Source of the DNA: a phage
Sequence record: PV991107.1
Strand: one strand, 5' to 3'
DNA length: 39,336 nucleotides
Part shown: in pieces, positions 1 to 39,336 of the stretch
Layout: each line of letters opens with the position of its first letter
How positions within the stretch are numbered: the stretch's first letter is position 1
Made by a program: the position numbers and the translations under genes
The notes under the pieces: model-generated
Told to the model about the DNA's origin: nothing
What the model saw: only the letters and a program-made list of their open reading frames with translations
Databases searched by the model: none

Positions 1-634
1 AACGGCTCTCTTGTGTAACCTCCCAGCTGCATCCAACGAGAACATCGCTGGTCTGGGTACTGCGTCCGTACTGGAAGTTGGTACGAAAGCTGACCTCAAC
101 ACCCCGGCTAAACTGGGCGAAGCAATCATCGGTCAACTGACCATCGCTCGTGCGAAACTGACCTCCAACTACGTTCCTGCTGGCGACCGTTATTTCTATA
201 CAACGCCGGATAACTATTCTGCAATCCTCGCGGCTCTGATGCCGAACGCTGCTAACTATGCTGCGCTGATTGACCCAGAGACTGGTAACATCCGTAACGT
301 AATGGGCTTCGTGGTTGTTGAAGTCCCACACTTGACTCAGGGTGGTGCTGGTGAAACTCGTGGTGATGATGGTATCACTATTGCGACTGGTCAGAAGCAC
401 GCCTTCCCAGCTACTGCTACTGGTAATGTTAAAGTTGCTCTGGACAACGTTGTGGGCCTGTTCTCTCACCGTTCTGCTGTGGGTACTGTGAAGCTTCGTG
501 ACTTGGCGCTGGAACGTGACCGTGACGTTGATGCTCAGGGCGACCTGATTGTTGGTAAGTACGCTATGGGTCACGGTGGTCTGCGTCCTGAAGCTGCGGG
601 TGCGCTGGTTTTCACAGCAGCGTCAGCGGTCTAA
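1..634 (+). CDS. Major capsid protein (T7 gene 10A homolog), C-terminal ~211 codons; 5' part is at the window end (38971-39336)
   Basis: Open frame to TAA 632-634; translation (..NYSAILAALMPNAANYAALIDPE..KLRDLALER..KYAMGHGGLRPEAAGA..) matches the C-terminal half of T7 gp10A as I recall it; synteny (followed by Tphi-like terminator and gene 11). Confidence 0.9.
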   Translation, partial: TALLCNLPAASNENIAGLGTASVLEVGTKADLNTPAKLGEAIIGQLTIARAKLTSNYVPAGDRYFYTTPDNYSAILAALMPNAANYAALIDPETGNIRNVMGFVVVEVPHLTQGGAGETRGDDGITIATGQKHAFPATATGNVKVALDNVVGLFSHRSAVGTVKLRDLALERDRDVDAQGDLIVGKYAMGHGGLRPEAAGALVFTAASAV

Positions 635-897
635 CGACCTTTAAGGCCCTCTCTACAGAGGGTCCTACCTTAGAGACGTACAGTTCTACGGTGGGGACCA
701 GCCTGAAGGTTGACTTACCTGAGCTTTCAGATGTGACCGATTGGTCACTGCTTGAGGTGACTACGCCTGATGGTGTTAGCTACTCCCGTAGAACCAACAG
801 TCTCTACTTCAAGGCCACCTCTGGCGCGGAAGGTCTGGTGATTGTTGGGTATGACGGTTCGCCTGTGCGTTCCTTCAACGTATCTTTCACAAACTAA
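607..897 (+). other. Putative programmed -1 frameshift site (G GTT TTC, 607-613) and -1-frame extension producing a minor capsid protein (10B-like)
   Basis: The -1 frame relative to 10A is open from 559 to TAA 895-897; heptamer G GTT TTC lies 7 codons before the 10A stop, the same heptamer I recall at the T7 10A/10B shift site. Confidence 0.5.
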
Positions 898-903
898 TTG
901 AAA

Positions 904-939
904 CCCCTTGGGTGCCTTCGGGTGCTTGAGGGGTTTTTT
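904..939 (+). terminator. Tphi-like late transcription terminator
   Basis: CCCCTTGGGTGCC-TTCG-GGTGCTTGAGGGG followed by TTTTTT; 13-bp stem containing G-U pairs, UUCG loop, U-run; closely resembles T7 Tphi and sits at the same place (after gene 10). Confidence 0.7.
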
Positions 940-1056
940 GCTTAAAGTGAGGATGATTATGTTTTACTTACTTACAGCCTTGGGACTATTTGTTAGTTTC
1001 TGGGCGATTATATTATTAACCGGACCATGCAGTCCTTACGACAGATAGGAGGGAGT

Positions 1057-1623
1057 ATGGCTCAATACATTCCACTGAATGCTAACGATGACTTAGACGC
1101 TATCAACGATATGTTAGCTGCTATCGGTGAACCAGCAGTCCTACAGCTTGACGAGGGTAACGCTGACGTCTCTAACGCTCAACGTATCCTACATCGTGTC
1201 AATCGTCAGGTCCAAGCTAAAGGCTGGAACTTTAACATCAACGAAGCTGCTGTCCTGACACCTGATGTCCAAGACAATAGGATTCGATTCTTGCCGTCAT
1301 ACCTTCGTGTAATGACCGCTGGGGCCACCAGCTACTACAGCAACATGGGTGGATACCTGTACGACCTGTCCACTCAGTCGACCACTTTCACCGACCCTAT
1401 CACGGTAGAGCTTGTGGAGATGAAGCCATTCTCAGAGATGCCTGTGGTCTTCAGGGACTACATCGTCACTAAAGCTAGCCGTGAGTTCAACGCTAAGTTC
1501 TTCGGTAGCCCAGAGTCTGAACTGTACCTTCGTGAGCAGGAAGCAGAACTCTATCAGCAGGTCATGGAATACGAGATGGATACTGGTCGCTACAACATGA
1601 TGTCCGACATTGGGAGAGACTAA
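1057..1623 (+). CDS. Tail tubular protein A (T7 gene 11 homolog)
   Basis: ORF-track frame 1027-1623 trimmed to ATG preceded by AGGAGGGAG; protein MAQYIPLNANDDLDAINDMLAAIGEP..KGWNFNI..YIVTKASREFNAKFFG..MEYEMD resembles T7 gp11; synteny. Confidence 0.85.
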   Translation: MAQYIPLNANDDLDAINDMLAAIGEPAVLQLDEGNADVSNAQRILHRVNRQVQAKGWNFNINEAAVLTPDVQDNRIRFLPSYLRVMTAGATSYYSNMGGYLYDLSTQSTTFTDPITVELVEMKPFSEMPVVFRDYIVTKASREFNAKFFGSPESELYLREQEAELYQQVMEYEMDTGRYNMMSDIGRD

Positions 1624-3980
1624 TGCCACTAATTACTCAATCAATCAAGAACCTTAAGGGTGGCATTAGCCAACAGCCTGACATACTGAGGTTCTCAGAC
1701 CAAGGCGAGTCACAGGTTAACTGCTGGTCATCAGAGAGTGATGGCCTCCAGAAGCGTCCACCTACAGTCTTCAAGCGACGTCTTAACATCGACGTTGGGA
1801 GCAACCCTAAGTTCCACCTGATTAACCGTGATGAGCATGAGCAGTATTACATCGTGTTCAATGGGTCCAACATTCAGGTAGTTGACTTGAGTGGTAATCA
1901 ATACTCAGTGTCAGGTGCGGTAGAATACGTTACGTCCTCCAACCCACGAGATGACATCCGTGTCGTTACCGTGGCAGACTATACGTTCGTCGTTAACCGT
2001 AAGGTTGTCGTCAAAGGTGGAAGCGAGAAGTCACACTCTGGTTATAACCGCAAAGCACGAGCTTTAATTAACCTGCGTGGTGGGCAGTATGGTCGAACCC
2101 TTAAAGTGGGAATCAACGGTGGCGTTAAGGTCTCGCATAAGCTACCAGCAGGTAATGATGCCGAGAATGACCCACCTAAGGTGGACGCTCAAGCCATTGG
2201 TGCAGCTCTGAGAGACCTTCTTGTTGCTTCCTATCCTACCTTCACGTTTGACCTTGGGTCTGGCTTCCTGCTAATCACAGCTCCTTCAGGGACCGACATT
2301 AACTCAGTGGAGACGGAGGATGGCTACGCTAACCAGCTAATAAGCCCAGTCCTAGACACTGTGCAGACAATCTCTAAACTACCTCTTGCCGCTCCTAATG
2401 GGTATATCATTAAGATTCAAGGTGAAACAAACAGTAGCGCCGATGAATACTACGTGATGTATGACTCCAACACTAAGACGTGGAAGGAGACAGTGGAGCC
2501 GGGAGTTGTCACTGGGTTCGACAACACCACAATGCCACATGCTCTGGTAAGACAGTCTGACGGCTCCTTTGAGTTCAAGACTCTGGATTGGTCCAAGCGT
2601 GGTGCTGGTAACGATGACACAAACCCTATGCCTAGCTTCGTGGATGCTGCGATTAATGATGTGTTCTTCTACAGGAACAGGCTAGGGTTCTTGTCGGGTG
2701 AGAACGTAATCATGAGCCGTTCAGCCAGCTACTTTGCGTTCTTCCCTAAGAGTGTGGCGACACTGAGTGATGCTGATCCTATTGATGTAGCTGTAAGTCA
2801 CCCTCGAATCTCAATCCTTAAGTATGCCGTTCCGTTTAGCGAGCAGCTACTACTTTGGTCGGATGAGGTTCAGTTCGTGATGACAAGCTCTGGGGTCCTT
2901 ACCTCGAAGTCTATCCAGCTTGATGTAGGCTCAGAGTTTGCCCTAGGTGACAATGCCCGACCGTTCGCTGTAGGACGCTCAGTCTTCTTCTCAGCTCCTC
3001 GTGGGTCATTCACCAGTATTAAGCGATACTTCGCTGTAGCTGATGTATCTGATGTGAAGGATGCAGATGATACAACTGGTCACGTACTGTCCTACATCCC
3101 TAACGGGGTGTTTGATATTCAAGGTACAGGTACTGAGAACTACATCTGCGTCAACTCTACAGGTGCATACAACCGAATCTACATCTACAAGTTCTTGTTT
3201 AAGGACGGAGTACAGCTTCAAGCCTCTTGGTCACACTGGGAGTTCCCTAAAGATGATAAGATTCTGGCGTCTGCTTCTATTGGCTCTACCATGTTCATCG
3301 TTCGTCAGCACCAAGGAGGGGTAGACATTGAGCACCTTAAGTTCATCAAGGAGGCAACTGACTTCCCCTCAGAGCCATATAGACTACACATTGACTCCAA
3401 GGTGTCTATGGTAATTCCAATTGGCTCATATAATGCTGACACCTATAAGACTACGGTTGACATTGGTGCTGCTTATGGTGGCAACGCTCCGTCTCCCGGT
3501 CTGTACTATCTGATTGACAGTCAGGGTGCTTATGTGGACCTTGGGGACTTGTCCAGTATCTCTACTGTGATTACCCTCAACGGCGATTGGTCAGGACGTA
3601 CAGTGTTCATCGGACGGCCCTATCTGATGTCCTACAAGTTCTCACGGTTCCTGATTAAGATTGAAGATGATAGTGGCACTCAGTCTGAAGACACTGGTCG
3701 TCTACAGCTTCGTCGGGCTTGGGTCAACTACAAGGACACTGGCGCTCTGAGACTCATTGTCAGAAACGGTGAGCGGGAGTTCGTGAATACCTTCAACGGG
3801 TACACCCTTGGTCAGCAAACCATCGGTACTACAAACATTGGTGACGGGCAGTATCGATTCGCTATGAATGGTAACGCATTAACCACGAGTCTAACCTTAG
3901 AGTCCGACTATCCTACCCCAGTGTCCATCGTTGGGTGTGGCTGGGAGGCATCATACGCTAAGAAAGCTCGTTCAGTCTAA
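1623..3980 (+). CDS. Tail tubular protein B (T7 gene 12 homolog)
   Basis: 785-aa ORF, start overlaps gene 11 stop (TAATG); size and position match T7 gp12 (794 aa). Confidence 0.85.
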   Translation: MPLITQSIKNLKGGISQQPDILRFSDQGESQVNCWSSESDGLQKRPPTVFKRRLNIDVGSNPKFHLINRDEHEQYYIVFNGSNIQVVDLSGNQYSVSGAVEYVTSSNPRDDIRVVTVADYTFVVNRKVVVKGGSEKSHSGYNRKARALINLRGGQYGRTLKVGINGGVKVSHKLPAGNDAENDPPKVDAQAIGAALRDLLVASYPTFTFDLGSGFLLITAPSGTDINSVETEDGYANQLISPVLDTVQTISKLPLAAPNGYIIKIQGETNSSADEYYVMYDSNTKTWKETVEPGVVTGFDNTTMPHALVRQSDGSFEFKTLDWSKRGAGNDDTNPMPSFVDAAINDVFFYRNRLGFLSGENVIMSRSASYFAFFPKSVATLSDADPIDVAVSHPRISILKYAVPFSEQLLLWSDEVQFVMTSSGVLTSKSIQLDVGSEFALGDNARPFAVGRSVFFSAPRGSFTSIKRYFAVADVSDVKDADDTTGHVLSYIPNGVFDIQGTGTENYICVNSTGAYNRIYIYKFLFKDGVQLQASWSHWEFPKDDKILASASIGSTMFIVRQHQGGVDIEHLKFIKEATDFPSEPYRLHIDSKVSMVIPIGSYNADTYKTTVDIGAAYGGNAPSPGLYYLIDSQGAYVDLGDLSSISTVITLNGDWSGRTVFIGRPYLMSYKFSRFLIKIEDDSGTQSEDTGRLQLRRAWVNYKDTGALRLIVRNGEREFVNTFNGYTLGQQTIGTTNIGDGQYRFAMNGNALTTSLTLESDYPTPVSIVGCGWEASYAKKARSV

Positions 3981-4004
3981 CTTATTGAAGGGCCTATAGA
4001 TTTA

Positions 4005-4027
4005 CCTTAACTATCACTATAGGGACT
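4005..4027 (+). promoter_or_regulatory. Phage RNAP promoter (phi13-like position)
   Basis: CCTTAACTATCACTATAGGGACT; matches window consensus ACTAAACTATCACTATAGGGAGA from -13 to +3; +1 G about 4022. Confidence 0.75.
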
Positions 4028-4056
4028 ATAGGCCATTAAGGTTATAAGGAGACTTT

Positions 4057-4527
4057 ATGTATATTCGCAAGGCTACGGAACCGGATGTCCACTACTTTCT
4101 GTGGCATCTTTCAGCAGATGATGTTAATGAGTGCAAAGCAAACTACGGGTCAACCGTTGGTCTCTCTGAAAGACTGCTTAAGCACCTATCTCCGTCATCT
4201 GTGGTTTTAACGAACGGTGTAGGCGAAGTGTTTGCCTATGGTGGAAACCAAGGGGATAACGTATGGTTCTTGACTTCAGGTCTGGTCAACAAGCTGAGAC
4301 CTAAAGAGAAGCGAGAGTTCATAAAGCGTATCTCTGAGTACAGGGACTTAATGTTAGACCAATACGGGACCATCTGGAACTACGTGTGGTCAGGCAATAA
4401 GTCTCACATTAAATTCTTGAAGTTGCTTGGGGCTAAGTTCCATGATGATTGGACTATCAGCCCGGTAACTGGTGAGCGTTTTCAATTATTCACTATCTCT
4501 AAGGAGGACGTATGTGTGAACCCGTAA
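4057..4527 (+). CDS. Internal virion / assembly protein (T7 gene 13 position)
   Basis: 156-aa ORF with SD (TAAGGAGAC) upstream; call by synteny between gene 12 and gene 14. Confidence 0.65.
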   Translation: MYIRKATEPDVHYFLWHLSADDVNECKANYGSTVGLSERLLKHLSPSSVVLTNGVGEVFAYGGNQGDNVWFLTSGLVNKLRPKEKREFIKRISEYRDLMLDQYGTIWNYVWSGNKSHIKFLKLLGAKFHDDWTISPVTGERFQLFTISKEDVCVNP

Positions 4528-5099
4528 GTATCGGCATGGGTATCATGGCTGTAGCCGGGGCCACTATGTCCGCATCCCAGCAGGCCAAGGCCGAAGGTGC
4601 AGCAATTGACGCTCAGAACCGACAGGCTCAGGAAATGGTTAAGCAGATGAACTACTCTGACGCCAACCTGAAGATGCAGGAGCGAGACCTGAAGGAGCAG
4701 CAGATGGCTGAACTGACAGAGACCACGCTCAACGGTATACGAAATCAGGGTATGGTCAGAGCTGCGGTAGCTGAGTCCGGTCTGGAAGGTAACTCTATGG
4801 ACAGGATTGAACGTCAGGTCGAAGGAGATACAGTCAAGGAGCGAGCAGGGATTACCGAAAGTTACAACCGCGACTATGCGGCTATCTTCGGGAACCGTAT
4901 CGCCAACATTGAGAACACCAAGTCTGCTATCCGTGGTCAAGGTAAAATCATCAAGACCAGTCCACTGGCCCATGCACTTAATGTTGCTAACGCCGGGATG
5001 CAAGGTTACGCCGCTGGTAAGTCAATGTCTGGGACTTCAGGCTCTGGTGGTGCTGCACCAATTAGTGCTGCTAAAGGCACACCTACAGGTCATAGCTAA
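4512..5099 (+). CDS. Internal virion protein A (T7 gene 14 homolog)
   Basis: 195 aa (T7 gp14 about 196 aa); starts MC..; N-terminal hydrophobic segment; ..NSMDRIERQVEGD.. resembles T7 gp14; SD AAGGAGG. Confidence 0.8.
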   Translation: MCEPVSIGMGIMAVAGATMSASQQAKAEGAAIDAQNRQAQEMVKQMNYSDANLKMQERDLKEQQMAELTETTLNGIRNQGMVRAAVAESGLEGNSMDRIERQVEGDTVKERAGITESYNRDYAAIFGNRIANIENTKSAIRGQGKIIKTSPLAHALNVANAGMQGYAAGKSMSGTSGSGGAAPISAAKGTPTGHS

Positions 5100-5110
5100 G
5101 AGGAGGACTA

Positions 5111-7393
5111 ATGGCTAGTAATATTGAATCAGCTCTGGCTAATCGGACTATGGGTCGTGGCAGAGCGCCTGGTAAAACTATCGCCGTCAACTATCAAGCA
5201 GCCAGCGTTCAGGCTCCAACTGGTGACTCCGGTCTGGCTCGTGCGTTAACTAACTTCGTTGAGTCTGGGACAGGATTGTACAAGCAGTTCAAGGACGAGG
5301 AGAAGACCAGAGCTGACGAGCGGTCTAACGAGATTATCCGTAAGCTGACTCCTCAGCAAAGACGTGAGGCTATCCAGAACGGCACATTGCTGTATCAGGA
5401 TGACCCTTACGCTATGGAAGCACTTCGAGTCAAGACTGGTCGTAATGCTGCCTTTGCTGTAGACGACGAGATTAACGTTAAGATTCAGAACGGTGAGTTC
5501 CGTACACGTCAGGACATGGAAGAGTATCGCCACCAGCGACTTCAGGACGCCGCTAAGTCCTATGCTGAAGAGGCGGGTATTAACCCTACCGACGAGTTCT
5601 TCCAGCGTGGATTCAACGATAACATCACGGACCGAAACATCGCTATCTACGGGTCATTCAATAAGTATTTCAGCAAGCAGTCTGAAGAGACAGCAATGTT
5701 GAACACTCGTATTGAGATGAACTCGTTCCTTAACGATGGGAACCTGATGCGTTCACCTGAGTCTGGAAAGACCTTCATGGCCTACCTTCGTGATGGATTG
5801 ACGACTGCTGCTATACCTTCGGACCAGAGAGCACGTGAGGTCATTACCCAGACGGTCCGTGACGCAATCCAGAAGTCAGGAGGCTCAAACTTCCTACAGC
5901 AAGTCCGGGGCGAGCGTATCACCCTTAATGGTGTTGACGCTACCATCGAAGAGATTGTAGGACCTGACGTCTTCAATGCTGCTATGGTTGAGGCCCAAGG
6001 TACTGAGTATAAACTGGTGGCTAAGTATCAGGAAGACTTGTCGTTAGGCGTTCAGTCTGCGATTCTTCAGGATGACCCAACCATCGGTCTGGCCCAGATT
6101 CAGAAACTCAAGGAGCAGAACAACCTGCTTCAGCCGGGTGAAGAACTAACGCCTCAGCGTCAGATGCTTATTAATGCCGAAGCCAGCTTACTGGAAGCGG
6201 TCAAGCGTAAGTCTGCTGAACAGGCAAAGGAGAACACTAAGTTAATCCAGACCCAGAACAAGCAACTGGTCATCGACCAAGTTTATCAGCGACGTCTGGC
6301 TGGAGACAACGTGTCCACCAACTATGAGGACCTTCCGGTCTCTGAATCCACAGGAGAGTTCAAGCGTTCAGACATGAACAACTATGCGTCTGCTAAGCTA
6401 CAGCAGATTGACCAGATGGACATCCCTGAGGCTGCTAAGGACGCACAGAAGGTTGCACTATTAAGAGCTGACACTAACAACGGTCCGTTCCGTAATGCCT
6501 TCCAGACGCTGACTCAGGACGCTGCTGGTGAGTGGCAAGCTGCGGTCATCCGTGGGCAGTACGACCCAGACAAGATGCAACGCTTCGAATCTCTTCGTCG
6601 TGCCTACACTCAGGACCCTTCAAGTTTTTCTGCTCTGTATCCTGACCAAGCTCAGTTGTTCTCTACGTTCGACCAGATGGACAAGATGGGTCTGGACCCT
6701 CAGACGATGATTGAAGCTGATAAGCAAGCTGCAAGTCAAAGCCGTGAGATGCGCATGGAGTCAGACAAGGCGTGGCAGGAGTTGAAGAATGACTCTCGGA
6801 ATAAGGACCTTTCGCGTCTTCCTACGTCTCTGGACGCAAGTGCTCGTAAGGTCTGGGACTCATGGTACTATCGTACAGGTAACGCTGACGCTGCAACTCA
6901 GCAGACTCAACGCTGGCTGAACGAGAACACCGTAACGTTCCAGTCTGAAGGTTCTGACGGTAAATCCATTGGCATGGTGTCCAAGCACCAGCTTATGGTC
7001 GGGGATAACCCAGAGTCGTGGCAGGTGGGTCGAGACATTATCGACACAGCTCGTCAGCAGCTCATTAAGGCCAACCCTTGGGTAGTGAACTCTCAGTTGT
7101 CCGTTGTTGAACAGAACGGCTCTATCTTCCTCCAAGACGCTACGGGGACTATTCGTATTCGCTACGATAAAGAACTTGTAGGTAAACTCTACCGCGAACA
7201 ACAGCAGAAGGCACAAGATGCCGCATACGCTCAGGCAGAACGTGACGCTAACAAGCGAGCGCGTATCGTCGGGACTAAGGCTGCTGGTGACAAACGTCGA
7301 GCTGACCGAGAGGCCAACATCGAGAAGCGCGGAGGGATGTACAATGACGTCTCATTGGAGGGTATCGCAAACGTACTAATTGGTAAGGAGTAA
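5111..7393 (+). CDS. Internal virion protein B (T7 gene 15 homolog)
   Basis: 760-aa ORF, SD AGGAGG upstream; size and position match T7 gp15 (747 aa). Confidence 0.85.
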   Translation: MASNIESALANRTMGRGRAPGKTIAVNYQAASVQAPTGDSGLARALTNFVESGTGLYKQFKDEEKTRADERSNEIIRKLTPQQRREAIQNGTLLYQDDPYAMEALRVKTGRNAAFAVDDEINVKIQNGEFRTRQDMEEYRHQRLQDAAKSYAEEAGINPTDEFFQRGFNDNITDRNIAIYGSFNKYFSKQSEETAMLNTRIEMNSFLNDGNLMRSPESGKTFMAYLRDGLTTAAIPSDQRAREVITQTVRDAIQKSGGSNFLQQVRGERITLNGVDATIEEIVGPDVFNAAMVEAQGTEYKLVAKYQEDLSLGVQSAILQDDPTIGLAQIQKLKEQNNLLQPGEELTPQRQMLINAEASLLEAVKRKSAEQAKENTKLIQTQNKQLVIDQVYQRRLAGDNVSTNYEDLPVSESTGEFKRSDMNNYASAKLQQIDQMDIPEAAKDAQKVALLRADTNNGPFRNAFQTLTQDAAGEWQAAVIRGQYDPDKMQRFESLRRAYTQDPSSFSALYPDQAQLFSTFDQMDKMGLDPQTMIEADKQAASQSREMRMESDKAWQELKNDSRNKDLSRLPTSLDASARKVWDSWYYRTGNADAATQQTQRWLNENTVTFQSEGSDGKSIGMVSKHQLMVGDNPESWQVGRDIIDTARQQLIKANPWVVNSQLSVVEQNGSIFLQDATGTIRIRYDKELVGKLYREQQQKAQDAAYAQAERDANKRARIVGTKAAGDKRRADREANIEKRGGMYNDVSLEGIANVLIGKE

Positions 7394-7397
7394 CATA

Positions 7398-10300
7398 ATG
7401 GCGACTCGTGGTATTCGCAATAACAATCCGGGTAACATCCGGGTAAGTAAGGACCAATGGGAAGGAATGACTGGAGATGATGGTGCATTCGTCACCTTCG
7501 ATAGTCCAGAGTCTGGCGTCCGAGCTTTAGGTAAAAACCTGCTGTCCTACGGTCGCCGAGGTTATGACTCCATCGAGAAGATTATCAACCGATGGGCACC
7601 TCCTAATGAGAACGACACTAAGGCTTATATCGACTCAGTGGTGGCTGCAACTGGTATTCCAGCTACCCAGAGTCTCGACCTATCGGACCCTGACACCCTG
7701 TCTTCTCTGGCTCAAGCTATCAGCTTCCATGAGACAGGCTCCCGGTACGACCCTGAAGTCTATCAGAAGGGAGTCGCACGAGCACTCAATGGCATTAGCC
7801 CAAAGACTCCACCAGTAAGCGCTAACGTATTTGACGCACTCACGGAAGGACTCAAGGCTAAACCTAAAGTAGCTCTTGGTGAGAACCTTCCGACCGCTGC
7901 TGGTCTGAATATTGAGGGTCAAGCACCTGAAGCTCCCAACGAATCGTTCGGTGAGATGTTCTATACGGCTACTGGAGAGACCATGCAGGAACGAGAGGAC
8001 CGCTCTACGTGGTTCGGTTTCGGTGCTGCTACAGAAGCTGAAGTGAAGAACTCTATGGTAGGCGTGGCTATCCGCGCTGGTCAGACCGAGGACTCACTGG
8101 ATGTCATTGGCGATGTGTTTAACCCTACCAGATGGAACAACCATAAGTGGACTCGCGAGGAGCTGGACCAGATTCGTAACGCTGGGGTTCTGCCTCAGTA
8201 TTATGGAGTCATTACTGGTGGGTCTCCTCAGAACCTGACCGAGCTTATTAACTTGGCTCTTGAGAACCAGAAGTTGGACCAAGAGAAGGCCAAGGCTGGG
8301 ACTGGTGCTCAGTTAGCTGCTGGTGTGATTGGCGCTGGTGTAGACCCTCTGACATACGTTCCTATCGCTGGACAGGTTGGTAAAGGCGGTAAGTTGGTCA
8401 ACAAGATGTTCACCGTGGCTGCTCAATCTGGAGCACTGGCTGGTGTGTCCGAGATGGCCCGTACCTCAGTGGCTGGTGGTGATGCTCATGTGGCTGAAGC
8501 TATCCTTGGTGGTGCTCTCTTTGGTGGTGGTATGACTGCTATCGCTGATGGGTTAGGCAGAGCCTTGGGTCGCAACACTAATGAGTTTGCTGGTCCAGCT
8601 ACACGTCTGGAAGCTCGTGAGACCGCTCGTAACGTTGATGGTCAGGACCTGTCTCGTCTCCCTATTCAGGAAGGTGAGCAGACCTTTAGTCATCAAGGCG
8701 TTAAGTTCGCTGACGTTCCGAATGAGCCGGGTAGTGTACGACTGGAAGATGGTTCAATCCTGATTGGTGAAAACCCTCTGAACCCTAAGACACGTCAAGT
8801 CTTTGACGAAGTGATTGAGCCAGAACGTGCCGCTGCTGGTGTGAACCTTGGTGGGCTGACTGAGATTGGCCTGAAGCTGCTTCGGTCAGAGAACCCTGAG
8901 ATTCGTGGAGTCGCTGCTGACTTAGTGCGTTCACCAACTGGTATGCAGTCAGGGGCCTCAGGTAAAATCGGGACCACTGCGTCAGACGTATTTGAGAGAC
9001 TTCGTGCTGTGGACCATCGGTTCTACAACGACATCGACGACGCGGTTACTGAGGCGCTCAAGGACCCATACTTCCAGACAGCATTCTGGCGAGACTCTGG
9101 CGCATTCCGTCAGGACATCTACCAGCGTGTGTCTATGGCTATTGAAGACGGAAGTGGGAACCTGAAGGCTGAACTGACTCCGGGAGAACTGAAAGTATAT
9201 GACCTGCTGAAGAACCAGTTTGACGCCAAGCGTGAGATGATGGAGAACCCGGCGATGTTTGGTCGTCCAGACGCTCAGTCTATCTTTCCGGGTAGCCGCT
9301 TCAAGGGAACCTACGTCCCGCATGTGTATAGCAACCAGATGAAGGAGCTGTACATCAAGGAGCTTGGGAGTCCAGAGGCACTACAGGAGGCCATCAAGAA
9401 GTCATGGTTGACCAGCTATGCGTCTCGACCTGAGGTCAAGAAACGTGTGGACGAGGCACTCTTAGAGGCTGACCCTACGTTGACTCCAGAAGGACTTGCG
9501 GCTGCGGTCGATAAGTACGCCAACGATAAGGCTTATGGTATCTCTCACACCGAGCAGTTCGAGCGTTCATCCGTAATGGAAGAGAACATCAATGGTCTGG
9601 TTGGTCTGGAGAACAACAGCTTCCTTGAGGCTCGTAACCTGTTCGATAGCGATATGTCAATCGTCCTACCTAACGGTCAGACCTTCAGTGTCAACAACCT
9701 GCGTGAGTGGGACATGGACAAGATTGTCCCGGCCTACAACCGTCGAGTTAATGGCGATATTGCTATCATGGCTGGTACAGGCAAGACCACGAAGGATATG
9801 AAGGACTTGGTTGAGACCATGATGAACAAGGCTGGGGATGACGGTAAGTTGAAAGGTGAAGTATCTACCTTACGTGACACCCTGAAGATTCTCACTGGTC
9901 GTGCTCGACGTGATGGTGCTGATGATGCTGCCTTCGCTACCGTGATGCGCACGATGACAGACCTATCGTTCTTCGCTAAGAATGCCTACATGGGTGTTCA
10001 GAACTTAACGGAGATTGGTGGTATGCTGGCTCGTGGCAACGTTCGTGCAATGCTGCATGGAGTCCCAATTTTCCGTGACCTAGCCTTCCGTAACAAGAAG
10101 GTTGGGGCCTCAGAGATTAAGGACCTGCACAATGTTATCTTCGGTAAGGAACTGGATGACTCAATCCGTCCGTCTAAACAGGATGTCATTGACCGTCTGC
10201 GATCTTACAGTGACCTCGGTCGTGGTACAGCTACAGCTCTGGGGACTGCCAAGTATTACACTGGCGAACTTGCAGTACGCTCTCCGTTCACTAAAGTCCT

Positions 10301-11285
10301 CAACGGTACGACCAACTACCTGTTAGATGCTGGACGTCAAGGCTTCCTGTCTGACATCGTGGAGCATAGCCTGACTGGTAGTAAGCGTAAGTTCGATGAC
10401 CGCTGGCTTAAGACCGCTGGTATCTCTGACGAGCAGTGGAAGGGCATTAAGTCCCTCATCCGTGAGTCAGTGACTCGTGGTCCAGACGGGAAGTACACCA
10501 TCAAGGATAAGAAGGCGTTCAGTCAGGACCCAAGGGCTATGGACCTATGGCGTATGGGTGACACCATCGCCGATGAAACGTTACTCCGTCCTCATAAGCT
10601 GTCCAACATGGACGCCAAGGCTTATGGTCCTCTCGCTAAGACTGTCCTTCAGTTTAAGAACTTCGTCATCAAGTCCATCAATGGTCGAACCATGCGAACA
10701 TTCTATAACGCCACGAAGAACAACCGAGCGATGGACGCTGCACTGTCTACTGTGATGTCTATGGGTCTGGCTGGTATCTACTACATGGCTCAGGCGCACG
10801 TCAAGGCTTACGCTATGCAGGACGGTCGAGACCGAGATTATCTCAAGCAAGCTCTGGACCCAACGATGATTGGCTATGCGGCCCTGTCACGTAGTTCACA
10901 TCTGGGTGGACCACTTGGGGTAGCTAACATTCTAGGTGGCATCGCTGGGTATGAGGACACTAAGATGCTCCGTTCGTCTATCCTCCCGCGTTCACCTACA
11001 GAGAAACCCGAACGTGCCATCTCATATGGCGCGGCTACAAGTGACCCTGTGATGAATGTCGTTGGTAACTTCTTGGAGCAGGTCCCGGCTTTCGGCTATG
11101 CTGCTAACGTTGGCGCTTCGGCATACAACTTGGCTGGCTACCTCAAGGCTGATACTCGTGTCAACGAGCGTGACTACATGACCGGGATGTATAATACGTT
11201 CCGTGAACTGGTTCCGAACGACCCGATTACTCAGAAGTTGCTACTGGGAACGTTTGAGGAGCAAGGTATCCACATCAAGGACTAA
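7398..11285 (+). CDS. Internal virion protein C/D (T7 gene 16 homolog) with a non-T7-like N-terminal domain
   Basis: ORF-track frame 7380-11285 trimmed to ATG after AAGGAG; from about residue 200 onward many blocks match T7 gp16 as recalled (TRWN..W..EEL, GAGVDPL.YVP, RLEARETARN, RSPTGMQSGASGK, GTYVPHVY, ENNSFLEARNLFDSD, LDPTMI..AALSRSS). Confidence 0.9.
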   Translation: MATRGIRNNNPGNIRVSKDQWEGMTGDDGAFVTFDSPESGVRALGKNLLSYGRRGYDSIEKIINRWAPPNENDTKAYIDSVVAATGIPATQSLDLSDPDTLSSLAQAISFHETGSRYDPEVYQKGVARALNGISPKTPPVSANVFDALTEGLKAKPKVALGENLPTAAGLNIEGQAPEAPNESFGEMFYTATGETMQEREDRSTWFGFGAATEAEVKNSMVGVAIRAGQTEDSLDVIGDVFNPTRWNNHKWTREELDQIRNAGVLPQYYGVITGGSPQNLTELINLALENQKLDQEKAKAGTGAQLAAGVIGAGVDPLTYVPIAGQVGKGGKLVNKMFTVAAQSGALAGVSEMARTSVAGGDAHVAEAILGGALFGGGMTAIADGLGRALGRNTNEFAGPATRLEARETARNVDGQDLSRLPIQEGEQTFSHQGVKFADVPNEPGSVRLEDGSILIGENPLNPKTRQVFDEVIEPERAAAGVNLGGLTEIGLKLLRSENPEIRGVAADLVRSPTGMQSGASGKIGTTASDVFERLRAVDHRFYNDIDDAVTEALKDPYFQTAFWRDSGAFRQDIYQRVSMAIEDGSGNLKAELTPGELKVYDLLKNQFDAKREMMENPAMFGRPDAQSIFPGSRFKGTYVPHVYSNQMKELYIKELGSPEALQEAIKKSWLTSYASRPEVKKRVDEALLEADPTLTPEGLAAAVDKYANDKAYGISHTEQFERSSVMEENINGLVGLENNSFLEARNLFDSDMSIVLPNGQTFSVNNLREWDMDKIVPAYNRRVNGDIAIMAGTGKTTKDMKDLVETMMNKAGDDGKLKGEVSTLRDTLKILTGRARRDGADDAAFATVMRTMTDLSFFAKNAYMGVQNLTEIGGMLARGNVRAMLHGVPIFRDLAFRNKKVGASEIKDLHNVIFGKELDDSIRPSKQDVIDRLRSYSDLGRGTATALGTAKYYTGELAVRSPFTKVLNGTTNYLLDAGRQGFLSDIVEHSLTGSKRKFDDRWLKTAGISDEQWKGIKSLIRESVTRGPDGKYTIKDKKAFSQDPRAMDLWRMGDTIADETLLRPHKLSNMDAKAYGPLAKTVLQFKNFVIKSINGRTMRTFYNATKNNRAMDAALSTVMSMGLAGIYYMAQAHVKAYAMQDGRDRDYLKQALDPTMIGYAALSRSSHLGGPLGVANILGGIAGYEDTKMLRSSILPRSPTEKPERAISYGAATSDPVMNVVGNFLEQVPAFGYAANVGASAYNLAGYLKADTRVNERDYMTGMYNTFRELVPNDPITQKLLLGTFEEQGIHIKD

Positions 11286-11303
11286 ACTATCACTATAGGA
11301 AAC
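11281..11303 (+). promoter_or_regulatory. Phage RNAP promoter (phi17-like), overlapping gene 16 stop codon
   Basis: ACTAAACTATCACTATAGGAAAC; perfect consensus -17 to +2; followed by a hairpin at 11300-11330. Confidence 0.8.
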
Positions 11304-11349
11304 GGGAGGCGCTACCATAGGTCTCCGTTTAAATAACAAAGGAGGCATA

Positions 11350-13881
11350 ATGTCCACGATTACACAATTCCCTTCAGGAAACACTCAGTACAGGATTGAG
11401 TTCGACTACCTAGCCAGAACGTTTGTTGTTGTTACGCTGGTGAATAGCTCTAACCCTACCCTGAACCGTGTACTGGAAGTTGGTCGAGATTACCGATTCC
11501 TTAACCCAACGATGATTGAGATGTTGGTGGACCAATCAGGTTTCGACATCGTTCGTATTCACCGTCAGACTGGAACTGACTTAGTGGTAGACTTCAGGAA
11601 TGGCTCAGTGTTGACAGCTAGTGACCTGACCAATTCAGAGCTTCAGGCTATCCATATTGCAGAAGAAGGTCGAGACCAAACGGTTGACTTAGCGAAGGAA
11701 TATGCCGATGCTGCTGGTAGCTCTGCTGGCAACGCTAAGGATAGCGAGGACGAAGCACGCCGAATCGCTGAGAGTATCAGGGAAGCTGGTCTAATTGGCT
11801 ATATTACCCGTCGCTCCTTCGAGAAAGGCTACAACGTTACAACATGGAGCGAGGTCCTGCTATGGGAAGAGGATGGTGATTATTACCGCTGGGATGGTAC
11901 GCTTCCAAAGAACGTTCCTGCTGGTTCAACTCCTGAAACTTCCGGTGGGATTGGTTTAGGTGCGTGGGTTAGTGTTGGTGATGCTGCTTTAAGAAGTCAG
12001 ATTTCAAACCCGGAAGGGGCAATACTCTACCCGGAATTGCAGATGGCAAGATGGCGTGATGAGGGTGATGTTCGAGGCTGGGGTGCTAAAGGGGATGGTG
12101 TAACAGATAGTACGGAGAATATAGCTGCTTCACTAAATTCTCAAAAAGCTGTCGTAGCATCAGAAGGTGTATTCTCTAGTTCTGGTATTAATAGTAATTA
12201 CTGTAACTTAGACGGTAGAGGCAGTGGTGTACTAAGTCACCGTTCAAGTACAGGTAACTACTTAGTATTTAACAATCTACGCTCAGGTCGCTTAAGTAAT
12301 ATTACGGTAGAAAGTAATAAGGCGACCGATACCGCTCAAGGGCAGCAGGTATCTCTTGCTGGTGGCAGTGATGTTACTATAAGTGATGTTAATTTCTCAA
12401 ACGTTAAGGGCGCTGGTTTCAGTTTAATCACATACCCTAATGATGCACCCTCTGATGGGCTTATGATTAAAGGCATTCGAGGTAGCTACTCCGGCTATGC
12501 TACTAATAAGGCGGCTGGATGCATACTTGCTGATTCCTCAGTTAACTCCCTCATAAATAACGTCATTGCTAAGAACTACCCTCAGTTCGGGGCTGTAGAA
12601 CTGAAAGGTACAGCCAGTTATAACATAGTCAGCAATGTCATAGGGGCAGACTGCCAGCATGTAACTTACAACGGTACAGAAGGGTCAATAGCTCCCTCTA
12701 ACAACCTTATCAATGGGGTAGTGGCTAATAATCCTAAATATGCAGCGGTTGTTGCAGGCAAAGGTAGTACCAACTTAATCTCCGATGTGCTTGTAGATTT
12801 CTCAACCTCTGATGCTAGGCAGGCTCATGGTGTTACAGTAGAAGGTTCTGATAACGTCATAAATAATGTGCTTATGTCAGGGTGTGATGGTACTAACTCT
12901 TTAGGGCAAGCTCAAACTGCTACAATTGCACGCTTTATAGATACAGCTAATAACAACTATGCGTCTGTATTTCCTAGCTACAGTGCTACAGGTGTTATTA
13001 CTTTCGAATCAGGTTCTACCCGTAACTTCGTAGAGGTAAAGCATCCGGGAAGGAGAAACGACCTTCTCAGTGCTACTGGTACTATTGAAGGTACAGTTAC
13101 TATTGACGGCACTAGTAATAGCAACGTAGTGCACGCTCCTGCATTAGGACAGTACATAGGCAGTATGTCCGGTAGGTTCGAATGGCGGATTAAGTCCATG
13201 TCACTTCCATCAGGGGTTCTTACCTCTGCGGATAAGTACAGGATGCTTGCCGATGGGGCTGTGTCATTAGCTGTAGGTGGAGGTACTTCTTCTCAAGTGC
13301 GCCTGTTCACTTCTGACGGCACTTATCGGAATATATCACTTACTGGAGGTAACGTGCGTCTTCCTACCAGTAGCACAGGTTATTTGCAGTTAGGTTCTAA
13401 TGCAATGACCCCAGATAGTACTAATACATACGCATTAGGTTCCGTAAGTCGAGCATGGTCTGGCGGTTTTACTCAATCAGCATTCACTGTTGTCTCAGAT
13501 GCTAGGGATAAAACAGAGCCTCTTAATATCTCAGATGCTTTACTGGATGCTTGGTCTGAAGTTGACTTTGTGCAGTTTCAGTACTTGGACCGAATTGAGG
13601 AGAAGGGTGCAGACTCAGCTAGATGGCACTTCGGCATCATCGCTCAGCGAGCTAAGGAGGCCTTCGAACGTCACGGTATAGATGCACATCGCTATGGCTT
13701 CCTGTGCTTCGACAGTTGGGATGATGTATACGAGGAAGATGCCAATGGCTCTCGTAAACTGATTACACCAGCAGGTTCCCGCTACGGTATTCGTTACGAG
13801 GAAGTACTGATATTAGAGGCTGCGTTGATGCGGCGTACTATTAAGCGTATGCAGGAAGCATTAGCTGTTATGTCTAAGTGA
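11350..13881 (+). CDS. Tail fibre / tailspike (T7 gene 17 N-terminal adaptor domain + beta-helix-like central domain + C-terminal intramolecular chaperone-like domain)
   Basis: 843-aa ORF; N-terminal ~150 aa resemble T7 gp17 (..FDYLAR.FVVVTL..DYRF..); central region rich in short N/S/G/V repeats typical of parallel beta-helix enzymes; C-terminal block SDARDK...GIIAQRAKEAFERHG...GIRYEE resembles Peptidase S74 autoproteolytic chaperone domains. Confidence 0.85.
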   Translation: MSTITQFPSGNTQYRIEFDYLARTFVVVTLVNSSNPTLNRVLEVGRDYRFLNPTMIEMLVDQSGFDIVRIHRQTGTDLVVDFRNGSVLTASDLTNSELQAIHIAEEGRDQTVDLAKEYADAAGSSAGNAKDSEDEARRIAESIREAGLIGYITRRSFEKGYNVTTWSEVLLWEEDGDYYRWDGTLPKNVPAGSTPETSGGIGLGAWVSVGDAALRSQISNPEGAILYPELQMARWRDEGDVRGWGAKGDGVTDSTENIAASLNSQKAVVASEGVFSSSGINSNYCNLDGRGSGVLSHRSSTGNYLVFNNLRSGRLSNITVESNKATDTAQGQQVSLAGGSDVTISDVNFSNVKGAGFSLITYPNDAPSDGLMIKGIRGSYSGYATNKAAGCILADSSVNSLINNVIAKNYPQFGAVELKGTASYNIVSNVIGADCQHVTYNGTEGSIAPSNNLINGVVANNPKYAAVVAGKGSTNLISDVLVDFSTSDARQAHGVTVEGSDNVINNVLMSGCDGTNSLGQAQTATIARFIDTANNNYASVFPSYSATGVITFESGSTRNFVEVKHPGRRNDLLSATGTIEGTVTIDGTSNSNVVHAPALGQYIGSMSGRFEWRIKSMSLPSGVLTSADKYRMLADGAVSLAVGGGTSSQVRLFTSDGTYRNISLTGGNVRLPTSSTGYLQLGSNAMTPDSTNTYALGSVSRAWSGGFTQSAFTVVSDARDKTEPLNISDALLDAWSEVDFVQFQYLDRIEEKGADSARWHFGIIAQRAKEAFERHGIDAHRYGFLCFDSWDDVYEEDANGSRKLITPAGSRYGIRYEEVLILEAALMRRTIKRMQEALAVMSK

Positions 13882-13985
13882 GTAATACTGGTACGATATT
13901 TTCGCACAATGAAATCGTTGAACACGCTAACCAACGTATGTAACAACTTTGGGTCACGGACGACCTGCTTTAAACTGGAGGTTTT

Positions 13986-14180
13986 ATGATTGAGTTAGAC
14001 TTCAAGAATGAGGTCCTTAAAGCCTCTCCTATCGTCGGGACCGCTGCGGCTGATGGTGCCAGTCGGTTCTTCTTCGGACTTACACTGAACGAATGGTTCT
14101 ACGTTGCAGCTATCGCGTATACCGTTGTCCAGATTGGTGTGCTAGTCTACAAAACGATTAAAGGAGGTGGTAAAACATGA
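13986..14180 (+). CDS. Holin (T7 gene 17.5 homolog)
   Basis: 64 aa; ..ASPIVGTAAADGASRFFFGLTLNEWFYVAAIAYTVVQIG.. closely resembles T7 gp17.5; one TM segment. Confidence 0.85.
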   Translation: MIELDFKNEVLKASPIVGTAAADGASRFFFGLTLNEWFYVAAIAYTVVQIGVLVYKTIKGGGKT

Positions 14181-14440
14181 CGCAGATGGACTTAGAGAAG
14201 TTCCTCTTAATGCTAGATACTGAACGTGCTCGACTCATGCTGCAAGACTTGCGGGATGACACTAAGCGTTCACCTCAGCTTTACAACGCCATTGAGAAGC
14301 TACTGGCTCGTCACAACTTTGTGTTAAGCAAGGTGTCTGTGGACGAGAAGACGCTGGCTGATATGGAGGCCCTGAACGCAGAGTACGATAAGGTGCTTTC
14401 AGCGACTGAGGATAATGACACCGGGTATGGTGTTCAATAA
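14177..14440 (+). CDS. Terminase small subunit / DNA maturase A (T7 gene 18 position)
   Basis: 87 aa (T7 gp18 89 aa); start overlaps holin stop (ATGA); synteny. Confidence 0.65.
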   Translation: MTQMDLEKFLLMLDTERARLMLQDLRDDTKRSPQLYNAIEKLLARHNFVLSKVSVDEKTLADMEALNAEYDKVLSATEDNDTGYGVQ

Positions 14441-14444
14441 GTGT

Positions 14445-14490
14445 TAGACTCAAGGTCATTACTATATGTAGTGGCCTTTATGGTTAACAC
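14445..14490 (+). promoter_or_regulatory. RNase III-like processing hairpin (R18.5-like), member of a 4-copy motif family
   Basis: TAGACTCAAGGTCATTACTATATGTAGTGGCCTTTATGGTTAACAC; shares GACTCAAGGTCAT...GTGGCCTTTATG core with sites at 19084, 23271, 30712. Confidence 0.5.
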
Positions 14491-14541
14491 TAACTAGTGG
14501 AGGCGACTCTACGTGAAATCTGATAAACCGGGAGGGCAACT

Positions 14542-14988
14542 ATGCTCGAATTTTTAAAGAGAGCGGCTCCGTGGTTACTTGCAGCAGTGATGTTTGCTGG
14601 TGGCTACCACACCGCTAACAATAAGTGGGAGGCTAAGGTCAATGCAGAATACACCTCGAATCTTAAGGCATCGGAAGATACAAGGCTTGCTGTCCAAGCT
14701 GAAGTCAACAAAGTGTCCAAACGGTTTCAGGACGAAATGTCCTCGTTGGAAGGCAGCACTGATAGGATTATTGCTGACCTTCAGTCTGACAATAAGCGGC
14801 TGCGCATCCGAGTCAAGACAACGAGTGGAACCACGCAAAGTGACGGTCGATGCATCATTGATGGTTACGCCGAACTTGACGAACGAGATGCTAAACGTCT
14901 TATCGCCATCGGAGTGAAAGGAGACAAATGGATTAAGGCACTTCAGGACACTGTGAGAGCCTTACAGCAAGAGAAGGAGACCAAATGA
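14542..14988 (+). CDS. Rz-like i-spanin (T7 gene 18.5 homolog)
   Basis: 148 aa, N-terminal TM (WLLAAVMFAGG), coiled-coil rest; SD GGGAGGG upstream; position after small terminase. Confidence 0.8.
   Translation: MLEFLKRAAPWLLAAVMFAGGYHTANNKWEAKVNAEYTSNLKASEDTRLAVQAEVNKVSKRFQDEMSSLEGSTDRIIADLQSDNKRLRIRVKTTSGTTQSDGRCIIDGYAELDERDAKRLIAIGVKGDKWIKALQDTVRALQQEKETK
14642..14917 (+). CDS. Rz1-like o-spanin lipoprotein embedded in +1 frame of Rz (T7 gene 18.7 homolog)
   Basis: Within ORF-track frame 14594-14917; ..RWKAALIGLLLTFSLTISGCASES.. contains a lipobox (ISGC) and resembles T7 Rz1 as recalled; first in-frame ATG taken as start (uncertain). Confidence 0.65.
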   Translation: MQNTPRILRHRKIQGLLSKLKSTKCPNGFRTKCPRWKAALIGLLLTFSLTISGCASESRQRVEPRKVTVDASLMVTPNLTNEMLNVLSPSE

Positions 14989-15146
14989 TGTGGAAGACTA
15001 CCTACCTATTCTTGGACGGCTCTGAGATGCTTGGGTGGCGTTATACAAGCATTGAGTCTGCCTACATGGTGGCTGCTGAGGCCCTGACTTCCGGTAAGAA
15101 CCCGACGATGATTGGGTTTAAGGTAACTAAGGAGGTGACGCATTGA
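14985..15146 (+). CDS. Small hypothetical protein (53 aa) between Rz and large terminase
   Basis: ATG overlapping Rz stop, SD GAAGGAG upstream, stop overlaps terminase TTG start; no counterpart at this position in T7. Confidence 0.35.
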
Positions 15147-16906
15147 GTAAAGACTTAGTGGCGCGTCAGGCGCTAATGACTTCCCGCATGAAGGCAGACT
15201 TCGTGTTCTTCCTGTTCGTCCTGTGGAAAGCTCTGTCACTCCCAGTCCCGACTCGCTGTCAGATTGACATGGCAAAGAAACTATCGGCTGGGGACAACAG
15301 GCGCTTCATCTTACAGGCGTTCCGTGGTATCGGGAAGTCCTTCATTACGTGTGCCTTCGTGGTCTGGAAGCTCTGGAACAACCCGGACTTGAAGTTCATG
15401 ATTGTGTCGGCCTCAAAGGAACGAGCCGATGCTAACTCCATCTTCATCAAGCGAATAATCGACCTCATGCCTCAGCTTAAGGAACTCAAACATAAGCAGG
15501 GGCAGCGAGATGCGGTTATCAGCTTCGACGTTGGACCAGCCAAGCCAGACCACTCACCTTCGGTTAAGTCCGTTGGTATCACTGGTCAGTTGACTGGTAG
15601 TCGTGCTGACATCCTGATTGCCGATGACGTGGAGGTTCCGAACAACTCAGCGACTCAGTCTGCACGAGACCGTCTGTCAGAGCTTGTGAAAGAGTTCGAC
15701 GCTATCCTGAAGCCGGGAGGTACAATCATCTATCTGGGTACTCCTCAGAACGAGATGACCCTGTACCGTGAGTTGGAAGGTCGTGGGTACACCACTACCA
15801 TCTGGCCTGCTCGTTATCCACGCGACAGGAAGGACTGGCAGTCTTACGGTGACCGTCTGGCACCGATGCTTCAGGCAGAGCTGGAAGAGGACCCTGAGTC
15901 CTTCTACTGGCGTCCGACCGATGAAGTACGATTCGATGATACGGACCTGAAGGAACGTGAGCTGTCCTATGGTAAAGCTGGCTTCGCGCTACAGTTCATG
16001 CTTAACCCTAACCTGAGTGATGCAGAGAAGTACCCTCTGAAGCTCCGTGACCTTATCGTAGCAGACTTGGACCCAGCGTCTAGCCCAATGGTATACCAAT
16101 GGCTTCCTAACCCTCAGAACAAGCGTGAGGACGTTCCTAACGTTGGACTCATAGGTGACTCATACCACACGTATCAGACTGTAGGTTCTGCCTTCAGTTC
16201 GTACACCCAGAAGATTCTAGTCATTGACCCTAGTGGTCGTGGTAAGGATGAAACTGGTTATGCGGTACTGTACCAGCTAAACGGCTACATCTTCGCTATG
16301 GAAGTTGGCGGTATGCGAGGTGGCTATGAAGACTCTACGCTGGAAGCCTTGGCTAAGATTGGTCGTAAGTGGAAGGTCAACGAATACGTCATTGAGGGTA
16401 ACTTCGGTGATGGTATGTACCTTGAGCTATTCAAGCCTGTAGCTTCCCGTATTCATCCTGCTGCTGTAACTGAAGTGAAGAGTAAGGGTCAGAAGGAACT
16501 CCGCATCTGTGACGTTCTGGAGCCTATCATGGGGTCTCACCGACTTATCGTTAACGCTGCTGCTATCGTCCAAGATTACCAGTCTGCCTCTGATAAGGAT
16601 GGTGTTCGTAATCCTATCTACTCTCTCTTCTACCAGATGACACGTATCTCTCGTGAACGTGGAGCATTGGCACACGATGACCGACTTGATGCGCTGGCTA
16701 TCGGTGTACAGTTCTTCGTTGAGTCTATGGCGAAGGATGCCAACAAAGGCGAACGTGAAGTCACTGAGGAGTGGCTGGAGGAACAGATGGAGAACCCACG
16801 GAAAGGCTTCGAGTCCATCCACACTGAGTTCTGGGACAATGGGGTCCGGGTAACTCACGATACGGACGACGAGCTGGGGCTAGGGTCCTACGTTACGTTC
16901 CACTAG
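15143..16906 (+). CDS. Terminase large subunit / DNA maturase B (T7 gene 19 homolog), TTG start
   Basis: 587 aa (T7 gp19 586 aa); strong similarity throughout (..[46 protein letters not shown].. , ..[20 protein letters not shown]..); TTG preceded by AAGGAGG at 7-nt spacing. Confidence 0.95.
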
Positions 16907-17000
16907 CTGAATGAATAACTATAGGCGAAAACTGAATTAATAAGCAGTTAGTAACCTATAGTTACTACCAGTCTAACCTACTGTTTTACAAGGAGTTTAG

Positions 17001-17023
17001 ACTTAACTATCACTATAGGGAAG
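17001..17023 (+). promoter_or_regulatory. Phage RNAP promoter near right genome end (phiOR-like)
   Basis: ACTTAACTATCACTATAGGGAAG; consensus match -13 to +4. Confidence 0.75.
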
Positions 17024-17203
17024 ACCCCCGGTTACTTATAGTATTACCGTAGTGAATATACATATGCAGACTTTATGCAAGACCTTAGGAGGCAGACTCC
17101 GAGTTCTTACCTAAGGCTTGCACCGATGGAAGGAGGGTGATATTAATCATAATCCCTCCAATACAGATAGTCACCGACCATAGATACAGGAGGTATGTAG
17201 CAT

Positions 17204-17362
17204 ATGGCAAAGACCAAAGCTGTACTTAAAGCTCTGGCGACCAATCGAGCTACATACAGGTTTCTTGCTGCTGTTCTACTTGCTGCTGGCGTTACTGCTG
17301 GAAGTAAGTGGGTCGGGTGGGTCGAGACTCTCGTATGTTCTCTGGTGTCTCAGTGTAATTAA
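17204..17362 (+). CDS. Small hydrophobic protein (gene 19.5-like position)
   Basis: 52-aa ORF MAKTKAVLKALATNRATYRFLAAVLLAAGVTAG.. with ACAGGAGG upstream; position matches T7 gene 19.5; coordinates hand-placed. Confidence 0.4.
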   Translation: MAKTKAVLKALATNRATYRFLAAVLLAAGVTAGSKWVGWVETLVCSLVSQCN

Positions 17363-17395
17363 CGCAATCATGGTAACGATTCATGAGCGGAAGAC

Positions 17396-17436
17396 CTAAG
17401 GTCAGTTCATAGCTGACGCTACTCTACTGACCTTAG
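17396..17436 (+). other. Perfect 11-bp inverted repeat (CTAAGGTCAGT ... ACTGACCTTAG) with 19-nt loop
   Basis: Read directly; lies just downstream of the gene 19.5-like ORF near the right genome end. Confidence 0.6.
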
Positions 17437-17518
17437 CTACTGTAGTCAAGGACTTTAGGTAACACCTTAATAGAAGCTCACTTAGGGTCATCCTACTTAT
17501 TGGTCTATCCTAGTGTCG

Positions 17519-17564
17519 CCTGACCTACGGTCCTTGACCTACAGTAGCTGCCACCTACGGTCAC
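17519..17564 (+). repeat. Short-repeat array (CCTACGGT/CCTACAGT-type) on the right-end side of the terminal repeat
   Basis: CCTGACCTACGGTCCTTGACCTACAGTAGCTGCCACCTACGGTCAC. Confidence 0.6.
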
Positions 17565-17598
17565 TCGATGAGTTTTGGACCAAAAGTTTGAGACCACA

Positions 17599-17812
17599 TC
17601 TCACAGTTCAAGAACCTCAAGTCTCCCCCATAGGCCCTCTTTCAGTCAGACCAAAGGCCCTACCCGTTGCTGCTCCTTGCAGTCACAGCCAGTCTATCAT
17701 AAGGTTAGACCGATGGTCAAGACGTTAGGTCAACGATAGGTCTAGGCTATGGCTTAGGGAAGGACGATAGGTAGTGACTATGGGTCTGTCTCTGAGTCTC
17801 TATCTGTATAAC
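17599..17812 (+). repeat. Candidate direct terminal repeat (single collapsed copy) containing the genome left end
   Basis: Starts TCTCACAGT...CCCCCATAGG and ends ..GTCTGTCTCTGAGTCTCTATCTGTATAACC, paralleling the first and last bases of the T7 160-bp terminal repeat as I recall them; flanked on both sides by short-repeat arrays as in T7. Confidence 0.45.
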
Positions 17813-17975
17813 CATAGGTCCTACAACCTACAGTCCTACAACCATAGGTCCTACACCTACAGTCCTACAACCTACAGTCCTACAACCTACAGTAACAACC
17901 ATAAGACACTCACATCCTACAGTCATAGACCTACAGTTAATAGACACAAAGCTATAGACTTAAGGTCACAGACAT
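17813..17975 (+). repeat. Array of about 10-12 degenerate 8-15 bp tandem repeats (CCTACAGT / CCATAGGT / CTTAAGGT)
   Basis: CATAGGTCCTACAAC CTACAGTCCTACAAC CATAGGTCCTACAC CTACAGTCCTACAAC CTACAGTCCTACAAC CTACAGTAACAAC ...; analogous to the CCTAAAG arrays next to the T7 terminal repeat. Confidence 0.8.
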
Positions 17976-18050
17976 GTTAGTCAAAGACTATATCCTATTA
18001 CTCACCATGGGGCCGACGATAGCTTAATCAATATTATTTAAGATTACCTA

Positions 18051-18079
18051 TTGACTACAGGTCCAGACTATGGCTTAAT
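18051..18079 (+). promoter_or_regulatory. Candidate host sigma70 early promoter (A1-like)
   Basis: TTGACT - 17 nt - CTTAAT; same architecture and relative position as T7 A1 (TTGACT-17-GATACT). Confidence 0.35.
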
Positions 18080-18191
18080 AGCTTCCGTCAACACGACACG
18101 GCAACAACCGGATAGTGAAGACGCCGGGTCATCCCGGTTAAGTAGACAGCCTGATAAGTCATACGAACAACAGGCAGATGACAGAAAGTAG

Positions 18192-18221
18192 TTGACAAGA
18201 TGTACCGACTTAAAGTAGTAT
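18192..18221 (+). promoter_or_regulatory. Candidate host sigma70 early promoter (A2/A3-like)
   Basis: TTGACA - 18 nt - TAGTAT about 200 nt upstream of the first early gene. Confidence 0.4.
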
Positions 18222-18425
18222 GTACCACATCAACACGAAACAACGGTGACGACCAACACTGAAACGGTCTACCTGAAGTCCTCTGACTGAAGGGAATGCT
18301 CTTTAACAATCTGGATAAACTCTTAATGTGCGCCGACAGTGGTTAACTACAGGGTCTTTGAGTCTACATCTGAAGGCCCTGACTGATAGTCACTAACATA
18401 CAATTAACTTTGAGAGGATATAACT

Positions 18426-18929
18426 ATGGAACGTAATGCTAATGCATACTATGAGCTGCTGGCTGCAACCGTTGAGGCATTTATCGAGCGTATTCAGTAC
18501 GACCACCTGACTCAAGATGATGACTACAGCGATGCGCTGCATGAAGTCGTAGACGGTCAAGTTCCGCACTATTACCACGAGATTTTCACGGTGATGGCTG
18601 CTGATGGCATAGACCACGAGTTCGAAGACTCTGGGCTGATGCCTGAAACCAAGGACGTAACGCGTATCCTACAAGCTCGCATCTATGAGGCGCTTTATAA
18701 CGATGTGTCTAATAGCTTGGATGTAGTCTGGTTTGAGGATGAAGAGGCAGACGAAGAGGATGAATATTGGGTAGTTGACGCTAAAACAGGCGAGATAATT
18801 GTGCAAGCTGTAGCTCTTGAGGTCGCTACTGCATGTGCCGAGGTCAACTATGCGGCAGGCCGCCACCTGAAGGTGGAAGACATCAATGATAACGTAGTGT
18901 TCGACCCTGCGGCTGAGGACTGCGAGTGA
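18426..18929 (+). CDS. ocr: Ocr-like DNA-mimic anti-restriction protein (T7 gene 0.3 homolog) with about 50-aa C-terminal extension
   Basis: ..[46 protein letters not shown].. matches the core of T7 Ocr as recalled; very acidic; 167 aa versus 117 aa in T7; SD GAGAGGA. Confidence 0.8.
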
Positions 18930-19083
18930 TGATAACTTACGGTTTATGCCAGCACCACGTCACCAACGCCAGGATTTTGGTCAAAACCGGGCGGTTAAAC
19001 CACGAGGAGGCCATGCGTCTCTTGAAAGTGGTCTACAGGAGACGCAAGCGCATACACGATAGTTTACACACTGAGTGATAGAC

Positions 19084-19123
19084 GAGAGGTCATCGACTGA
19101 TAGGTGGCCTCAAAGATTATCAC
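19084..19123 (+). promoter_or_regulatory. RNase III-like processing hairpin (R0.3-like)
   Basis: GAGAGGTCATCGACTGATAGGTGGCCTCAAAGATTATCAC; shares AGGTCAT...GTGGCCT core with the other three sites. Confidence 0.45.
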
Positions 19124-19144
19124 TTAAATTGATAGGAGTTAACT

Positions 19145-19312
19145 ATGAAATTTACAGGAATAGCACTTTACGTAACGATTATTATGGCGTGGCTGACTGC
19201 GGTATTCACTGATGGGAACGCATTACGACTAGGCTGGATGGCAGTGGATATTATCTTCTCTCCGGTAGGGGTCGTGCGGGGCACCTTGATGTGGTTTGGA
19301 TTGGCGGGATAA
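19145..19312 (+). CDS. Small membrane protein (55 aa), early region (gene 0.4-like position)
   Basis: ATG after AGGAG; MKFTGIALYVTIIMAWLTAVF.. predicted TM helix; coordinates hand-placed. Confidence 0.4.
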   Translation: MKFTGIALYVTIIMAWLTAVFTDGNALRLGWMAVDIIFSPVGVVRGTLMWFGLAG

Positions 19313-19400
19313 ACTATGAGTGTGGGATATTTGGTATGCCTGTCTCCGGTCATCTTTCTGATAGCTTGGGGATATACGATTGTATTAAACGGAAATCACT

Positions 19401-19598
19401 ATGAGTAGCACACTATTGATAGCCATAGGCTATGTACTTATCGCCTACGTGCTGGTGAGAGACATCAACAAGGCACGTAAAGTCTACAAATTCAACTATG
19501 TACGTATGGTCCGCTGGACTGTACGTCAACCTAACGGACGATTCCTGCGCAATTTAGCGAACGTCTGGGATATAGCAACTCTTGGGAGCAAACTGTAA
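19401..19598 (+). CDS. Small membrane-anchored early protein (65 aa)
   Basis: ORF track; N-terminal hydrophobic helix LLIAIGYVLIAYVLV then basic tail; stop overlaps next start (TAATG). Confidence 0.4.
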   Translation: MSSTLLIAIGYVLIAYVLVRDINKARKVYKFNYVRMVRWTVRQPNGRFLRNLANVWDIATLGSKL

Positions 19599-19924
19599 TG
19601 AACAAGTCATACGGGATTAATCTGGTACACTCTATGGACGCAGAAATGAACATGTTAAGCCTACTGGCTACCGGGTATCGTCACGGAACGTCAAGTCACA
19701 CCGCACGTCAACAGCAGGAGCGGGACCGTGTACTACAGGCGCGACTCCGGGCAGAGGGCCATAAGTCCGAACTGATGTGTCTGGCGTATGGCGGACGACC
19801 ACTAACAGACGATGGTAAACTTTTAGTCTCAGGCTGGAAGGCGATAGACCAGCGGTCAACCATCAAGCACACGACCAAAGGTGACTTCAGTCATCTTCAC
19901 GCTAACCCACTGATATGCAAGTAA
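19598..19924 (+). CDS. Hypothetical early protein (108 aa)
   Basis: ORF track; translationally coupled to upstream ORF; occupies the slot where T7 has the 0.7 protein kinase but is far too short to be a kinase. Confidence 0.45.
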   Translation: MNKSYGINLVHSMDAEMNMLSLLATGYRHGTSSHTARQQQERDRVLQARLRAEGHKSELMCLAYGGRPLTDDGKLLVSGWKAIDQRSTIKHTTKGDFSHLHANPLICK

Positions 19925-19929
19925 TTATG

Positions 19930-19952
19930 ACTTAACTATCACTATAGGACTC
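19930..19952 (+). promoter_or_regulatory. Phage RNAP promoter immediately upstream of the RNAP gene
   Basis: ACTTAACTATCACTATAGGACTC, same variant as the site at 17001; +1 about 19947, 75 nt upstream of the gene 1 ATG. Confidence 0.7.
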
Positions 19953-20021
19953 AAGGTCTAAGACTCCAAGTGAAAGACCAAAGAGACTCTAAGTGAAAGA
20001 CTAATAACAAGGACTTTAAGT

Positions 20022-22703
20022 ATGAGCGTCATCTCTATTGACAAACACGACTTCTCTGATGTGTCGAACGCCATTGAGCCGTTTAACCTGCTGGCTGACC
20101 ACTACGGGCAAGACCTTGCAGTCAAACAGCTTCAGCTTGAGCATGAGGCATATACAGAAGGCGAGCGACGTTTCATCAAGAACCTTGAGCGCCAGACCGA
20201 GCGCGGGGAACTGGCAGACAATCAGGTCGCCAAGCCTTTGATGCAGACTCTGGTGCCTGAGATTGCGCAAGCAGTCAAGGAGTGGCACGAAGGCCAAGAC
20301 GGGAAGCTGTCAACCTCTCGTCCTAGCGTAGCGTTCACCATGTTGAGCACTGAAGAGAAGGCCGTAAAGGACCGCTCTCTGCGCATCTCCTGTGAGTCTG
20401 CTGCGGTTATCATACTGAAGGTCATTCTCTCCAAGCTGGTCAAGCCTGAAGGGATACCGATTACACCGATGGCCTCCGCGATAGGTCGCACACTTGAGGA
20501 CGAAATCCGCTTCGGTCGCATCCGTGACAAAGAGAAAGAGCACTTCAAGAAGGCGATAGCTGATAACCTGAATAAGCGGGCCGGGGCGTCATACAAGAAA
20601 GCCTACATGCAAGCGGTCGAGGCGTCCATGCTGGAGCAAGGCCAACTGGAAGATGCGTGGGGGACTTGGAGTCCTACAGAGGCTGTCCACGTTGGCATCA
20701 AGATGCTCGAGATTGTCATCCAGTCAACACAACTGGTCGAGCTTAAGCGGTACGGTGCTGGTAATGCAGCGGCTGACGTAGAGATGGTCCACCTGTCAGA
20801 CTTCTGGGTCAAGAAGATGGCACAACGAGGATTCAGCCTTGCGGGTATCGCTCCAGTCTACCAGCCTTGCGTCGTTCCACCTAAGCCGTGGACTGGTGTC
20901 GTAGGTGGTGGGTACTGGGCCAAAGGTCGCAGACCGTTACCATTGATTCGCTTAGGGTCTAAGTCTGCGGTAGCACGTTATGAAGACGTATACATGCCTG
21001 AAGTCTATGACGCTGTGAACATCATTCAGAATACACCTTGGAAAGTTAACAAGAAGGTTCTGGACGTGGTGAACATGGTCGAGAAGCTGAACAACACGCC
21101 TATTGATGACATCCCTCAGATGGAGCCACTGAAGCCTGAGGACTATGCGGGTGAGACTGAAGAAGAACTCAAGGCATGGAAGAAGGCTGCTGCTGGTATC
21201 TATCGCCGCGAGAAGGCCAGACAGTCACGCAGATTATCACTGAGCTTTATCGTTAACCAAGCAAACAAGTTCTCTCAGTTCAAGGCCATCTGGTTCCCGT
21301 ACAACATGGATTGGCGAGGTCGTGTCTACGCTGTCCCGATGTTCAACCCTCAGGGTAACGACATGCAGAAGGGTCTACTGACTCTGGCGGTCGGAAAGCC
21401 TATCGGGGCGGATGGTTTCAAATGGCTTAAAGTCCACGGTGCAAACTGTGCGGGTGTCGATAAAGTCACCTTCGAGGAGCGCATCAAGTGGGTGGAAGAC
21501 AACCACGAAAACATCATGGCTGCTGCTAAGGCACCGATGGATAGTATTGAGTGGTGGGGCAAGTTAGACTCTCCGTTCTGTTTCCTCGCGTTCTGCTTCG
21601 AGTATGCTGGCGTAATGCACCACGGCCTGTCTTACTCCTGCTCGCTGCCGATAGCGTTCGATGGGTCCTGCTCTGGTATTCAGCACTTCAGTGCGATGCT
21701 TCGTGACCACATCGGTGGACATGCAGTAAACCTGACGCCATCCGGTAAGGTACAAGACATCTACCGCATTGTGTCTGACCGCATTGAGGAGGCGCTTAAA
21801 GTCCTGCTGGTTAACGGTACGGACAACGAGATGGTGACTCACGAGGACAAGAAAACTGGTGAGATTACCGAACGTCTCAAGCTGGGGACACGAGAGCTGG
21901 CCCGTCAGTGGCTGCAATTCGGTATGTCTCGCTCGGTCACTAAGCGTTCGGTCATGACTCTGGCCTACGGGTCGAAAGAGTATGGGTTCGCCGACCAAGT
22001 GTTCGAAGACACCGTGATGCCAGCGATTGACTCCGGTAAGGGAGCAATGTTCACCGAGCCAAGCCAAGCGTCTCGCTTCATGGCTAAGATGATTTGGGAA
22101 GCTGTGAGTGTGACAGTAGTTGCTGCGGTTGACGCGATGAAGTGGCTTCAAGGTGCCGCTAAGCTGCTGGCTGCTGAAGTGAAGGACAAGAAGACTGGTG
22201 AAATCCTGAAGCCATGCCTTCCGGTACACTGGGTCACACCTGATGGGTTCCCGGTCTGGCAGGAATACCGCAAGAAGGATACCACTCGTCTGAACCTGAT
22301 GTTCTTAGGGTCCTTCAACCTTCAACCTACGGTCAACAAAGGTACGAAGAAAGAGCTGGACAAGCACAAGCAGGAGTCAGGCATTAGCCCGAACTTCGTC
22401 CACTCACAAGATGGTAGCCACCTCCGCAAGACTGTAGTCCACACTCACCGAAAGTATGGCGTGATGTCATTCGCAGTGATTCACGATAGCTTCGGGACCA
22501 TCCCGGCTGACGCTGAGTATCTGTTCCGTGGCGTCCGTGAGACGATGGTAGAGACTTACCGCGATAACGATGTGCTGCTTGACTTCTACGAGCAGTTTGA
22601 ATACCAGCTTCATGAAAGTCAGCGCGACAAGTTGCCTGAGCTTCCGAAGAAAGGTAAACTGAATATCGAAGACATCTTGTCTTCAGACTTTGCATTCGCT
22701 TAA
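20022..22703 (+). CDS. Single-subunit DNA-directed RNA polymerase (T7 gene 1 homolog)
   Basis: 893 aa (T7 RNAP 883 aa); extensive similarity including C-terminal ..HDSFGTIPADA..VRETMV.TY..DFYEQF..QLHESQ.DK.P.LP.KG.LN..DIL.SDFAFA. Confidence 0.97.
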   Translation: MSVISIDKHDFSDVSNAIEPFNLLADHYGQDLAVKQLQLEHEAYTEGERRFIKNLERQTERGELADNQVAKPLMQTLVPEIAQAVKEWHEGQDGKLSTSRPSVAFTMLSTEEKAVKDRSLRISCESAAVIILKVILSKLVKPEGIPITPMASAIGRTLEDEIRFGRIRDKEKEHFKKAIADNLNKRAGASYKKAYMQAVEASMLEQGQLEDAWGTWSPTEAVHVGIKMLEIVIQSTQLVELKRYGAGNAAADVEMVHLSDFWVKKMAQRGFSLAGIAPVYQPCVVPPKPWTGVVGGGYWAKGRRPLPLIRLGSKSAVARYEDVYMPEVYDAVNIIQNTPWKVNKKVLDVVNMVEKLNNTPIDDIPQMEPLKPEDYAGETEEELKAWKKAAAGIYRREKARQSRRLSLSFIVNQANKFSQFKAIWFPYNMDWRGRVYAVPMFNPQGNDMQKGLLTLAVGKPIGADGFKWLKVHGANCAGVDKVTFEERIKWVEDNHENIMAAAKAPMDSIEWWGKLDSPFCFLAFCFEYAGVMHHGLSYSCSLPIAFDGSCSGIQHFSAMLRDHIGGHAVNLTPSGKVQDIYRIVSDRIEEALKVLLVNGTDNEMVTHEDKKTGEITERLKLGTRELARQWLQFGMSRSVTKRSVMTLAYGSKEYGFADQVFEDTVMPAIDSGKGAMFTEPSQASRFMAKMIWEAVSVTVVAAVDAMKWLQGAAKLLAAEVKDKKTGEILKPCLPVHWVTPDGFPVWQEYRKKDTTRLNLMFLGSFNLQPTVNKGTKKELDKHKQESGISPNFVHSQDGSHLRKTVVHTHRKYGVMSFAVIHDSFGTIPADAEYLFRGVRETMVETYRDNDVLLDFYEQFEYQLHESQRDKLPELPKKGKLNIEDILSSDFAFA

Positions 22704-22718
22704 CAGGAGGAGAAGTAT

Positions 22719-22949
22719 ATGTCAATGAAACTTGTAGCACACAACAGGACATACAACGATGGGTCGGGACGTTGCCATGTAGAGCTGACTTATAGGGATT
22801 TAGTCATTCTCCGAGACAGATTACAAGCGGGTGTGACTGGGTGGATTCAACCTAACGAGTACAACCTTATAGCTTCGATTGATGAAGTGCTTAACGCGTG
22901 GATGGAAGACGAGCGCACTCAGTATCCGTCATTCCCTATAATTAGATAA
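22719..22949 (+). CDS. Hypothetical protein (76 aa), accessory slot between gene 1 and the phi1.1 promoter
   Basis: ORF track; strong SD AGGAGGAG; no T7 counterpart at this position. Confidence 0.5.
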   Translation: MSMKLVAHNRTYNDGSGRCHVELTYRDLVILRDRLQAGVTGWIQPNEYNLIASIDEVLNAWMEDERTQYPSFPIIR

Positions 22950-22959
22950 GGAGAGAGTT

Positions 22960-23175
22960 ATGAAATTTGCACACAAGCATGCTGGAGTTAAGGGCGGGAC
23001 TCAAATCGTGACCGTAACAGAACACAACGGCAATGGTCTGGTGAAGACCACGGTCATTCCTACCGAAATGTCAAAGCAGCTTAACGTCCCATTCAAGACC
23101 CTCGTCTATCTTGTGGAATCCAGCCACGAGAAATACCTGAAAGACGCAGTGACCAAGCTGGAGCAGACCAAATGA
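22960..23175 (+). CDS. Hypothetical protein (71 aa), accessory slot
   Basis: ORF track; SD AAGGAGAG; no T7 counterpart at this position. Confidence 0.5.
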   Translation: MKFAHKHAGVKGGTQIVTVTEHNGNGLVKTTVIPTEMSKQLNVPFKTLVYLVESSHEKYLKDAVTKLEQTK

Positions 23176-23249
23176 CAGACCTACAGTTACTGGCCTTGTG
23201 GCTGGGAGCACTCGCATTATTCACTTTAATCCCACGCAGAAGAGGTTAA
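23172..23249 (+). CDS. Tiny hydrophobic peptide (25 aa), ATGA-coupled
   Basis: MTDLQLLALWLGALALFTLIPRRRG; start overlaps previous stop; ends immediately before the promoter. Confidence 0.25.
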   Translation: MTDLQLLALWLGALALFTLIPRRRG

Positions 23250-23272
23250 CCTAAACTATCACTATAGGATTA
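23250..23272 (+). promoter_or_regulatory. Phage RNAP promoter (phi1.1-like)
   Basis: CCTAAACTATCACTATAGGATTA; consensus -16 to +2. Confidence 0.8.
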
Positions 23273-23312
23273 GACTCAAGGTCATGACTCAAAGTCGTGG
23301 CCTTCATGATTA
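23271..23312 (+). promoter_or_regulatory. RNase III-like processing hairpin (R1.1-like)
   Basis: TAGACTCAAGGTCATGACTCAAAGTCGTGGCCTTCATGATTA. Confidence 0.5.
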
Positions 23313-23342
23313 ACCCTAACTCATTCAATCAGGAGCTACACC

Positions 23343-23522
23343 ATGTATCAGAACACTATCAACTTCGAGCGCATCCGTGAACGTCAGCAGACTGAAGATT
23401 ACATTCCGAAGGGCCGCAAGCTGAACAAGACTAAACGTGGCGGCGGTGTCAAGGGTACTTTCCGTAACGCTGAAGGCAAAGACTCTCTGGTCAACAAAGA
23501 GAAGTATTTCATAGGAGCGTAA
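23343..23522 (+). CDS. Gene 1.1-like small basic protein (59 aa)
   Basis: ..KGRKLNKTKRGGG.. resembles T7 gp1.1; SD AGGAG; below the ORF-track length cutoff, hand-placed. Confidence 0.6.
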   Translation: MYQNTINFERIRERQQTEDYIPKGRKLNKTKRGGGVKGTFRNAEGKDSLVNKEKYFIGA

Positions 23523-23525
23523 GCC

Positions 23526-23774
23526 ATGAGTAAACGTTGGTTATTCGACGCATCCACGAGCCAGTGGTCAGCGTTAGGCCGGACTCACCGCGAGATGAGT
23601 GAGGCAGGACTTGATGTCCTAATGGATTACTCGCCGTGCCCCGGGAAAACTCTGGTAAGAATCATTGAAGCAGACGGGAAGCCTCTGGTATCCAGCGAGT
23701 TCACCGAACACGAAATCTTTAGCTGTGAGCAATGGTGCTTGCAACAACTGAATGCTTATAGGAGCTGGAAATAA
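23526..23774 (+). CDS. Gene 1.2-like protein (T7 gp1.2 is the host dGTPase inhibitor); call by position and size
   Basis: 82 aa (T7 gp1.2 85 aa), located between 1.1 and ligase; sequence similarity to T7 not confidently recognised. Confidence 0.5.
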   Translation: MSKRWLFDASTSQWSALGRTHREMSEAGLDVLMDYSPCPGKTLVRIIEADGKPLVSSEFTEHEIFSCEQWCLQQLNAYRSWK

Positions 23775-24889
23775 TGACTACGACTATTAAAACTAACCCG
23801 CACCGCGCTGTAGATTACTCTGAGTCTGGAGTTAAGAAGGCACTGGATGCTGCCGGGTCGCTCGAAGCTGAAGTGAAGTATGACGGTGTGCGTATAAACA
23901 TCCCGGTCTTCCCTACTGGTGAGGCCCAATGGTTGAGCCGTGAGTCTAAACCTCTCCCAGCCCTTGAGTGGCTGTCAGTCCTTACCAACATCGACAACAT
24001 CGTCGAGGACCAGCAAAAAGCTAGCGACTGGCGGTGGTTCCTGAAGCAGGCTGGCTACGAAGGCACTGGTCTGATGATTGACGGTGAGGTCATGGTAAAA
24101 GGAGTGGACTTCAATACGTCTTCAGGTCTCATCCGAACGAAGTGGGTAAAGCAAAAGAACTTTGAGTTTTCAACTGGTGAGCACTGGGGTAAGGACTGGA
24201 CGAAAGAGAAGCTACCATTCTGTCTGGACCAGAGGTTCATCAAGGTGGTCGTCTACGGTGTAGTGGACCTTAACGTCATCCTTGACCAGAAAGCTGAAGG
24301 TCCTATCCATAGCGTCACACGCCTGAAGGCCGAAGCTATCGTCCCTCTCCTCCAGAAATACTTCCCGGAAATCGACTGGGTTCTGTCTGAGTCACACACG
24401 GTCTATGACCTTGAGTCGCTCAACTCCCTGTACGAACAGAAGCGTCTGGAAGGACACGAGGGTCTGGTAGTCAAGGACCCGCTTGGTAAATACAAGCGTG
24501 GCAAGAAGTCTGGCATGTGGAAAATGAAGCCTGAGGAGACCATCGACGGGACCGTGTGTGGCCTCGTGTGGGGGACTCCGGGTAAAGCTAACGAGGGTAA
24601 GGTCATAGGATTTGAGGTGCTACTGGAAGATGGTATGGTGGTTAACGCCTGCGGTCTGACTGAAACACAGAAGGACGAGTTCACGGCTAAGGTCAATGAA
24701 GACCCGCTTGCTGCGGGGGGCATCTTTGCTCCGTATGCCATTGGTGGTAACGAACCTTACTTCGATAACCCATACGAAGGCTGGCAGTGTGAAGTCCTAT
24801 TCATGGAGCGGTTCCCAGATGGTTCACTTCGTCACCCCAGCTTCAAGTGCTGGCGTGGAACGGAAGACAATCCAACCGTTAAGAGTTAA
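23774..24889 (+). CDS. ATP-dependent DNA ligase (T7 gene 1.3 homolog)
   Basis: 371 aa; adenylation motif KYDGVR (active-site lysine motif KxDG) near N-terminus. Confidence 0.95.
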   Translation: MTTTIKTNPHRAVDYSESGVKKALDAAGSLEAEVKYDGVRINIPVFPTGEAQWLSRESKPLPALEWLSVLTNIDNIVEDQQKASDWRWFLKQAGYEGTGLMIDGEVMVKGVDFNTSSGLIRTKWVKQKNFEFSTGEHWGKDWTKEKLPFCLDQRFIKVVVYGVVDLNVILDQKAEGPIHSVTRLKAEAIVPLLQKYFPEIDWVLSESHTVYDLESLNSLYEQKRLEGHEGLVVKDPLGKYKRGKKSGMWKMKPEETIDGTVCGLVWGTPGKANEGKVIGFEVLLEDGMVVNACGLTETQKDEFTAKVNEDPLAAGGIFAPYAIGGNEPYFDNPYEGWQCEVLFMERFPDGSLRHPSFKCWRGTEDNPTVKS

Positions 24890-24900
24890 CTAAACGTCAA

Positions 24901-24932
24901 CCCAGTGGTCTTCGGACTGCTGGGTTTCTTTG
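24901..24932 (+). terminator. Intrinsic terminator at the end of the early region (TE-like)
   Basis: CCCAGTGGTC-TTCG-GACTGCTGGG then TTTCTTTG; 10-bp stem (with G-U pairs), UUCG tetraloop, U-tract; same position as T7 TE (after gene 1.3). Confidence 0.7.
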
Positions 24933-24971
24933 CTTATGCTAGCAAGCTATCGTTTGGGGAACCAGCCTGAC

Positions 24972-24994
24972 CCTAAGCTATCACTATAGGACAA
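24972..24994 (+). promoter_or_regulatory. Phage RNAP promoter (phi1.5/1.6-like)
   Basis: CCTAAGCTATCACTATAGGACAA. Confidence 0.7.
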
Positions 24995-25022
24995 CCATAA
25001 CTTCGACCTAAGGAGGCCGACC

Positions 25023-25277
25023 ATGTTTAAGAACTTAATGTTCAACCGTTATTCCAATACCTTCCATCTGTCCAACAACCCGTTCGCTTGCATTAAGTGT
25101 AATGAGAAGCTGGGCTACTTCGGGAAGGCCGTTAAGCTGTCACCTACAGTCTTCGCTCTCATTACTCCGGGCAAAGCTGAAGAGGCTCGCCAGAAGCGTG
25201 AGACAAATGTGCCAGTGGTCTACACTAAGTGGCCTCGAGTTCGTCTGTTCGTTGAGGTCGTGAAGGAGGTGTTCTGA
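25023..25277 (+). CDS. Hypothetical protein (84 aa; gene 1.6-like position)
   Basis: ORF track; SD AGGAGG upstream. Confidence 0.5.
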   Translation: MFKNLMFNRYSNTFHLSNNPFACIKCNEKLGYFGKAVKLSPTVFALITPGKAEEARQKRETNVPVVYTKWPRVRLFVEVVKEVF

Positions 25278-25351
25278 TGGGATGTATAGCTTGCTTAGAG
25301 AAGGATGACCATTATCCACACACACCTGTAATAAAGGAGCTAACAATATGA
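25277..25351 (+). CDS. Tiny ORF (24 aa) ATGA-coupled on both sides; possible detached N-terminal segment of gene 1.7
   Basis: MGCIACLEKDDHYPHTPVIKELTI; resembles the N-terminal part of T7 gp1.7 as I recall it (..GCIACLEKDDRYPHT..) but lies in a different frame from the 1.7-like ORF. Confidence 0.25.
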   Translation: MGCIACLEKDDHYPHTPVIKELTI

Positions 25352-25818
25352 ACGCACTTGAACAAGAGATTATCATTAAGTTGGTAGATAATAACGAAGG
25401 TCGCCCAGATGATTTGAATGGCTGCGGTATTTTCTGCCATAATGTCCCTTGCTACCTCTGTCCTGTAAATATCAATAAAAAGATAACCTTAGGTGAAATC
25501 CGAGCGATGGACATACGTAAGCCTAAACTGGAGAAACCAGAGGTAACTACTACAGACGACCAGCCTTACGCTAAGGCTATCGACGACGTACGCAAGCCGT
25601 CCCACTATCAGGTCTTTGACGGTGTGGAGTCCATTGAGATTATCGCTCGGTCCCTGACTGTCAGCGAGTTCCGTGGTTTCTGCATGGGTAACGTCCTGAA
25701 GTATCGACTCCGAGCTGGTAAGAAGTCCGAGCTGGCTACTATGGAGAAGGACCTAAACAAAGCAGCCTTCTATCAGGAGCTGTTCGACCTGCATAAAGGT
25801 AAGTGTTATGACGCGTGA
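25348..25818 (+). CDS. Gene 1.7-like protein (T7 gp1.7 = nucleotide kinase), lacking the T7 N-terminal about 40 aa
   Basis: ..IIKLVDNNEGRPDDLNGCGIFCHNVPCYLCP...KITLGEIRAMD...KPSHY...VLKYRLRAGKKSE.. strongly resembles T7 gp1.7 residues about 41-196. Confidence 0.8.
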   Translation: MNALEQEIIIKLVDNNEGRPDDLNGCGIFCHNVPCYLCPVNINKKITLGEIRAMDIRKPKLEKPEVTTTDDQPYAKAIDDVRKPSHYQVFDGVESIEIIARSLTVSEFRGFCMGNVLKYRLRAGKKSELATMEKDLNKAAFYQELFDLHKGKCYDA

Positions 25819-26035
25819 AGAACTTAAAGCTGTAGGGGTGAAGCGTAGAGCGCTCAGTTTTTACCGAGCATACAAGGCGCTACGTAAGGGTATGTTAGCG
25901 TTCTCATTAGGACACAGTGAGTATTATGACTCTGACCTCCTACCGTTTGCTTATATGAAGACTCCTAGTATGATTATTAGGGTAGAGGAGTATGACCATT
26001 CTGACGACTGTGTAATGGTGAACCGATATGCTTAA
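25808..26035 (+). CDS. Hypothetical protein (75 aa)
   Basis: ORF track; overlaps 1.7-like stop. Confidence 0.45.
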   Translation: MTREELKAVGVKRRALSFYRAYKALRKGMLAFSLGHSEYYDSDLLPFAYMKTPSMIIRVEEYDHSDDCVMVNRYA

Positions 26036-26122
26036 ACCGAGTGAGTGGTGCCGGGAGATGTACGAGAAGACTCTCAACCCGGACTACATTACGTTATACA
26101 ACCAATGGAAGGAGCGTGGTTT

Positions 26123-26242
26123 ATGAACCAAGACCAGATTAACTTTGTGTGTCAGCTTATTAAGGAGTTCGTGGACTTCACTGATTTATCCGAAGAGGAA
26201 CTTGTTAAGCTGGAAGAGATTCTCGACAAGGAGGTTTTATGA
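26123..26242 (+). CDS. Small acidic hypothetical protein (39 aa)
   Basis: ORF-track frame 26045-26242 trimmed to ATG preceded by GGAAGGAG at 8-nt spacing. Confidence 0.35.
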
Positions 26243-26397
26243 CTGAGGTTGAGAAGAAGTACATCGTGGAGCTTGAGGGACGCGTTCAGTCCTTCGAGGT
26301 TCCGTTGTACGCAAAGTCTCTTGAAGAGGCTACCCTGAAGTCCCAAGAGTATGAGGACGCTGGTTTTGTGGTCGGTCGGATTCGTCCTGAGGCCTAA
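26239..26397 (+). CDS. Host RNA polymerase inhibitor (T7 gene 2 / Gp2 homolog)
   Basis: 52 aa; ..[14 protein letters not shown]......[10 protein letters not shown] matches T7 Gp2 (..SFEVPIYAETLDEA......AGFEVTRVRP) as recalled; below ORF-track cutoff. Confidence 0.75.
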
Positions 26398-26415
26398 ACT
26401 ATCACTGTAGGACAG
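26393..26415 (+). promoter_or_regulatory. Variant phage promoter (phi2.5-like) with G at -3
   Basis: CCTAAACTATCACTGTAGGACAG; single mismatch to consensus in the TATA element. Confidence 0.55.
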
Positions 26416-26454
26416 ACGTCCAGTTCGTAACTTTAAAATAGGAGATTCACACCA

Positions 26455-27153
26455 ATGGCTAAAGAGCAACTGAAGACTTTCACCACTCCGGTAGCTGGTA
26501 TCGTTGAGCCTTACGCATGGCTGAACAAAGCAGACACTAAGTTTAACGAGCGTGGTGAGCATAAGGTTAACCTGACATTCGACCTGAGCAGCCCGAAGGT
26601 CCGTAAGATGATTGATGTCTTACAGAAGATTCACGACGATGCGTATGCGAAAGCACTTGCAGACCACGAGAAGAACCCACCTCAGGTTCAGCGTGGCAAG
26701 AAGCCTATTGAACCACGAGAAGGCGACATGCCGTGGATTGAGAATGGTGACGGTACTGTTACCATGAAGTTTAAATGCTTCGCGTCTTACCTGAAGGATG
26801 GTAAGTCAGAGCCTATCGTATTACGGTTCTACGACACCGATGCTAAGTTAATCCGTGACGTCCCGAATATTGGCGCTGGCTCCAAACTGAAGGTCAAGTT
26901 TAAAGTCCTTCCGTTCAAGTGGAACGCTGCGACTGGTGCAAGCGTTAAGCTCCAGCTTGAGTCCTGCCTTCTGGTAGAACTGAAGGAGTGGAAAGGCGAT
27001 GGTGCTGGTGGCGATGGTGGCTGGGGTGATGATGAAGACCTCGGTACTGGCTACAAAGCGTCAACCGATGGTGACTTCGGGTCTGACGACTTCAGTGACG
27101 ATGGTTGTGATGGCGATGACGACTCCAACTCTGGTGGCGATTACGACTTCTAA
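26455..27153 (+). CDS. Single-stranded DNA-binding protein (T7 gene 2.5 homolog)
   Basis: 232 aa (T7 gp2.5 232 aa); acidic C-terminal tail ending ..DDSNSGGDYDF (C-terminal Phe as in T7). Confidence 0.92.
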   Translation: MAKEQLKTFTTPVAGIVEPYAWLNKADTKFNERGEHKVNLTFDLSSPKVRKMIDVLQKIHDDAYAKALADHEKNPPQVQRGKKPIEPREGDMPWIENGDGTVTMKFKCFASYLKDGKSEPIVLRFYDTDAKLIRDVPNIGAGSKLKVKFKVLPFKWNAATGASVKLQLESCLLVELKEWKGDGAGGDGGWGDDEDLGTGYKASTDGDFGSDDFSDDGCDGDDDSNSGGDYDF

Positions 27154-27605
27154 TGGCCCAATGGTCTGCAAAACGGGGGCACTCTGTGGGTGCCTACCGC
27201 TCTGGACTTGAAGCCAAGAACCAGCAGTGGCTGGAACAGAACGGCGTCAAAGCGGAGTACGAAAGCCATTATATCAACTATGTGATTCCGGCTTCCGACC
27301 ACAAGTACACACCAGACTTTATCCTTCCTAACGGTATCATCGTGGAGACCAAAGGTATCTTCGATAGTGATGACCGTAAGAAGCACCTTCTGGTACGAGA
27401 ACAGCACCCAGAGTTAGACATTCGGTTCGTGTTCTCAAGTTCCCGCTCCAAGTTATACAAAGGGTCTCCGACCACGTATGGCGCATGGTGCGAAAAGAAC
27501 GGCTATAAGTATGCCGATAAGTTCATCCCGGTTGAGTGGCTTCGAGAGGCGACTGTACGTCTGCCTTCAGGTATCCTCATCCCCAAGAAGAAAGGAGTTA
27601 AGTGA
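27153..27605 (+). CDS. Endonuclease I, Holliday-junction resolvase (T7 gene 3 homolog)
   Basis: 150 aa; ..VIPAS.H.YTPDF.LPNGI.VETKG....DDRKKHLL.REQHPELDIR.VFSSS..KLYKGSPT.YG.. closely matches T7 endonuclease I. Confidence 0.95.
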   Translation: MAQWSAKRGHSVGAYRSGLEAKNQQWLEQNGVKAEYESHYINYVIPASDHKYTPDFILPNGIIVETKGIFDSDDRKKHLLVREQHPELDIRFVFSSSRSKLYKGSPTTYGAWCEKNGYKYADKFIPVEWLREATVRLPSGILIPKKKGVK

Positions 27606-28075
27606 TGACTCAGAAATATAGACTTAAAGTTAGCATCTACGGGTGGCCTAAAGGTACTATCGTCACAAAATGTGCGAAAGACCCTGTACCAGTGCCTGGA
27701 CTTGTTCTGGTGGAATCCACTGAGCGTGGCCTCTACAAGCACGGAGCAGCGGGGAATAACAGTCAGCCTGACGGAATGTGGGGGGCATGGGTTTCAAATG
27801 AATATCTTGAGGAAATTGTAGAGGATAAACCTCAAGTCCTGCCAGCCTCAAGCGTCCCTCCTGTCACCGTTAAACGTGAAGTCCTGACCATCGACAAGAT
27901 TGGTGTAGGCCAGACGTTCATCGTCCACGGGAAGCCTGAAGAAGTTTACGTGAAGATTAGCAACTCACACGTCTTCAACCATAAGCGTCTCCAGATGCAC
28001 ACCACGGACGCACAGCGCTTCACCCAGCACCTGAATCTAGTGGTCGTAGAATTGGTGGTGTACAATGGTAAGTAA
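27602..28075 (+). CDS. Hypothetical protein (157 aa) inserted between endonuclease I and amidase
   Basis: ORF track; ATGA-coupled to gene 3; 157 stop-free codons; no T7 gene at this position. Confidence 0.55.
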   Translation: MMTQKYRLKVSIYGWPKGTIVTKCAKDPVPVPGLVLVESTERGLYKHGAAGNNSQPDGMWGAWVSNEYLEEIVEDKPQVLPASSVPPVTVKREVLTIDKIGVGQTFIVHGKPEEVYVKISNSHVFNHKRLQMHTTDAQRFTQHLNLVVVELVVYNGK

Positions 28076-28523
28076 GGTACAGTTCAACCCACGGTCCCGG
28101 ACTGACGCTATCTTCGTTCACTGTTCGGCTACCAAGCCAGAGATGGACATCGGGGTAGAGACCATCCGTATGTGGCACAAGCAGCAAGGATGGCTGGACG
28201 TAGGCTACCACTTTATCATCAAACGTGATGGCACTGTGGAAGAGGGTCGCCCGGTCAATGTCGTAGGGTCACACGTTAAGGACTGGAACTCCAAGTCCGT
28301 AGGCGTCTGCCTTGTAGGTGGAATTGACGCTAAGGGCAAGTTTGAAGCTAACTTCACTCCGGCCCAGATGAATTCACTGCGCAACAAGCTGGCTGACCTG
28401 AAGGCCCTGTATCCTCAGGCAGAAATAAAAGCACACCATGATGTAGCACCTAAGGCGTGTCCAAGTTTCGACTTGCAGCGCTGGCTATCTACCAATGAAC
28501 TGGTAACTTCCGACCGTGGTTAA
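28065..28523 (+). CDS. N-acetylmuramoyl-L-alanine amidase / T7 lysozyme (gene 3.5 homolog)
   Basis: 152 aa; ..TDAIFVHCSATKP...WHK.QGWLDVGYHFIIKRDGTVE.GR...VGSH.K..N..S.GVCLVGGID.KGKF.ANFTPAQM.SLR......AHH.VAPKACPSFDL.RW...NELVTSDRG nearly collinear with T7 gp3.5. Confidence 0.95.
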   Translation: MVSKVQFNPRSRTDAIFVHCSATKPEMDIGVETIRMWHKQQGWLDVGYHFIIKRDGTVEEGRPVNVVGSHVKDWNSKSVGVCLVGGIDAKGKFEANFTPAQMNSLRNKLADLKALYPQAEIKAHHDVAPKACPSFDLQRWLSTNELVTSDRG

Positions 28524-28547
28524 TAAACTCTAAAGGAGAACAACTCA

Positions 28548-28763
28548 ATGATTAAACTTATCGAATTTCTTGGTCGTCTGGTGGTGCGTGGTTATCGTCG
28601 TGCTGCGGTTATGGAACGAAAGGTAGAAAAGAAGACTGCTGACAGTGCGGCTGATGCAGCTGCTCTGGCTGACAAGCTGACCATCGCGTCACTGGAAGCT
28701 GGCATGAAGGCACGTCAAGCTGACACCAAAGCTGACCAGTTGGCTCAGTTCTTCAAAGCCTAA
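28548..28763 (+). CDS. Hypothetical Ala-rich coiled-coil protein (71 aa; T7 gene 3.8 position but not HNH-like)
   Basis: ORF track; SD AAGGAG; no HNH motifs. Confidence 0.45.
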   Translation: MIKLIEFLGRLVVRGYRRAAVMERKVEKKTADSAADAAALADKLTIASLEAGMKARQADTKADQLAQFFKA

Positions 28764-28781
28764 ACTATCACCTTAGGGATG
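28759..28781 (+). promoter_or_regulatory. Degenerate phage promoter-like site before gene 4 (CC-T at -4/-3)
   Basis: CCTAAACTATCACCTTAGGGATG; upstream half perfect, TATA element altered. Confidence 0.35.
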
Positions 28782-28808
28782 GGACAATAAGTCCTGTCCC
28801 TTTGTTCG
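28781..28808 (+). other. Hairpin plus U-tract at the 5' end of the gene 4 leader
   Basis: GGGACA-ATAAGTCC-TGTCCC followed by TTTGTTCG. Confidence 0.4.
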
Positions 28809-28828
28809 CATTCGTGATTAAGGAGTGA

Positions 28829-30532
<1,704 letters not shown>

Positions 30533-30543
30533 GGAGGAGTACA

Positions 30544-30708
30544 TTGCTAAGAAAACTTAAAGCTCGCTACCATCGGTTCATGTACAAATGGTGGAGTGAT
30601 GAAGCAACCTGCCTGTCCAACATTCTGGGAGACCAGAGGTTCGACTCTAAGGCATGGAAGAAAGCTAACCGGAAGTTTATGTATCACTTCTTGCGTACAG
30701 ACTTCTAG
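30544..30708 (+). CDS. Small basic hypothetical protein (about 54 aa, TTG start) between primase-helicase and DNA polymerase
   Basis: ORF-track frame 30511-30708 begins inside gene 4; trimmed to TTG preceded by AAGGAGG. Confidence 0.3.
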   Translation: MLRKLKARYHRFMYKWWSDEATCLSNILGDQRFDSKAWKKANRKFMYHFLRTDF

Positions 30709-30711
30709 GTC

Positions 30712-30754
30712 TAGACTCAAGGTCATTCACATCGAGTGGCCTTTATGATTAGAC
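30712..30754 (+). promoter_or_regulatory. RNase III-like processing hairpin (R4.7-like)
   Basis: TAGACTCAAGGTCATTCACATCGAGTGGCCTTTATGATTAGAC. Confidence 0.5.
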
Positions 30755-30771
30755 TAAACGGAGGATTAACC

Positions 30772-32943
30772 ATGTTTGACCTTAAGAGTATCTGGGGTTC
30801 TGACATAGAGACCAACGGTCTCCTTGATACAGTCTCCCAGTTTCACTGTGGGGTCCTGATTAACGCCGAGTCGAATGAGACCCTTAAGTATGGGGTAGCT
30901 CCGATGGTCGGTATCGTCGGTGGCTTCAAAGAGTATGTACAGAAGGTGGAAGAGATTGCCGCATCACCTGATGGTATGCTGGTATTCCACAACGGTATCA
31001 ACTATGACGTCCCGGCTATTGACAAGCTAAAGCGTCTGTACTTTGGGAAACGCTTTAACTTCCCGAAACACAAGATGATTGATACCTTGGTGCTGGGCCG
31101 CTTGATGTATCCCAACATTAAGTTCTCAGACATGGGAGCAGTGAAAGCTGGTCGTCTGCCACCTAAGATGATGGGACGCCAGTCTCTTGAGGCTTGGGGC
31201 TATCGTCTCGGTGAGATGAAAGGTGAGTACAAACACGATTACGTTGCCAAGTGCAAGGCTGAAGGTATCGAATATAAGGCTGGGGACGAATGGTTGTTCC
31301 CGTCTCAGGAGATGCTGGACTATAACGTTCAAGACGTTGTGGTCACACTGGCGTTGTTCAAGAAGTTCCTGACTGACAAGTATTACTTCCAGTCTGAACA
31401 GTTTGCTTTCGACCAGATTTATGCGTTGCGTCTGGAACATGATGCTGCGTGGATCTGTGCGAAGATGGAGCGTAACGGCTATCCGATGAACACCGAGATG
31501 GTCGAAGGCTTATATCGTGAACTCACCGTCAAACGTGCAGAGTTGTTGGACAAGCTGCGTTCGACTTTCGGTAGCTGGTATGCACCAAAGGGAGGCAAGG
31601 AGTTCTTCAAGCACCCACGGACAGGCAAGGACCTTCCGAAGTATCCGCGAGTCGTGTATCCTAAGGTCGGGTCAGTATTCAAGAAGCCGAAGAACAAAGC
31701 TCAACGCTTAGGTCTGGAGCCTTGCGAGTTCGACTCACGAGACACGATGGAAGGAGCACCGTTCACGCCAATCACTTACGTTGAGTTTAATCCGGGAAGC
31801 GGAGACCACTTAGCGAAAGTCTTGATGGAGCGTGGTTGGGAGCCTGTGGACTTCACTGACACTGGGAAACCTGTAGTCGATGACGAGACGTTAGAACACG
31901 TTAAGCTACCAGACGCAGAGGCTCAGGCTTGCGTAGAGCTGGTCCGTGAGTATCTGGTAGTCCAGAAGCGCATCGGTCAGGCGGCTGAAGGTAAGAACGC
32001 ATGGTTGAAACTTGTAGGTCCAGACGGACGTATGCATGGTTCAATCAACCCATGCGGGGCAGTAACCGGACGTGCGACTCATAGTTCACCAAACATGGCT
32101 CAGGTCCCTGCTAACGGTGCTCCGTATGGTGAGATTTGCCGTGGTGCTTTCGGTGCAGCTTGGAACAAGACGGATGGTAAGCCAGACCCTTGGATTCAAG
32201 TGGGTGTGGATGCTTCAGGTCTTGAGCTTCGTTGTCTGGGGAACCGAGCAGCTCCGTTTGATGGTGGTGCCTATGCGAAGACTGTGGTCGAAGGTGACAT
32301 CCACTGGGCCAACGCAGTAAACGCTGGTTTAGCACCTAATGTCCCACGAGATAAGTTGAACCACGACCATGATGCTTTCCGTAACAACGCTAAGACGTTC
32401 ATCTATGCGTTCCTGTATGGTGCAGGGGCCGCTAAGATTGGACTAATAGTCGGCGGTGGCAAGAAGGAAGGTTCAGCTCTCATGAAGAAATTCATTGAGG
32501 GCACACCAGCCATCAAGGACCTCAGGGAAGCTGTGAGTAATACGTTAATCTCAGACTCTAAGTGGGTGGACGGAGAGAACATCGTTAAGTGGAAACGCCG
32601 TTGGTTGCGTGGACTTGATGGTCGCCGTATCCACATCCGGTCTCCACACTCAGCACTAAACGCATTACTTCAAGGCGACGGTGCGGTAGTCTGTAAGCAC
32701 TGGATTGTCGAGACTGAACGTATGCTTGAAGAGGCAGGGTATGTTCACGGCTGGGAAGGAGACTTTGCGTACATGGCATGGGTTCACGACGAATTGCAGA
32801 TTGCGTGCCGTACTCAGGAGATTGCCGAAGAAGTCGTCAAGATCGCTCAACTTGCTATGCGTAAGGTGGGTGAGTTCTATAACTTTAAATGTGTCCTTGA
32901 TACCGAAGGTAAGATTGGACCAACGTGGAAGGAGTGTCACTAA
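30772..32943 (+). CDS. DNA polymerase (T7 gene 5 homolog)
   Basis: ORF-track frame 30736-32943 trimmed to ATG after GGAGG; MFDLKSIWGSDIETNGL.., ..VFHNG..YDVPA.., ..LEAWGYRLGEMKGEYK.., ..KTFIY.FLYGAG.., ..YMAWVHDE.Q.. match T7 DNAP. Confidence 0.97.
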   Translation: MFDLKSIWGSDIETNGLLDTVSQFHCGVLINAESNETLKYGVAPMVGIVGGFKEYVQKVEEIAASPDGMLVFHNGINYDVPAIDKLKRLYFGKRFNFPKHKMIDTLVLGRLMYPNIKFSDMGAVKAGRLPPKMMGRQSLEAWGYRLGEMKGEYKHDYVAKCKAEGIEYKAGDEWLFPSQEMLDYNVQDVVVTLALFKKFLTDKYYFQSEQFAFDQIYALRLEHDAAWICAKMERNGYPMNTEMVEGLYRELTVKRAELLDKLRSTFGSWYAPKGGKEFFKHPRTGKDLPKYPRVVYPKVGSVFKKPKNKAQRLGLEPCEFDSRDTMEGAPFTPITYVEFNPGSGDHLAKVLMERGWEPVDFTDTGKPVVDDETLEHVKLPDAEAQACVELVREYLVVQKRIGQAAEGKNAWLKLVGPDGRMHGSINPCGAVTGRATHSSPNMAQVPANGAPYGEICRGAFGAAWNKTDGKPDPWIQVGVDASGLELRCLGNRAAPFDGGAYAKTVVEGDIHWANAVNAGLAPNVPRDKLNHDHDAFRNNAKTFIYAFLYGAGAAKIGLIVGGGKKEGSALMKKFIEGTPAIKDLREAVSNTLISDSKWVDGENIVKWKRRWLRGLDGRRIHIRSPHSALNALLQGDGAVVCKHWIVETERMLEEAGYVHGWEGDFAYMAWVHDELQIACRTQEIAEEVVKIAQLAMRKVGEFYNFKCVLDTEGKIGPTWKECH

Positions 32944-33101
32944 TGGCTAAAACTTATAGTGAGCAGGAGGTCAAAGACCTGATGCGGTCAGCTTGGTGGT
33001 GTGGACACGAGGAGTCTCGTTATAGTCCAAACCTCAGTGGACAGTGCAGTCGAGACATTCGTGAAATTCTGAAAGAACATAACGAAGAAGGAGAAGACTA
33101 A
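32943..33101 (+). CDS. Small hypothetical protein (52 aa), ATGA/TAATG-coupled
   Basis: MAKTYSEQEVKDLMRSAWWCGHEES..; hand-placed. Confidence 0.35.
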   Translation: MAKTYSEQEVKDLMRSAWWCGHEESRYSPNLSGQCSRDIREILKEHNEEGED

Positions 33102-33385
33102 TGGCTATTACTAAACGTATTCGTGTGAGTTTTGACCTGAAGATGGTTGTTAGCTCAAAGAGAGAAGAGACAGTGTGTCGCCAACTGGCTGAGATGACTA
33201 AAGCCTACGCTGATGGTGAGAAGCTGGATGGGCTTCAGATGGCTATGGTCAAAGCAGCAATAGAGTCAGGCCCTGAGTCTGCCATTGAAATTGTCACCAA
33301 GAAGATCATCAAGGAGGAGCTGGTAGACGCCTTTGGTGAGGGTCAGTCCGGTGTGTCCAACCTGCGATTCGAGGTCAAGCAATGA
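33101..33385 (+). CDS. Gene 5.5-like protein (94 aa)
   Basis: ORF track; position and size; N-terminus MAITKRIRVSFD. Confidence 0.5.
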   Translation: MAITKRIRVSFDLKMVVSSKREETVCRQLAEMTKAYADGEKLDGLQMAMVKAAIESGPESAIEIVTKKIIKEELVDAFGEGQSGVSNLRFEVKQ

Positions 33386-33591
33386 GTGAATACTTACGGG
33401 TCCTAGCGGCCCTTAAGTCCTGCCCGAAGACATTCCAGTCCAACTATGTGCGAAACAACGCTGCACTTGTGGCTGAGGCTGCGAGTCGTGGACATCTAAG
33501 CTGCCTGTCTATGGATGGGCGTAACAACGGTGCGTGGGAGATTACCGCTGCTGGCACCAAGTTCCTGAACCAACACGGAGGCTGTCTGTGA
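33382..33591 (+). CDS. Gene 5.7-like protein (69 aa)
   Basis: MSEYLRVLAALKSCPKTFQSNYVRNNAALVAEAASRGHLSCL...GAWEITAAGTKFL resembles T7 gp5.7 (69 aa) as recalled. Confidence 0.65.
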   Translation: MSEYLRVLAALKSCPKTFQSNYVRNNAALVAEAASRGHLSCLSMDGRNNGAWEITAAGTKFLNQHGGCL

Positions 33592-34037
33592 AGATACCTG
33601 AAAGTCTGAAAGAGCTTGTCCTTGAAATGGGTGAATTCGATAAGGAGCACCGCAAGTACGGTGAGTTCTACGCATCTTGGTCATTCACCCTGACTGAGAA
33701 GGACGTTGAGGCCTACGCCGAGTCTCCCGCTGAGGTTTATGAGTGGCGTCCGTTCATCGGACTGACCATCGTAGCTAGCGGTATGTGGGATGACAGATAC
33801 GGCTCAGAGGTAAACGACTGGGACGTGTACCGCCAAGTTGAGAAGGAGACCGAAATGTCTTCCAACTTCTGGAGCCTGATGTCCCGCCTCAACTCAGATG
33901 ACAACGACATGGCCCATGAGTTCGCCAGCAAATGGCTGAAGCCTGAGGTGACTCTGGAACGTATTGAGGAGCCTAAAGTTCCCTTGATGCCATATGCAGT
34001 CGCTATGGCTACAGGAGGTCTGGACGATGGGTGCTGA
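33588..34037 (+). CDS. Hypothetical acidic protein (about 149 aa, GTG start) where T7 has the 52-aa gp5.9
   Basis: ORF-track frame 33534-34037; GTG preceded by GGAGG; overlaps gene 6 start by about 44 nt. Confidence 0.45.
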   Translation: MKIPESLKELVLEMGEFDKEHRKYGEFYASWSFTLTEKDVEAYAESPAEVYEWRPFIGLTIVASGMWDDRYGSEVNDWDVYRQVEKETEMSSNFWSLMSRLNSDDNDMAHEFASKWLKPEVTLERIEEPKVPLMPYAVAMATGGLDDGC

Positions 34038-34896
34038 GAAGAAGATAGCTCTTGTTCTTGATGGCGATTACCTAGTATTCTCTTCTATGGCTGCTGCCGA
34101 GGACGAGACAGACTGGGGTGATGACATCTGGACCCTTATCTGCGACCATGCAAAGGCTCGTCGTATCCTTGAGAACACCATCGCTGAAATCGTTAAGAAG
34201 CGCAAGGCGTGGAAAGACGCTAAGATTGTGATGTGCTTTACTGACGATAATAACTGGCGTAAGGACGTACTTCCTACCTATAAGGCTAACCGTAAGGGTT
34301 CTCGCAAGCCTGTAGGTTACAAGAAGTTCGTAGCCGAAGTGATGGCTGACCCACGGTTCAACAGCTTCCTGCGTCCCACGCTTGAGGGTGATGACTGTAT
34401 GGGTATCATCGGGACCAGACCTCAGATTGTCGGATGTGACCATGCGGTTCTGGTGTCCTGTGATAAGGACTTCAAGACCATCCCGAACTGTGAGTTCTTC
34501 TGGTTAACCACTGGTGAAATCCTGAGTCATACGACTGCTGAGGCAGACTACTGGCACATGGAGCAGACCATCAAGGGAGATACTACAGATGGCTACGGTG
34601 GCATTCCTGGAATGGGTGAGGACACCACTCGTGTGTTCCTTGACGAGCCGTACTACTTCGTGCAGGAGAGCCGTGAGCTTAAGACTGGCAAGAACAAAGG
34701 CCAGATTAAGACTGAGTGGAAGAAGTATCCGAAGCGTGAAGGCATGACGCTGTGGGACTGCATGGTTACACTGGCTGCTAAGGCTGGCATGACCGAGGAG
34801 GAACTTCTGGTCCAAGCTCAGGTCGCTCGTATTTGTCGAGCATCTGACTATGACCCTAAGTCCAAGGAGGTCATCCTATGGACACCACCCATGTAA
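33994..34896 (+). CDS. 5'-3' exonuclease (T7 gene 6 homolog)
   Basis: 300 aa (T7 gp6 300 aa); ..LVLDGDYLVF..CDHAKAR.ILE..FTD..NWRK...YKANRK...KPVGY..SCDKDFKTIPNC.F.W.TTG.IL..T...WH...TIKGD.TDGY.GI.G.GE.. matches T7 gp6. Confidence 0.95.
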   Translation: MQSLWLQEVWTMGAEKKIALVLDGDYLVFSSMAAAEDETDWGDDIWTLICDHAKARRILENTIAEIVKKRKAWKDAKIVMCFTDDNNWRKDVLPTYKANRKGSRKPVGYKKFVAEVMADPRFNSFLRPTLEGDDCMGIIGTRPQIVGCDHAVLVSCDKDFKTIPNCEFFWLTTGEILSHTTAEADYWHMEQTIKGDTTDGYGGIPGMGEDTTRVFLDEPYYFVQESRELKTGKNKGQIKTEWKKYPKREGMTLWDCMVTLAAKAGMTEEELLVQAQVARICRASDYDPKSKEVILWTPPM

Positions 34897-34970
34897 TTTA
34901 CTGGGTCGGACTTCTTGCCCTTTACTGCATGTACAAGTGGTTCGGGTCGAACAACCGTCCTAAACACTGA
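34878..34970 (+). CDS. Small hydrophobic peptide (30 aa; gene 6.3-like position)
   Basis: AAGGAGG - 7 nt - ATG; MDTTHVIYWVGLLALYCMYKWFGSNNRPKH; hand-placed. Confidence 0.3.
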   Translation: MDTTHVIYWVGLLALYCMYKWFGSNNRPKH

Positions 34971-35022
34971 GTCTAACCGATAGTCATATCCTATCAATCC
35001 AACAGTCATCCATAGGTGAAAC

Positions 35023-35045
35023 ACTAAACTATCACTATAGGGACT
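35023..35045 (+). promoter_or_regulatory. Phage RNAP promoter (phi6.5-like)
   Basis: ACTAAACTATCACTATAGGGACT. Confidence 0.8.
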
Positions 35046-35106
35046 TTAGGACCTAAGATATGACTATAAGATAGACTTTAGTCTTAACTTAAAGAGGAGA
35101 TTCAAG

Positions 35107-35379
35107 ATGGCGATTAATGCTATTGAAAACGTTGTTAAGCAGTTACAGGAAGAAAGACTTGATGTCCCGAACATCTCACAGTCTGCTATCCAGTTCCTGC
35201 ACGTATTGTTCAACGCAAGCTACGCTGAGAAGATGGGAGCTATCAGTCTCCTCAAGCAGCAAGGCTACAGCGATGCGTTCATTGCCGGGTTCATCAAGGG
35301 TCTCCAGTATTGTTCTGACACTCTCGACTCTGCGATTGCTATGCGTCGTGAGCTGAAAGATACCGTTCAGTTTGATTAA
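35107..35379 (+). CDS. Gene 6.5-like protein (90 aa)
   Basis: ORF track; SD AGAGGAG; position. Confidence 0.55.
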   Translation: MAINAIENVVKQLQEERLDVPNISQSAIQFLHVLFNASYAEKMGAISLLKQQGYSDAFIAGFIKGLQYCSDTLDSAIAMRRELKDTVQFD

Positions 35380-35393
35380 CTGTAGGAGGGACT

Positions 35394-35618
35394 ATGTGTT
35401 TCAGTCCGAAGATTAGCACTCCGAAGCCTTCGGTCCAAGCACCTGAACCAGCACCTCTGAGTGAGGAAGTTGCGTCAGTTGACATCGGGGCTGAATCGGA
35501 TGTGGACACCAACGAGACCAAAGGTATCAAAGACCTGAAGGTCAAGAAGGAGTCTGCACCTAAAGATAAATCGTCAGTTAGCCGCGCCATGCGAGCCTCT
35601 GGCGTCAACATGGGGTAA
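35394..35618 (+). CDS. Gene 6.7-like virion protein (74 aa)
   Basis: MCFSPKISTPK...APEPAPLSEEV.. resembles T7 gp6.7 N-terminus as recalled. Confidence 0.65.
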   Translation: MCFSPKISTPKPSVQAPEPAPLSEEVASVDIGAESDVDTNETKGIKDLKVKKESAPKDKSSVSRAMRASGVNMG

Positions 35619-35622
35619 GACA

Positions 35623-36027
35623 ATGCTACCATATCTCAACTCACGCGAAGGTCGCCACATGTGCGCTTGTCGCCTCTGGGAAGACGGGCAGTCTAACTTC
35701 AAGTCATTTGAGGACTTCAAGGCTCATACTTACCGTATGGCTGACGAGTTCGATGGTGAAGAGTACACAATCTACGATGTCTCAGGCCAACCAGTAGCGT
35801 ATCTCTACATGCTGGCTACCGCATCTTGGCACCGACCGACTCCCGGTCTTGACCTTTCAATCGTCGCTATTCGTCGTGACTCGCAGTCCTCCCGCAAGGT
35901 TCTTGAGACTGTCAGGCACATCATAGACGAAGAGTGCAAGCGTTGGGGTCTTTGCTGGTATTCTCGTGTCAAGCATGTTTCCGGGTCGGTAGACATCGTA
36001 ACAACTAAGGAGATTAACCGTGGGTAA
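35623..36027 (+). CDS. Gene 7-like protein (134 aa)
   Basis: ORF track; size close to T7 gp7 (133 aa); position. Confidence 0.5.
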   Translation: MLPYLNSREGRHMCACRLWEDGQSNFKSFEDFKAHTYRMADEFDGEEYTIYDVSGQPVAYLYMLATASWHRPTPGLDLSIVAIRRDSQSSRKVLETVRHIIDEECKRWGLCWYSRVKHVSGSVDIVTTKEINRG

Positions 36028-36274
36028 ATCAATCAGTAAAGCTTTCAAGAAAGTAGTAAAAGGTACGTTAGGGGCAGTTGGTCTTGGAGCTGATGATGCA
36101 CCTAAAGTTGTTGAGGCTCAGACCCCAGCACCAGCAGCACCAGTGGAAGTACCGAACGACAAAGTGGAGGATGTGGATACTGAAGCTACTGCATCTGACG
36201 AGAAGAAAGTGAAGCGTTCCGGTAAGCGTAGCCTTCAGGTCTCTCGCACCTCTGGTGGTGGTATTTCTATTTAA
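36020..36274 (+). CDS. Gene 7.3-like virion protein (84 aa)
   Basis: MGK...K..KKV.K...; C-terminus ..GKRSLQVSRTSGGGISI resembles T7 gp7.3 ..SLSVARSSGGGINI. Confidence 0.65.
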   Translation: MGKSISKAFKKVVKGTLGAVGLGADDAPKVVEAQTPAPAAPVEVPNDKVEDVDTEATASDEKKVKRSGKRSLQVSRTSGGGISI

Positions 36275-36285
36275 GGAGGTGACGA

Positions 36286-37854
36286 ATGGCTGAACGTGAA
36301 GGGTTCGCTGCTGAAGGAGCCAAAGCGGTCTATGACCGACTGAAGAACGGTAGACAGCCATATGAGACACGCGCTCAGAACTGTGCTGCTGTCACTATCC
36401 CGTCACTGTTTCCTAAGGAGTCCGACAACTCGTCTACTGAGTACACAACTCCGTGGCAAGCTGTAGGTGCTCGCTGTTTGAACAACTTGGCTGCAAAGCT
36501 GATGTTGGCATTATTTCCCCAGTCACCGTGGATGCGACTGACAGTCTCCGAATATGAGGCCAAGACCTTGAGTCAGGACTCAGAGGCTGCTGCTCGTGTT
36601 GACGAAGGGCTGGCTATGGTCGAGCGTGTGTTGATGGCCTACATGGAGACCAACAGTTTCCGTGTGCCATTGTTCGAAGCTCTGAAGCAGCTTATCGTCT
36701 CCGGTAACTGTCTGCTTTACATTCCAGAGCCTGAACAGGGTACTTATAGTCCTATGCGAATGTACCGCTTAGTGTCCTACGTTGTTCAGCGTGATGCTTT
36801 CGGTAACATCTTGCAGATTGTGACTCTCGACAAGGTAGCGTTTAGTGCTCTACCGGAAGACGTGAAGTCTCAACTAAACGCAGACGACTATGAGCCTGAC
36901 ACCGAGCTGGAAGTGTATACGCACATCTACCGTCAGGACGACGAGTATCTGCGCTACGAGGAAGTGGAAGGAATTGAGGTAGCAGGGACCGAGGGTTCTT
37001 ACCCACTGACTGCATGTCCATACATCCCGGTACGAATGGTTCGACTGGATGGTGAAGACTATGGTCGTTCTTACTGCGAGGAGTATCTGGGAGACCTGAA
37101 CTCGCTGGAGACGATTACAGAAGCTATCACCAAAATGGCTAAGGTAGCCTCCAAGGTGGTGGGCCTCGTTAACCCGAACGGTATCACGCAACCTCGTCGT
37201 CTGAACAAGGCGGCTACAGGTGAGTTCGTTGCCGGTCGCGTTGAGGACATCAACTTCCTGCAACTGACTAAGGGTCAGGACTTTACGATTGCCAAGTCGG
37301 TGGCTGATGCTATCGAGCAACGTTTAGGCTGGGCCTTCCTTCTTAATAGTGCTGTTCAGCGTAATGCCGAGCGAGTCACTGCTGAAGAGATTCGTTATGT
37401 TGCTGGCGAACTGGAGGCGACCTTAGGTGGCGTGTACTCAGTACAATCCCAAGAGCTTCAGTTACCTATTGTCCGTGTGCTGATGAACCAACTTCAGTCT
37501 GCTGGCATGATTCCTGACCTTCCGAAAGAAGCGGTAGAGCCTACGGTATCCACTGGTCTGGAAGCGTTAGGTCGTGGTCAAGACTTAGAGAAGCTGACTC
37601 AGGCAGTCAACATGATGACCGGGCTACAGCCTCTGCAACAGGACCCAGACATTAACTTGCCGACCCTGAAGCTGCGACTGCTGAATGCCTTAGGCATTGA
37701 TACTGCTGGCCTTCTGCTGACTCAGGACGAGAAGATGCAACGTATGGCTGAACAGTCCGCTCAAGGAGCTGTGGTCAACGGTGCGTCTGCTGCTGGTGCT
37801 AACATGGGCGCTACTGTTGGACAAGTAGCTGGTGAGGACATGGCTCAAGCCTAA
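36286..37854 (+). CDS. Head-to-tail connector / portal protein (T7 gene 8 homolog)
   Basis: 522 aa (T7 gp8 536 aa); SD AAGGAGG; position before scaffold and capsid. Confidence 0.92.
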   Translation: MAEREGFAAEGAKAVYDRLKNGRQPYETRAQNCAAVTIPSLFPKESDNSSTEYTTPWQAVGARCLNNLAAKLMLALFPQSPWMRLTVSEYEAKTLSQDSEAAARVDEGLAMVERVLMAYMETNSFRVPLFEALKQLIVSGNCLLYIPEPEQGTYSPMRMYRLVSYVVQRDAFGNILQIVTLDKVAFSALPEDVKSQLNADDYEPDTELEVYTHIYRQDDEYLRYEEVEGIEVAGTEGSYPLTACPYIPVRMVRLDGEDYGRSYCEEYLGDLNSLETITEAITKMAKVASKVVGLVNPNGITQPRRLNKAATGEFVAGRVEDINFLQLTKGQDFTIAKSVADAIEQRLGWAFLLNSAVQRNAERVTAEEIRYVAGELEATLGGVYSVQSQELQLPIVRVLMNQLQSAGMIPDLPKEAVEPTVSTGLEALGRGQDLEKLTQAVNMMTGLQPLQQDPDINLPTLKLRLLNALGIDTAGLLLTQDEKMQRMAEQSAQGAVVNGASAAGANMGATVGQVAGEDMAQA

Positions 37855-37872
37855 ACTATCACTATAGGAACA
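37850..37872 (+). promoter_or_regulatory. Phage RNAP promoter (phi9-like), overlapping portal stop codon
   Basis: CCTAAACTATCACTATAGGAACA. Confidence 0.8.
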
Positions 37873-37873
37873 A

Positions 37874-37927
37874 CGGGACACACATTCACCGCGAGTGTGC
37901 CACTGGGAGCTACCATACTCTGTCCCG
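37874..37927 (+). other. Nested stem-loop in the gene 9 leader
   Basis: CGGGACA / TGTCCCG outer stem enclosing CACAC-ATTCACCGCGA-GTGTG. Confidence 0.4.
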
Positions 37928-37959
37928 TCACCTATTAACTACCAAAGGAGAATGACTCA

Positions 37960-38844
37960 ATGTCTCAATCAGTTTATGCCGAGTTCGGCGTTAGCTCTAA
38001 TGCAATCACTGGTTCCGTTGAGGACCTGAACGAACACCAGAAGTCTATGCTTGAACAGGACGTATCGGTTCGTGATGGCGACGATGCTATTACCTTCAAG
38101 CAACTGGAAGCTGAAACCGAAGAGGCTACCGAAGAAGACGATAACGTCGACGAGACTGAAGGTGAAGAAGACCACGAGTCCGATGACGAAGAGTCTGAGA
38201 CCGATAGTGAGCAGCCTGAGTTCATCGAACTAGGTGATGCACCGAAAGAGCTGACTGAAAGTGTCACCGCTCTGGATGAAAACGAAGCTGCATTTGACGA
38301 CATGGTGTCTTCTGCTGTAGAAGCTGGCAAGGTCACTGCTGATGAAATTACCGCTATCAAGGCTGAATACGCCAAGGACGGTAAGCTGTCTGACGCATCC
38401 TACGCTAAGTTGCAGGAAGCAGGTTACACCAAGCGTTTCGTAGATTCGTTTGTCCGTGGTCAGGAAGCTCTTGCTGAACAGTATGCTGCTGGTGTGGTTC
38501 GCTACGCTGGTGGTGCTGAACAGTTTAATCGCATCCTGTCACACCTTGAGTCCAACGACCCGTCAACTCGTGAAGCACTGGAAGCTGCTATCGTTCGTAA
38601 GGACATTGCGACTACCAAAGCTCTGCTGAATCTGGCTGGCAAGACTCTGGGTAAAGCTGTAGGTGTTAAACCTCAGCGAACCATCACCACTCAGGCTAAA
38701 CCTGTGGTCGCACCTAAGGCTCCTCAGACCGAAGCATTCAGCTCCAAGGCTGACATGATTAAGGCTATGAGTGACCCGCGATACCTGCGTGACGCTAAGT
38801 ACACGATGGAAGTTCGCGCTAAGGTAGCTGCCTCAAGCCTGTAG
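37960..38844 (+). CDS. Capsid assembly / scaffolding protein (T7 gene 9 homolog)
   Basis: 294 aa, highly acidic N-terminal half; ..VRDGDDAI.., ..SYAKL.E.GYTK.F.DS..RGQEAL.EQY......YAGG.E.F......HLE...P...., ..MIKAMSDPRY.. match T7 gp9. Confidence 0.9.
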   Translation: MSQSVYAEFGVSSNAITGSVEDLNEHQKSMLEQDVSVRDGDDAITFKQLEAETEEATEEDDNVDETEGEEDHESDDEESETDSEQPEFIELGDAPKELTESVTALDENEAAFDDMVSSAVEAGKVTADEITAIKAEYAKDGKLSDASYAKLQEAGYTKRFVDSFVRGQEALAEQYAAGVVRYAGGAEQFNRILSHLESNDPSTREALEAAIVRKDIATTKALLNLAGKTLGKAVGVKPQRTITTQAKPVVAPKAPQTEAFSSKADMIKAMSDPRYLRDAKYTMEVRAKVAASSL

Positions 38845-38845
38845 G

Positions 38846-38868
38846 ACTAAACTATCACTATAGGGAGA
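38846..38868 (+). promoter_or_regulatory. Phage RNAP promoter (phi10-like, perfect consensus)
   Basis: ACTAAACTATCACTATAGGGAGA followed by leader GGGAGACC...GGTTTCCC and a long untranslated leader to the capsid ATG. Confidence 0.85.
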
Positions 38869-38970
38869 CCAAGAGACAGACTCAAGGTTTCCCTATTACT
38901 TCAGTCCATACGGATTGGGCGTACAGCAAGTAATAAACTTTATCTTTCAATTGAATAGGAGAATTATCAT

Positions 38971-39336
38971 ATGGCAAACGTTCCGGGTCAGAAATTAGGT
39001 ACAGACCAAGGTAAAGGCAAATCTGGTTCCGACGCTCTGGCGTTGTTCCTGAAGGTCTTTGCTGGCGAAGTCCTGACCGCATTCACTCGCCGCTCTGTAA
39101 CTGCTGACAAGCATATTGTCCGTACAATTCAGAACGGTAAGTCTGCTCAGTTCCCGGTCATGGGTCGCACCTCTGGTGTGTATCTGGCTCCGGGTGAGCG
39201 ACTGTCCGATAAGCGTAAAGGTATCAAACATACCGAGAAAGTAATTACCATTGATGGTCTGCTGACTGCCGATGTGATGATTTTCGACATTGAAGACGCG
39301 ATGAACCACTATGACGTGGCTGGTGAGTATTCCAAC
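38971..39336 (+). CDS. Major capsid protein (gene 10A), N-terminal 122 codons, truncated by window end
   Basis: AGGAG - 9 nt - ATG; ..LALFLKVFAGEVLTAF.R.SVT...H.VR.I..GKSAQFPV.GRT...YLAPGE.L.DKRK.IKHTEKVITIDGLLTADV.I.DIEDAMNHYDV..EY.. nearly identical in pattern to T7 gp10A N-terminus. Confidence 0.95.
   Translation, partial: MANVPGQKLGTDQGKGKSGSDALALFLKVFAGEVLTAFTRRSVTADKHIVRTIQNGKSAQFPVMGRTSGVYLAPGERLSDKRKGIKHTEKVITIDGLLTADVMIFDIEDAMNHYDVAGEYSN

Follow-up and report, generated by a model that had tools for sequence, protein, structure and literature searches.

A conserved −1 frameshift signal at the end of a Kayfunavirus capsid gene and the predicted Ig-like extension of minor capsid protein 10B

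We analyzed 39,336 nucleotides of phage DNA (sequence record PV991107.1; this whole stretch is called the window below) and found at the end of its major capsid gene a slippery heptamer followed by a long open −1 frame. It is very probable that a T7-type −1 frameshift at this site yields a C-terminally extended minor capsid protein, 10B, carrying an Ig-like module. Every computational test agreed with, and thus supported, the −1 frameshift interpretation of the capsid gene end. The event belongs to the known 10A/10B recoding of the T7 family; its mechanism is textbook, and the cassette it carries is a common, uncharacterised Ig-like one. New here are the fold assigned to the domain and the hairpin noted downstream, the product itself being already annotated in the phages Peacock and CR8.

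The window is a near-complete genome of a Kayfunavirus, a genus comprising the K1F-like members of the T7 subfamily Studiervirinae, and both of its ends fall within gene 10. By megablast, positions 1-1100 were 99.5% identical to Enterobacteria phage IME177 and Escherichia phage pO2, and the remaining matches formed a long run of Kayfunavirus genomes. Where the end of the window should join its start, about 57 nt of IME177 (19 codons, QLGEALAIAADGAVLAE...) are absent. This gap looks like an assembly break, a natural genome end being disfavoured. The features of the region are as follows:

38971..39336, + strand: 5' part of gene 10, beginning at ATG 38971, placed by comparison with IME177
1..634, + strand: 3' part of gene 10A (major capsid protein), ORF 11..634, stop TAA 632-634
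592..634, + strand: overlap zone of 10A and the open −1 frame, bounded upstream by TGA 589-591
607..613, + strand: slippery heptamer G_GTT_TTC, in 10A phase, X_XXY_YYZ type
613..669, + strand: linker of the −1 product (HSSVSGLTTFKALSTEGPT), predicted to be disordered
670..897, + strand: predicted Ig-like beta-sandwich of 10B, extension residues 22-96, including the stop TAA 895-897
635..712, + strand: predicted RNA structure (consensus fold), an outer helix 635-647/701-712 enclosing a hairpin at 645-665 (GGCCCUCU/AGAGGGUCC)
691..897, + strand: 68-aa ORF with a GTG start, a 'hypothetical protein' in most relatives
901..940, + strand: Tphi-like transcription terminator hairpin with T-run, CCCC at 904-907, 3 nt past the 10B stop
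953-1048, + strand: small hydrophobic ORF of 29-31 aa (MFYLLTALGLFVSFWAIILLTGPCSPYDR), between the Tphi-like terminator and gene 11
ATG 1058: start of gene 11, downstream of the 10B region, with gene 12 beyond

The PDB sequences closest to the window's 10A were the T7-family capsid proteins 9vvq, 7y23 and 2xvr. The extension domain is absent from these solved capsid chains, all of which end where 10A ends. The top match (E 2.6e-121) was chain I of 9vvq, a solved chain of 347 aa named 'Minor capsid protein'; this match stops at the 10A C-terminus, and the chain is without the extension domain.

The heptamer is read in 10A as the codons GTT 608-610 and TTC 611-613, in X_XXY_YYZ phase, and the 10A stop TAA 632-634 is the seventh codon after TTC. 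The −1 frame is shut by TGA 589-591 and open from 592 through TAA 895-897; because of the upstream TGA, the extension can be reached only by a −1 shift within 592-634, where GGTTTTC was the only in-phase T- or A-run heptamer. Counted from GGT 607 the frame comprises 96 codons, and 94 new residues follow the slip (CAC 613-615 to AAC 892-894). The earlier note on this DNA had thus correctly placed the heptamer seven codons before the stop and had given a close count of 'about 95' open codons to TAA 895-897; the start of its span, 559, carries no particular meaning, as gene 10A runs upstream to the window start. The predicted 10B has 437 aa against 349 aa for 10A, a net gain of 88 aa, with (YAMGHGGLR)PEAAGALVFHSSVSGLTTFK as its predicted junction peptide and ALSTEGPTLETYSSTVGTSLK and VDLPELSDVTDWSLLEVTTPDGVSYSR as predicted extension peptides. 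A −1 frame of 94 open codons has a chance of about 1% ((61/64)^94). GGTTTTC occurs twice in the window against 4.15 copies expected; it is not enriched, and the heptamer is therefore no evidence on its own. At the sequence level, the evidence for a frameshift signal is in conservation among relatives, not in the heptamer alone.

We gathered 60 distinct related loci from GenBank phages and IMG/VR and scored them for frame and heptamer. They came from Kayfunavirus, Przondovirus (KP32-like), Caroctavirus CR8, a Dickeya phage Ninurta-like locus and viral contigs. The extension ORF lay in the −1 frame relative to 10A at every locus (60/60), and its overlap with the end of 10A always measured 31-85 nt. 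N_GTT_TTC stood in phase inside this overlap at all 60 loci, as GGTTTTC in 57, CGTTTTC in two and AGTTTTC in one. The linker differed in sequence and length by lineage (93-105 codons from the slip site), and across the 60 loci the frame was never broken.

The domain itself showed the pattern of a translated sequence. Variable sites at −1 codon positions 1, 2 and 3 numbered 14, 11 and 42 in Kayfunavirus and 18, 13 and 35 in Przondovirus, and no frame-breaking indels were seen in the alignments of either group. This third-position bias supports purifying selection on the extension in the −1 frame. A tblastn search with the 95-aa extension matched 455 phage records, with 75-100% identity in Kayfunavirus and 40-55% in Przondovirus (KP32-like Klebsiella phages), Caroctavirus CR8, and Dickeya and Pectobacterium phages. 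In Klebsiella phages a single alignment covered the slip site to the stop at 43-48% identity, and the domain was kept at 43-55% identity across several phage genera.

Truncated forms of the domain were also seen. In L018/L035 (IMGVR_UViG_2974604219, ~1498-1780) a deletion cuts the Ig-like domain after ...EVTTPE and joins the −1 frame to the downstream small hydrophobic ORF, and in L079 the domain is without its last strand. These truncations suggest that the module may be dispensable.

Comparison with K1F by blastn outlined the extension as a discrete segment. Positions 1-622 (89%), 892-951 (98%, the terminator) and 1056-1700 (96%) matched K1F, whereas 623-891 had no K1F match. Since K1F homology flanks this unmatched segment, the extension is a swapped cassette, bounded by the slip site on one side and by Tphi on the other. 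Such a cassette without K1F similarity between conserved flanks, together with the truncated variants L018/L035 and L079, would also be expected if the −1 ORF were an untranslated remnant of cassette exchange, or if frameshifting here were functionless and at background level; 10B is moreover dispensable in T7. We nevertheless regard this explanation as very improbable, given the third-position bias and synonymous excess in the −1 frame, the persistence of the domain at 43-55% identity over several genera and 455 records, and its confidently predicted fold. Translation of the extension as part of 10B is the reading that we retain.

Translation could in principle start within the extension. The 68-aa ORF from GTG 691 to TAA 897 might be an independent gene with its own start, giving a free protein, and a separate 68-aa CDS is indeed called in IME177, vB_EcoP-R1, phi1_146013 and many others, as well as by the gene callers of public assemblies. 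In LS2/L034-type Kayfunavirus relatives (L034 1201-1240, proteins P0001-P0004), the 10A stop shares a base with an ATG of the −1 frame (TAATG), and a free 87-aa domain protein could there arise by termination-reinitiation. The window, however, has ACG where the LS2-type phages have ATG. No start codon of the extension is conserved among the relatives, and this includes the column of GTG 691, the only candidate start; the starts called in relatives give products from 54 to 87 aa, and a Shine-Dalgarno sequence is absent from the 18 nt ahead of 691 (GAGACGTACAGTTCTACG). Predicted strand 1 (residues 24-28) and a conserved P-x-x-E/Q-T motif lie upstream of GTG 691, so that the called protein would begin inside the modelled domain. 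However divergent their linkers, all 60 of the 60 loci also keep the frame open as far upstream as the slip site, which argues against an independent gene. We therefore consider a separate gene quite improbable, and the best reading of the 68-aa ORF at 691..897 is as a 3' segment of 10B.

The site closely resembles that of T7, in which the −1 frameshift in gene 10 that makes 10B has been demonstrated and is ribosomal (PMC5009743). T7 has the identical heptamer, G_GUU_UUC, at the same position a few codons ahead of the 10A stop, as the earlier note had stated, and both phages have a CCCC-containing terminator of the Tphi type after the 10B stop. The two major capsid proteins are homologous, with about 70% identity over the C-terminal 200 aa. 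In Kvp1, a slip of the same TTTTC type, at TTTTCA, was proven by mass spectrometry (PMC2579914).

Under T7-type frameshifting, most ribosomes would pass G_GUU_UUC (607-613) and terminate at TAA 632-634, producing the 349-aa 10A. A minority would slip one base back, with tRNA-Phe moving from UUC to UUU and tRNA-Val from GUU to GGU with partial re-pairing. Conservation of the G_GU flank in 57/60 loci fits such tandem tRNA re-pairing. The slipped ribosomes would resume at CAC 613-615 in the −1 frame and terminate at TAA 895-897. The resulting 10B (437 aa) would consist of 10A residues 1-343 followed by ...ALVF-HSSVSGLTTFK..., and it should co-assemble with 10A because the whole capsid fold is retained.

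A change of frame could alternatively arise during transcription, if the phage RNA polymerase slipped on the T run, an origin to which we assign a minimal probability. Four T residues are far below the run length for efficient polymerase slippage, and a conserved flanking G_GU in 57/60 loci speaks against it as well. The site does contain TTTT, and other systems are known to slip on homopolymer runs, but at the identical site of T7 the shift has been established to be ribosomal (PMC5009743). A ribosomal −1 shift remains the preferred mechanism for the window.

We then considered RNA structure as a possible stimulator of this shift. The 107 nt 3' of the heptamer folded with z = -2.03, and the predicted structure at 635..712 is a candidate frameshift stimulator. 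No canonical stimulator was present 5-9 nt downstream of the heptamer; the predicted hairpin begins 31 nt after it. The region 3' of the slip site was stabler than nearly all 70-nt 10A coding windows in the three main lineages, but not in K1F and L021. An Rfam scan of 500-1100 returned nothing relevant. In the window's own group, one sequence carried two compensatory pairs, and variation was too low for a covariation test.

Przondovirus has a different, 18-bp hairpin, which starts 20 nt after the heptamer. Its alignment comprised 31 sequences (L006, L007 and 29 other loci; 20-62 nt after the heptamer, alignment A3 columns 27-69), and 98.7% of the pairs were kept across them. Two adjacent pairs showed compensatory changes, in 11 and 9 sequences (A-U/C-G, G-C/U-A and G-C/C-G), while shuffle and slide controls gave lower values. 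In KP32-like phages this hairpin may be an RNA element that is conserved downstream of the slip site of gene 10. Overall, the predicted folds point to a structure 3' of the slip site that is conserved by position and lies farther out than usual stimulators. A distant element is known in T7, where frameshifting is influenced by the CCCC of Tphi, over 200 nt downstream of the slip site (PMC5009743). The window's terminator region is 98% identical to that of K1F and about 84% identical to that of T7.

We utilized AlphaFold2 with a 20-sequence alignment to predict the structure of the extension, a check that the earlier note had proposed. Residues 2-20 were predicted to be disordered (pLDDT below 50), and after this linker came a seven-strand beta domain with a pLDDT of about 87. 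The predicted extension thus consists of a disordered linker of ~20 aa and a seven-strand Ig-like beta-sandwich of ~75 aa. A Foldseek search against the PDB gave the C-terminal Ig-like domain of the lambda tail tube protein as its top match. In BFVD, the search returned the 'minor capsid protein' of Pectobacterium phage PP81, which belongs to the same family (E 2.9e-8), followed by Ig-like and BIG2 proteins. On these models the domain is Ig-like, and the fold searches agree.

In sequence searches, the extension matched PHROG 7473, whose function is listed as unknown, over profile positions 2-82 of 82 (E 5e-37). Pfam and PDB sequence searches of the extension gave chance-level matches only (carboxypeptidase A, Rab1), Big_2 (PF02368) had no match in the window or in 8 relatives even at E up to 10, and there was no direct Pfam match to BACON (PF13004 / PF19190). 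A profile search of 1.84 billion representative proteins returned small ORF calls, one BACON-repeat protein and two weak repeat-protein matches only. The BACON-repeat protein, P0038, was matched by profile A1 with E 1.3e-11 summed over 5 repeats; for this possible remote link to BACON repeats, hhalign gave a probability of 77% when A1 was compared with a BACON repeat and 38% when the more diverse A2 was used. The two weak matches were set aside as generic beta-strand similarity: P0039, in whose repeats a ...YDGT... motif recurs, matched the last strands only, and the match of P0040 (Big_1/invasin repeats) was likewise limited to the last strands.

Since the fold searches agree on an Ig-like domain, the earlier idea that the extension is a surface module is reasonable. 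Capsid proteins of the T7 family have their C-terminus on the outside of the shell, as exploited in the T7 display system. 10B would add the flexible linker of ~20 residues and the 75-residue beta-sandwich at this end, and the head surface would then probably bear this accessory Ig-like module in a small number of copies. A role in decoration or binding, as the earlier note had suggested, agrees with the predicted fold, with binding suggested by the fold class only; the most probable role, on this modelled basis, would be weak adhesion to glycans of host surfaces or mucus. Likeness of the extension to the lambda gpV C-terminal domain, T4 Hoc and the N4 decoration protein is in fold only (10-20% identity), and the carriers of those domains are unlike a gene 10 capsid protein. 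In K1F, C-terminal fusions to 10B display GFP and adhesins on virions (PMC6277420, PMC13370021).

Despite the shared heptamer, the T7 and window tails differ. The T7 −1 tail has about 57 aa (net +53: 345 aa for 10A and 398 aa for 10B), matching the length that the earlier note had given, and is low-complexity, helical and not Ig-like, whereas the window tail has 94 aa and is unrelated in sequence. K1F, the type Kayfunavirus, has a short non-Ig tail of the T7 type, also unrelated in sequence to the window's extension. A near parallel in length is T3, with a 10B of 433 aa and a 10A of 347 aa (+86 aa, compared with +88 aa in the window). T3, however, slips on C_CCA_AAG, at lysine, rather than on G_GTT_TTC, and its extension belongs to Big_2 in Pfam (E 4.5e-10), the window's domain matching no Pfam family. 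Homology of the window's domain to the T3 Big_2 extension was rejected (hhalign probability 1.6%, no Big_2 match). Reviews cite gp10B of T3 and phiYeO3-12 as carrying an Ig-like domain added through −1 frameshifting (PMC5009743). Judged by sequence, the window's domain is a third type of cassette swapped in between one conserved slip site and the Tphi terminator, alongside the T7/K1F tail and the T3 Big_2 domain.

The earlier note had called the extension unusually long. This is true only relative to T7; with T3 10B gaining 86 aa and the domain occurring in 455 of the roughly 1370 phage records that have a T7-like capsid, the extension is not unusual.

Two relatives already carry annotations of the joined product and are no different in kind from the window. 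Escherichia phage Peacock has an annotated 437-aa minor capsid protein (QEG09703.1), the extension of which is 93.7% identical to the window's. The extension of Citrobacter phage CR8 (CDM21625.1) is about 49% identical, and both relatives share the window's heptamer, domain family and architecture. The CR8 10B record states 'matches in mass spectrometry; -1 internal frameshift' and does not mention extension or junction peptides. In most relatives, including the two nearest genomes, IME177 and pO2, the 3' part of 10B is listed as a separate 'hypothetical protein'. Such mis-annotation would leave a probably exposed virion domain unrecognised, both by proteomic databases and by screens that look for Ig-like or mucus-binding modules. 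In a study of SH4 virions, for example, the database was limited to predicted ORFs, which made the proteomics blind to 10B (PMC4925675). In the literature we found no description of an Ig-like 10B in Kayfunavirus or KP32-like phages, and the SH4 and Kp11 proteomics papers are silent on it. As the domain would sit on the capsids of many Kayfunavirus and Przondovirus therapy phages, it may matter for immunogenicity, mucus adherence and use as a display site.

A broader proposal is tentative and, in our estimation, unlikely: the domains would form a distinct uncharacterised Ig-like family, displayed by frameshifting on roughly a third of sequenced T7-family phages, with an invariant patch that binds glycan and a distant hairpin as stimulator. 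If so, the family would span many therapeutic Klebsiella and E. coli phages and, being absent from Pfam, would have been missed by Pfam-based screens. Its polar and aromatic patch (TDWS, RRxN, Y, K) would bind capsule, LPS or mucin, and such glycan binding would affect adsorption or gut retention. The predicted hairpin, at a conserved 20-31 nt 3' of the slip site, could then be an unusually distant stimulator.

Beyond the terminator, the small hydrophobic ORF at 953-1048 has a GAGG 6 nt upstream of ATG 959 and is annotated as hypothetical in phage phi1_146013. K1F is without it, 952-1055 being unmatched by blastn. The ORF may encode a single-pass membrane peptide.

Follow-up and report, generated by a model that had tools for sequence, protein, structure and literature searches.

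K1F-type RNA polymerase and promoters in a circularly permuted Kayfunavirus genome

Described K1F-type polymerases and promoters

Orthogonal pairs of phage RNA polymerase (RNAP) and promoter are useful components in synthetic biology and for transcribing RNA in vitro. The K1F pair was introduced when the promoters of 13 specificity-loop subfamilies were predicted from phage genomes, and the K1F loop was placed into T7 RNAP instead of residues Q744-I761, with the K1F consensus replacing positions -12 to -7 of the T7 promoter (Temme 2012; PMC3458549). The graft gave a 17-fold induction and was reported to be orthogonal to T7, T3, and N4-type promoters (PMC3458549). A K1FR sigma fragment was subsequently built, together with P_K1F (Segall-Shapiro 2014; PMC4299498). 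T7(K1F) is defined by the residues 754S, 756N, and 761V, with ACTAT as its cognate promoter (PMC11880802, table 2, from which the assignment used here is taken); the same paper describes a limited orthogonality of the grafted set (score 8). In this engineered version, the body of the T7 enzyme and the T7 upstream element TAATA are retained, and the promoter reads TAATA-ACTAT-CACTATAGGGAGA.

Native enzymes of this type have also been studied. In Halomonas and E. coli, the native K1F RNAP and P_K1F serve for orthogonal expression and as a mutator system, in which activation of the cognate promoter is strong and that of non-cognate promoters merely 6- to 27-fold, and the pair is orthogonal to the MmP1 and VP4 systems (PMC12218169). 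The native RNAP of Ro45lw, an Escherichia phage of the genus Kayfunavirus, was purified, its minimal promoter ACTTAACTATCACTATAGGGA was defined in vitro, and its +1 nucleotide was identified as G by deep sequencing (Takatsuki et al. 2025; PMC12272871). A genome note from 2026 on a further Kayfunavirus describes an 18-bp repeat, CTWAACTATCACTATAGG, as its promoters (PMC13298934).

The DNA analyzed here (the window; the whole stretch of 39,336 nt) is the circularly permuted genome of a K1F-like coliphage of the T7 supergroup. Its start and end both lie inside capsid gene 10, and the physical genome ends map to approximately 17390-17800 of the window. Genome-wide nucleotide identity and synteny place it in the genus Kayfunavirus (Studiervirinae). 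A 22.3-kb query from the window matched 833 phage records, the closest being Enterobacteria phage IME177 (98% of the query aligned at 96.5% identity), and many records named Kayfunavirus matched the window at 93-95% identity. By blastn, the window is collinear with K1F (DQ111067), the type phage of the genus, over 89% of its length. The two genomes differ in accessory regions, namely the C-terminal part of the tailspike and several small early genes, and the DNA polymerase gene of the window is without an insert, in contrast to that of K1F.

The polymerase and its specificity loop

Gene 1 (20022..22703, + strand), whose coordinates had been given correctly in the initial annotation, encodes a T7-like single-subunit RNAP of 893 amino acids, identified by its Pfam domains and its homology to K1F gp1. 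Both domains score above the gathering thresholds: RNA_pol (PF00940) with 352.4 bits (cut-off 22; 4.8e-105) and RPOL_N (PF14700) with 54.7 bits (cut-off 30.1; 1.4e-14). The protein is 98.5% identical to K1F gp1 (tblastn), 94.6% to Ro45lw RNAP, and 64% to T7 RNAP. The fold and the catalytic residues are those of T7 RNAP, with D537, K631, Y639, and D812 (T7 numbering) all conserved.

The sequences of the window, K1F, T7, T3, K11, and SP6 enzymes were aligned. The specificity loop of the window RNAP (YRKKDTTRLNLMFLGSFNLQPTVNKGTKKELD; codons at 22266..22361, + strand; window residues 749-780, equivalent to T7 residues 739-770) is identical to the K1F loop at 32 of 32 positions. Within T7 residues 744-761, it departs from T7 by Q754S, R756N, and I761V. 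At the contact positions 746/748/756/758, the window and K1F enzymes have R/N/N/Q, compared with R/N/R/Q in T7, R/D/R/Q in T3, R/K/N/K in K11, and R/R/K/S in SP6; the window loop thus differs from each of the four at 756 or 748. The combination of R746, N748, N756, and Q758 with S754 and V761 is the K1F-type set. Together with the pentamer of the promoters described below, the loop differences are exactly those listed for T7(K1F) in table 2 of PMC11880802, and the chimera and K1FR share S754, N756, V761, and ACTAT at -12 to -8 with the window. The Ro45lw RNAP has the same contact residues and two conservative substitutions in the loop (M to L and T to S).

A second region, aligned with the AT-rich recognition loop of T7 (EGQDGKLSTSRPSVAFTM; codons at 20289..20342, + strand), carries an insertion of two amino acids in K1F-type enzymes relative to T7, T3, K11, and SP6. 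The natural pair therein departs from the engineered T7(K1F), since the natural enzyme is two residues longer in this region and the natural promoters of the window read (A/C)CT(A/T)A at -17 to -13 instead of TAATA. The insertion may be linked to this change in the upstream element.

The eleven promoter sites

The initial annotation had listed 11 sites on the + strand, and every one was found at exactly the start given. A fuzzy search of both strands that allowed up to seven substitutions returned precisely these 11, with no site on the - strand and no further site in the window. The 23-mer ACTAAACTATCACTATAGGGAGA with up to three mismatches occurs five times in the window versus 0.00 expected from 100 dinucleotide-preserving shuffles, and the 9-mer CACTATAGG occurs nine times, always on the + strand, versus 0.30 expected. 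A count matrix of the aligned sites has an information content of about 32 bits over -17 to +6. All 11 sites agree at -16/-15 (CT), -13 (A), -11 to -5 (CTATCAC), -2 (T), -1 (A), and +1/+2 (GG). Ten of them have A at -12, and with CTAT at -11 to -8 in every site, the matrix bears out the register in which ACTAT occupies -12 to -8. Position -17 is divided between C (six sites) and A (five), +3 between A (six) and G (five), and +5 and +6 are unconserved.

The K1F-type promoter, ACTAT at -12 to -8 followed by CACTATAGG, is recognizable in the set, although two features attributed to all of its members hold in part. The core described as universal is exact in nine sites, with CACTGTAGG at 26393 and CACCTTAGG at 28759. 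The quoted 23-bp consensus represents a motif common to all 11 sites, but the full 23-mer is found exactly only at 38846.

Four promoters precede genes of DNA metabolism. The first (CCTAAACTATCACTATAGGATTA, 23250..23272, + strand; +1 at 23267) is identical at all 23 positions to K1F 5552, and the same sequence is an annotated promoter in Ro45lw. It lies upstream of the cluster of gene 1.15, gene 1.2, and the ligase gene (the gene 1.15-1.3 cluster). The promoter phi1.6 (CCTAAGCTATCACTATAGGACAA, with G at -12; 24972..24994, + strand) has its predicted +1 at 24989, and gene 1.6 (25023) begins 34 nt further on; the site matches K1F 7183 at 23 of 23 positions and is annotated as phi1.6 in Ro45lw. 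Similarly, phi2.5 (CCTAAACTATCACTGTAGGACAG, with G at -3; 26393..26415, + strand) has its predicted +1 at 26410, 45 nt before the SSB gene 2.5 (26455), and corresponds to K1F 8499 (23/23) and to phi2.5 of Ro45lw. The promoter before the primase/helicase gene 4 (CCTAAACTATCACCTTAGGGATG, with C at -4 and T at -3; 28759..28781, + strand) has its +1 at 28776, 56 nt before the gene (28832), and agrees with K1F 10866 at 22 of 23 positions, the difference being at -17. The variant sites 26393 and 28759 could perhaps be weak promoters.

Five promoters serve virion genes. The promoter phi6.5 (ACTAAACTATCACTATAGGGACT, 35023..35045, + strand; +1 at 35040) is identical to K1F 17177 (23/23) and is annotated as phi6.5 in Ro45lw. 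The promoter phi9 (CCTAAACTATCACTATAGGAACA, 37850..37872, + strand) overlaps the 3′ end of gene 8, with its +1 at 37867, 93 nt before gene 9 (37960), and is identical to K1F 19998 (23/23). The site equal to the quoted consensus is phi10 (ACTAAACTATCACTATAGGGAGA, 38846..38868, + strand; +1 at 38863), which precedes the major capsid gene and is identical to K1F 20997 (23/23) and to position 20967 of Ro45lw. A Tphi-like terminator, consisting of a hairpin and a T-run, lies downstream of gene 10 (915..942, + strand); the region is 98% identical to K1F 22305-22363, and a terminator is annotated at the equivalent place in Ro45lw. The promoter phi13 (CCTTAACTATCACTATAGGGACT, 4005..4027, + strand) has its predicted +1 at 4022, and gene 13 (4057) begins 35 nt further on; the site is identical to K1F 25321 (23/23). 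The last of this group is phi17 (ACTAAACTATCACTATAGGAAAC, 11281..11303, + strand; +1 at 11298), which is identical to K1F 32597 (23/23) and named phi17 in the Ro45lw annotation. It overlaps the end of gene 16, and the tailspike gene 17 (11350) begins 52 nt after the +1.

The remaining two sites are a phiOR-like promoter and one just upstream of gene 1. The phiOR-like site (ACTTAACTATCACTATAGGGAAG, 17001..17023, + strand; +1 at 17018) equals K1F 38852 from -17 to +2 and differs after +2. It follows the terminase gene, close to the right end of the genome. The minimal promoter of Ro45lw, ACTTAACTATCACTATAGGGA, equals this site and, apart from -17, also site 4005. The site before gene 1 (ACTTAACTATCACTATAGGACTC, 19930..19952, + strand) is identical to K1F 2474 (23/23), and its predicted +1 G at 19947 is 75 nt upstream of the start of the RNAP gene (20022). 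All 11 sites are codirectional with the genes; for genes 13, 17, 1, 1.6, 2.5, 4, 6.5, and 9, the distance from the predicted +1 G to the gene start downstream is 34-93 nt. T7 has the same layout of DNA-metabolism, virion-gene, and phiOR/end promoters. A scan of the early region for sigma-70 promoters gave no more matches than in shuffles.

The GenBank records of K1F are without promoter annotation, and its sites were located by pattern search. K1F shows this core at 11 sites whose gene positions correspond to those of the window, the three variant sites included. With sites paired in genome order, nine of the 11 window 23-mers equal the K1F site at all positions, and the other two (28759, which differs at -17, and 17001, which differs after +2) are identical from -16 to +2. 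Ro45lw likewise carries 11 sites in matching positions, six of which are annotated in its GenBank record (an unnamed predicted promoter, phi1.6, phi2.5, phi6.5, the pre-capsid promoter, and phi17). In an exact-match scan of viral contigs, the motif turned up in at least 120 stretches, most of them on contigs of roughly 40 kb.

The site at 19930 is kept in K1F and, with A in place of T at -2 (CACTAAAGG), in Ro45lw. The annotated records of T7, T3, and K11 show no phage promoter at this place. If the site is active, the RNAP gene 1 of Kayfunaviruses would be under positive autoregulation, a suggestion that we regard as speculative and rather unlikely. No description of such autoregulation in K1F-like phages was found in the literature covered here, and it may already be known.

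A K1F pair in the window and its recognition

That the motifs are promoters for a single-subunit RNAP, as first proposed, is supported by their identity to K1F and Ro45lw promoters and by their genomic placement. With a high degree of confidence, we regard the 11 motifs as promoters of the window's own gene 1 RNAP, constituting the same pair as in K1F and no new specificity. Transcription from P_K1F with discrimination against T7 promoters has been shown for relatives, namely the T7(K1F) chimera, native K1F RNAP, and Ro45lw RNAP, and would be expected of the window enzyme.

The T7 promoter, TAATACGACTCACTATAGGGAGA, has the -7 to +2 core CACTATAGG in common with the window but differs in both recognition elements, with CGACT at -12 to -8 alongside R756 where the window has ACTAT alongside N756, and TAATA at -17 to -13 where the window has MCTWA. 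In T7 RNAP, R746, N748, R756, and Q758 form hydrogen bonds with bases in the major groove (PMC11880802). From structural knowledge of T7 and the grafting experiments with the K1F loop, a mode of binding and initiation can be proposed for the window enzyme. The polymerase would bind duplex DNA from -17 to -5, with the AT-rich recognition loop reading -17 to -13 and the β-hairpin of the specificity loop reading -12 to -7 in the major groove. The K1F-type loop (R746, N748, N756, and Q758, with S754 and V761) would read ACTATC, whereas that of T7, with R756, reads CGACTC. The R756N change probably goes with the change at -9, which is C in T7 and A in the window, and the retention of R746 and Q758 would accompany the unchanged C at -7 and T at -8. 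The enzyme would then melt -4 to +3 and start at the first G of TATA-GG. The sites would serve the transcription units known from T7, with one additional site just before gene 1.

The K1F specificity could be preserved in kind and still differ in degree. The window RNAP carries 13 substitutions relative to K1F gp1, which might alter the ranking of promoter strengths, the preference for the upstream element, or the homogeneity of the products. Indeed, relatives of T7 RNAP vary in temperature optimum and end homogeneity (Takatsuki et al.; PMC12272871). Six of the substitutions fall in the neighborhood of the fingers and O-helix (T7 622-663), and one, Q92 in place of P92 in K1F, is the only difference that adjoins the AT-rich recognition loop. 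However, none of the 13 is in the specificity loop, and four of the six residues in the 622-663 cluster are those of Ro45lw and/or T7 and therefore look like ordinary polymorphism within the genus. The promoters, moreover, are unchanged from K1F; the bases at -17 to -13 are the same in both phages despite Q92. Quantitative differences of this kind are accordingly considered improbable.

Still less probable is the view taken in the initial annotation, that an undescribed promoter specificity makes this a new orthogonal pair. The observation from which that view started is sound: the -12 to -8 region differs from that of T7, T3, K11, and SP6, and the loop is correspondingly different (R756N, Q754S, and I761V). 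ACTAT is unlike CGACT of T7 and unlike ACCCT and GGGCA of the annotated T3 and K11 promoters, and the loop is unlike those of T7, T3, K11, and SP6 at contact position 756 or 748. The pentamer given in that annotation was right for T7, but those for T3 and K11 were off by one base. The SP6 promoter consensus has GGTGA at -12 to -8, and the SP6 pentamer given there presumably carries the same one-base shift. The shift changes nothing, as the region still differs from all four. ACTAT with N748, N756, and Q758 is outside the T7, T3, and K11 specificities, and the residues N/N/Q are also distinct from R748/K756/S758 of SP6. Against a new specificity, however, the loop is that of K1F, as are nine of the 11 promoters, the motif recurs widely among viral contigs, and the native Ro45lw enzyme, 94.6% identical, has been characterized in vitro on the same promoter. 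Because K1F and Ro45lw, both already characterized, share the promoter consensus and the K1F-type loop, the claim of novelty is refuted. The RNAP/promoter pair of the window is already known, the K1F pair having been in print and in use since 2012.

Some T7 promoters double as replication origins. The least probable reading, that the repeats are not promoters and act as a dispersed signal of another kind, for instance in packaging, replication, or recombination, has nothing specific in its favor apart from the position of site 17001 near the genome end and can be set aside, as experiments with the 94.6%-identical Ro45lw RNAP have established this sequence as a promoter and the sites are strand-specific and lie upstream of gene clusters exactly like T7 promoters.

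With the motifs read as K1F-type promoters, the window represents one more natural isolate with the K1F pair. Autoregulation of gene 1, if true, would be a difference in wiring from T7. The window also lends modest support to the idea that, throughout Kayfunavirus, the promoter set and the specificity loop have become fixed as a unit.

Genome ends and the break point of the permuted sequence

The right end of K1F, the type phage of Kayfunavirus (K1F 39317–39704), and its left end (from position 1) both map, overlapping, to window 17390–17800. This region is the site of the physical genome ends and of a collapsed direct terminal repeat; in Ro45lw, an Escherichia phage of the same genus, a 190-bp terminal repeat is annotated. 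The break point of the permuted genome falls within the capsid gene 10 (window 38981–39336 and 1–634). At the junction, the match to K1F leaves off at 21501 (window end) and resumes at 21552 (window start), with a shift of reading frame, so gene 10 lacks about 50 bp here.

Gene content relative to K1F

Several short stretches within the small genes of the early and middle classes (window 22714–26235 and 32950–34034), for example 23523–23768, show weak or no DNA similarity to K1F, and the ligase region reaches only 75% identity. Such patchy similarity among small genes is the usual mosaic variation of accessory genes in Kayfunavirus. The DNA polymerase gene of K1F is split by an insert of roughly 600 bp (K1F 14935–15535) carrying a homing endonuclease ORF, whereas gene 5 is uninterrupted in the window (30736–32943); the insert is absent at the corresponding point, 32786–32788.

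The gene 17 tailspike (window 11350–13881) is 843 aa long, compared with 1064 aa in K1F, and comprises a T7-tail N-terminal adaptor, Tail_spike_N and a C-terminal Peptidase_S74 intramolecular chaperone. A K1F match was sought for the central and C-terminal gene 17 DNA, especially window 12109–13921, and none was found. The protein is therefore not the K1 endosialidase, and the host receptor is probably a different one.

The RNA polymerase and its promoter

The RefSeq re-annotation of K1F, YZ1 and Vec13 names the T7-like gene 1 product “N4-like RNA polymerase,” a misleading label for a T7-type single-subunit enzyme. In K1F-type RNAPs, the segment that aligns to the AT-rich recognition loop of T7 RNAP (window 20289–20342, RNAP aa 90–107) carries an insertion of 2 aa. 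Residue 92 is Q in the window enzyme and P in those of K1F and Ro45lw. Promoter positions −17 to −13 read (A/C)CT(A/T)A in the K1F type and TAATA in T7.

A phage promoter is predicted upstream of the RNAP gene (window 19930–20022), 75 nt before the gene start. The site is kept in K1F, at position 2474, and its Ro45lw counterpart, at 2400, reads CACTAAAGG. In contrast, the annotated records of T7, T3 and K11 list a host promoter but no phage promoter ahead of gene 1. The position of the predicted promoter, just before the RNAP gene, implies that, if it is active, the polymerase is under positive autoregulation.

Follow-up and report, generated by a model that had tools for sequence, protein, structure and literature searches.

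Gene 17 and its genomic setting

The window analysed here is the whole 39,336-nt stretch of phage DNA in record PV991107.1, and all coordinates below refer to its plus strand. Gene 17 occupies positions 11350..13881, stop codon included, starts with ATG and encodes an 843-residue tailspike precursor of 90.4 kDa. A ribosome-binding site, AAGGAGG (11339..11345), lies 4 nt 5' of the ATG. The perfect consensus CTAAACTATCACTATAGG (11282..11299) is found 51 nt upstream of the start codon, where it overlaps the end of gene 16. This sequence occurs 11 times in the window, always on the plus strand, compared to 0.06 copies expected by chance, and its likeness to T7-type class III promoters suggests that it serves as a promoter for the phage RNA polymerase. 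Scans for sigma-70 promoters and intrinsic terminators between 11100 and 14600 gave nothing above shuffled expectation.

The late genes follow the usual T7-type order, running from tail tube, nozzle, gp15 and gp16 through gene 17 to holin, small terminase, Rz and large terminase. No second spike gene was found beside gene 17 or among the open reading frames of at least 120 codons. The gene 17 product matches phrog_14895, "tail spike protein", with 1297 bits, and the domain assignments below place it in an already known type of protein with solved structures, the K5 (heparosan) capsule lyases.

The N-terminal region resembles that of K1F gp17

Residues 1-150 (11350..11799) comprise a T7 gp17-type tail-attachment, or anchor, domain and the helical segment that follows it. 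The Pfam family Phage_T7_tail (PF03906) matches aa 10-115 with 58.6 bits against a cut-off of 25.2 (E 7.7e-16), and the gene lies, as expected by synteny, after gene 16 and ahead of the holin and terminase genes. In a search of the PDB, alignment to the T7 gp17 chains 7boz, 8dsp and 8e4g was limited to aa 6-116. The sequence-only reading had proposed that the first ~150 residues are a conserved gp17 N-terminus and that the rest of the protein is unrelated to the T7 fibre. The anchor and the unrelated remainder both stand, but the extent was set too short: aa 1-150 are 98.0% identical to K1F gp17, and the K1F-like stretch continues to ~aa 225-253.

The anchor is followed by a small Tail_spike_N domain (PF18668; aa 156-211, 11815..11982), which scores 69.4 bits against a Pfam cut-off of 25 (E 2.9e-19) and which the sequence-only reading had not mentioned. 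Its PDB matches include 4oj5, 5w6h, 6nw9 and 9occ. The domain is also present in K1F gp17 (98.4% identity) and in CBA120-type tailspikes, and the Gamaleyavirus K5 lyase carries a more distant version (54.5% identity in UE-S5b).

The central region is predicted to be a heparosan lyase

We assign aa 254 to ~560 (12109..13029; the C-terminal limit is approximate) to the catalytic right-handed beta-helix of a K5 (heparosan) lyase. Using phmmer, residues 242-716 align without gaps to residues 68-542 of the crystallised K5 lyase KflA (2x3h_A) at 90.7% identity (431/475, E 1.2e-276), in agreement with the beta-helix depolymerase centre that had been predicted from repeat motifs. Each of those motifs is present where it was quoted, with NVIAKN starting at aa 404, NVIGAD at 429, NLINGV at 452, NLISDV at 475 and NVINNV at 502. 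The N[VL]I spacing of 25, 23, 23 and 27 residues corresponds to approximately one beta-helix rung each.

The C-terminal stalk of the mature spike, aa ~561-715 (13030..13494), is predicted to form an interdigitated triple-stranded beta-helix/beta-prism whose folding would depend on the chaperone. It aligns with the C-terminal part of 2x3h through the last residue of that chain, and over aa 684-716 there are also alignments with the stalks that precede the cleavage sites in endoNF 3gw6, 6eu4, 7y5s and T5 pb1 4uw8. The KflA fold, a beta-helix with an interdigitated stalk, has been described (PMC8822698). A single-sequence AlphaFold2 model of the full-length protein was unusable (mean pLDDT 33.4, pTM 0.26) and we drew no structural conclusion from it; the fold was therefore assigned from sequence identity to chains of solved structure. 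These identities imply a trimeric, single-stranded parallel beta-helix with a triple-stranded stalk, and by homology the enzyme should be a polysaccharide lyase, acting by beta-elimination, rather than a hydrolase.

Four residues, F413, E417, K419 and Y440 (12586..12669), are candidates for the active site. They are identical in 4/4 aligned K5 lyases, namely the present protein, vB_EcoP-R1, K1-5 gp46 and UE-S5b. In K1-5 gp46/KflA numbering they are F202, E206, K208 and Y229, which are reportedly the KflA active-site residues (Thompson et al. 2010, JBC 285:23963). Their candidacy as catalytic residues is based on this correspondence together with perfect conservation. R490 presumably corresponds to KflA R279, a further putative active-site residue. 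The position is occupied by Ser in the UE-S5b protein, so R490 may be non-essential or may not belong to the active site.

The C-terminus carries an S74 chaperone with a predicted autocleavage site

The last 128 residues, aa 716-843 (13495..13878, 14.8 kDa), form a Peptidase S74 intramolecular chaperone domain. Peptidase_S74 (PF13884) matches aa 716-776 over profile positions 1-57 of 58 with 52.7 bits against a Pfam cut-off of 22 (E 5.1e-14), confirming the earlier proposal of such a domain from SDARDK at 13495, the codon for aa 716. The chaperone fold that extends past the 58-residue Pfam core, a mixed alpha/beta region and a terminal coiled-coil helix, was matched at the sequence level. In the GA-1 chaperone chain 3gud, which has 129 residues, approximately the first 120 align to aa 716-834 (E 8.7e-24), and aa 716-843 align to endoNF 3gw6 (E 5.2e-18) over both halves, including the terminal helix. 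Both alignments begin at aa 716, the first residue of the chaperone. The domain is 100% identical to those of UE-S5b and vB_EcoP-R1, 95.3% identical to that of K1-5 gp46 and 37.3% identical to that of K1F.

The predicted autoproteolysis motif, S716-D-A-R-D-K721 (13495..13512), would supply Ser716 as the nucleophile and Lys721 as the activating residue. Both residues are invariant, occupying the same columns as S911/K916 of K1F (endosialidase-F) and S505/K510 of K1-5 gp46 as well as those of vB_EcoP-R1 and UE-S5b; the motif at the corresponding GA-1 site is SDERHK. The K1F record annotates a mature protein of aa 2-910 and a chaperone of aa 911-1064, which places cleavage between residues 910 and 911, and the 2x3h chain terminates at the Ser equivalent to Ser716. 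The scissile bond here is most likely V715-S716, and Ser would therefore depart with the chaperone. The mechanism of autocleavage and the role of the Ser/Lys pair have been described, and K5 and K1-5 are among the phages presumed to use it (PMC4690869, section 3.7 for the mechanism). By homology, we infer that the gene 17 product also trimerises and cleaves itself. Candidates for the upstream "sensor" Arg and for the stalk Asp, which would complete the active site between subunits, are R701 and D689. Both are conserved among K5 lyases, and R701 falls one residue off the endoNF Arg in an ungapped alignment.

Gene 17 is a mosaic of a K1F-type anchor and a lyase cassette

Comparisons with named spikes point to two sources for gene 17. 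K1F gp17 (endoNF, 1064 aa) comes from the same genus and has the same gene position and the same order of anchor, depolymerase and cleaved S74 chaperone (PMC13564897). K1F is described as a mono-RBP phage whose spike consists of an anchor, a catalytic domain and a cleaved CTD (PMC13352976; PMC13564897). The two proteins are 98% identical over aa 1-211 and 88% identical over aa 212-253. In contrast, the catalytic part of K1F gp17 is a sialidase that cuts the alpha-2,8-polysialic acid of the K1 capsule, and it aligns to that of gene 17 at 25% identity with many gaps.

The lyase portion finds its relatives elsewhere. K1-5 gp46, a 632-residue precursor equivalent to KflA and annotated as a K5 lyase in AY370674, is 91.6% identical over aa 254-716 and 95.3% identical over aa 717-843, and KflA of coliphage K5A (2x3h) differs at 44/475 positions over aa 242-716. 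These SP6-like Vectrevirus proteins have no more than a short peptide at the N-terminus and rely on a separate adaptor protein for attachment, and in K1-5 gp46 adjoins an endosialidase spike (PMC5380687). In gene 17, by contrast, the cassette is fused to a 225-250-residue T7 gp17/K1F-type anchor plus Tail_spike_N and makes up the sole spike. The closest source of the cassette is the 784-residue "K5 lyase" of Gamaleyavirus UE-S5a/b, UE-M3 and UE-M6, which matches aa 254-716 at 97.0% identity and the chaperone at 100%; within the aligned stretch, its DNA is identical to the window from approximately gene nt 683 on. The UE phages belong to the Schitoviridae and have another N-terminal attachment region (26% identity over aligned anchor residues), and their K5 lyase gene adjoins an endosialidase gene. 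The Gamaleyavirus K5 lyase has been detected in virion proteomes (PMC11927229).

The DNA alignment, megablast limits and module identities locate the neck and recombination junction to aa 212-253 (11983..12108). Megablast matches span gene nt 1-759 for K1F, 615-2532 for UE-S5b and 762-2517 for K1-5. The DNA alignment switches from K1F-like to K5-lyase cassette around gene nt 680, and residual K1F homology ends in a shared GAKGDGVTD motif at approximately gene nt 759. GC content is 0.444 over gene nt 676-2145 compared to 0.499 in the window. By these alignments gene 17 is a mosaic of a K1F-type anchor (aa 1 to ~225, 98% identical to K1F gp17) and a lyase-plus-chaperone cassette that shares 97-100% of its residues with its N4-like Gamaleyavirus equivalent and 92-95% with K1-5 gp46. 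One cassette, with ~92-100% identity, is found on three attachment modules (Kayfunavirus, Vectrevirus and N4-like Gamaleyavirus). The gene is a textbook example of tailspike cassette exchange between phage families, with the junction in or adjoining the shared GAKGDGVTD motif.

The complete gene is also present in other phages. At least 80% of it is matched, at 95-98.5% nucleotide identity, in 16 phage records in the databases, and those examined are Kayfunavirus or Kayfunavirus-sized; 14 full-length records are 94.8-97.4% identical at the nucleotide level across the whole gene. The Kayfunavirus relatives IME177, vB_EcoP-R1, PDP21P1, AN24P4 and the PM131 group share the length, architecture and neighbourhood of gene 17. 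Hosts of the closest phages are recorded as "Escherichia coli", with no capsule type given. The majority of GenBank copies are annotated "hypothetical protein", and the present assignment corrects this gap for the near-identical copies so labelled. A megablast search of 5,426 complete E. coli genomes detected no copy of the gene, chromosomal or prophage. ElmA is a chromosomal K5 lyase.

The closest protein of known structure is 9vvr_A, a "Tail spike protein" of equal length (843 aa) and architecture with 97.3% identity over its full length. The two differ by point substitutions only, at 23/843 positions, all of them in aa 310-747. PDB entry 9vvr contains 18 such chains, consistent with six trimers, and by homology we would expect six spikes per virion here as well. 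A full-text search for "9VVR" returned unrelated papers and none that describes this structure.

Gene 17 probably encodes the single, K5-specific spike of the phage

We estimate a probability of about 0.93 that the gene 17 product is the sole receptor-binding tailspike of this K1F-like, T7-type podovirus (genus Kayfunavirus), in which it would take the place that the endosialidase spike has in K1F, with the K5 capsule as its target. The sequence-only reading had suggested a depolymerase spike for a capsule, O-antigen or other surface polysaccharide. That suggestion holds, and 91-97% identity to K5 lyases narrows the predicted enzyme to a K5 capsule lyase and, by homology, the probable receptor to the E. 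coli K5 capsule (heparosan).

Some 23-44 substitutions might retain the fold yet retarget the spike to another capsule or to O antigen, or turn the lyase into a hydrolase. The location of the changes could be read this way, because 22 of the 23 differences from 9vvr_A lie in aa 310-699, in the catalytic domain and stalk, and the 44 differences from 2x3h fall within aa 242-716. For the UE phages, too, it has been considered that a few substitutions might alter host range (PMC11927229). Yet the catalytic domain is 91-97% identical to annotated or demonstrated K5 lyases, F413, E417, K419 and Y440, the candidates for catalysis, are retained, and the substitutions are mostly conservative (V/I, S/T, A/T), which makes a shift in specificity or chemistry very unlikely. 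We regard as least probable of all the possibility that the protein is an adhesin that binds its polysaccharide with little or no turnover, as has been suggested for a distant relative, the tail fibre of ES17. This fibre is structurally like the K5 lyase binding domain, binds heparan sulfate proteoglycans and yielded no detectable capsule depolymerase activity (PMC7885116). However, ES17-TFP is remote from KflA, with a structural match of E = 4e-12 and the fibre of another phage as its best BLAST relative (PMC7885116), whereas the gene 17 product is more than 90% identical to an active enzyme and has the candidate catalytic residues intact.

The presence of Tail_spike_N raises the question of whether the gene 17 product is the primary spike of a branched, two-spike system, with aa 156-211 as the site at which a second receptor-binding protein docks. 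PF18668-family domains do occur in the N-terminal regions of spikes from the multi-spike phage CBA120 (TSP1, 4oj5; tailspike proteins 3 and 4, 5w6f and 5w6h), and KP32-type phages have branching domains directly after the anchor (PMC13352976). The branching domain in the literature, though, has a T4gp10-like XD2/XD3 fold, which PF18668 may not share. Moreover, the genes immediately after gene 17 are those for holin, small terminase, Rz and large terminase, with no other spike-sized open reading frame nearby, and its aa 1-253 are also found in K1F gp17, the spike of a phage reported to have a simple mono-RBP system (PMC13352976). With no second spike gene beside gene 17 or among the open reading frames of at least 120 codons, and an N-terminus that matches a mono-RBP phage, we rejected the branched arrangement, which we consider even less probable than altered specificity.

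A single K5-lyase spike would be expected to act as follows. Transcription of gene 17 would be driven by its own phage-polymerase promoter. The 90-kDa precursor would trimerise, with the C-terminal 128-residue S74 chaperone nucleating folding of the interdigitated stalk. In a correctly formed trimer, Ser716 activated by Lys721 would cut between V715 and S716, freeing the 14.8-kDa chaperone and leaving a 75.6-kDa mature spike. Six trimers would attach to the tail through the gp17-type N-terminal anchor, and the phage could then tunnel through the capsule down to the outer membrane. We propose that host range is set by expression of the K5 capsule, because the spike would mediate this tunnelling.

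On the basis of homology, the host-range determinant of the phage is a K5-capsule lyase, and K5-capsulated E. coli are thus its expected hosts. Such strains include many extra-intestinal pathogens and the probiotic Nissle 1917. This result is of practical use and offers nothing new conceptually; the spike may be a ready source of a heparosan/heparan-cutting enzyme. Chemically, the K5 polysaccharide corresponds to the precursor of heparan sulfate before sulfation. Work cited in PMC7885116 reports that K5 lyase cleaves unsulfated heparan sulfate domains. Because of these two properties, the spike might also bind epithelial proteoglycans. It is conceivable, though we consider it unlikely, that the spike additionally tethers the virion to gut or urinary epithelium by way of heparan sulfate proteoglycans, a "mucosa-homing" like that of ES17. 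If so, tethering by a true K5 lyase would place the phage where K5-capsulated E. coli live.

Domain composition of the gene 17 tailspike

The tailspike gene 17 occupies 11350-13881 on the + strand and encodes 843 codons, with an ATG start preceded by AAGGAGG. A sequence-only reading had proposed that its product joins a T7 gp17-type adaptor to a beta-helix depolymerase and an S74 chaperone, and a check of the ORF found every motif it cited at the implied position. NVIAKN, NVIGAD, NLINGV, NLISDV and NVINNV, which are beta-helix-type motifs, lie at aa 404, 429, 452, 475 and 502, and the 23-27-residue spacing of these N[VL]I motifs equals one parallel beta-helix rung; SDARDK is found at aa 716 (nt 13495). 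Judged against curated Pfam cut-offs, three matches were each well over: Phage_T7_tail at aa 10-115 (58.6 bits vs 25.2), Peptidase_S74 at aa 716-776 (52.7 bits vs 22) and Tail_spike_N (PF18668) at aa 156-211 (69.4 bits vs 25), the last being absent from the earlier account. Residues 209-843 also match the 632-position PHROGs profile phrog_14895, 'tail spike protein', end to end with 1297 bits.

We then compared the product with solved structures. A PDB sequence search showed that it differs at 23 positions (97.3% identity) over its whole length from 9vvr_A, an 843-residue 'Tail spike protein'. The entry holds 18 such chains, compatible with six trimers, and a literature search for it found no paper. 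Residues 242-716 align without gaps to 2x3h, the 'K5 lyase' KflA of coliphage K5A, with 431/475 identities (90.7%). Because this search settles the point, we identify the central part as a K5 lyase, and the proposed beta-helix depolymerase centre is supported. T7 gp17 chains align to aa 6-116 only; this agrees with the Pfam match in placing a T7 gp17-type domain at the N-terminus, and the remainder of the spike is therefore unrelated to the T7 fibre, as had been claimed. A single-sequence AlphaFold model had a pLDDT of 33.4, and our reading of the fold does not use it.

Thompson et al. reportedly proposed in 2010 that F202, E206, K208 and Y229 form the active site of KflA. The same residues of gp46, the equivalent protein of phage K1-5, align to F413, E417, K419 and Y440 of gene 17, and these candidate active-site residues do not vary among the four K5 lyases compared. 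R279 of KflA, corresponding to R490, is said to have been named in that work as a fifth residue; the Gamaleyavirus K5 lyase has Ser at this position, so we gave R490 no weight.

C-terminal chaperone and predicted cleavage site

Residues 716-843 align from residue one to the GA-1 neck appendage chaperone domain 3gud (E 8.7e-24), with SDERHK of GA-1 opposite SDARDK, and the endosialidase-F chaperone 3gw6 also aligns from the first residue. Together with the Peptidase_S74 match, these alignments confirm the C-terminal intramolecular chaperone. In the S74 mechanism, a Lys five residues downstream activates the Ser hydroxyl, an Arg of a neighbouring chain completes the active site once the triple beta-helix has folded correctly, and the Ser departs with the chaperone after cleavage (PMC4690869, section 3.7); phages K5 and K1-5 are named among those presumed to cleave in this way (PMC4690869). 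Ser716 and Lys721 are invariant in a five-protein alignment, in the same columns as Ser911/Lys916 of K1F gp17 (the endosialidase endoNF) and Ser505/Lys510 of K1-5 gp46. By homology, the predicted scissile bond is V715|S716, and cleavage there would leave a mature protein of 75.6 kDa and release a chaperone of 14.8 kDa (computed masses). In the RefSeq record of K1F, aa 2-910 are annotated as mature spike and aa 911-1064 as chaperone. The last residue of the deposited KflA chain is the Ser equivalent to Ser716, so the Ser may either stay or leave, a minor point. R701 and D689 could serve as the sensor Arg and the Asp, but the alignment is shifted by one residue against endoNF.

Mosaic origin of gene 17

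Megablast of gene 17 against 50,697 phage records revealed three nested layers. Gene nt 1 to ~633 is 94-97% identical to many Kayfunavirus phages bearing other spikes, from E. coli, Salmonella Typhi, Enterobacter and Klebsiella hosts, and nt 1-759 is ~97% identical to K1F and relatives. The K5 lyase genes of K1-5, K5A and other Vectrevirus phages match gene nt 762-2517 at ~91%; the N4-like Gamaleyavirus phages UE-S5a/b, UE-M3 and UE-M6 have a 'K5 lyase' that matches nt 615-2532 at 95.9%. Protein identities across aa 1-150, 151-211, 212-253, 254-716 and 717-843 were 98.0, 98.4, 88.1, 25.3 and 37.3% with K1F gp17, and 26.1, 54.5, 90.5, 97.0 and 100% with the UE-S5b lyase. K1-5 gp46 gave 33.3% (6 aa aligned), no alignment, 35.3, 91.6 and 95.3% over the same segments. 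In the junction DNA alignment, the sequence passes from K1F-like to UE-S5b-identical near gene nt 680 (~aa 226), and the final K1F-shared stretch stops in the codons for GAKGDGVTD, which reads GAAGDATTD in K1-5 gp46. The lyase part (12025-13494) has a GC content of 0.444 vs 0.499 window-wide, and 12001-13000 is the lowest 1-kb bin (0.432), which fits a horizontally acquired, mobile cassette. Mild interest attaches only to this very clean exchange across three phage families, to the poor labelling of the deposited copies and to what the Tail_spike_N domain does.

Genome context

The genome in the window is of T7 type and belongs to the genus Kayfunavirus; its first 25 kb is 96.1% identical to Escherichia phage vB_EcoP-R1 across 97% of the length. 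Gene 17 follows the genes for tail tube, nozzle, gp15 and gp16 and precedes those for holin, small terminase, Rz and large terminase. Gene 17 has a perfect copy of the 18-nt consensus CTAAACTATCACTATAGG at 11282-11299, with its start codon 51 nt farther downstream. The window contains 11 copies, all on the + strand (4006, 11282, 17002, 19931, 23251, 24973, 26394, 28760, 35024, 37851 and 38847), vs 0.06 expected by chance; they are presumably promoters for the phage's own T7-type RNA polymerase, encoded at 20022-22703. No host-type promoter or terminator signals above chance were found around gene 17. In the mechanical ORF list, gene 16 (7380-11285) has a TTG start, 1301 aa and an overlap with the end of gene 15. 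The homologue annotated in vB_EcoP-R1 has 1295 aa and matches an ATG six codons downstream (MATRGIRNN...), which is probably the true start.

Proposed function and alternatives

What we observe is the domain composition, close identity to proteins that have been characterised or solved, key-residue conservation, context and mosaicism. On all testable criteria, the product falls among the K5 lyase tailspikes of KflA type that carry an S74 chaperone, and it would work as they do. With its gp17 anchor, Tail_spike_N domain, lyase and chaperone, it is the K5 analogue of K1F gp17. The architecture is already represented by one full-length solved structure and many deposited genomes. We put the probability that gene 17 encodes a K5-capsule lyase tailspike with a self-cleaving chaperone, standard for its class, at roughly 0.93; the sequence-only interpretation is supported, and open to sharpening. 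What we infer is its activity, its processing, the stoichiometry and a host range that depends on K5. The precursor would trimerise with the aid of its own chaperone, which would remove itself when the interdigitated stalk is formed. Mature spikes would dock on the tail through the gp17-type anchor, and the beta-helix would bind K5 capsule and degrade it by beta-elimination, giving the virion access to the outer membrane.

Three alternatives share the small remainder. Specificity or chemistry could have shifted relative to K5 lyases, or the spike could be an adhesin that only binds, like the fibre of ES17, a remotely related protein with affinity for heparan sulfate (PMC7885116). In a third reading, gene 17 would encode the primary spike in a branched system with two spikes, but we disfavour this because K1F, a mono-RBP phage, has the same N-terminus (PMC13352976) and a second spike gene was not found among the window ORFs of at least 120 aa.

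Related records and intergenic elements

Sixteen phage records cover at least 80% of gene 17 at 95-98.5% nucleotide identity, including IME177, vB_EcoP-R1, PDP21P1, AN24P4 and the PM131 group. Near-identical products are mostly labelled 'hypothetical protein' in Kayfunavirus deposits (MZ398247 for IME177, OQ703102 for vB_EcoP-R1, MZ234011/22/23/44-47 and KX669227), and the lyase cassette is labelled 'K5 lyase' in Gamaleyavirus and K1-5 records; the gap is in annotation, not in biology. No near-identical copy was found in 5,426 complete E. coli genomes, as expected because the gene belongs to virulent phages. In Escherichia phage ZG49 (NC_047777.1, 3001-6241), the homologue is annotated as two CDS because of a 711-nt internal tandem duplication, either genuine or an assembly artefact, in which gene nt 1340-2050 is present twice. 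The first CDS lacks the stalk end and chaperone; the second begins within the beta-helix and has both. In UE-S5b (PP301341.1, 1-5918), an endosialidase gene lies directly upstream of the K5 lyase gene, a K1 + K5 dual-spike pairing also found in the unrelated SP6-like phage K1-5.

A conserved leader of ~50 nt, TTAGACTCAAGGTCAT...GTGGCCTTTATG, lies between genes 18 and 18.5 (14440-14491), with related copies at intergenic sites 23265-23321 and 30706-30751. The first folds as a stable hairpin (MFE -33.5 kcal/mol, z -3.1) and is possibly a site of RNase III processing comparable to T7 R18.5. About five tandem 15-nt repeats, GTCCTACAACCTACA, occupy 17810-17945, in the non-coding stretch separating the large terminase gene from the early genes. 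T7-type genomes have short repeat arrays close to their ends, and the similar position of this array suggests that the physical ends are at around 17.0-17.9 kb, with the window being the complete genome in circularly permuted form.

Follow-up and report, generated by a model that had tools for sequence, protein, structure and literature searches.

The terminal repeat of a nearly complete Kayfunavirus genome, predicted from a single copy at the concatemer junction

Cleavage of phage DNA concatemers needs duplication of the terminal repeat, for which strand-displacement and hairpin models have been proposed (PMC4281155), and a passage in PMC13236587 that cites Chung and Hinkle 1990 states that a T7 origin together with the pac site and the terminal repeat suffices for the packaging of a plasmid. 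The left end of T3 has been placed at TCTCATAGTTCAAGAACCCA from high-throughput reads (PMC3896407). For the K1F-like phages SH3, SH4, and SH5, run-off sequencing of phage DNA gave repeats of 183-190 bp (PMC4925675), and the same paper cites 179 bp for the K1F repeat.

Our comparison is based on relatives with ends that are annotated, run-off-sequenced, or called by PhageTerm, or with the repeat at both record ends (K1F, EcoDS1, SH3, SH4, Penshu1, Mt1B1_P3, and Milel), and repeat lengths were computed directly from the ends of linear records. Computed from the records, the repeat is 178 bp long in K1F, 179 bp in EPr2, 184 bp in SH3, 191 bp in SH4, and 160 bp in T7. Mt1B1_P3 and Milel each carry a repeat of 202 bp at both record ends, EcoDS1 has an annotated 'terminal repeat' of 178 bp (1-178), and the Penshu1 repeat of 179 bp is given as 'predicted by PhageTerm'. 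The DNA studied here, which we call the window, is the whole stretch PV991107.1 (39,336 nt, one strand), and all positions are window coordinates unless a record is named.

Identity of the contig and the break in gene 10

The best database matches to the window are Kayfunavirus records. A 25-kb query from the window matches IME177 over 97% of its length with 96.2% identity, and K1F is colinear with the window but permuted, with 75-97% identity per BLAST block. As judged from this genome-wide similarity and colinearity, which speak for membership in the genus, the window is a nearly complete genome of a Kayfunavirus (K1F-like, Studiervirinae), a coliphage of the T7 family.

Differences from K1F were also seen away from the locus of interest. 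At 32786-32788 in gene 5 (DNA polymerase), the window is without about 600 bp of K1F (K1F 14936-15534), where K1F has its gene 5 split and carries an ORF for an HNH endonuclease, and the window has the uninterrupted allele. Gene 17, which encodes the tail fibre or spike (11350-13881, 843 aa), matches K1F in its N-terminal part only; 12108-13922 has no match to the K1F endosialidase region, and Pfam identifies a T7 tail-fibre N-terminus, Tail_spike_N, and a C-terminal Peptidase_S74 chaperone domain. The lack of a match to K1F beyond the N-terminal part and this set of domains suggest a receptor specificity different from that of K1F.

Window base 1 corresponds to about position 21552 of K1F, inside capsid gene 10, and base 39336 to K1F 21501, and in comparison with K1F, gene 10, which encodes the major capsid protein, lacks 50 nt between the window ends. 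The missing stretch amounts to seventeen codons, QLGEALAIAADGAVLAE, less one base, and joining position 39336 directly to position 1 shifts and breaks the capsid reading frame. The window had been taken in an earlier note for a circularly permuted genome. It is permuted relative to virion DNA, and the contig runs across the point at which the two virion ends come together, but its own ends fail to join. Because these 50 nt are absent between the ends, the window is not a closed circle, and we regard it as a broken or trimmed contig instead of a closed permuted genome. Since the loss affects an otherwise intact capsid gene, the break looks like one that arose during assembly or extraction.

One copy of the terminal repeat and its boundaries

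In BLAST comparisons with K1F, window 17390-17800 matches K1F 39317-39704, the last 388 bases of that record, and the alignment halts at the record end, while window 17599-18400 matches K1F 1-771, starting from the first base of the record. The two alignments overlap over window 17599-17800, and as they lie at opposite record ends, the stretch they share is the terminal repeat, present once; indeed, 17599-17801 is found in the window as a single copy only. This finding is in line with the proposal of the earlier note that the physical ends lie inside the window with the repeat collapsed to one copy. Positions 17389-17945 very probably represent the concatemer-junction form of the genome, in which right-end unique sequence is followed by one copy of a 203-bp terminal repeat and then by left-end unique sequence (Table 1). 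The repeat is expected at both ends of the virion DNA, where the left copy would start at 17599 and the right copy would stop at 17801, with an uncertainty of approximately -1 to +4 nt.

Table 1. Features at and around the predicted junction in the window
Feature	Position	Strand	Evidence
Gene 19, terminase large subunit, 587 aa	15143..16906	+	Pfam Terminase-T7_RNaseH-like, E=5e-38; PHROG 38, E=9e-130
Phage RNA-polymerase promoter, phiOR counterpart, reading rightward to the junction	17003..17025	+	0 mismatches to the window's own consensus
Gene 19.5, 52 aa, last gene of the virion map	17204..17362	+	PHROG 2193, E=2e-24; gp19.5 in EcoDS1 and PE3-1
Conserved inverted repeat, perfect 11-bp stem, 19-nt loop	17396..17436	+	Marks where the conserved junction block starts on the left
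Left short-repeat group, three ACCTACRGT copies	17523..17562	+	Conserved among relatives; counterpart of T7 repeats left of the right-end repeat
Invariant 33-nt block CGATGAGTTTTGGACCAAAAGTTTGAGACCACA adjoining the left cut site	17566..17598	+	Identical in 10/10 aligned genomes
Terminal repeat, 203 bp, one copy	17599..17801	+	Orthologous to terminal repeats of relatives
24-nt insertion in the repeat, absent from K1F and EcoDS1	17665..17688 (about)	+	Alignment
Junction motif CTATCTGT, straddling the right cut site	17800..17807	+	'Concatemeric junction' annotation in EcoDS1 and PE3-1
Right short-repeat array, CCTACAGT x6 and CCATARG x3, periods 14-15 and 30 nt	17810..17945	+	Corresponds to the CCTAAAG array that T7 has beside its left-end repeat
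Host sigma-70 early promoter, A1-like (TTGACT, 17 nt, CTTAAT)	18051..18087	+	34/37 positions equal to EcoDS1 'host RNAP promoter' 469-505
Host sigma-70 early promoter, A2/A3-like (TTGACA, 18 nt, TAGTAT)	18192..18227	+	Homology to EcoDS1 annotation
Gene 0.3, anti-restriction protein resembling ocr; the virion map begins with this gene	18426..18929	+	Pfam ocr, E=5e-30; PHROG 2568, E=5e-54

The left boundary is formed on the + strand by TCTCACAGT, which runs on as ...CCCCCATAGG, and since the K1F record begins at the same base, the left end previously proposed near 17599 proves to be exact. At the right boundary, ...GAGTCTCT reaches 17801 directly before ATCTGTAT, and GTCTCTATCTGTATAACC is read at 17796-17813. 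The 9-mer TCTCACAGT is not significant alone (3 matches in the window versus 0.74 expected), and the significance of the boundary comes from its extended homology to known termini. The repeats of the relatives start with TCTCACAGT / TCTCACAGTTCAAGAACCTCAAG in every case and, except in SH3, end with GAGTCTCT (or GAGTCCCT or GAGTCCAT) directly before ATCTGTAT. Over aligned positions, the window repeat is 86-97% identical to those of K1F, EcoDS1, Penshu1, EPr2, SH3, Mt1B1_P3, and Milel, and 71% and 54% identical to those of SH4 and T7, respectively. Conservation is highest at the two ends of the repeat, and both boundaries are homologous to termini determined experimentally or computationally in K1F, EcoDS1, Penshu1, SH4, Mt1B1_P3, and Milel.

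The earlier note had extended the repeat from 17599 to about 17812, giving 210-214 bp with ATCTGTATAACC included. While the direct terminal repeat itself is supported by the ends of the relatives and the right end does lie in this region, the limit at 17812 overshoots by 11 nt, as ATCTGTATAACC follows the repeat and had been counted as part of it; with the right end at 17801, the repeat is 203 bp long. The right cut does vary among records: K1F stops 1 nt earlier, and the SH3 record, which derives from run-off sequencing, ends 4 nt further right, after ATCT, so the cut may differ between members of the group. However, the records of K1F, EcoDS1, Mt1B1_P3, Milel, and SH4 stop at or 1 nt before ...TCTCT, and in them ATCTGTAT follows the left copy but not the right one; PhageTerm puts the end of the Penshu1 repeat at this same place, and EPr2 shares this right end, though its sequence is scrambled beyond the left copy. 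The registration in T7 is equal as well, with CCCT before the cut and ATCTGTT after it. We thus consider the longer repeat very unlikely and retain the 203-bp repeat.

The length of 203 bp is due to the 24-nt internal insertion (Table 1), which is common to the subgroup of the window, Mt1B1_P3, Milel, HC12, and phiYIO1-1 only; HC12 and phiYIO1-1 match the window repeat over 201-204 nt from position 1 of their records. This yields two length classes, one of 201-204 bp with the insertion and one of 178-180 bp without it. The insertion occupies an indel hotspot between GGCCCTACC and CCAGTC, where nothing is inserted in K1F and EcoDS1, and the insertion in SH4 is a different and longer one. An exact search of IMG/VR for the window-specific insertion gave no match, and a conserved junction 44-mer is present in 14 viral contigs of IMG/VR.

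Several related public records are mis-started or carry assembly artefacts at the junction. In the record of the Providencia phage EPr2 (OM256482.1), the 179-bp repeat is annotated four times, and the first copy is followed by part of the unique sequence of the right end, beginning within gene 19.5. In the record of ZG49 (NC_047777.1), the first base lies 491 nt ahead of the true left end, and the record ends overlap by 401 bp, a stretch that begins upstream of gene 19.5 and differs from the terminal repeat. The two records appear to be misassembled around the junction, and we rejected them as guides to the ends.

An alternative interpretation would be that the region is an intergenic, repeat-rich regulatory spacer and that the genome has its ends at other places or, through headful packaging, has permuted ends, with the break in gene 10 as a possible hint at an end. 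The window does end in gene 10 without joining, and cutting is not provable from sequence alone, but the terminase is of the T7 type, the sequences around the cut sites do not differ from those in phages whose ends have been determined, and the break in gene 10 removes 50 nt of an otherwise intact gene. No Studiervirinae phage is known to end inside gene 10, and we consider this alternative extremely unlikely. We give practically no credence to small proteins encoded by this stretch, with the repeats as coding repeats, as the three ORFs that exist there (17513-17728, 17575-17739, and 17774-17980), at places where automatic annotation gives 'hypothetical proteins' in several relatives, have no Pfam or PHROG match, any reading frame is broken among close relatives by 1-nt indels within the repeat (C4/C5 run, AGT-CAG, GTCT-TCT) and by arbitrary array indels, and the homologous region of T7 has no annotated gene. 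For lack of family matches to the crossing ORFs and on account of these one-base indels, the region is taken to be non-coding. The stretch flagged in the earlier note is an ordinary, known element in a new isolate, with orthologs annotated in close relatives; it has been understood in outline since the work on T7, and nothing about it is new in biology.

Sequences surrounding the junction

The terminal repeat lies between the last genes of the map (19/19.5) and the early region with host promoters and gene 0.3, and the order of gene 19, phiOR, gene 19.5, junction, host promoters, and ocr is that of T7. The gene 19 terminase, which is of the T7 type and 96% identical to the K1F gene, is expected to be the enzyme that cuts at the junction. 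The rightward phiOR counterpart upstream of the junction is one of 9 sites in the window within 3 mismatches of the promoter consensus TTAACTATCACTATAGGGA (0.01 expected), all on the + strand, and phiOR is annotated at the same relative place in EcoDS1. A phiOL-type phage promoter was not found between the repeat and gene 0.3, where T7 differs, and the next phage promoter lies at 19932. As a generic sigma-70 scan was uninformative by count (4 found versus 2.9 expected), the host promoters were placed by homology to the EcoDS1 annotation. A terminator scan found no site, and an Rfam scan of 16900-18500 with E up to 1 identified no RNA family.

The left end with TCTCACAGT at 17599 is matched by a right end that is followed by an ATCTGT motif, part of CTATCTGT (Table 1). 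The feature annotated in EcoDS1 as a 'concatemeric junction' is this same CTATCTGT, at positions 177-184 of that record, and ATCTGTAT is invariant in every relative aligned across the site; in Penshu1 and SH4, too, it comes directly after the repeat. The junction copy is the only + strand copy of the motif in the window. Judged by its sequence and position, CTATCTGT is the counterpart of the phage RNA polymerase pause signal ATCTGTT of T7. The exact T7 heptamer is absent from the junction, with four copies elsewhere in the window at chance level; the local motif is ATCTGTA (17802), a difference that we count against our interpretation of the region. An inverted copy of the motif, TATCTGTAT, is located on the minus strand at 17161-17169, between phiOR and gene 19.5, and could be due to chance, since about 0.3 copies are expected.

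Short repeats on one strand flank the terminal repeat on both sides, just as the earlier note had described by analogy with T7, and the corresponding T7 arrays were confirmed in the T7 sequence. In the window, CCTACRGT occurs 18 times versus 2.4 expected, a number that 0/100 shuffles reached. Nine of the 15 + strand copies are concentrated in 17524-17937 (at 17524, 17538, and 17554, and six at 17827-17930), and the minus strand of this interval has none. The right array, for which Tandem Repeats Finder reports a 15-nt period at 17818-17893 with the unit GTCCTACAACCTACA, 5.1 copies, and a score of 122, is, together with its longer-period descriptions, the strongest tandem repeat in the window, as all repeats outside it score <=53. 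The copy number, unit sequence, and order of the CCTACAGT/CCATAGG array vary even between close relatives.

The blocks that flank both cut sites are invariant among the relatives aligned. The 33-nt block at the left cut site, which is partly similar to the T7 sequence at the equivalent place, is a candidate for the recognition sequence of the terminase. It contains a 13-nt palindrome, TTTTGGACCAAAA, at 17573-17585. A structure at the left cut site or at this palindrome is not claimed, as the fold of 17560-17610 is no better than that of shuffles (z = -0.4).

Further to the left, 163-203 nt from the terminal repeat, lies the conserved inverted repeat with the arms CTAAGGTCAGT / ACTGACCTTAG, at which homology to K1F and SH4 begins. 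Its DNA fold has an energy of -11.2 kcal/mol (z = -2.9), and its arms are invariant in 10 Kayfunavirus genomes, with two alleles of the loop. In T7, a hairpin intermediate has been mapped near an inverted repeat left of the terminal repeat. The Kayfunavirus inverted repeat may be related to the hairpin intermediate proposed for the processing of T7 concatemers. We can go one step further and speculate that the 15-nt array binds proteins and controls DNA entry or packaging, while a hairpin with the invariant stem primes the duplication of the repeat, although we consider this combination rather unlikely. If it were true, the classes of ~179 and ~203 bp might mark packaging-specificity groups within Kayfunavirus.

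Proposed packaging scheme and comparison with T7 and T3

Our results lead us to propose a packaging scheme that is taken from T7 and T3 and inferred for this phage. After replication of the linear DNA, the single-stranded repeat tails would anneal and form head-to-tail concatemers in which each junction holds a single repeat. At a late stage of infection, the phage RNA polymerase would transcribe rightward from phiOR (17003) and pause at ATCTGTA (17802), at the right edge of the repeat, where the paused polymerase and lysozyme would recruit the complex of the gp18/gp19 terminase and the prohead. The terminase would cut at 17598/17599 and at about 17801/17802, and the repeat would be duplicated by nicking and DNA synthesis, so that a copy is present at both ends of each virion DNA, which would run from 17599 to position 17801 of the following unit. 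The end at 17599 would be the first to enter on infection, and early transcription toward ocr would begin at the host promoters (18051 and 18192). As for the contig, the assembler, or the sequencing of concatemers, would have merged the two copies into one, and the window consequently reads straight through with a single copy.

On a practical level, the contig can be re-oriented to the virion map, with its start at 17599, its end at 17801, and the repeat added. The predicted length of the virion DNA is ~39,539 bp (39,336 + 203), plus the ~50 nt missing from gene 10.

Among the Kayfunavirus relatives, the first bases of the repeat (TCTCACAGTTCAAGAACCTCAAG), its last bases (GAGTCTCT), the gene neighborhood, and the invariant flanks, ...GAGACCACA on the left and ATCTGTAT on the right, are the same as in the window. 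The window repeat is distinguished from theirs by a few point differences and 1-nt indels, and the right array of the window has its own unit order and copy number. The T3 repeat (230 bp, right end ...TGTGTCCCT) belongs to a phage of a different genus and, in a comparison of the ends only, is of the same type as that of the window; the T3 left end matches the window at 17/20 positions.

The parallels to the first and last bases of the T7 repeat that the earlier note had drawn were confirmed in the T7 sequence. The first 9 nt of the repeat are identical in T7 and the window, and at the right end TCTCTGTGTCCCT followed by ATCTGTT in T7 and TCTCTGAGTCTCT followed by ATCTGTA in the window share the same registration (TCTCTG.GTC.CT/ATCTGT, the slash marking the cut). 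Both genomes have motif repeats of 7-8 nt on one strand to the left and right of the terminal repeat and a few inside it, and both have phiOR and genes 19 and 19.5 on the left and the host promoters and ocr on the right. The two differ in the overall sequence of the repeat and in its length, the window repeat being 43 bp longer, in the short-repeat unit (CCTACAGT or CCATAGG every 14-15 nt in the window, CCTAAAG every 13 nt in T7), and in the last base of the pause motif, while the boundaries of the repeat and the order of its neighbors are those of T7.

Follow-up and report, generated by a model that had tools for sequence, protein, structure and literature searches.

The window analysed here, a stretch of 39,336 nucleotides of phage DNA (PV991107.1), seems to hold a complete genome in circularly permuted form. 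The source phage is K1F-like (Kayfunavirus), with the physical ends of its genome probably near 17.0-17.8 kb; an array of T7-style short repeats with a 15-nt period (CCTACAGTCCTACAA-like), typical of T7-like left ends, was found at 17803-17937. A coding sequence of 167 aa was identified on the + strand at 18426..18929, uninterrupted from its ATG start to its TGA stop, which is the homologue of gene 0.3 and encodes a K1F-type long Ocr. A Shine-Dalgarno sequence GAGAGGA (18412..18418, +), read off the sequence, is located 7 nt 5' of the ATG. The initial annotation had placed the 167-aa frame at exactly these coordinates, and every peptide string quoted in it was found. Upstream of ocr, a 587-aa ORF (15143..16906) was taken as the terminase large subunit, since homologous contigs have a 587-aa Terminase-T7_RNaseH-like gene at this place.

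From the promoter candidate onwards, the order was ocr, a gp0.4-family gene, further small early genes and, at 20022..22703, the gene for RNA polymerase. The candidate for a sigma-70-type early promoter, TTGACA-18-TAGTAT (18192..18221, +), has 10/12 consensus matches and lies about 200 nt upstream of ocr, as the only + strand sigma-70-like site within 17400-20100. The total of sigma-70-like sites in the region was not above the shuffle expectation, so this candidate rests on its position and on analogy with the T7 early promoters. The placement of ocr behind a candidate host-type promoter, at what would be the entering end of a T7-like genome, agrees with its initial description as an early gene.

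The gene following ocr (18929..19078, +, 49 aa) belongs to the T7 gp0.4 family (PHROG 5058), with PF26807 (Phage_T7_GP04) matched on its homologues in loci L064, L065 and L069. In T7, gp0.4 is an inhibitor of FtsZ. The ATG of the 49-aa gene overlaps the ocr stop by 1 nt (TGATG), which suggests translational coupling, and the same overlap is present in K1F. A natural in-frame fusion, in which the ocr C-domain described below was joined to the C-terminus of the gp0.4-family gene, was observed in one protein cluster (P0097). No gp0.7 protein kinase was encoded between ocr and the RNA polymerase gene (19079-20021), with just small uncharacterised ORFs there, matching PHROG 7319 (19145-19312), PHROG 2385 (19401-19598) and PHROG 7066 (19598-19924).

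Ocr is the textbook DNA-mimic anti-restriction protein, and the T7 Ocr dimer blocks type I restriction-modification (R-M) and BREX. The core of the present protein, residues 1-103 (18426..18734, +), matched Pfam PF08684 (ocr) over residues 8-95 (18447-18710) at E 4.7e-30 and 104.5 bits, where 25 bits is the cut-off, and the 167-aa protein matched PHROG 2568 'ocr-like anti-restriction' with E 5.3e-54. Residues 11-113 were aligned with the T7 Ocr chains 1s7z/2y7c without internal gaps (E 1.9e-25), the identity to T7 Ocr being 61.5% over residues 17-94. F54 was invariant among 57 aligned homologues and aligned without gaps with F54 of T7. The core carries 22 acidic and 5 basic residues, and the whole protein 42 acidic and 8 basic with a pI of 4.05; T7 Ocr has 34 acidic and 6 basic residues and a pI of about 4. 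Thus the core homology claimed at the outset was upheld by the Pfam, PHROG and PDB alignments, with F54 and the acidic character retained. In the AF2 model the core was predicted to be all-helical (helices 7-26, 35-59, 63-67 and 75-96), at moderate pLDDT of 51-86 by block. T7 Ocr (gp0.3) shares with it the homologous core, the conserved F54 and acidic loops, the pI near 4 and the early position upstream of gp0.4, while the last third of T7 helix D is replaced here by an 'NDVSNSxDVVWFE' segment typical of the MERNANAYY-type subfamily. Judged from these alignments, the gene encodes a genuine T7 Ocr relative of the phage K1F gene 0.3 type. F54 is needed for Ocr dimerisation and for full R-M/BREX inhibition, is kept in 93% of Ocr homologues, and when changed to V allows escape from PARIS (PMC9122126).

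The core is followed by a polyacidic linker, residues 104-113 (18735..18764, +), which aligns to T7 Ocr residues ~106-116. Since this acidic run corresponds to the acidic tail of T7 Ocr, the part free of a T7 counterpart is residues 114-167 (54 aa), close to the extension of about 50 residues first proposed. The run that had been regarded as an additional one is therefore the equivalent of the T7 tail, serving here as a linker, and what had been called a non-acidic tail is a compact, conserved domain, predicted as beta-beta-alpha-beta-beta, with a net charge of -5. T7 Ocr ends after its acidic tail at 117 aa; in the present protein this stretch leads into a folded domain of 48 residues, closed by EDCE. 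The linker was predicted to be disordered (pLDDT <50 at residues 107-110 in the AF2 full-length model), and its length among homologues varied from 0 to ~22 residues, the zero-length case being CLB_P1 (...WFEGEYWVVD). The terminal acidic tail, AAEDCE plus the stop (18909..18929, +), is common to the short Ocr proteins of Kayfunavirus and Przondovirus, for example CR44b (...EESDEEDCE) and KP32 (...EEEDCDD), and many IMG/VR loci end alike.

The C-terminal accessory domain (C-domain), residues 114-161 (YWVVD...VVFDP; 18765..18908, +), was modelled alone by AF2 with 23 homologues at pLDDT 90.8 and pTM 0.74, giving strands at 114-118, 124-129, 148-151 and 157-159 and a helix at 131-143. Identical elements were obtained in the full-length model, for which the overall pTM was 0.47. 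This low value, together with the low-confidence linker, suggests a domain without fixed docking on the core. The C-domain has 8 acidic and 3 basic residues. According to these models, it is a small conserved domain that is predicted to fold independently. No in-frame start with a Shine-Dalgarno sequence was present ahead of residue 114 from which a free domain could be translated.

Selection on the gene was estimated by pooled Nei-Gojobori counts from a codon alignment of 15 Kayfunavirus genes. The dN/dS values, which are descriptive because the sequence pairs are non-independent, were 0.14 for the core (residues 1-103) and 0.29 for the C-domain (residues 114-161), and within the latter 0.17 for the strands and 0.58 for the helix (residues 130-147). 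Synonymous divergence was ample, with dS of 0.36-0.55 and about 0.47 for the extension. The C-domain is under purifying selection, at a dN roughly 2.6 times that of the core. Weak constraint, and not an arms race, may account for the value of the helix.

Column entropies over 120 proteins revealed conserved buried positions in the helix (L131, A134, C137 and Y142) and variable positions at 123, 124, 126, 127, 132, 133, 140, 141 and 144, which fall between the buried helix positions and on strand 2. W115, T121, G145, H147, V150, V157, V158 and P161 were invariant or nearly so in the domain. The top-conserved exposed stretch was the acidic V150-E-D-I-N-D-x-V-V-F-D-P161 (18873-18908), and its VED(D) motif with a nearby His was kept in all three divergent subtypes of long Ocr. 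Its conservation makes the stretch V150-P161 the leading candidate for a functional patch. The idea that C137, H147 and C166 form a metal site was considered and found unsupported, since both cysteines are missing and the His is shifted in the subtypes represented by IME15 and Kc166A.

The ocr gene was 96-97% identical in DNA to those of about 40 Kayfunavirus coliphage genomes, the nearest genomes with other Kayfunavirus long Ocr being at 97% DNA identity. It is the ordinary gene 0.3 of the K1F-like group, in GenBank since 2005 and part of PHROG 2568. The 'antirestriction protein' of K1F gene 0.3 (AAZ72964, 169 aa) has the same architecture, with 92% identity in the core and 67% in the C-domain, and differs from the present protein by allelic differences only, concentrated in the exposed C-domain helix (SLYEAIACAKELYEEGFHMQ in K1F). 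In the phage collection searched, the Ocr core was present in 586 records and the C-terminal 55 residues in 71 of them, always within ocr and once per genome. Among the best 120 of 501 protein clusters the proteins were 162-179 aa long, covered the whole query and were encoded by an unbroken ORF. The initial comparison of 167 with 117 aa is thus correct as a difference from T7, but the length is normal for the lineage, being that of the standard K1F gp0.3 type (71 records).

Three divergent subtypes of long Ocr could be recognised, in about 81 of the 586 Ocr-carrying phage records. The second subtype (9 records) was found in Stenotrophomonas phage IME15, Teseptimavirus Ebrios and several Aeromonas phages, and the third in Kosakonia phage Kc166A (183 aa). 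These proteins of 172-183 aa come from other genera, some of which also have the gp0.7 kinase, and they show the core-linker-domain architecture of the present one. The C-domains of the subtypes are about 30% identical to one another and the cores about 80%; the C-domains of the IME15 and Kc166A types have ~28-35% identity to the present domain, with tails lacking the DCE motif, and the IME15 core is 79% identical to the present core. A pattern common to the long subtypes is W-x-V ... G ... A ... Y..G ... VED ... V-x-[FY]-x-P. The extension is best viewed as a domain family of its own within the acidic tail of some Ocr proteins, not modelled by Pfam and previously uncharacterised. That it compensates for an absent gp0.7 kinase in host shut-off was rejected, since CR44b is without both and Ebrios is with both.

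A full-text literature search found no description of the extension and no functional study of any long Ocr. Mentions of 'DNA mimic ocr' in Kayfunavirus genomes stayed at the level of annotation, for example ORF 2 of Hafnia phage Ca (169 aa; PMC8861465). In several GenBank records ocr is mis-annotated as 'protein kinase' or 'similar to N4-like RNA polymerase', the records with ocr mis-annotation being OM355495 (ZH4), OM937123 (CY1), MZ398247 (IME177), OR594182/OR594184 (SHAK7854/9454) and PV611674 (CHX131). In CHX131 (PV611674) the gene 3' of ocr, at the gp0.4 position, was annotated as 'NinH protein'.

Short MERNANAYY-type Ocr proteins of 109-116 aa are encoded by Kayfunavirus CR44b, Przondovirus KP32, Vectrevirus and Caroctavirus, with cores 78-90% identical to the present one. 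They share the acidic stretch, and CR44b and KP32 also the terminal EEDC(E/D), but they are without the C-domain block of 53 codons. A DNA alignment with five short-form loci (L013, L014, L017, L019 and L021) revealed that long and short forms differ by a single clean in-frame block of 159 nt (53 codons), the junction lying in GAGGA(T/C) microhomology with its upstream copy at 18756..18761 (+) and its downstream copy at 18915..18920 (+). This clean block, together with the EDCE tail common to the short proteins, places the domain inside the acidic tail and not after it.

The domain was missing from CR44b and from many IMG/VR Kayfunavirus loci, and this repeated loss indicates that it is dispensable in some settings. 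In Salmonella phage PRF-SP4, Ocr (127 aa) retains just 'SVVFDHAAAEDCE', the last strand and the tail, which looks like a deletion remnant. With domain dN about 2.6-fold above the core, the ~30% identity between subtypes is compatible with, though no proof of, an old domain that was then lost repeatedly.

Two further lesions of ocr were observed in metagenomic loci. In L063-L065 (Logan SRR33193082-84), an extra G (+1) within TGGG at codons Y114/W115 (corresponding to ~18765-18772 of the window) cut Ocr to 117 aa (...EEDEYWGS*) and left the C-domain as an orphan 59-aa ORF (P0126). This may be a genuine truncation in nature, or else a sequencing error in the homopolymer. In L069-L071, from three unrelated Logan runs, a Kc166A-type ocr carried a 378-nt in-frame deletion, which fused the first 10 codons (MERNTNAYYD) to the latter half of the C-domain; the remnant of 57 aa (P0129) lacks the Ocr core. 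Such a null allele in nature agrees with counter-selection of ocr by defences that sense its product.

Relatives of the C-domain were sought outside ocr. A C-domain profile gave nothing credible against the PDB, the best match being a botulinum toxin at E 0.034, and against 1.84 billion representative proteins it gave five matches, of which the two inspected were repetitive proteins. Word-indexed profile searches of a 5.8-billion-protein index returned just fragments or derivatives of long Ocr genes. The domain alone matched nothing in Pfam and PHROGs except a sub-threshold HTH_64; plasmids searched with the C-domain gave zero matches, and none was confirmed in GTDB species genomes searched with one degenerate pattern. 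These negatives are weaker than they appear, because three of the C-domain profile searches missed the long Ocr family itself, presumably since the cluster representatives were short forms or the word index skipped them.

By structure, a Foldseek search of the domain against the PDB gave no match with E <1, the top four including Dmd and AcrIF9. The small phage inhibitor proteins Dmd (the T4/RB69 antitoxin) and AcrIF9, and also ClpS, have no sequence similarity to the C-domain, and their Foldseek values (E >1, probability <=0.2) are no evidence of homology or shared function. A fold like that of ClpS or the ribosomal L7/L12 C-terminal domain was not recovered, with a ClpS superposition of 41 residues only. 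Matches in BFVD (E>=0.013, TM up to 0.79) were small uncharacterised phage proteins of 45-90 aa. As modelled, the C-domain has the fold of a generic small alpha/beta unit common in short phage proteins, from which no function was inferred.

For the mode of action, residues 1-103 would form a T7-Ocr-like helical monomer. Two monomers would pair through the conserved region around F54 to give a bent polyanionic rod shaped like B-DNA, and this rod would fill the cleft that binds DNA in type I R-M methyltransferase/endonuclease complexes and in BREX PglX. The flexible polyacidic linker 104-113 would join this core to the 48-residue domain. In crystals of T7 Ocr each monomer has its C-terminus at the distal end of the dimer; long Ocr would accordingly have one domain per monomer, tethered flexibly by the acidic linker to either tip and away from the central mimic surface. 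That long Ocr dimerises, counteracts restriction and has its domains at the tips is inferred by analogy. Long Ocr would be made first, from the promoter used by the host RNA polymerase, giving the phage protection ahead of the entry of its remaining DNA. In agreement with an active Ocr, a Kayfunavirus isolate of the BASEL collection, which may carry a long or a short Ocr, is reported to be sensitive mainly to type II and III R-M, type I not being named (PMC11990801). Among other Ocr homologues, Gp5 of SP6 inhibits the BREX system of Salmonella (PMC11341690).

The extension may alter the target range or add a second function, as had been supposed at first, and this plausible reading is favoured here. 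The conserved scaffold, the variable exposed helix, the conserved acidic loop, the tolerance to linker length and the repeated clean loss are best fitted by a protein-binding module. That long Ocr functions as a dimer, each tip of which bears one tethered accessory domain for protein binding, is, by analogy with T7 Ocr, somewhat more probable than otherwise. The domain would then be an accessory protein-protein interaction module making a second, bivalent contact, either with the defence complexes already bound by the core or with some other protein of the host or its defences, and this contact would widen the range or affinity of long Ocr. The naming of any specific partner is much less certain and is speculative.

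Several other explanations have to be weighed against the tethered interaction module. The extra residues might be due to an overlooked stop codon, to a frameshift or to read-through into an adjoining ORF, and the metagenomic population with the +1 G at Y114/W115, encoding a 117-aa Ocr and an orphan 59-aa ORF, is a point in favour of such an artefact. It is hardly credible for the present gene, as 70 GenBank phage records contain the full-length ORF (80-100% coverage), which was also unbroken in the best 120 of 501 clusters, and the extension is under purifying selection (dS ~0.47) and has a confident predicted fold; neither the length of the ORF nor its stop codon is an assembly artefact. The domain might also be a structural passenger without a partner, which stabilises, solubilises or caps the acidic tail or slightly extends the polyanionic surface. 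Its net acidity (8 acidic and 3 basic residues), the acidic nature of its top-conserved exposed stretch (VEDINDN) and its repeated loss with no obvious compensating change in the core would all suit such a role. Yet the Ocr proteins of T7, SP6, KP32 and CR44b lack it, a globular beta-beta-alpha-beta-beta unit is unlike a DNA-like surface, and the keeping of the fold across three ~30%-identical subtypes, with strand dN/dS of 0.17, is more constraint than a cap needs, so that we regard this role as unlikely.

Another explanation concerns the systems that sense Ocr. It triggers PARIS (PMC9122126) and, likewise, both EcoR22I, a type III system, and the decoy of Ronin (bioRxiv 10.1101/2023.04.06.535777), which brings pressure to disguise the protein. 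The C-domain could then hide Ocr, sterically or electrostatically, from PARIS AriA, the Ronin HsdMS decoy and EcoR22I while leaving R-M/BREX inhibition intact, and the repeated natural lesions of ocr (the L063-L065 frameshift and the L069-L071 core deletion) agree with selection by sensors. The exposed domain helix also evolves fast. Against this, F54, whose change frees T7 from PARIS, stays invariant, and the domain is absent from many close relatives. The Ocr rod is roughly 8 nm long and would gain poor steric cover from so small a domain, whose flexible linker has 0 to ~22 residues. Such a shield is rather improbable. The C-domain could instead act as an anti-defence effector fused to Ocr, neutralising or blinding guards of the PARIS, Ronin or EcoR22I type or blocking a second defence. 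By this reading long Ocr would disarm restriction and silence the alarm that it otherwise triggers, and the three subtypes would be allelic specificities of an arms race; we hold it to be possible but unlikely.

Ocr is central to the work on BREX inhibition and on anti-restriction guard systems (PARIS and Ronin), and to our knowledge the mechanistic work on Ocr was all done with the 117-aa T7 protein. The version with an extra domain, which is conserved, fast-evolving and repeatedly lost, was present in about one-seventh of the Ocr-carrying phage records of the searched collection, and many of the phages with long Ocr are K1- and O-antigen-specific coliphages that are therapeutic candidates. 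The precise natural in-frame deletions provide matched controls for the domain. If the domain is only a structural appendage, the result is a refinement of annotation and a domain family new to Pfam. If it adds a target or hides Ocr from its sensors, long Ocr would be a compact natural counter-defence protein with two functions.

Follow-up and report, generated by a model that had tools for sequence, protein, structure and literature searches.

The site at 19930–19952, ahead of the RNA polymerase gene (gene 1) of this K1F-like coliphage, is by its sequence characters a genuine promoter recognized by the RNA polymerase (RNAP) that the phage itself encodes, and one that probably lets the RNAP boost its own production. 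We consider it likely that a functional cognate promoter at this position is fixed in Kayfunavirus and Caroctavirus, with gene 1 self-amplified once host RNAP has made a start. The gene 1 promoter itself is not new, having been annotated in phages EcoDS1, PE3-1, and CR8, and the feedback idea has been published for phage LUZ100. The window, i.e., the whole stretch of 39,336 nt analyzed (PV991107.1), is a circularly permuted genome of a Kayfunavirus, with its left end at window position 17599. The features at and around the promoter are:

17001–17023, plus strand: phiOR promoter, identified by position matrix
19598–19924, plus strand: open reading frame, gp0.38-like by position, with its stop codon 5 nt ahead of the promoter
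19930–19952, plus strand: phage-RNAP promoter of gene 1 (-17 to +6), ACTTAACTATCACTATAGGACTC, identified by matrix score, conservation, co-variation, and an EcoDS1 homologue
19947–20021, plus strand: leader of the predicted phage-RNAP transcript, 75 nt, purine-rich (64%)
20009–20013, plus strand: Shine-Dalgarno-like AAGGA, 8 nt ahead of the gene 1 ATG
20022–22703, plus strand: gene 1, single-subunit RNA polymerase of 893 aa, 98.5% identical to K1F gp1 and 64% to T7 RNAP
23250–23272, plus strand: phi1.1, the next phage promoter downstream and our comparison site, identified by matrix, with an RNase III-like hairpin (23266–23317) after it

With T7-style numbering, +1 of the gene 1 promoter is G19947, and the ATG at 20022 then leaves a leader of 75 nt. 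The first-pass annotation had proposed a near-consensus phage promoter 75 nt before this ATG with +1 at about 19947, and both the coordinates and a score of 31.6 bits bear this out. That score derives from a leave-one-out matrix built on the other ten phage promoters, which themselves span 25.2–36.2 bits and so bracket it; the same matrix exceeded 20 bits at only 11 of 78,628 positions, with the best non-promoter at 15.8. Across the window, the position matrix returned 11 promoters of at least 24.7 bits, on the plus strand only, with the next best site at 14.8 bits, and the 23-mer at 19930–19952 (≤3 mismatches allowed) occurred twice in the window vs. zero times in 100 dinucleotide shuffles. 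The resulting promoter map consists of the gene 1 promoter and phi1.1, 1.6, 2.5, 4, 6.5, 9, 10, 13, 17, and OR. The gene 1 promoter is identical to phiOR (17001) from -17 to +2 and begins GGA, as do the early/middle promoters phi1.1, phi1.6, and phi2.5, while phi10 begins GGGAGA. As in promoters of the T7 group (Studiervirinae), there is a 23-bp match to the genome's own consensus on the coding strand, a position at a gene end ahead of a gene with a ribosome-binding site, and a set of bases at -12 to -8 that fit the phage's own RNAP specificity loop (triad N/N/Q at T7 positions 748/756/758).

Relatives retain the site and change it together with the polymerase. A cognate promoter lies 75–102 nt before gene 1 in 22 of 22 IMG/VR loci (those whose RNAP shows ≥79% identity), and the 116-nt promoter-plus-leader has full-length matches in 220 GenBank phage records. 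Among 26 relatives, four of the 15 positions in the promoter core (-13 to +2) vary, most of these changes being lineage-wide specificity switches; two of 18 vary in the block from the Shine-Dalgarno sequence to the ATG, and all five in the spacer that separates the promoter from the stop codon ahead of it. K1F-type genomes pair the promoter AACTATCAC with an N/N/Q loop, and GW1-type genomes pair AAACCCTCAC with D/R/Q, which we take to be the T3 combination. CR8 carries AGGTACAC and K at loop position 748, a residue also present in K11, whose promoter has GG at -11/-10. In each genome of these three loop/promoter classes, phi1.1 shows the matching specificity change. This conserved position and joint change with both the RNAP loop and phi1.1 provide strong comparative evidence for function, though conservation does not prove selection on gene 1 expression, as the transcript also feeds all downstream class II genes.

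The Ro45lw type (six loci) bears on how strong the promoter needs to be. There, a T-to-A change at -2 occurs in the gene 1 promoter only, which suggests that full strength is not always selected. Purified RNAP from Ro45lw (locus L022, whose sister locus L021 encodes an RNAP 93% identical to the one here) transcribes in vitro from ACTTAACTATCACTATAGGGA (PMC12272871), a promoter that matches the gene 1 promoter here at every position from -17 to +2. Promoter strength may be modest, as the initially transcribed sequence, GGACTC, departs from GGGAGA and the minimal Ro45lw promoter was assayed with a GGGA start (PMC12272871).

Counterparts of the site are already on record. Its homologue in EcoDS1 (NC_011042/EU734172), between gp0.38 and gene 1, is annotated as "promoter phi" (2244–2266), that in PE3-1 (KJ748011) as "promoter," and K1F (NC_007456) carries the identical promoter sequence, unannotated, at 2474–2496. 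The promoter-plus-leader is 96.6–98.3% identical in these three phages, which differ from it by single leader bases only; the annotations there are predicted features, and a search for a functional test of the EcoDS1, PE3-1, or K1F site found none. In EcoDS1-type counterparts, the remaining promoter map (phi1.1 to phi17, OR) is identical as well. Citrobacter phage CR8 (Caroctavirus, NC_023548) has the same order of 0.38, a "predicted promoter" (3356–3378), and gene 1, but with specificity bases AAGGAAGGTACACTATAGG that fit another RNAP specificity loop and with a leader of 102 nt. The SP6 record is without regulatory annotation. Given its conservation throughout the genus and its existing annotation in public genomes of relatives, the promoter as such is ordinary. 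It is of little importance beyond correct annotation.

The closest functional parallel comes from Pseudomonas phage LUZ100, where ONT-cappable-seq maps a phage-specific promoter (phi1) directly 5′ of the RNAP gene and where, in the published model, host RNAP provides the initial phage RNAP and the latter then boosts transcription of its own gene (Putzeys et al., 2023; PMC10134795). The promoter here is likewise phage-specific and directly upstream of the RNAP gene, although it is known from sequence whereas the LUZ100 start was mapped experimentally; phi1 is also linked, in what may be a temperate phage, to a module with a MarR-like repressor and an integrase, and no such regulator was seen here among the open reading frames from the left end to gene 1. 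An engineered parallel is the T7 "autogene," in which Dubendorff and Studier reportedly cloned gene 1 behind a T7 promoter in 1991. In both cases the RNAP gene is placed right behind a promoter that its own product recognizes; the autogene, however, is engineered and stable only with external repression, whereas the layout here is natural and operates within a minutes-long lytic cycle. Later uses of the autogene are on record (PMC6395690, PMC1500874).

Self-amplified transcription of gene 1 in this phage is plausible given the surrounding features, which, beyond those listed above, are:

~18051, plus strand: second sigma-70-type early promoter, by homology to the annotated EcoDS1 host promoter at 469–505
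18192–18221, plus strand: sigma-70-type early promoter (TTGACA-18-TAGTAT), by consensus scan, homologous to the EcoDS1 host promoter at 609–647
24899–24926, plus strand: hairpin resembling an intrinsic terminator, 3′ of the ligase gene, the counterpart of EcoDS1 TE
26239–26397, plus strand: gp2-like inhibitor of host RNA polymerase (PF16857)
28065–28523, plus strand: gp3.5-like amidase/lysozyme (PF01510)

The consensus scan and the EcoDS1 homology together confirm the sigma-70 promoters that had been placed near 18.05–18.22 kb. From these, as homology to annotated relatives suggests, host RNA polymerase would read through ocr, the other small early genes, and gene 1 as far as TE (24.9 kb), whose hairpin closes the early unit transcribed by host RNAP. 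(Only two open reading frames of 80 aa or more, the ocr gene and the gp0.38-like frame, lie from the left end to gene 1; a Pfam search with the gp0.38-like frame gave no match.) The first phage RNAP molecules would then bind 19930–19952 and initiate at G19947, and the phage transcript would carry the 75-nt unstructured leader, AAGGA, and gene 1, followed by genes 1.1–1.3 and the DNA-metabolism genes. Gene 1 would in this way be class II-type, self-amplified, and free of host RNAP after gp2 shut-down, with the loop presumably limited by gp3.5 lysozyme and late-promoter competition. Homologues of both proteins are encoded in this genome: the gp2-like protein would end host-driven gene 1 transcription, and the gp3.5-like lysozyme may, by analogy to T7 lysozyme, act as a brake on phage RNAP.

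We infer all four of these steps in vivo, as well as the size of the feedback, while the sequence match, conserved position, co-variation with the polymerase, and absence of a terminator-like site before the gene are observed. The cognate promoter lies on the same strand before the RNAP gene, and a search for a terminator-like site between the two found none; with a real, conserved cognate promoter and no terminator-like site before gene 1, phage RNAP should therefore transcribe its own gene. No sigma-70-type promoter analogous to the T7 minor promoter C (at 3113) was found on the plus strand of the gene 1 leader. A literature search for transcript data from this phage, K1F, or any kayfunavirus found none usable; a published K1B4 transcriptome is that of a phage unrelated to these.

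How far this layout departs from that of T7 depends on phiOL. It had been claimed that the first phage promoter of T7 lies downstream of gene 1, which the public records contradict: in the T7 record, the T7 promoter phiOL is placed at nt 405, ahead of A1–A3 and gene 1, and the K11 and BA14 records likewise place phiOL upstream of gene 1. Like the gene 1 promoter here, phiOL in these three phages is the leftmost phage promoter, rightward, and upstream of gene 1, such that either layout would in principle allow the phage RNAP to transcribe the gene encoding it. However, phiOL sits to the right of the terminal repeat and to the left of the host promoters, ~2.5–2.8 kb before gene 1, whereas the promoter here is 75 nt from the ATG, outside that interval, and has a core fully matching the consensus. 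As no phage promoter was found between the left end (17599) and 19930, the gene 1 promoter is the leftmost, 2.33 kb from the end; the EcoDS1 and CR8 records annotate no phiOL either. In T7-like, Berlin-like, and K11-like contigs, a cognate promoter lies 0.6–4.8 kb upstream of gene 1 (Berlin-type promoters, with core CACTATTGG or CACTAATGG, were found by k-mer count). Since these relatives have phiOL and no gene-1-proximal promoter, the two layouts look mutually exclusive.

One could read the promoter as functional but selected mainly as the first phage promoter—a relocated phiOL through which the faster phage RNAP takes over from host RNAP both the internalisation of the genome and the transcription of class II genes, with self-amplification as a side effect. 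Its leftmost position, the missing phiOL (here between 17599 and the host promoters, and in the EcoDS1 and CR8 annotations), the apparent exclusivity of the two layouts, and the identity to phiOR all favor this, and phiOL is credited with directing RNAP-mediated genome entry (PMC6171733, citing Garcia and Molineux, 1995). We nevertheless judge such a primary role unlikely, and it would in any case be compatible with autoregulation, as every transcript starting at this site must include gene 1. In T7, roughly 850 bp enter without transcription. At 2.33 kb, the promoter here is beyond that transcription-independent stretch and therefore cannot do phiOL's job at the extreme genome end, and its tight, conserved link to the gene 1 ribosome site (leaders of 75–102 nt) suggests that gene 1 expression matters. 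Self-amplification of gene 1 remains our preferred reading. A more specific version, which we offer tentatively and hold at just short of an even call, is that in Kayfunavirus and Caroctavirus the leftmost promoter moved from the phiOL position to the R1 site of T7-type phages, making gene 1 a strongly self-amplified class II gene.

A processing role for the region can be weighed from the leader. T7-type relatives have an R1-type hairpin (...AGGTCATCTGCGGGTGGCCTGAATAGGTA...) directly 5′ of gene 1, and the leader here might be its equivalent, i.e., an RNase III site in a region serving mainly as an mRNA-processing signal. The motif after the promoter had been noted to resemble the 5′ half of an RNase III site, and this much holds: GACTCAAGGTC at 19948–19958 is the exact 11-mer that opens three RNase III-like hairpins (14447, 23273, 30714), and a weak GGUCU/AGACC hairpin can be drawn in the leader. 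The likeness does not extend to the 3′ half (GTGGCCTTTATGATTA, ≤3 mismatches), which occurs in the window at 14471, 19104, 23297, and 30736 only and is absent from the leader. Nor does it extend to structure, as the predicted folding of the leader is on a par with that of shuffled sequence (z of -0.07 to -0.44, at -9 to -12 kcal/mol), vs. z of -3.2 to -4.2 (-19 to -23 kcal/mol) for the RNase III-like hairpins (14440, 23266, 30707), and a consensus fold of ten relatives gave -2.06 kcal/mol with zero compensatory pairs. T7-type RNase III sites combine a significant hairpin of roughly 45–60 nt (lower stem, internal loop, and upper stem), both conserved halves, and pairs kept across relatives, a combination that the leader does not show. 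On the missing 3′ half, the shuffle z-scores, and the consensus fold, we reject the leader as an RNase III site or conserved structure and hold a mainly processing role to be highly improbable. The leader does contain a direct repeat, AGACTC(C/T)AAGTGAAAGAC, at 19961–19978 and 19984–20001. A replication-origin-like AT-rich tract after the promoter was also rejected, the 75 nt being 39% G+C as compared to 36–53% for the other ten promoters.

Finally, that the site is an inactive chance or decaying copy of a promoter repeat, as the -2 variant of the Ro45lw sub-lineage might hint, is scarcely credible given the absence of matches in shuffled sequence, a position kept in every relative and in the 220 records, the changes that track the RNAP specificity loop in all three specificity classes, and a core better conserved than its flanks.

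These data suggest that the textbook T7 layout, in which gene 1 is purely host-transcribed and early, is not universal, even in close relatives, and the three promoter specificities at one fixed site represent a clean natural case of polymerase–promoter co-evolution. K1F-type phages find use in therapy and in phage engineering, where RNAP/promoter pairs of the K1F type also serve as orthogonal parts; an inherent feedback on polymerase supply would affect infection kinetics and any refactoring of K1F-type genomes. If the leftmost promoter did relocate, polymerase supply would cease to rely on host RNA polymerase shortly after infection, and the kinetics of early infection would really differ from the T7 paradigm.

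The phage promoter directly upstream of the RNA polymerase (RNAP) gene, gene 1, is almost certainly genuine. The window features that bear on its role are:

about 18051 and 18192–18221: sigma-70-type promoters
20022–22703: gene 1, 893-aa RNAP
24899–24926: TE-like terminator
26239–26397: gp2-type host-RNAP inhibitor
28065–28523: gp3.5-type amidase
38846: phi10 promoter

The promoter, ACTTAACTATCACTATAGGACTC, occupies 19930–19952, with its +1 at G19947 (T7 numbering) and the gene 1 ATG 75 nt downstream; at up to three mismatches, the 23-mer has two matches in the window vs. none in 100 shuffles. The exact core CACTATAG with extended consensus occurs at nine plus-strand sites, and a position matrix adds the slightly degenerate phi2.5 (26393) and phi4 (28759), giving 11 phage promoters, all on the plus strand and at positions annotated in the related phage EcoDS1. 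When scored by a matrix trained on the remaining ten (25.2–36.2 bits), the gene 1 site reached 31.6 bits, and only the 11 promoters exceeded 20 bits among 78,628 positions (best other site, 15.8). The near-consensus promoter claimed by the first-pass annotation is thus confirmed. Its initial GGA groups it with phi1.1 (the next phage promoter, 23250–23272), phi1.6, and phi2.5, not with phi10 (GGGAGA), and from -17 to +2 it does not differ from phiOR. By position -17, the promoters fall into an ACT... class (phi-gene1, phi6.5, phi10, phi17, phiOR) and a CCT... class (phi1.1, phi1.6, phi2.5, phi4, phi9, phi13).

The 4 kb around this site share 94–96% identity with many Kayfunavirus (K1F-like, Studiervirinae) genomes; for the gene 1 product, the figures are 98.5% against K1F gp1 and 64% against T7 RNAP. 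The starts of the K1F and EcoDS1 genomes both map to 17599, which makes the window a circularly permuted assembly with its physical left end near that position; the terminal repeat is present in single copy. The window junction (1–634/38846–39336) seems to interrupt the major capsid gene, whose reading frame apparently resumes at the window start.

Relatives retain the promoter. It lies 75–102 nt upstream of gene 1 in 24 IMG/VR relatives (N-terminal RNAP identity 71–99%), and in a wider survey of 80 loci a gene-1-proximal promoter was present in 22/22 with RNAP identity of at least 79%. Of the 220 GenBank phage records that match the 116-nt promoter-plus-leader over its full length, 170 do so at ≥95% identity. 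Across 26 distinct sequences, 4/15 promoter core positions vary (mostly lineage-wide switches), as do 5/5 nt separating the promoter from the upstream stop codon and ~60% of positions in flanking coding sequence and leader; the AAGGA ribosome site hardly changes, nor does its distance from the gene 1 ATG. We judge this to be a real, functional-looking, lineage-typical promoter.

The contrast originally drawn with T7, that its first phage promoter lies downstream of gene 1, does not hold: the T7 record annotates phiOL (the left-end promoter) at nt 405, upstream of A1–A3 and gene 1, and phiOL is likewise upstream in K11 (479–501) and BA14 (353–375). T7-like, Berlin-like, and K11-like contigs carry a cognate promoter 0.6–4.8 kb upstream of gene 1 (usually ~-2.5 to -2.9 kb), so having a phage promoter somewhere ahead of gene 1 is the norm in this subfamily. 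What is peculiar to Kayfunavirus/Caroctavirus is the absence of phiOL together with a first promoter, with full-consensus core, 75–102 nt from gene 1; directly upstream of gene 1, the T7/T3-type loci compared here have an R1-type RNase III hairpin without a promoter. Separately, in one T7-type contig (L100) a 21-bp unit (AGGAACCACTGAG...) is repeated 11 times in tandem ~1.3–1.55 kb upstream of gene 1, and in a T3-like contig (L103) cognate promoters lie at -1569 and -617, far nearer gene 1 than the usual phiOL.

A motif at the start of the leader (19947–20021) had also been likened to the 5′ half of RNase III-like sites. That resemblance stands for the 11-mer GACTCAAGGTC, common to three hairpins of the form GACTCAAGGTC...GTGGCCTTTATGATTA (14440–14491, 23266–23317, and 30707–30755; -19 to -23 kcal/mol, z -3.2 to -4.2), and goes no further. 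No 3′ half is present in the leader, its fold is no more stable than those of shuffled sequences (z -0.07 to -0.44), and base pairing is not conserved across relatives; we reject the leader as an RNase III site. A fourth, weaker 3′-half match (three mismatches) lies in the early region at 19104–19119. The leader itself is unstructured and 64% purine, with four AGAC motifs and a direct repeat, AGACTC(C/T)AAGTGAAAGAC, at 19961–19978 and 19984–20001 (17/18 identical); related AAGACT/TAAGT motifs recur in CR8 and Ro45lw-type leaders.

We consider it likely that the promoter serves a self-amplifying hand-over from host to phage RNAP. Host RNAP would make the first gene 1 mRNA, and new phage RNAP would then start at G19947, transcribing its own gene and everything downstream; no terminator-like site was found between promoter and gene 1. 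Because the RNAP would transcribe its own gene, its supply could amplify itself, free of host RNAP once gp2 acts, and by analogy with T7 the loop may be limited by lysozyme and late-promoter competition. We infer all in vivo steps of this hand-over, which we regard as the best reading, and positive feedback on gene 1 is plausible. The T7 autogene, the T7 RNAP gene placed behind a T7 promoter, is the synthetic counterpart. Between ocr (18426–18929) and gene 1 (18426–20022 searched), the sole ORF of at least 80 aa is gp0.38-like, and hence no ORF the size of the gene 0.7 kinase is present; CR8, on the contrary, has a short 0.7 gene with the same gene-1-proximal promoter.

The gene 1 promoter is not new: homologous sites are annotated in EcoDS1 (2244–2266, “promoter phi”), PE3-1 (“promoter”), and CR8 (“predicted promoter”), and the self-amplification proposed in the first-pass annotation has already appeared in print for Pseudomonas phage LUZ100, in which a phage-specific promoter immediately before the RNAP gene was located by ONT-cappable-seq (PMC10134795). 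A 2026 kayfunavirus paper lists the promoter repeat of the present phage in the 3′-terminal part of the gene that comes before the RNAP gene (PMC13298934). In support of promoter function, purified RNAP of Ro45lw (locus L022; RNAP of sister locus L021 93% identical to ours) transcribes in vitro from ACTTAACTATCACTATAGGGA, which equals the gene 1 site from -17 to +2 (PMC12272871). The feature table of the Ro45lw paper gives no promoter before gene 1 and its first one after it. Ro45lw-type genomes (L021–L024, L026, L031) themselves carry CACTAAAGG, with T-to-A at -2, 81 nt upstream of gene 1, while their phi1.1 retains CACTATAGG; this variant may be a tuned-down gene 1 promoter.

Promoter and polymerase vary together. 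Specifically, K1F-type genomes have AACTATCAC at both the gene 1 promoter and phi1.1, with N/N/Q at T7 RNAP positions 748/756/758; GW1-type genomes have AAACCCTCAC at both, with D/R/Q, the T3 residue/base combination; and in CR8 both sites read AGGTACAC and residue 748 is K, as in K11, whose promoter has GG at -11/-10. That the site tracks the polymerase through three specificity classes argues that it is in use as a promoter. In relatives with 79–89% identical RNAPs, specificity has switched to T3-like ACCCTCAC (L025, L028 [Cronobacter phage GW1], and L030) or to GGTACAC (CR8; L027/L057), each with matching changes at 748/756. The GW1 and CR8 switches form a compact natural series of polymerase–promoter co-evolution.

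Follow-up and report, generated by a model that had tools for sequence, protein, structure and literature searches.

The gene that lies between the genes for endonuclease I and the amidase in the phage genome analyzed here (sequence record PV991107.1, 39,336 nucleotides; hereafter the window) is the homolog of gene 3.2 of phage K1F. Its product, gp3.2, is predicted to consist of two SH3-like small β-barrels connected by a Pro-rich flexible linker. Sequence comparisons indicate that the C-terminal barrel is constant across the genus Kayfunavirus, while the N-terminal barrel behaves as an exchangeable cassette. As to function, we favor, with a probability of roughly one in three, a reading in which gp3.2 is not an enzyme but a binder or adaptor that works at the phage-host interface while the infection is in its DNA-metabolism phase.

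The window is the genome, in circularly permuted form, of a K1F-like phage of the T7 group (genus Kayfunavirus). Over its right half, nucleotide identity to phages IME177 and pO2 is 96-97%, and gene 3.2 is found at 27.6 kb in the window versus 9.7 kb in K1F. The original prediction had drawn attention to an extra stop-free ORF of 157 codons at this place, and the frame 27602-28075 on the plus strand indeed contains 157 codons, counted from a GTG and followed by TAA. GTG 27602 is in frame with gene 3.2, yet it is not the conserved start in the 16 homologous loci that were compared. All 16 instead share ATG 27605, and the gene 3.2 protein is therefore 156 residues long. The resulting coding sequence (27605..28075, plus strand, including TAA) is based on the sequence, the comparison of starts and the match to PHROG 16385. 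The ATG is preceded, at a distance of 7 nt, by the Shine-Dalgarno sequence AAAGGAG (27591..27597, plus strand), which is located within the end of gene 3 and is also present in the Kayfunavirus loci compared.

Gene 3.2 overlaps both of its neighbors, namely gene 3, coding for endonuclease I (27153..27605, plus strand; Phage_endo_I, Pfam PF05367, E 2.8e-81), and gene 3.5, coding for the amidase/T7 lysozyme homolog (28065..28523, plus strand; Amidase_2, Pfam PF01510, E 1.2e-16). At the upstream junction (AAAGGAGTTAAGTGATGACT) the gene 3 stop codon TGA (27603-27605) overlaps ATG 27605 by 1 nt (TGATG) and GTG 27602 by 4 nt (GTGATG). A true ATGA overlap does occur in some homologous loci, where gene 3 is one codon longer. 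The coupling to gene 3 that had been proposed thus stands, but not in its literal ATGA form. At the downstream junction, gene 3.2 extends over the ATG of gene 3.5 (28065) by 11 nt, in line with the overlap originally described. Both neighbors are overlapped in all of the Kayfunavirus loci examined. Translation of gene 3.2 is coupled on its upstream side to that of endonuclease I and on its downstream side to that of the amidase. The arrangement in T7 had also been described correctly: gene 3 (10257-10706) abuts gene 3.5 (10706-11161) without any gene 3.2, so that the ORF is indeed extra relative to T7.

The length of the ORF proves little by itself, because the minus (non-coding) strand of the window by chance holds four stop-free segments of at least 157 codons. 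These segments, and a literature search that found no experimental evidence of expression, would be consistent with a chance ORF or with carry-over of an annotation. However, more than 220 phages have kept the frame together with its start and Shine-Dalgarno sequence, ω values of 0.11-0.49 are accompanied by many synonymous changes, and AlphaFold2 (AF2) predicts confident folds. It is because of this conservation (relatives, ω, Shine-Dalgarno sequence and start) that we count the ORF as a gene; the non-gene reading is effectively refuted and its probability is close to nil. Lack of conservation of the frame among related phages had been named in advance as the observation that would speak against the gene, and the opposite was found: a tblastn search with the gene 3.2 protein matched 221 phage records. 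The block of genes 3, 3.2 and 3.5 was detected by nucleotide search in 226 records, so practically every phage with this block has gene 3.2. Judging from these searches, gene 3.2 is a core gene of Kayfunavirus, present in essentially every record, and the ORF of the window is its protein-coding representative. The notion of a variable insertion has accordingly to be narrowed: it does not hold for the gene as a sporadic insert (221 versus 226 records), but does hold for the first ~73 codons.

The closest database match of the protein is to phage vB_EcoP-R1 (98.1% amino acid identity), and the identity to K1F gp3.2 is 75.8%. With K1F gp3.2 the window protein shares the slot between genes 3 and 3.5, the overlap of its start with the stop of gene 3 and the two-module architecture, and the two alleles differ mainly in the N-terminal module. 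PHROG 16385 matches with an E-value of 2.7e-93 over residues 1-156 of its 157 profile positions, and PHROG 15211 matches residues 87-156 with an E-value of 5.4e-40. Both profiles are labeled 'unknown function', while the two GenBank entries for K1F carry the labels 'gp3.2 protein' (CAJ29361 in AM084414) and 'unknown' (DQ111067). The gene family is therefore already known, being catalogued as gp3.2 and present in more than 200 deposited genomes.

That the protein was not recognized at first is borne out by the family searches, as no characterized family was matched in Pfam, NCBIfam, PADLOC or PDB sequences. Neither the whole protein, nor either of its domains, nor eight other N-terminal modules produced a match in Pfam at E≤10, SH3-clan families included, or in NCBIfam. 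PADLOC-DB, a library of defense systems rather than of counter-defense proteins, yielded 0 families at E≤1, and PDB sequences gave no match in either single-query or profile searches. A protein search returned 255 proteins at E≤0.001, which among the matches listed come mostly from contigs of ~40 kb. The exhaustive profile search of 1.84 billion (1.84e9) representatives collected 18 clusters at 50% identity, all of them belonging to the gp3.2 family except for one weak match to the N-terminal region. The exception, P0166 (E 1.3e-7), is a surface protein of 1767 residues in which SH3b-like repeats were matched. No cellular relatives were detected in 185,579 bacterial and archaeal species represented by one genome each. 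On this evidence the gp3.2 family is tiny and strictly phage-borne. The literature on gp3.2, on Kayfunavirus anti-defense, and on RNA-seq and proteomics offered only 'hypothetical protein' table entries, and no record or paper that we found assigns a function.

Structure prediction, which had been suggested as a check on the ORF, points to two SH3-like barrels. The AlphaFold2 model, based on an alignment of 27 sequences, contains two β-rich domains with pLDDT values of ~66-90 (residues 1-73) and ~75-84 (residues 91-146), and the pLDDT of residues 74-90 between them is below 50. When modeled alone, the C-terminal domain has a pLDDT of 84.7 and a pTM of 0.69. The predicted folds are five- or six-stranded barrels that superpose on SH3 or SH3-like structures. 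We accordingly divide the protein (all coordinates on the plus strand) into a K1F-type N-terminal SH3-like barrel (residues 1-73, 27605..27823), a Pro-rich linker DKPQVLPASSVPP (residues 74-86, 27824..27862) and a C-terminal core domain, predicted to be a six-stranded SH3-like small β-barrel (residues 87-156, 27863..28072). According to pLDDT, column entropy and ω, the linker is predicted to be disordered but is conserved. A Foldseek search against BFVD retrieved uncharacterized phage proteins only, several of which likewise appear as tandem small barrels. We also looked for traces of internal duplication, but hhalign comparison of the K1F-type N-module with the C-domain gave a probability of less than 6%.

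The two barrels differ in their distribution. Translation of the homologous slot in 28 loci revealed a constant C-terminal stretch of 70 residues preceded by differing N-termini. In half of these loci (14/28), including that of Dev2 gp3.2, the N-module is missing altogether and the proteins are only 74-76 residues long. The K1F-type N-module, the one found in the window, occurs in 55 of the 221 records. Other types include the SEA1f/IMM-002-type, the Enterobacter-type and the CR8-type, with further ones in the metagenomic proteins P0160, P0164 and P0165 and several more in a divergent lineage of Providencia phages. The linker is common to the K1F-, SEA1f-, IMM-002-, Enterobacter- and P0160-type modules. 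Two N-modules in tandem are present in P0156. In P0153, the constant domain is fused to a module that phage PSTCR2 encodes as an ORF of its own, although the contig is only 551 bp long and has to be treated with caution. No common ancestry of the modules was detected by hhalign, the probability being less than 6% for the K1F-type module against both the SEA1f-type and the Providencia-type. These comparisons show that the N-terminal barrel is an exchangeable cassette: recombination puts any of at least eight mutually unrelated modules in its place, leaves it out or places two modules in tandem. Separately, we noticed that the middle of the metagenomic protein P0157 (157 residues) matches an alternative frame of the N-module (window 27672-27821, frame +3); this protein is almost certainly a frameshifted assembly and no real variant.

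The boundaries of the cassette are fixed. When the DNA of the window is compared with that of phages carrying other modules, similarity ends at 27607-27614 and resumes at 27824-27830 (at 27883 for the linker-less types). The exchange takes place between the 3' end of gene 3 and the linker, both of which are conserved, and the linker is the right-hand recombination joint. Since similarity stops and resumes at fixed breakpoints, we infer that the end of gene 3 on one side and the linker with the C-domain on the other can serve as homology arms. The composition of the cassette also stands apart, as GC3 in the N-module of the window is 0.43 versus 0.55-0.69 in the neighboring genes and in its own C-domain.

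The three segments are also distinct in the strength of selection, which we estimated for 24 distinct alleles by pairwise Nei-Gojobori and tree-based counting; column entropy was computed over 117 proteins. From the N-module through the linker to the C-domain, ω decreases from 0.49 to 0.23 and 0.11, and mean column entropy from 1.12 to 0.49 and 0.20 bits. Synonymous changes are abundant and all three ω values are well below 1. The N-module has a conserved core (GWPxGTIVTKC, DP, LVE, YKHG and QPDGMWGAW) and hypervariable residues (9-12, 28-34, 38-43, 48-52 and 64-67) that evolve at about the neutral rate. Diversifying selection on the N-module was considered and dropped, as in SLAC-like counting over the 24 alleles no site survived correction for multiple testing (the best one, site 64, had a nominal P=0.023). 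What we claim instead is that the surfaces of the N-module are relaxed or variable. Between the window and K1F, dS is saturated in the N-module and equals 0.10 in the C-domain, which argues for a mosaic history. On the tree of 24 alleles, 90.8 synonymous changes over 42.6 sites were counted in the C-domain and 227.5 over 47.8 sites in the N-module, a rate per site ~2.2-fold lower in the C-domain; this could reflect either different genealogies after recombination or an additional constraint at the nucleotide level.

The 74-residue gp3.2 of Cronobacter phage Dev2 and the proteins of many Salmonella and E. coli Kayfunaviruses (PHROG 15211) are ~77-80% identical to residues 87-156 of the window protein, and Dev2-type genes have the same position and coupling as in the window. 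They lack the N-module and the linker entirely, which shows the C-barrel to be an autonomous core unit. A more distant comparison is provided by Studiervirinae of the PSTCR2 type from Providencia (P0121-P0154). In these phages a gp3.2-like gene directly follows endonuclease I and its product has the same C-domain signature and variable N-modules, but is only ~30-40% identical and has a different linker, WYDEKSAMRE. Despite this divergence, 13 residues (Y, SNSHVF, QMH, T and RF) do not vary from the Kayfunavirus to the Providencia-type lineage, and all of them fall within the 25 residues Y115-F139. The invariant columns of alignments A2 and A3 define the signature Y115-x3-S-N-S-H-V-F-N-x4-Q-M-H-T-T-x3-R-F139 (27947..28021, plus strand), and the window protein carries this family signature, Y..SNSHVFN....QMHTT...RF, at residues 115-139. 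The confinement of the invariant residues to this region marks a functional surface on the constant barrel. Taken with the selection estimates, these alignments show the C-terminal barrel to be under strong purifying selection and to carry an invariant polar patch, SNSH...QMHTT...RF.

Such a patch might suggest that the C-domain binds a ligand or catalyzes a reaction as a minimal unit, for example by soaking up a nucleotide immune signal like a sponge or through a site resembling that of a Ser/His hydrolase (S-N-S-H, Q-M-H-T-T, R). The invariant polar residues (two His, two Ser, Asn, Gln, Thr and Arg) are concentrated on two adjacent hairpins, and the placement of one His where a strand begins and of another on the strand that follows is reminiscent of the His-His pair in NlpC/P60 enzymes. 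We consider this explanation very unlikely. The arrangement expected of NlpC/P60 or CHAP enzymes, a catalytic Cys on an N-terminal helix together with a His and a third polar residue, was not found. In the adaptor reading that we prefer, no catalysis is proposed, and the same patch would be a docking surface.

The Providencia-type phages are also informative about which of the two linkages is conserved. The adjacency of the gene 3 stop and the gene 3.2 start is kept in both lineages. In six Providencia-type loci the endonuclease I stop is still overlapped, whereas one or two small ORFs precede the amidase. As the adjacency to the amidase is lost in these loci, the conserved linkage is with gene 3 and not with gene 3.5. 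An extra ORF of 112-118 residues follows the gp3.2-like gene in Providencia-type phages (L004 1705-2058, PSTCR2; L053-L057), and four of these six loci additionally have an ORF of 79 residues. From the 117-residue ORF, the initial ~66 residues recur in P0153, fused to the gp3.2 C-domain. Because of this recurrence, small accessory modules appear to have a landing pad in the slot that follows gene 3.

The loss of linkage bears on the possibility that gp3.2 is an auxiliary of the amidase or of lysis, that is, an SH3-like protein that would aid or regulate gp3.5 through peptidoglycan binding or through tuning of the interaction between lysozyme and RNA polymerase. This possibility draws on two analogies, one with the SH3b domains that bind cell walls and one with the standalone SH3 protein (DUF7244) in the lysis modules of T1-like Drexlerviridae (PMC13164509). 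Like gp3.2, the DUF7244 protein is small, has an SH3 fold and comes from phages that infect Gram-negative bacteria, where its gene adjoins that of a cell-wall hydrolase. However, the role in lysis on which the possibility is modeled has itself only been proposed (PMC13164509), and neither DUF7244 nor SH3b families matched in Pfam even at E≤10, although the copy of Pfam used may lack DUF7244. Moreover, no signal peptide is apparent on reading of the sequence, and gene 3.2, unlike the DUF7244 gene of the T1-like lysis modules, belongs to the class II replication region, outside the holin/spanin lysis cassette. Taken together with the adjacency lost in the Providencia-type lineage, this makes a role in lysis highly doubtful.

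A phage-RNA-polymerase promoter-like repeat, CTAAACTATCACTGTAGGA (26394..26412, plus strand; repeat families D1/D2, at least eight copies in the window), is located 5' of gene 2.5 and is likely the start of a transcription unit that comprises genes 2.5, 3, 3.2, 3.5 and 3.7. The next copy of the motif (CTAAACTATCACTATAGGA) occurs at 28760-28778, before gene 4, and a search for promoters or terminators inside gene 3.2 found none. Going by position only, gene 3.2 is probably a class II (middle) gene co-transcribed with 2.5, 3, 3.5 and 3.7.

Another possibility is that gp3.2 is an accessory of DNA metabolism. Its basic C-barrel would bind DNA or modulate endonuclease I or SSB, and coupling would ensure that it is made in step with gp3. 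However, the gp2.5/gp3 machinery is the same in T7 and other Studiervirinae, which manage without gp3.2, the net charge is only +2 to +4, no nucleic-acid-binding family is matched, and at least eight interchangeable N-modules would be unexpected in a housekeeping cofactor. We therefore consider such a role possible but unlikely.

Several other elements were noted in the window. About 11 promoter-like sites with the core CTAAACTATCACTATAGG(A/G) are present on the plus strand (4006, 11282, 16999, 19931, 23251, 24973, 26394, 28760, 35024, 37851 and 38847); this family of predicted sites defines the transcription units of the phage. Directly downstream of the 28760 site and before gene 4, a G+C-rich hairpin followed by TTTGTT (28781-28800) could be either a leader stem-loop or a weak terminator. 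A repeat of ~50 nt (TTAGACTCAAGGTCAT...GTGGCCTT(T/C)ATG(G/A)TTAAC) occurs at 14439-14495, 23265-23321 and 30706-30751, one copy being placed directly after a promoter; these repeats might represent conserved leaders or sites of RNase III-type processing. A ~15-nt unit (GTCCTACAACCTACA) is present five times in tandem at 17818-17902. In T7, short repeat arrays are found near the terminal repeats. Given the circular permutation of the window with respect to K1F, the array may, by analogy, mark the region beside the physical end of the genome. In the K1F annotation (AM084414, 1-20000), no homologs of T7 genes 0.7, 4.5 and 5.9 are listed, and gene 5 (DNA polymerase) is annotated as a join of two pieces around gp5.3.

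[quoted passage not shown] Nip is a protein of 279 residues from a temperate phage of a Gram-positive host and also has an HU-like dimerization domain (PMC11984713). [quoted passage not shown] No sequence relationship between them was detected, so that Nip serves by analogy only as an example of a tandem SH3-like phage protein that inhibits defense by binding.

If gp3.2 is an adaptor of this kind, the constant barrel would use its invariant patch to dock on a partner that is conserved either across Enterobacterales or across these phages. A second specificity, variable between strains and directed for example at a host factor or a defense protein, would come from the exchangeable N-module, whose surface loops evolve in an almost neutral manner. 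The idea of host takeover or anti-defense is compatible with the swapping of modules and with the relaxed loops of the N-module; the family searches, the site-wise counting and the literature search yielded nothing that supports it directly. A more specific version, which we regard as decidedly unlikely, holds that gp3.2 is an undescribed modular counter-defense or host-takeover adaptor, composed of a constant, minimal effector/docking barrel of 70 residues and of shuffled, unrelated SH3-like heads. In that version the Ser/His/Thr/Arg patch would either engage a host hub that is conserved or capture a small immune signal. Recombination of cassettes would retarget the barrel to strain-specific host factors, and the slot that follows gene 3 would be a landing pad dedicated to such modules.

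We did not find in the literature a dissection of gp3.2 into a core barrel of 70 residues with a polar patch and a swapped N-terminal cassette. In therapeutic K1F-like phages, this dissection makes gp3.2 a well-defined and cheap target for deletion and module swapping, and the search for a determinant of host range or counter-defense is narrowed to a cassette of 220 nt. Should the adaptor reading be true, gp3.2 would represent a compact, naturally occurring scaffold with which a phage effector could be retargeted.

Follow-up and report, generated by a model that had tools for sequence, protein, structure and literature searches.

An acidic gene between genes 5.7 and 6 of a K1F-like phage shares a predicted module with long gp5.9 proteins and is a candidate host-nuclease inhibitor

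RecBCD occupies a central position in bacterial immunity; to our knowledge only a handful of the phage proteins that inhibit it are understood (Gam, gp5.9 and Abc2). The T7 protein gp5.9 is a coiled-coil DNA mimic that places its C-terminal end on the RecB arm and its N-terminus on the RecB/RecC core, with ion pairs between D4 and RecB R561 and between D11 and RecB R761, and an N-terminal tag weakens its inhibition (PMC9836394). It has a second target, MukBEF, in which it blocks the DNA cleft of MukE (PMC7617805). The initial annotation of the DNA studied here had started from the premise that T7 encodes the 52-aa gp5.9 in the slot between gene 5.7 and the exonuclease gene. This was borne out by a sequence match to PDB 8b1r chain P, and in records of Teetrevirus and Berlinvirus the gp5.9 gene lies between 5.7 and 6.

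The window, i.e. the whole stretch of DNA that was analyzed (PV991107.1, 39,336 nt), is the complete, permuted genome of a K1F-like podovirus (Kayfunavirus, Studiervirinae). In this genome the slot is occupied by a 149-codon open reading frame (ORF), and the 1.9 kb around it are 95–97% identical to Escherichia phages pO2, SR04 and phiHAO1-1. The features of the slot are as follows:

33382..33591, plus strand: gene 5.7 homologue (69 aa), upstream border of the slot (phrog_1334, E 7e-39; annotations in relatives)
33577..33581, plus strand: Shine-Dalgarno sequence GGAGG of the 149-aa ORF, 6 nt 5' of its start, read from the sequence
33588..34037, plus strand: coding sequence of a 149-aa acidic accessory protein of the PHROG 4382 family (phrog_4382, E 3.1e-47; dN/dS 0.20)
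34027..34896, plus strand: gene 6 5'-3' exonuclease (289 aa), downstream border of the slot (PF02739, E 4.7e-9; phrog_107, E 1.8e-79)

The GTG start codon of the ORF (33588-33590) overlaps the TGA stop codon of gene 5.7 (33589-33591) as GTGA, and the frame ends with a TGA codon at 34035-34037. The ATG of gene 6 at 34027 has its own GGAGG (34014-34018) within the last codons of the ORF, and the two genes overlap by 11 nt. The product has a pI of 4.40 and a net charge of -16, with 31 aspartate and glutamate versus 15 lysine and arginine residues. The initial annotation had described an acidic frame of about 149 aa at 33588-34037, with a GTG start after GGAGG and an overlap with the start of gene 6, and each of these points holds. 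A mechanical ORF call placed the start earlier, at 33534, giving 167 aa. We fixed it at 33588 because five relatives have an ATG at precisely that position behind the same GGAGG; the context around the Shine-Dalgarno sequence, GGAGGCTGTCT, is present in all five and is otherwise identical. The GTG start is thus peculiar to the phage studied here, compared with ATG in the five relatives. The codon at 33885-33887 specifies Arg100, so that MSRLN is found here versus MSHLN, and the near-invariant histidine of a motif referred to below as SHLN is replaced. Either the GTG start or Arg100 could reduce the expression or activity of this copy.

The ORF is a genuine gene under purifying selection. The same 450-nt gene is annotated in RefSeq as a hypothetical protein of phage vB_EcoP_F, and tblastn placed the ORF at no less than 80% identity in about 55 phage records, with 92–96% protein identity to the closest homologues. 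Over six orthologues, the ORF had a Nei-Gojobori dN/dS of 0.20, whereas genes 5.7 and 6 were at 0.05 and gene 5.5 at 0.37. Within the ORF, the SHLN module was the most constrained part (0.10) and the C-terminal tail the fastest evolving (0.42). A frame that is annotated in relatives, recurs in about 55 records at this identity and has a dN/dS of 0.20 is more than a chance reading frame. Hence, the absence of the frame from relatives, which the initial annotation had named as a possible refutation, was not what we found. Our best reading is that the ORF is an optional middle (class II) gene of the K1F-like phage, translationally coupled to genes 5.7 and 6.

Two further stretches upstream of the slot were variable. 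Gene 5.5 (33101-33385) had a mean dN of 0.40 and dS of 1.09 among close relatives, versus a dS of 0.2–0.4 in its neighbors, and its match to the Pfam family Phage_T7_55 lay under the cut-off (18 bits versus 25); this divergence suggests that the allele may have been replaced by recombination. Between the DNA polymerase gene and gene 5.5 lies a 52-aa ORF (32943-33101, phrog_20928, function unknown), to which many relatives align only from about 90 nt inward. In other relatives an HNH endonuclease is encoded close by, within the DNA polymerase gene (K1F) or downstream of it (SP7), and 32943-33101 looks like another variable spot.

Residues 1–130 of the ORF protein match positions 6–129 of the 130 positions of PHROG 4382, an uncharacterized family, with an E-value of 3.1e-47, which is a full-length match, and all 26 aligned relatives match this family as well. 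Homologues were found in the 5.7/6 slot of Klebsiella Przondovirus (127 aa, 43% identity) and Aarhusvirus (128 aa). In FelixO1-like Mooglevirus myoviruses the homologue (130 aa, about 29% identity) is flanked by nrdD and nrdG, and in Grimontviridae it lies downstream of the DNA polymerase. Only 19 clusters, all of small acidic proteins, emerged when 1.8 billion representative proteins were searched exhaustively with the profile, and a word-indexed protein search returned only relatives with at least 80% identity. All 63 family proteins that were retrieved are acidic, with pI values of 4.1–5.0 and charges from -5.5 (in a 43-aa deletion derivative) to -20. Outside its own family, the ORF matched nothing in Pfam, NCBIfam or PADLOC, the PADLOC defense-system profiles giving noise only (13.7 and 11.6 bits). 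A Pfam scan of the 26 aligned relatives yielded no match, and neither phmmer nor the family profile matched the ORF to PDB sequences. The searches of Pfam, NCBIfam and PADLOC revealed no catalytic family, catalytic motif or nucleotide-binding signature in the ORF or its family, and no structural similarity to solved DNA-mimic or anti-defense folds (Gam, Ocr, Ugi, ArdA, Acr, sponge proteins) was found. Our literature search found no paper characterizing the family. PHROG 4382 is phage-restricted and known so far as 'hypothetical' only.

In some phages the gene is present in in-frame deleted or truncated versions (P0053, P0029, P0028, P0035 and P0027). A 43-aa deletion form joins residues 1–20 to the tail, and other shortened forms have 84, 91 and 142 aa. 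Such forms fit a dispensable gene that is at times lost piecemeal. Several family members carry labels that we regard as misassigned, namely 'tail tube protein' (phage HP1, P0040), 'putative DNA methylase' (Henu12) and 'Rho-GAP domain-containing' (K42PH8, P0035). Macro-domain phosphatases (ADP-ribose-phosphate phosphatase-like) are encoded near the family member in Proteus phage Privateer (L007:3207-3683) and elsewhere in the genome of Moogle (gp116, L028); it is possible that these are counter-defense genes in the same middle-gene regions.

An AlphaFold2 model built from 32 sequences was of moderate quality (pLDDT 78, pTM 0.62). Its elements are, in order, a helix, a beta-hairpin, two helices, a second beta-hairpin, a helix-loop-helix (89–116), a strand (120–125) and a disordered tail (129–149), which gives the following layout:

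33588..33845, plus strand: core alpha/beta domain, residues 1–86 (AlphaFold2, pLDDT about 77–94 per 10-residue block)
33852..33938, plus strand: helix-loop-helix 'SHLN' module, residues 89–117, consensus F..L.SHLN.E.N.MA.EF (hhalign, phrog_6163 matches, dN/dS 0.10)
33939..33968, plus strand: final beta-strand (VTLERI), residues 118–127 (AlphaFold2 strand 120–125), predicted to rejoin the core-domain sheet
33969..34034, plus strand: disordered tail, residues 128–149 (pLDDT < 50 for 129–149; dN/dS 0.42)

In the core domain, the hairpin motifs EHRKYxEFY and GxWxDxxGxE are conserved, and G15, R22, F27, G65, W67 and G72 are invariant. The domain also exists as a stand-alone protein (the metagenomic P0056 and P0059, and Erwinia phage Y2 gp59). 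The SHLN module of the ORF, residues 89–117, reads FWSLMSRLNSDDNDMAHEF. Relatives that lack the module (P0052, P0055-57, P0059, P0061 and Y2 gp59) bridge its site with a short linker and then resume with a similar last strand, and we infer from this that the module was probably inserted into the core domain, between its strands 4 and 5. The tail is encoded by a conserved junction that bears the ribosome-binding site and start of gene 6. The unrelated protein that occupies the slot in SP7 has the same C-terminal end, EEPK.SLMPATVAMATGGLDDGF, and that of ST20 has a diverged version. The 22-residue tail is accordingly separate from the ORF's own domain and is encoded by the junction.

The initial annotation had offered two options for the ORF, a diverged or extended gp5.9-type inhibitor and an unrelated accessory protein. 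BLASTP detected no similarity between the ORF and T7 gp5.9, and tblastn of T7 gp5.9 against the whole 39,336-nt genome gave no match. The gp5.9 profile PF25708 did not match the ORF (E ≤ 1) or any of 26 family members (E ≤ 0.1), with positive controls passing the cut-off of 24.5 bits (T7 27.8 bits, T3-type 68.9 bits, ZH4 45.8 bits), and no other gp5.9-like ORF was present in this genome or in that of phage Moogle. The fold predicted by AlphaFold2 is a five-stranded mixed alpha/beta fold, unlike gp5.9, which is an all-helical parallel coiled-coil dimer with N-terminal strands as a brace. A diverged or stretched T7 gp5.9 is ruled out by the missing BLASTP and PF25708 matches, the nothing-elsewhere result for the genome and the different predicted fold, which contradicts the first option in this form.

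Kinship emerged instead with a longer form of gp5.9. The slot of phage ZH4 holds a 78-aa protein that matches phrog_6163 (E 4e-23) and passes PF25708 (E 5.5e-12, 45.8 bits versus the cut-off of 24.5), which makes it a gp5.9-family protein of the long type. The GVDNWxGY motif of T3-type gp5.9 is present in its C-terminal half, and the N-terminal sequence KKFDELMSHLNGEENSMAEEF carries the motif that ORF residues 92–112 form, SNFWSLMSRLNSDDNDMAHEF; the Kayfunavirus consensus of the SHLN motif is ...LMSHLNSEDNDMAHEF. When the ORF family was compared with the gp5.9-family alignment by hhalign, the match had a probability of 95.1% (E 3.2e-8) over residues 89–115 and of 96.1% (E 3.5e-9) over residues 89–117, the latter being aligned to residues 5–33 of the ZH4 protein (27–29 columns). 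By this measure, residues 89–117 belong with the head segment of the gp5.9 family, and 9 of the 26 ORF-family members independently matched phrog_6163 (best E 8e-7). At the level of sequence profiles, residues 89–117 are thus homologous to the N-terminal module of long gp5.9-family proteins. Hence, the homology and structure search suggested by the initial annotation matched neither T7 gp5.9 nor a known fold but did uncover a gp5.9-family module. The second option is supported as to an accessory protein, the slot being empty in K1F, and wrong about an unrelated one, residues 89–117 being shared with long gp5.9.

Pfam coordinates, MAFFT and hmmsearch independently align ORF residues L101–F112 to M1–V12 of T7 gp5.9, with D104 on D4 and E111 on D11. 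This equivalence with D4 and D11 is fragile, because the aligned T7 gp5.9 and the long type share no more than 12% identity. Since the homology spans 27–29 residues, most of them N-terminal to the Pfam gp5.9 domain, the module could also be a generic folding or dimerization element. It occurs alone in the 42-aa protein ECBP5_0057 (phage ECBP5), and Pseudomonas phage PPSC2 has it fused to another acidic C-terminus. In Chaseviridae and Kolesnikvirus it forms the N-terminus of gp5.9-like proteins. Proteins that consist of or begin with SHLN are labeled 'putative tail spike protein' in ECBP5 (L022:1798-1926), PPSC2 (L023:1792-2067) and Cronobacter phage GW1. In Erwinia phage Y2, the long gp5.9-like gp58 overlaps by 8 nt with gp59, the stand-alone core-domain homologue (family HMM positions 9–89, 25 bits), an arrangement that resembles a gene-fusion link. 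This argument is limited to one lineage, because a core domain adjoining a gp5.9-like gene was absent from the four other contexts in which it was sought (L024, L025, Moogle and Privateer).

We surveyed the slot (33592-34026 in this genome) across Kayfunavirus with the conserved flanks as probe. The classes derive from sampled records, among which at least five states were found:

Studied ORF: about 55 Kayfunavirus records
Empty, with gene 5.7 abutting gene 6: K1F and many Kayfunaviruses
Long gp5.9, a 78-aa acidic protein: ZH4, CLBP1
110-aa acidic protein, phrog_18166: Salmonella phage ST29
92–93-aa phrog_2251 proteins: SP7, ST20, IJM

At least four cargoes besides the ORF occupy this slot in other phages. 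The same alternation was observed in Przondovirus, where KMI1 and about 60 others have a PHROG 4382 protein and P510 and 066042 have a long gp5.9. The 5.7/6 junction is a recombinational swap site that holds T7- or T3-type gp5.9, long gp5.9, other small proteins, or nothing. Our literature search found neither this behavior of the slot nor the partial gp5.9 kinship of the ORF family. From the empty, deleted and truncated forms and the alternation it follows that the gene is optional and exchangeable with true gp5.9-family genes; the K1F genome has no relative of PHROG 4382 or of the gp5.9 family anywhere. In one case (L024) the slot holds a core-domain homologue without the SHLN module, and since core-only homologues occupy the slot, the core domain must itself be active in some way. 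Three tblastn censuses all gave one place per record (176/176, 85/85 and 82/82), and a second motif-bearing gene was found in none of the genomes examined.

Two of the other cargoes deserve mention. The ST29-type cargo was checked as a remote relative of the core domain and gave no HMM match; the ST29 protein (L009:507-839) showed a weak match to phrog_2294, labeled 'ribonucleotide reductase' (E 9e-9). That two slot cargoes (the ST29 type, and the ORF via Mooglevirus) have relatives in nrd clusters may be coincidence, or an artefact of PHROG labels taken from gene neighborhoods. In Enterobacter phage 03_vB_Eclo_IJM (L011), the exonuclease is annotated piecewise and the slot cargo reads through the frame break; the record probably contains an error of sequencing or assembly, or a frameshift.

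That the exchange takes place in the same slot in two genera, and that each genome has one motif gene, indicates that the ORF and gp5.9-family genes are functionally equivalent. We therefore put forward, as a tentative first choice, that the ORF protein may be a non-catalytic inhibitor that docks by the shared module on a gp5.9-type host target, with RecBCD as the first candidate. It would act stoichiometrically, without catalysis, by binding a host DNA-end or duplex-binding machine and blocking its DNA site, the prime target candidate being RecBCD and the second MukBEF. The SHLN module would contact the target in the way that the N-terminus of gp5.9 does, and the bulk and negative charge that the coiled coil gives to gp5.9 would here come from the acidic globular domain. 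The target and mode of inhibition are what we infer; the reality of the gene, its domain make-up, the homology of its module, the polymorphism of the slot and the dispensability of the gene are what the analysis itself shows. Counted against RecBCD as the target are that the ORF protein lacks the coiled coil by which gp5.9 mimics DNA and binds the RecB arm, that nothing links the activity of the core domain to RecBCD, and that the studied copy has a GTG start and an arginine for the near-invariant histidine of the motif.

A bolder extension of this proposal is possible but doubtful. The SHLN helix-loop-helix could be a portable 'warhead' for the RecBCD core, mounted on swappable acidic scaffolds, which would make the ORF protein a structurally new class of RecBCD/MukBEF inhibitor. 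The scaffolds may be the gp5.9 coiled coil, the PHROG 4382 globular domain, the other C-termini of Pseudomonas phages, or none, as in the 42-aa miniprotein. The 5.7/6 junction would then perhaps be a hot-swap site for equivalent counter-defense genes that diversify against guards of RecBCD, e.g. retron Ec48.

Rather unlikely, yet the most serious competitor, is that the ORF protein modulates or inhibits a host or defense target other than RecBCD, with SHLN as a portable structural element and specificity residing in the core domain. The occurrence of SHLN alone (ECBP5_0057, 42 aa) and on a different acidic C-terminus (PPSC2) is consistent with this, as is the existence of core-only homologues in the same slot, and the conserved basic/aromatic patch (H21 R22 K23 Y24, W67 D69) in an acidic protein resembles a specific binding site. 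T7 gp5.9 itself has MukBEF as a second target (PMC7617805). The exchange with true gp5.9 genes in two genera, at one motif gene per genome, argues the other way, and no similarity to known anti-defense structures was found.

It is improbable that the protein is an accessory of phage DNA or nucleotide metabolism, e.g. a partner or regulator of the gene 6 exonuclease, of ligase or of ribonucleotide reductase. K1F and many Kayfunaviruses keep the same exonuclease with an empty slot, in-frame deleted and truncated forms exist (P0053, P0029, P0035), and no nucleotide-binding or catalytic signature was found. Family members do always lie in DNA-metabolism clusters. In T7-like phages they overlap the gene for the 5'-3' exonuclease, in Mooglevirus they are flanked by nrdD and nrdG, in Privateer the member is downstream of the DNA polymerase, and on a 67-kb contig it is next to a DNA ligase gene, but the neighboring enzyme varies by lineage.

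Still less probable is that the studied copy is decaying or poorly expressed, so that it would at present do nothing in this phage although the family may be functional. This would account for the GTG where five relatives have ATG and for R100 in place of the near-invariant histidine, and deletion derivatives exist in other phages. Against it, the frame is intact and full-length, the Shine-Dalgarno sequence and coupling overlaps are kept, the protein is 92–96% identical to its closest homologues, and GTG starts work in bacteria. A simply lengthened, diverged orthologue of T7 gp5.9 is highly improbable despite the same slot, the acidity and the common N-terminal-type module, given that no member matches PF25708 or shows BLASTP similarity, that the predicted fold is alpha/beta with the module near the C-terminus rather than the N-terminus, and that the core domain has independent homologues of its own.

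If RecBCD or MukBEF inhibition by the ORF protein is true, unrelated scaffolds can exchange a short conserved module, and many K1F- and KP32-like therapeutic candidates (against E. coli, Salmonella Typhi and Klebsiella) carry an unrecognized counter-defense gene. The 5.7/6 junction would be a predictable site for finding new counter-defense genes, about 180 'hypothetical proteins' in databases would gain a function, and the labels 'tail tube protein', 'tail spike protein' and 'DNA methylase' would be corrected. If the protein is not a RecBCD inhibitor, the family is still a compact, widespread and uncharacterized fold, and its clear conserved patch would justify determining a structure. The module shared with the gp5.9-type proteins of the same slot makes the ORF protein a candidate, open to testing, for a new kind of host-nuclease inhibitor.

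Compared with the described systems, the ORF protein resembles T7 gp5.9 (PF25708, PDB 8B1R / 9GMD) in its 5.7/6 slot, small size and strong acidity, and its residues 101–112 can be placed in register with residues 1–12. Unlike T7 gp5.9, it has 149 aa rather than 52, is predicted to be an alpha/beta globule rather than a parallel coiled-coil dimer, and has neither a PF25708 match nor the DNA-mimic helix that binds the RecB arm. With long gp5.9 (phrog_6163: ZH4 78 aa, Y2 gp58, DE15, Pistou_113) it shares the SHLN module, in which up to 14 of 16 residues are identical to the Kayfunavirus consensus, the acidity, and the slot in Kayfunavirus and Przondovirus. In long gp5.9, however, the module is N-terminal and runs into the gp5.9 helix and GGVDNWxGY motif, whereas in the ORF protein it sits within an unrelated domain, close to the C-terminus of that domain, and there is no gp5.9 core. 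The PHROG 4382 and stand-alone proteins (Przondovirus 127 aa, Mooglevirus 130 aa, Y2 gp59, P0056, P0059) are true homologues of the core and are likewise acidic and uncharacterized, but some lack SHLN, the Mooglevirus copies lie between nrdD and nrdG instead of beside an exonuclease gene, and within PHROG 4382 only the Kayfunavirus copies have the 22-aa junction tail. Lambda Gam, Ocr and Ugi are, like the ORF product, small, acidic, non-enzymatic phage proteins, and they exemplify the type of mechanism that we propose for it.
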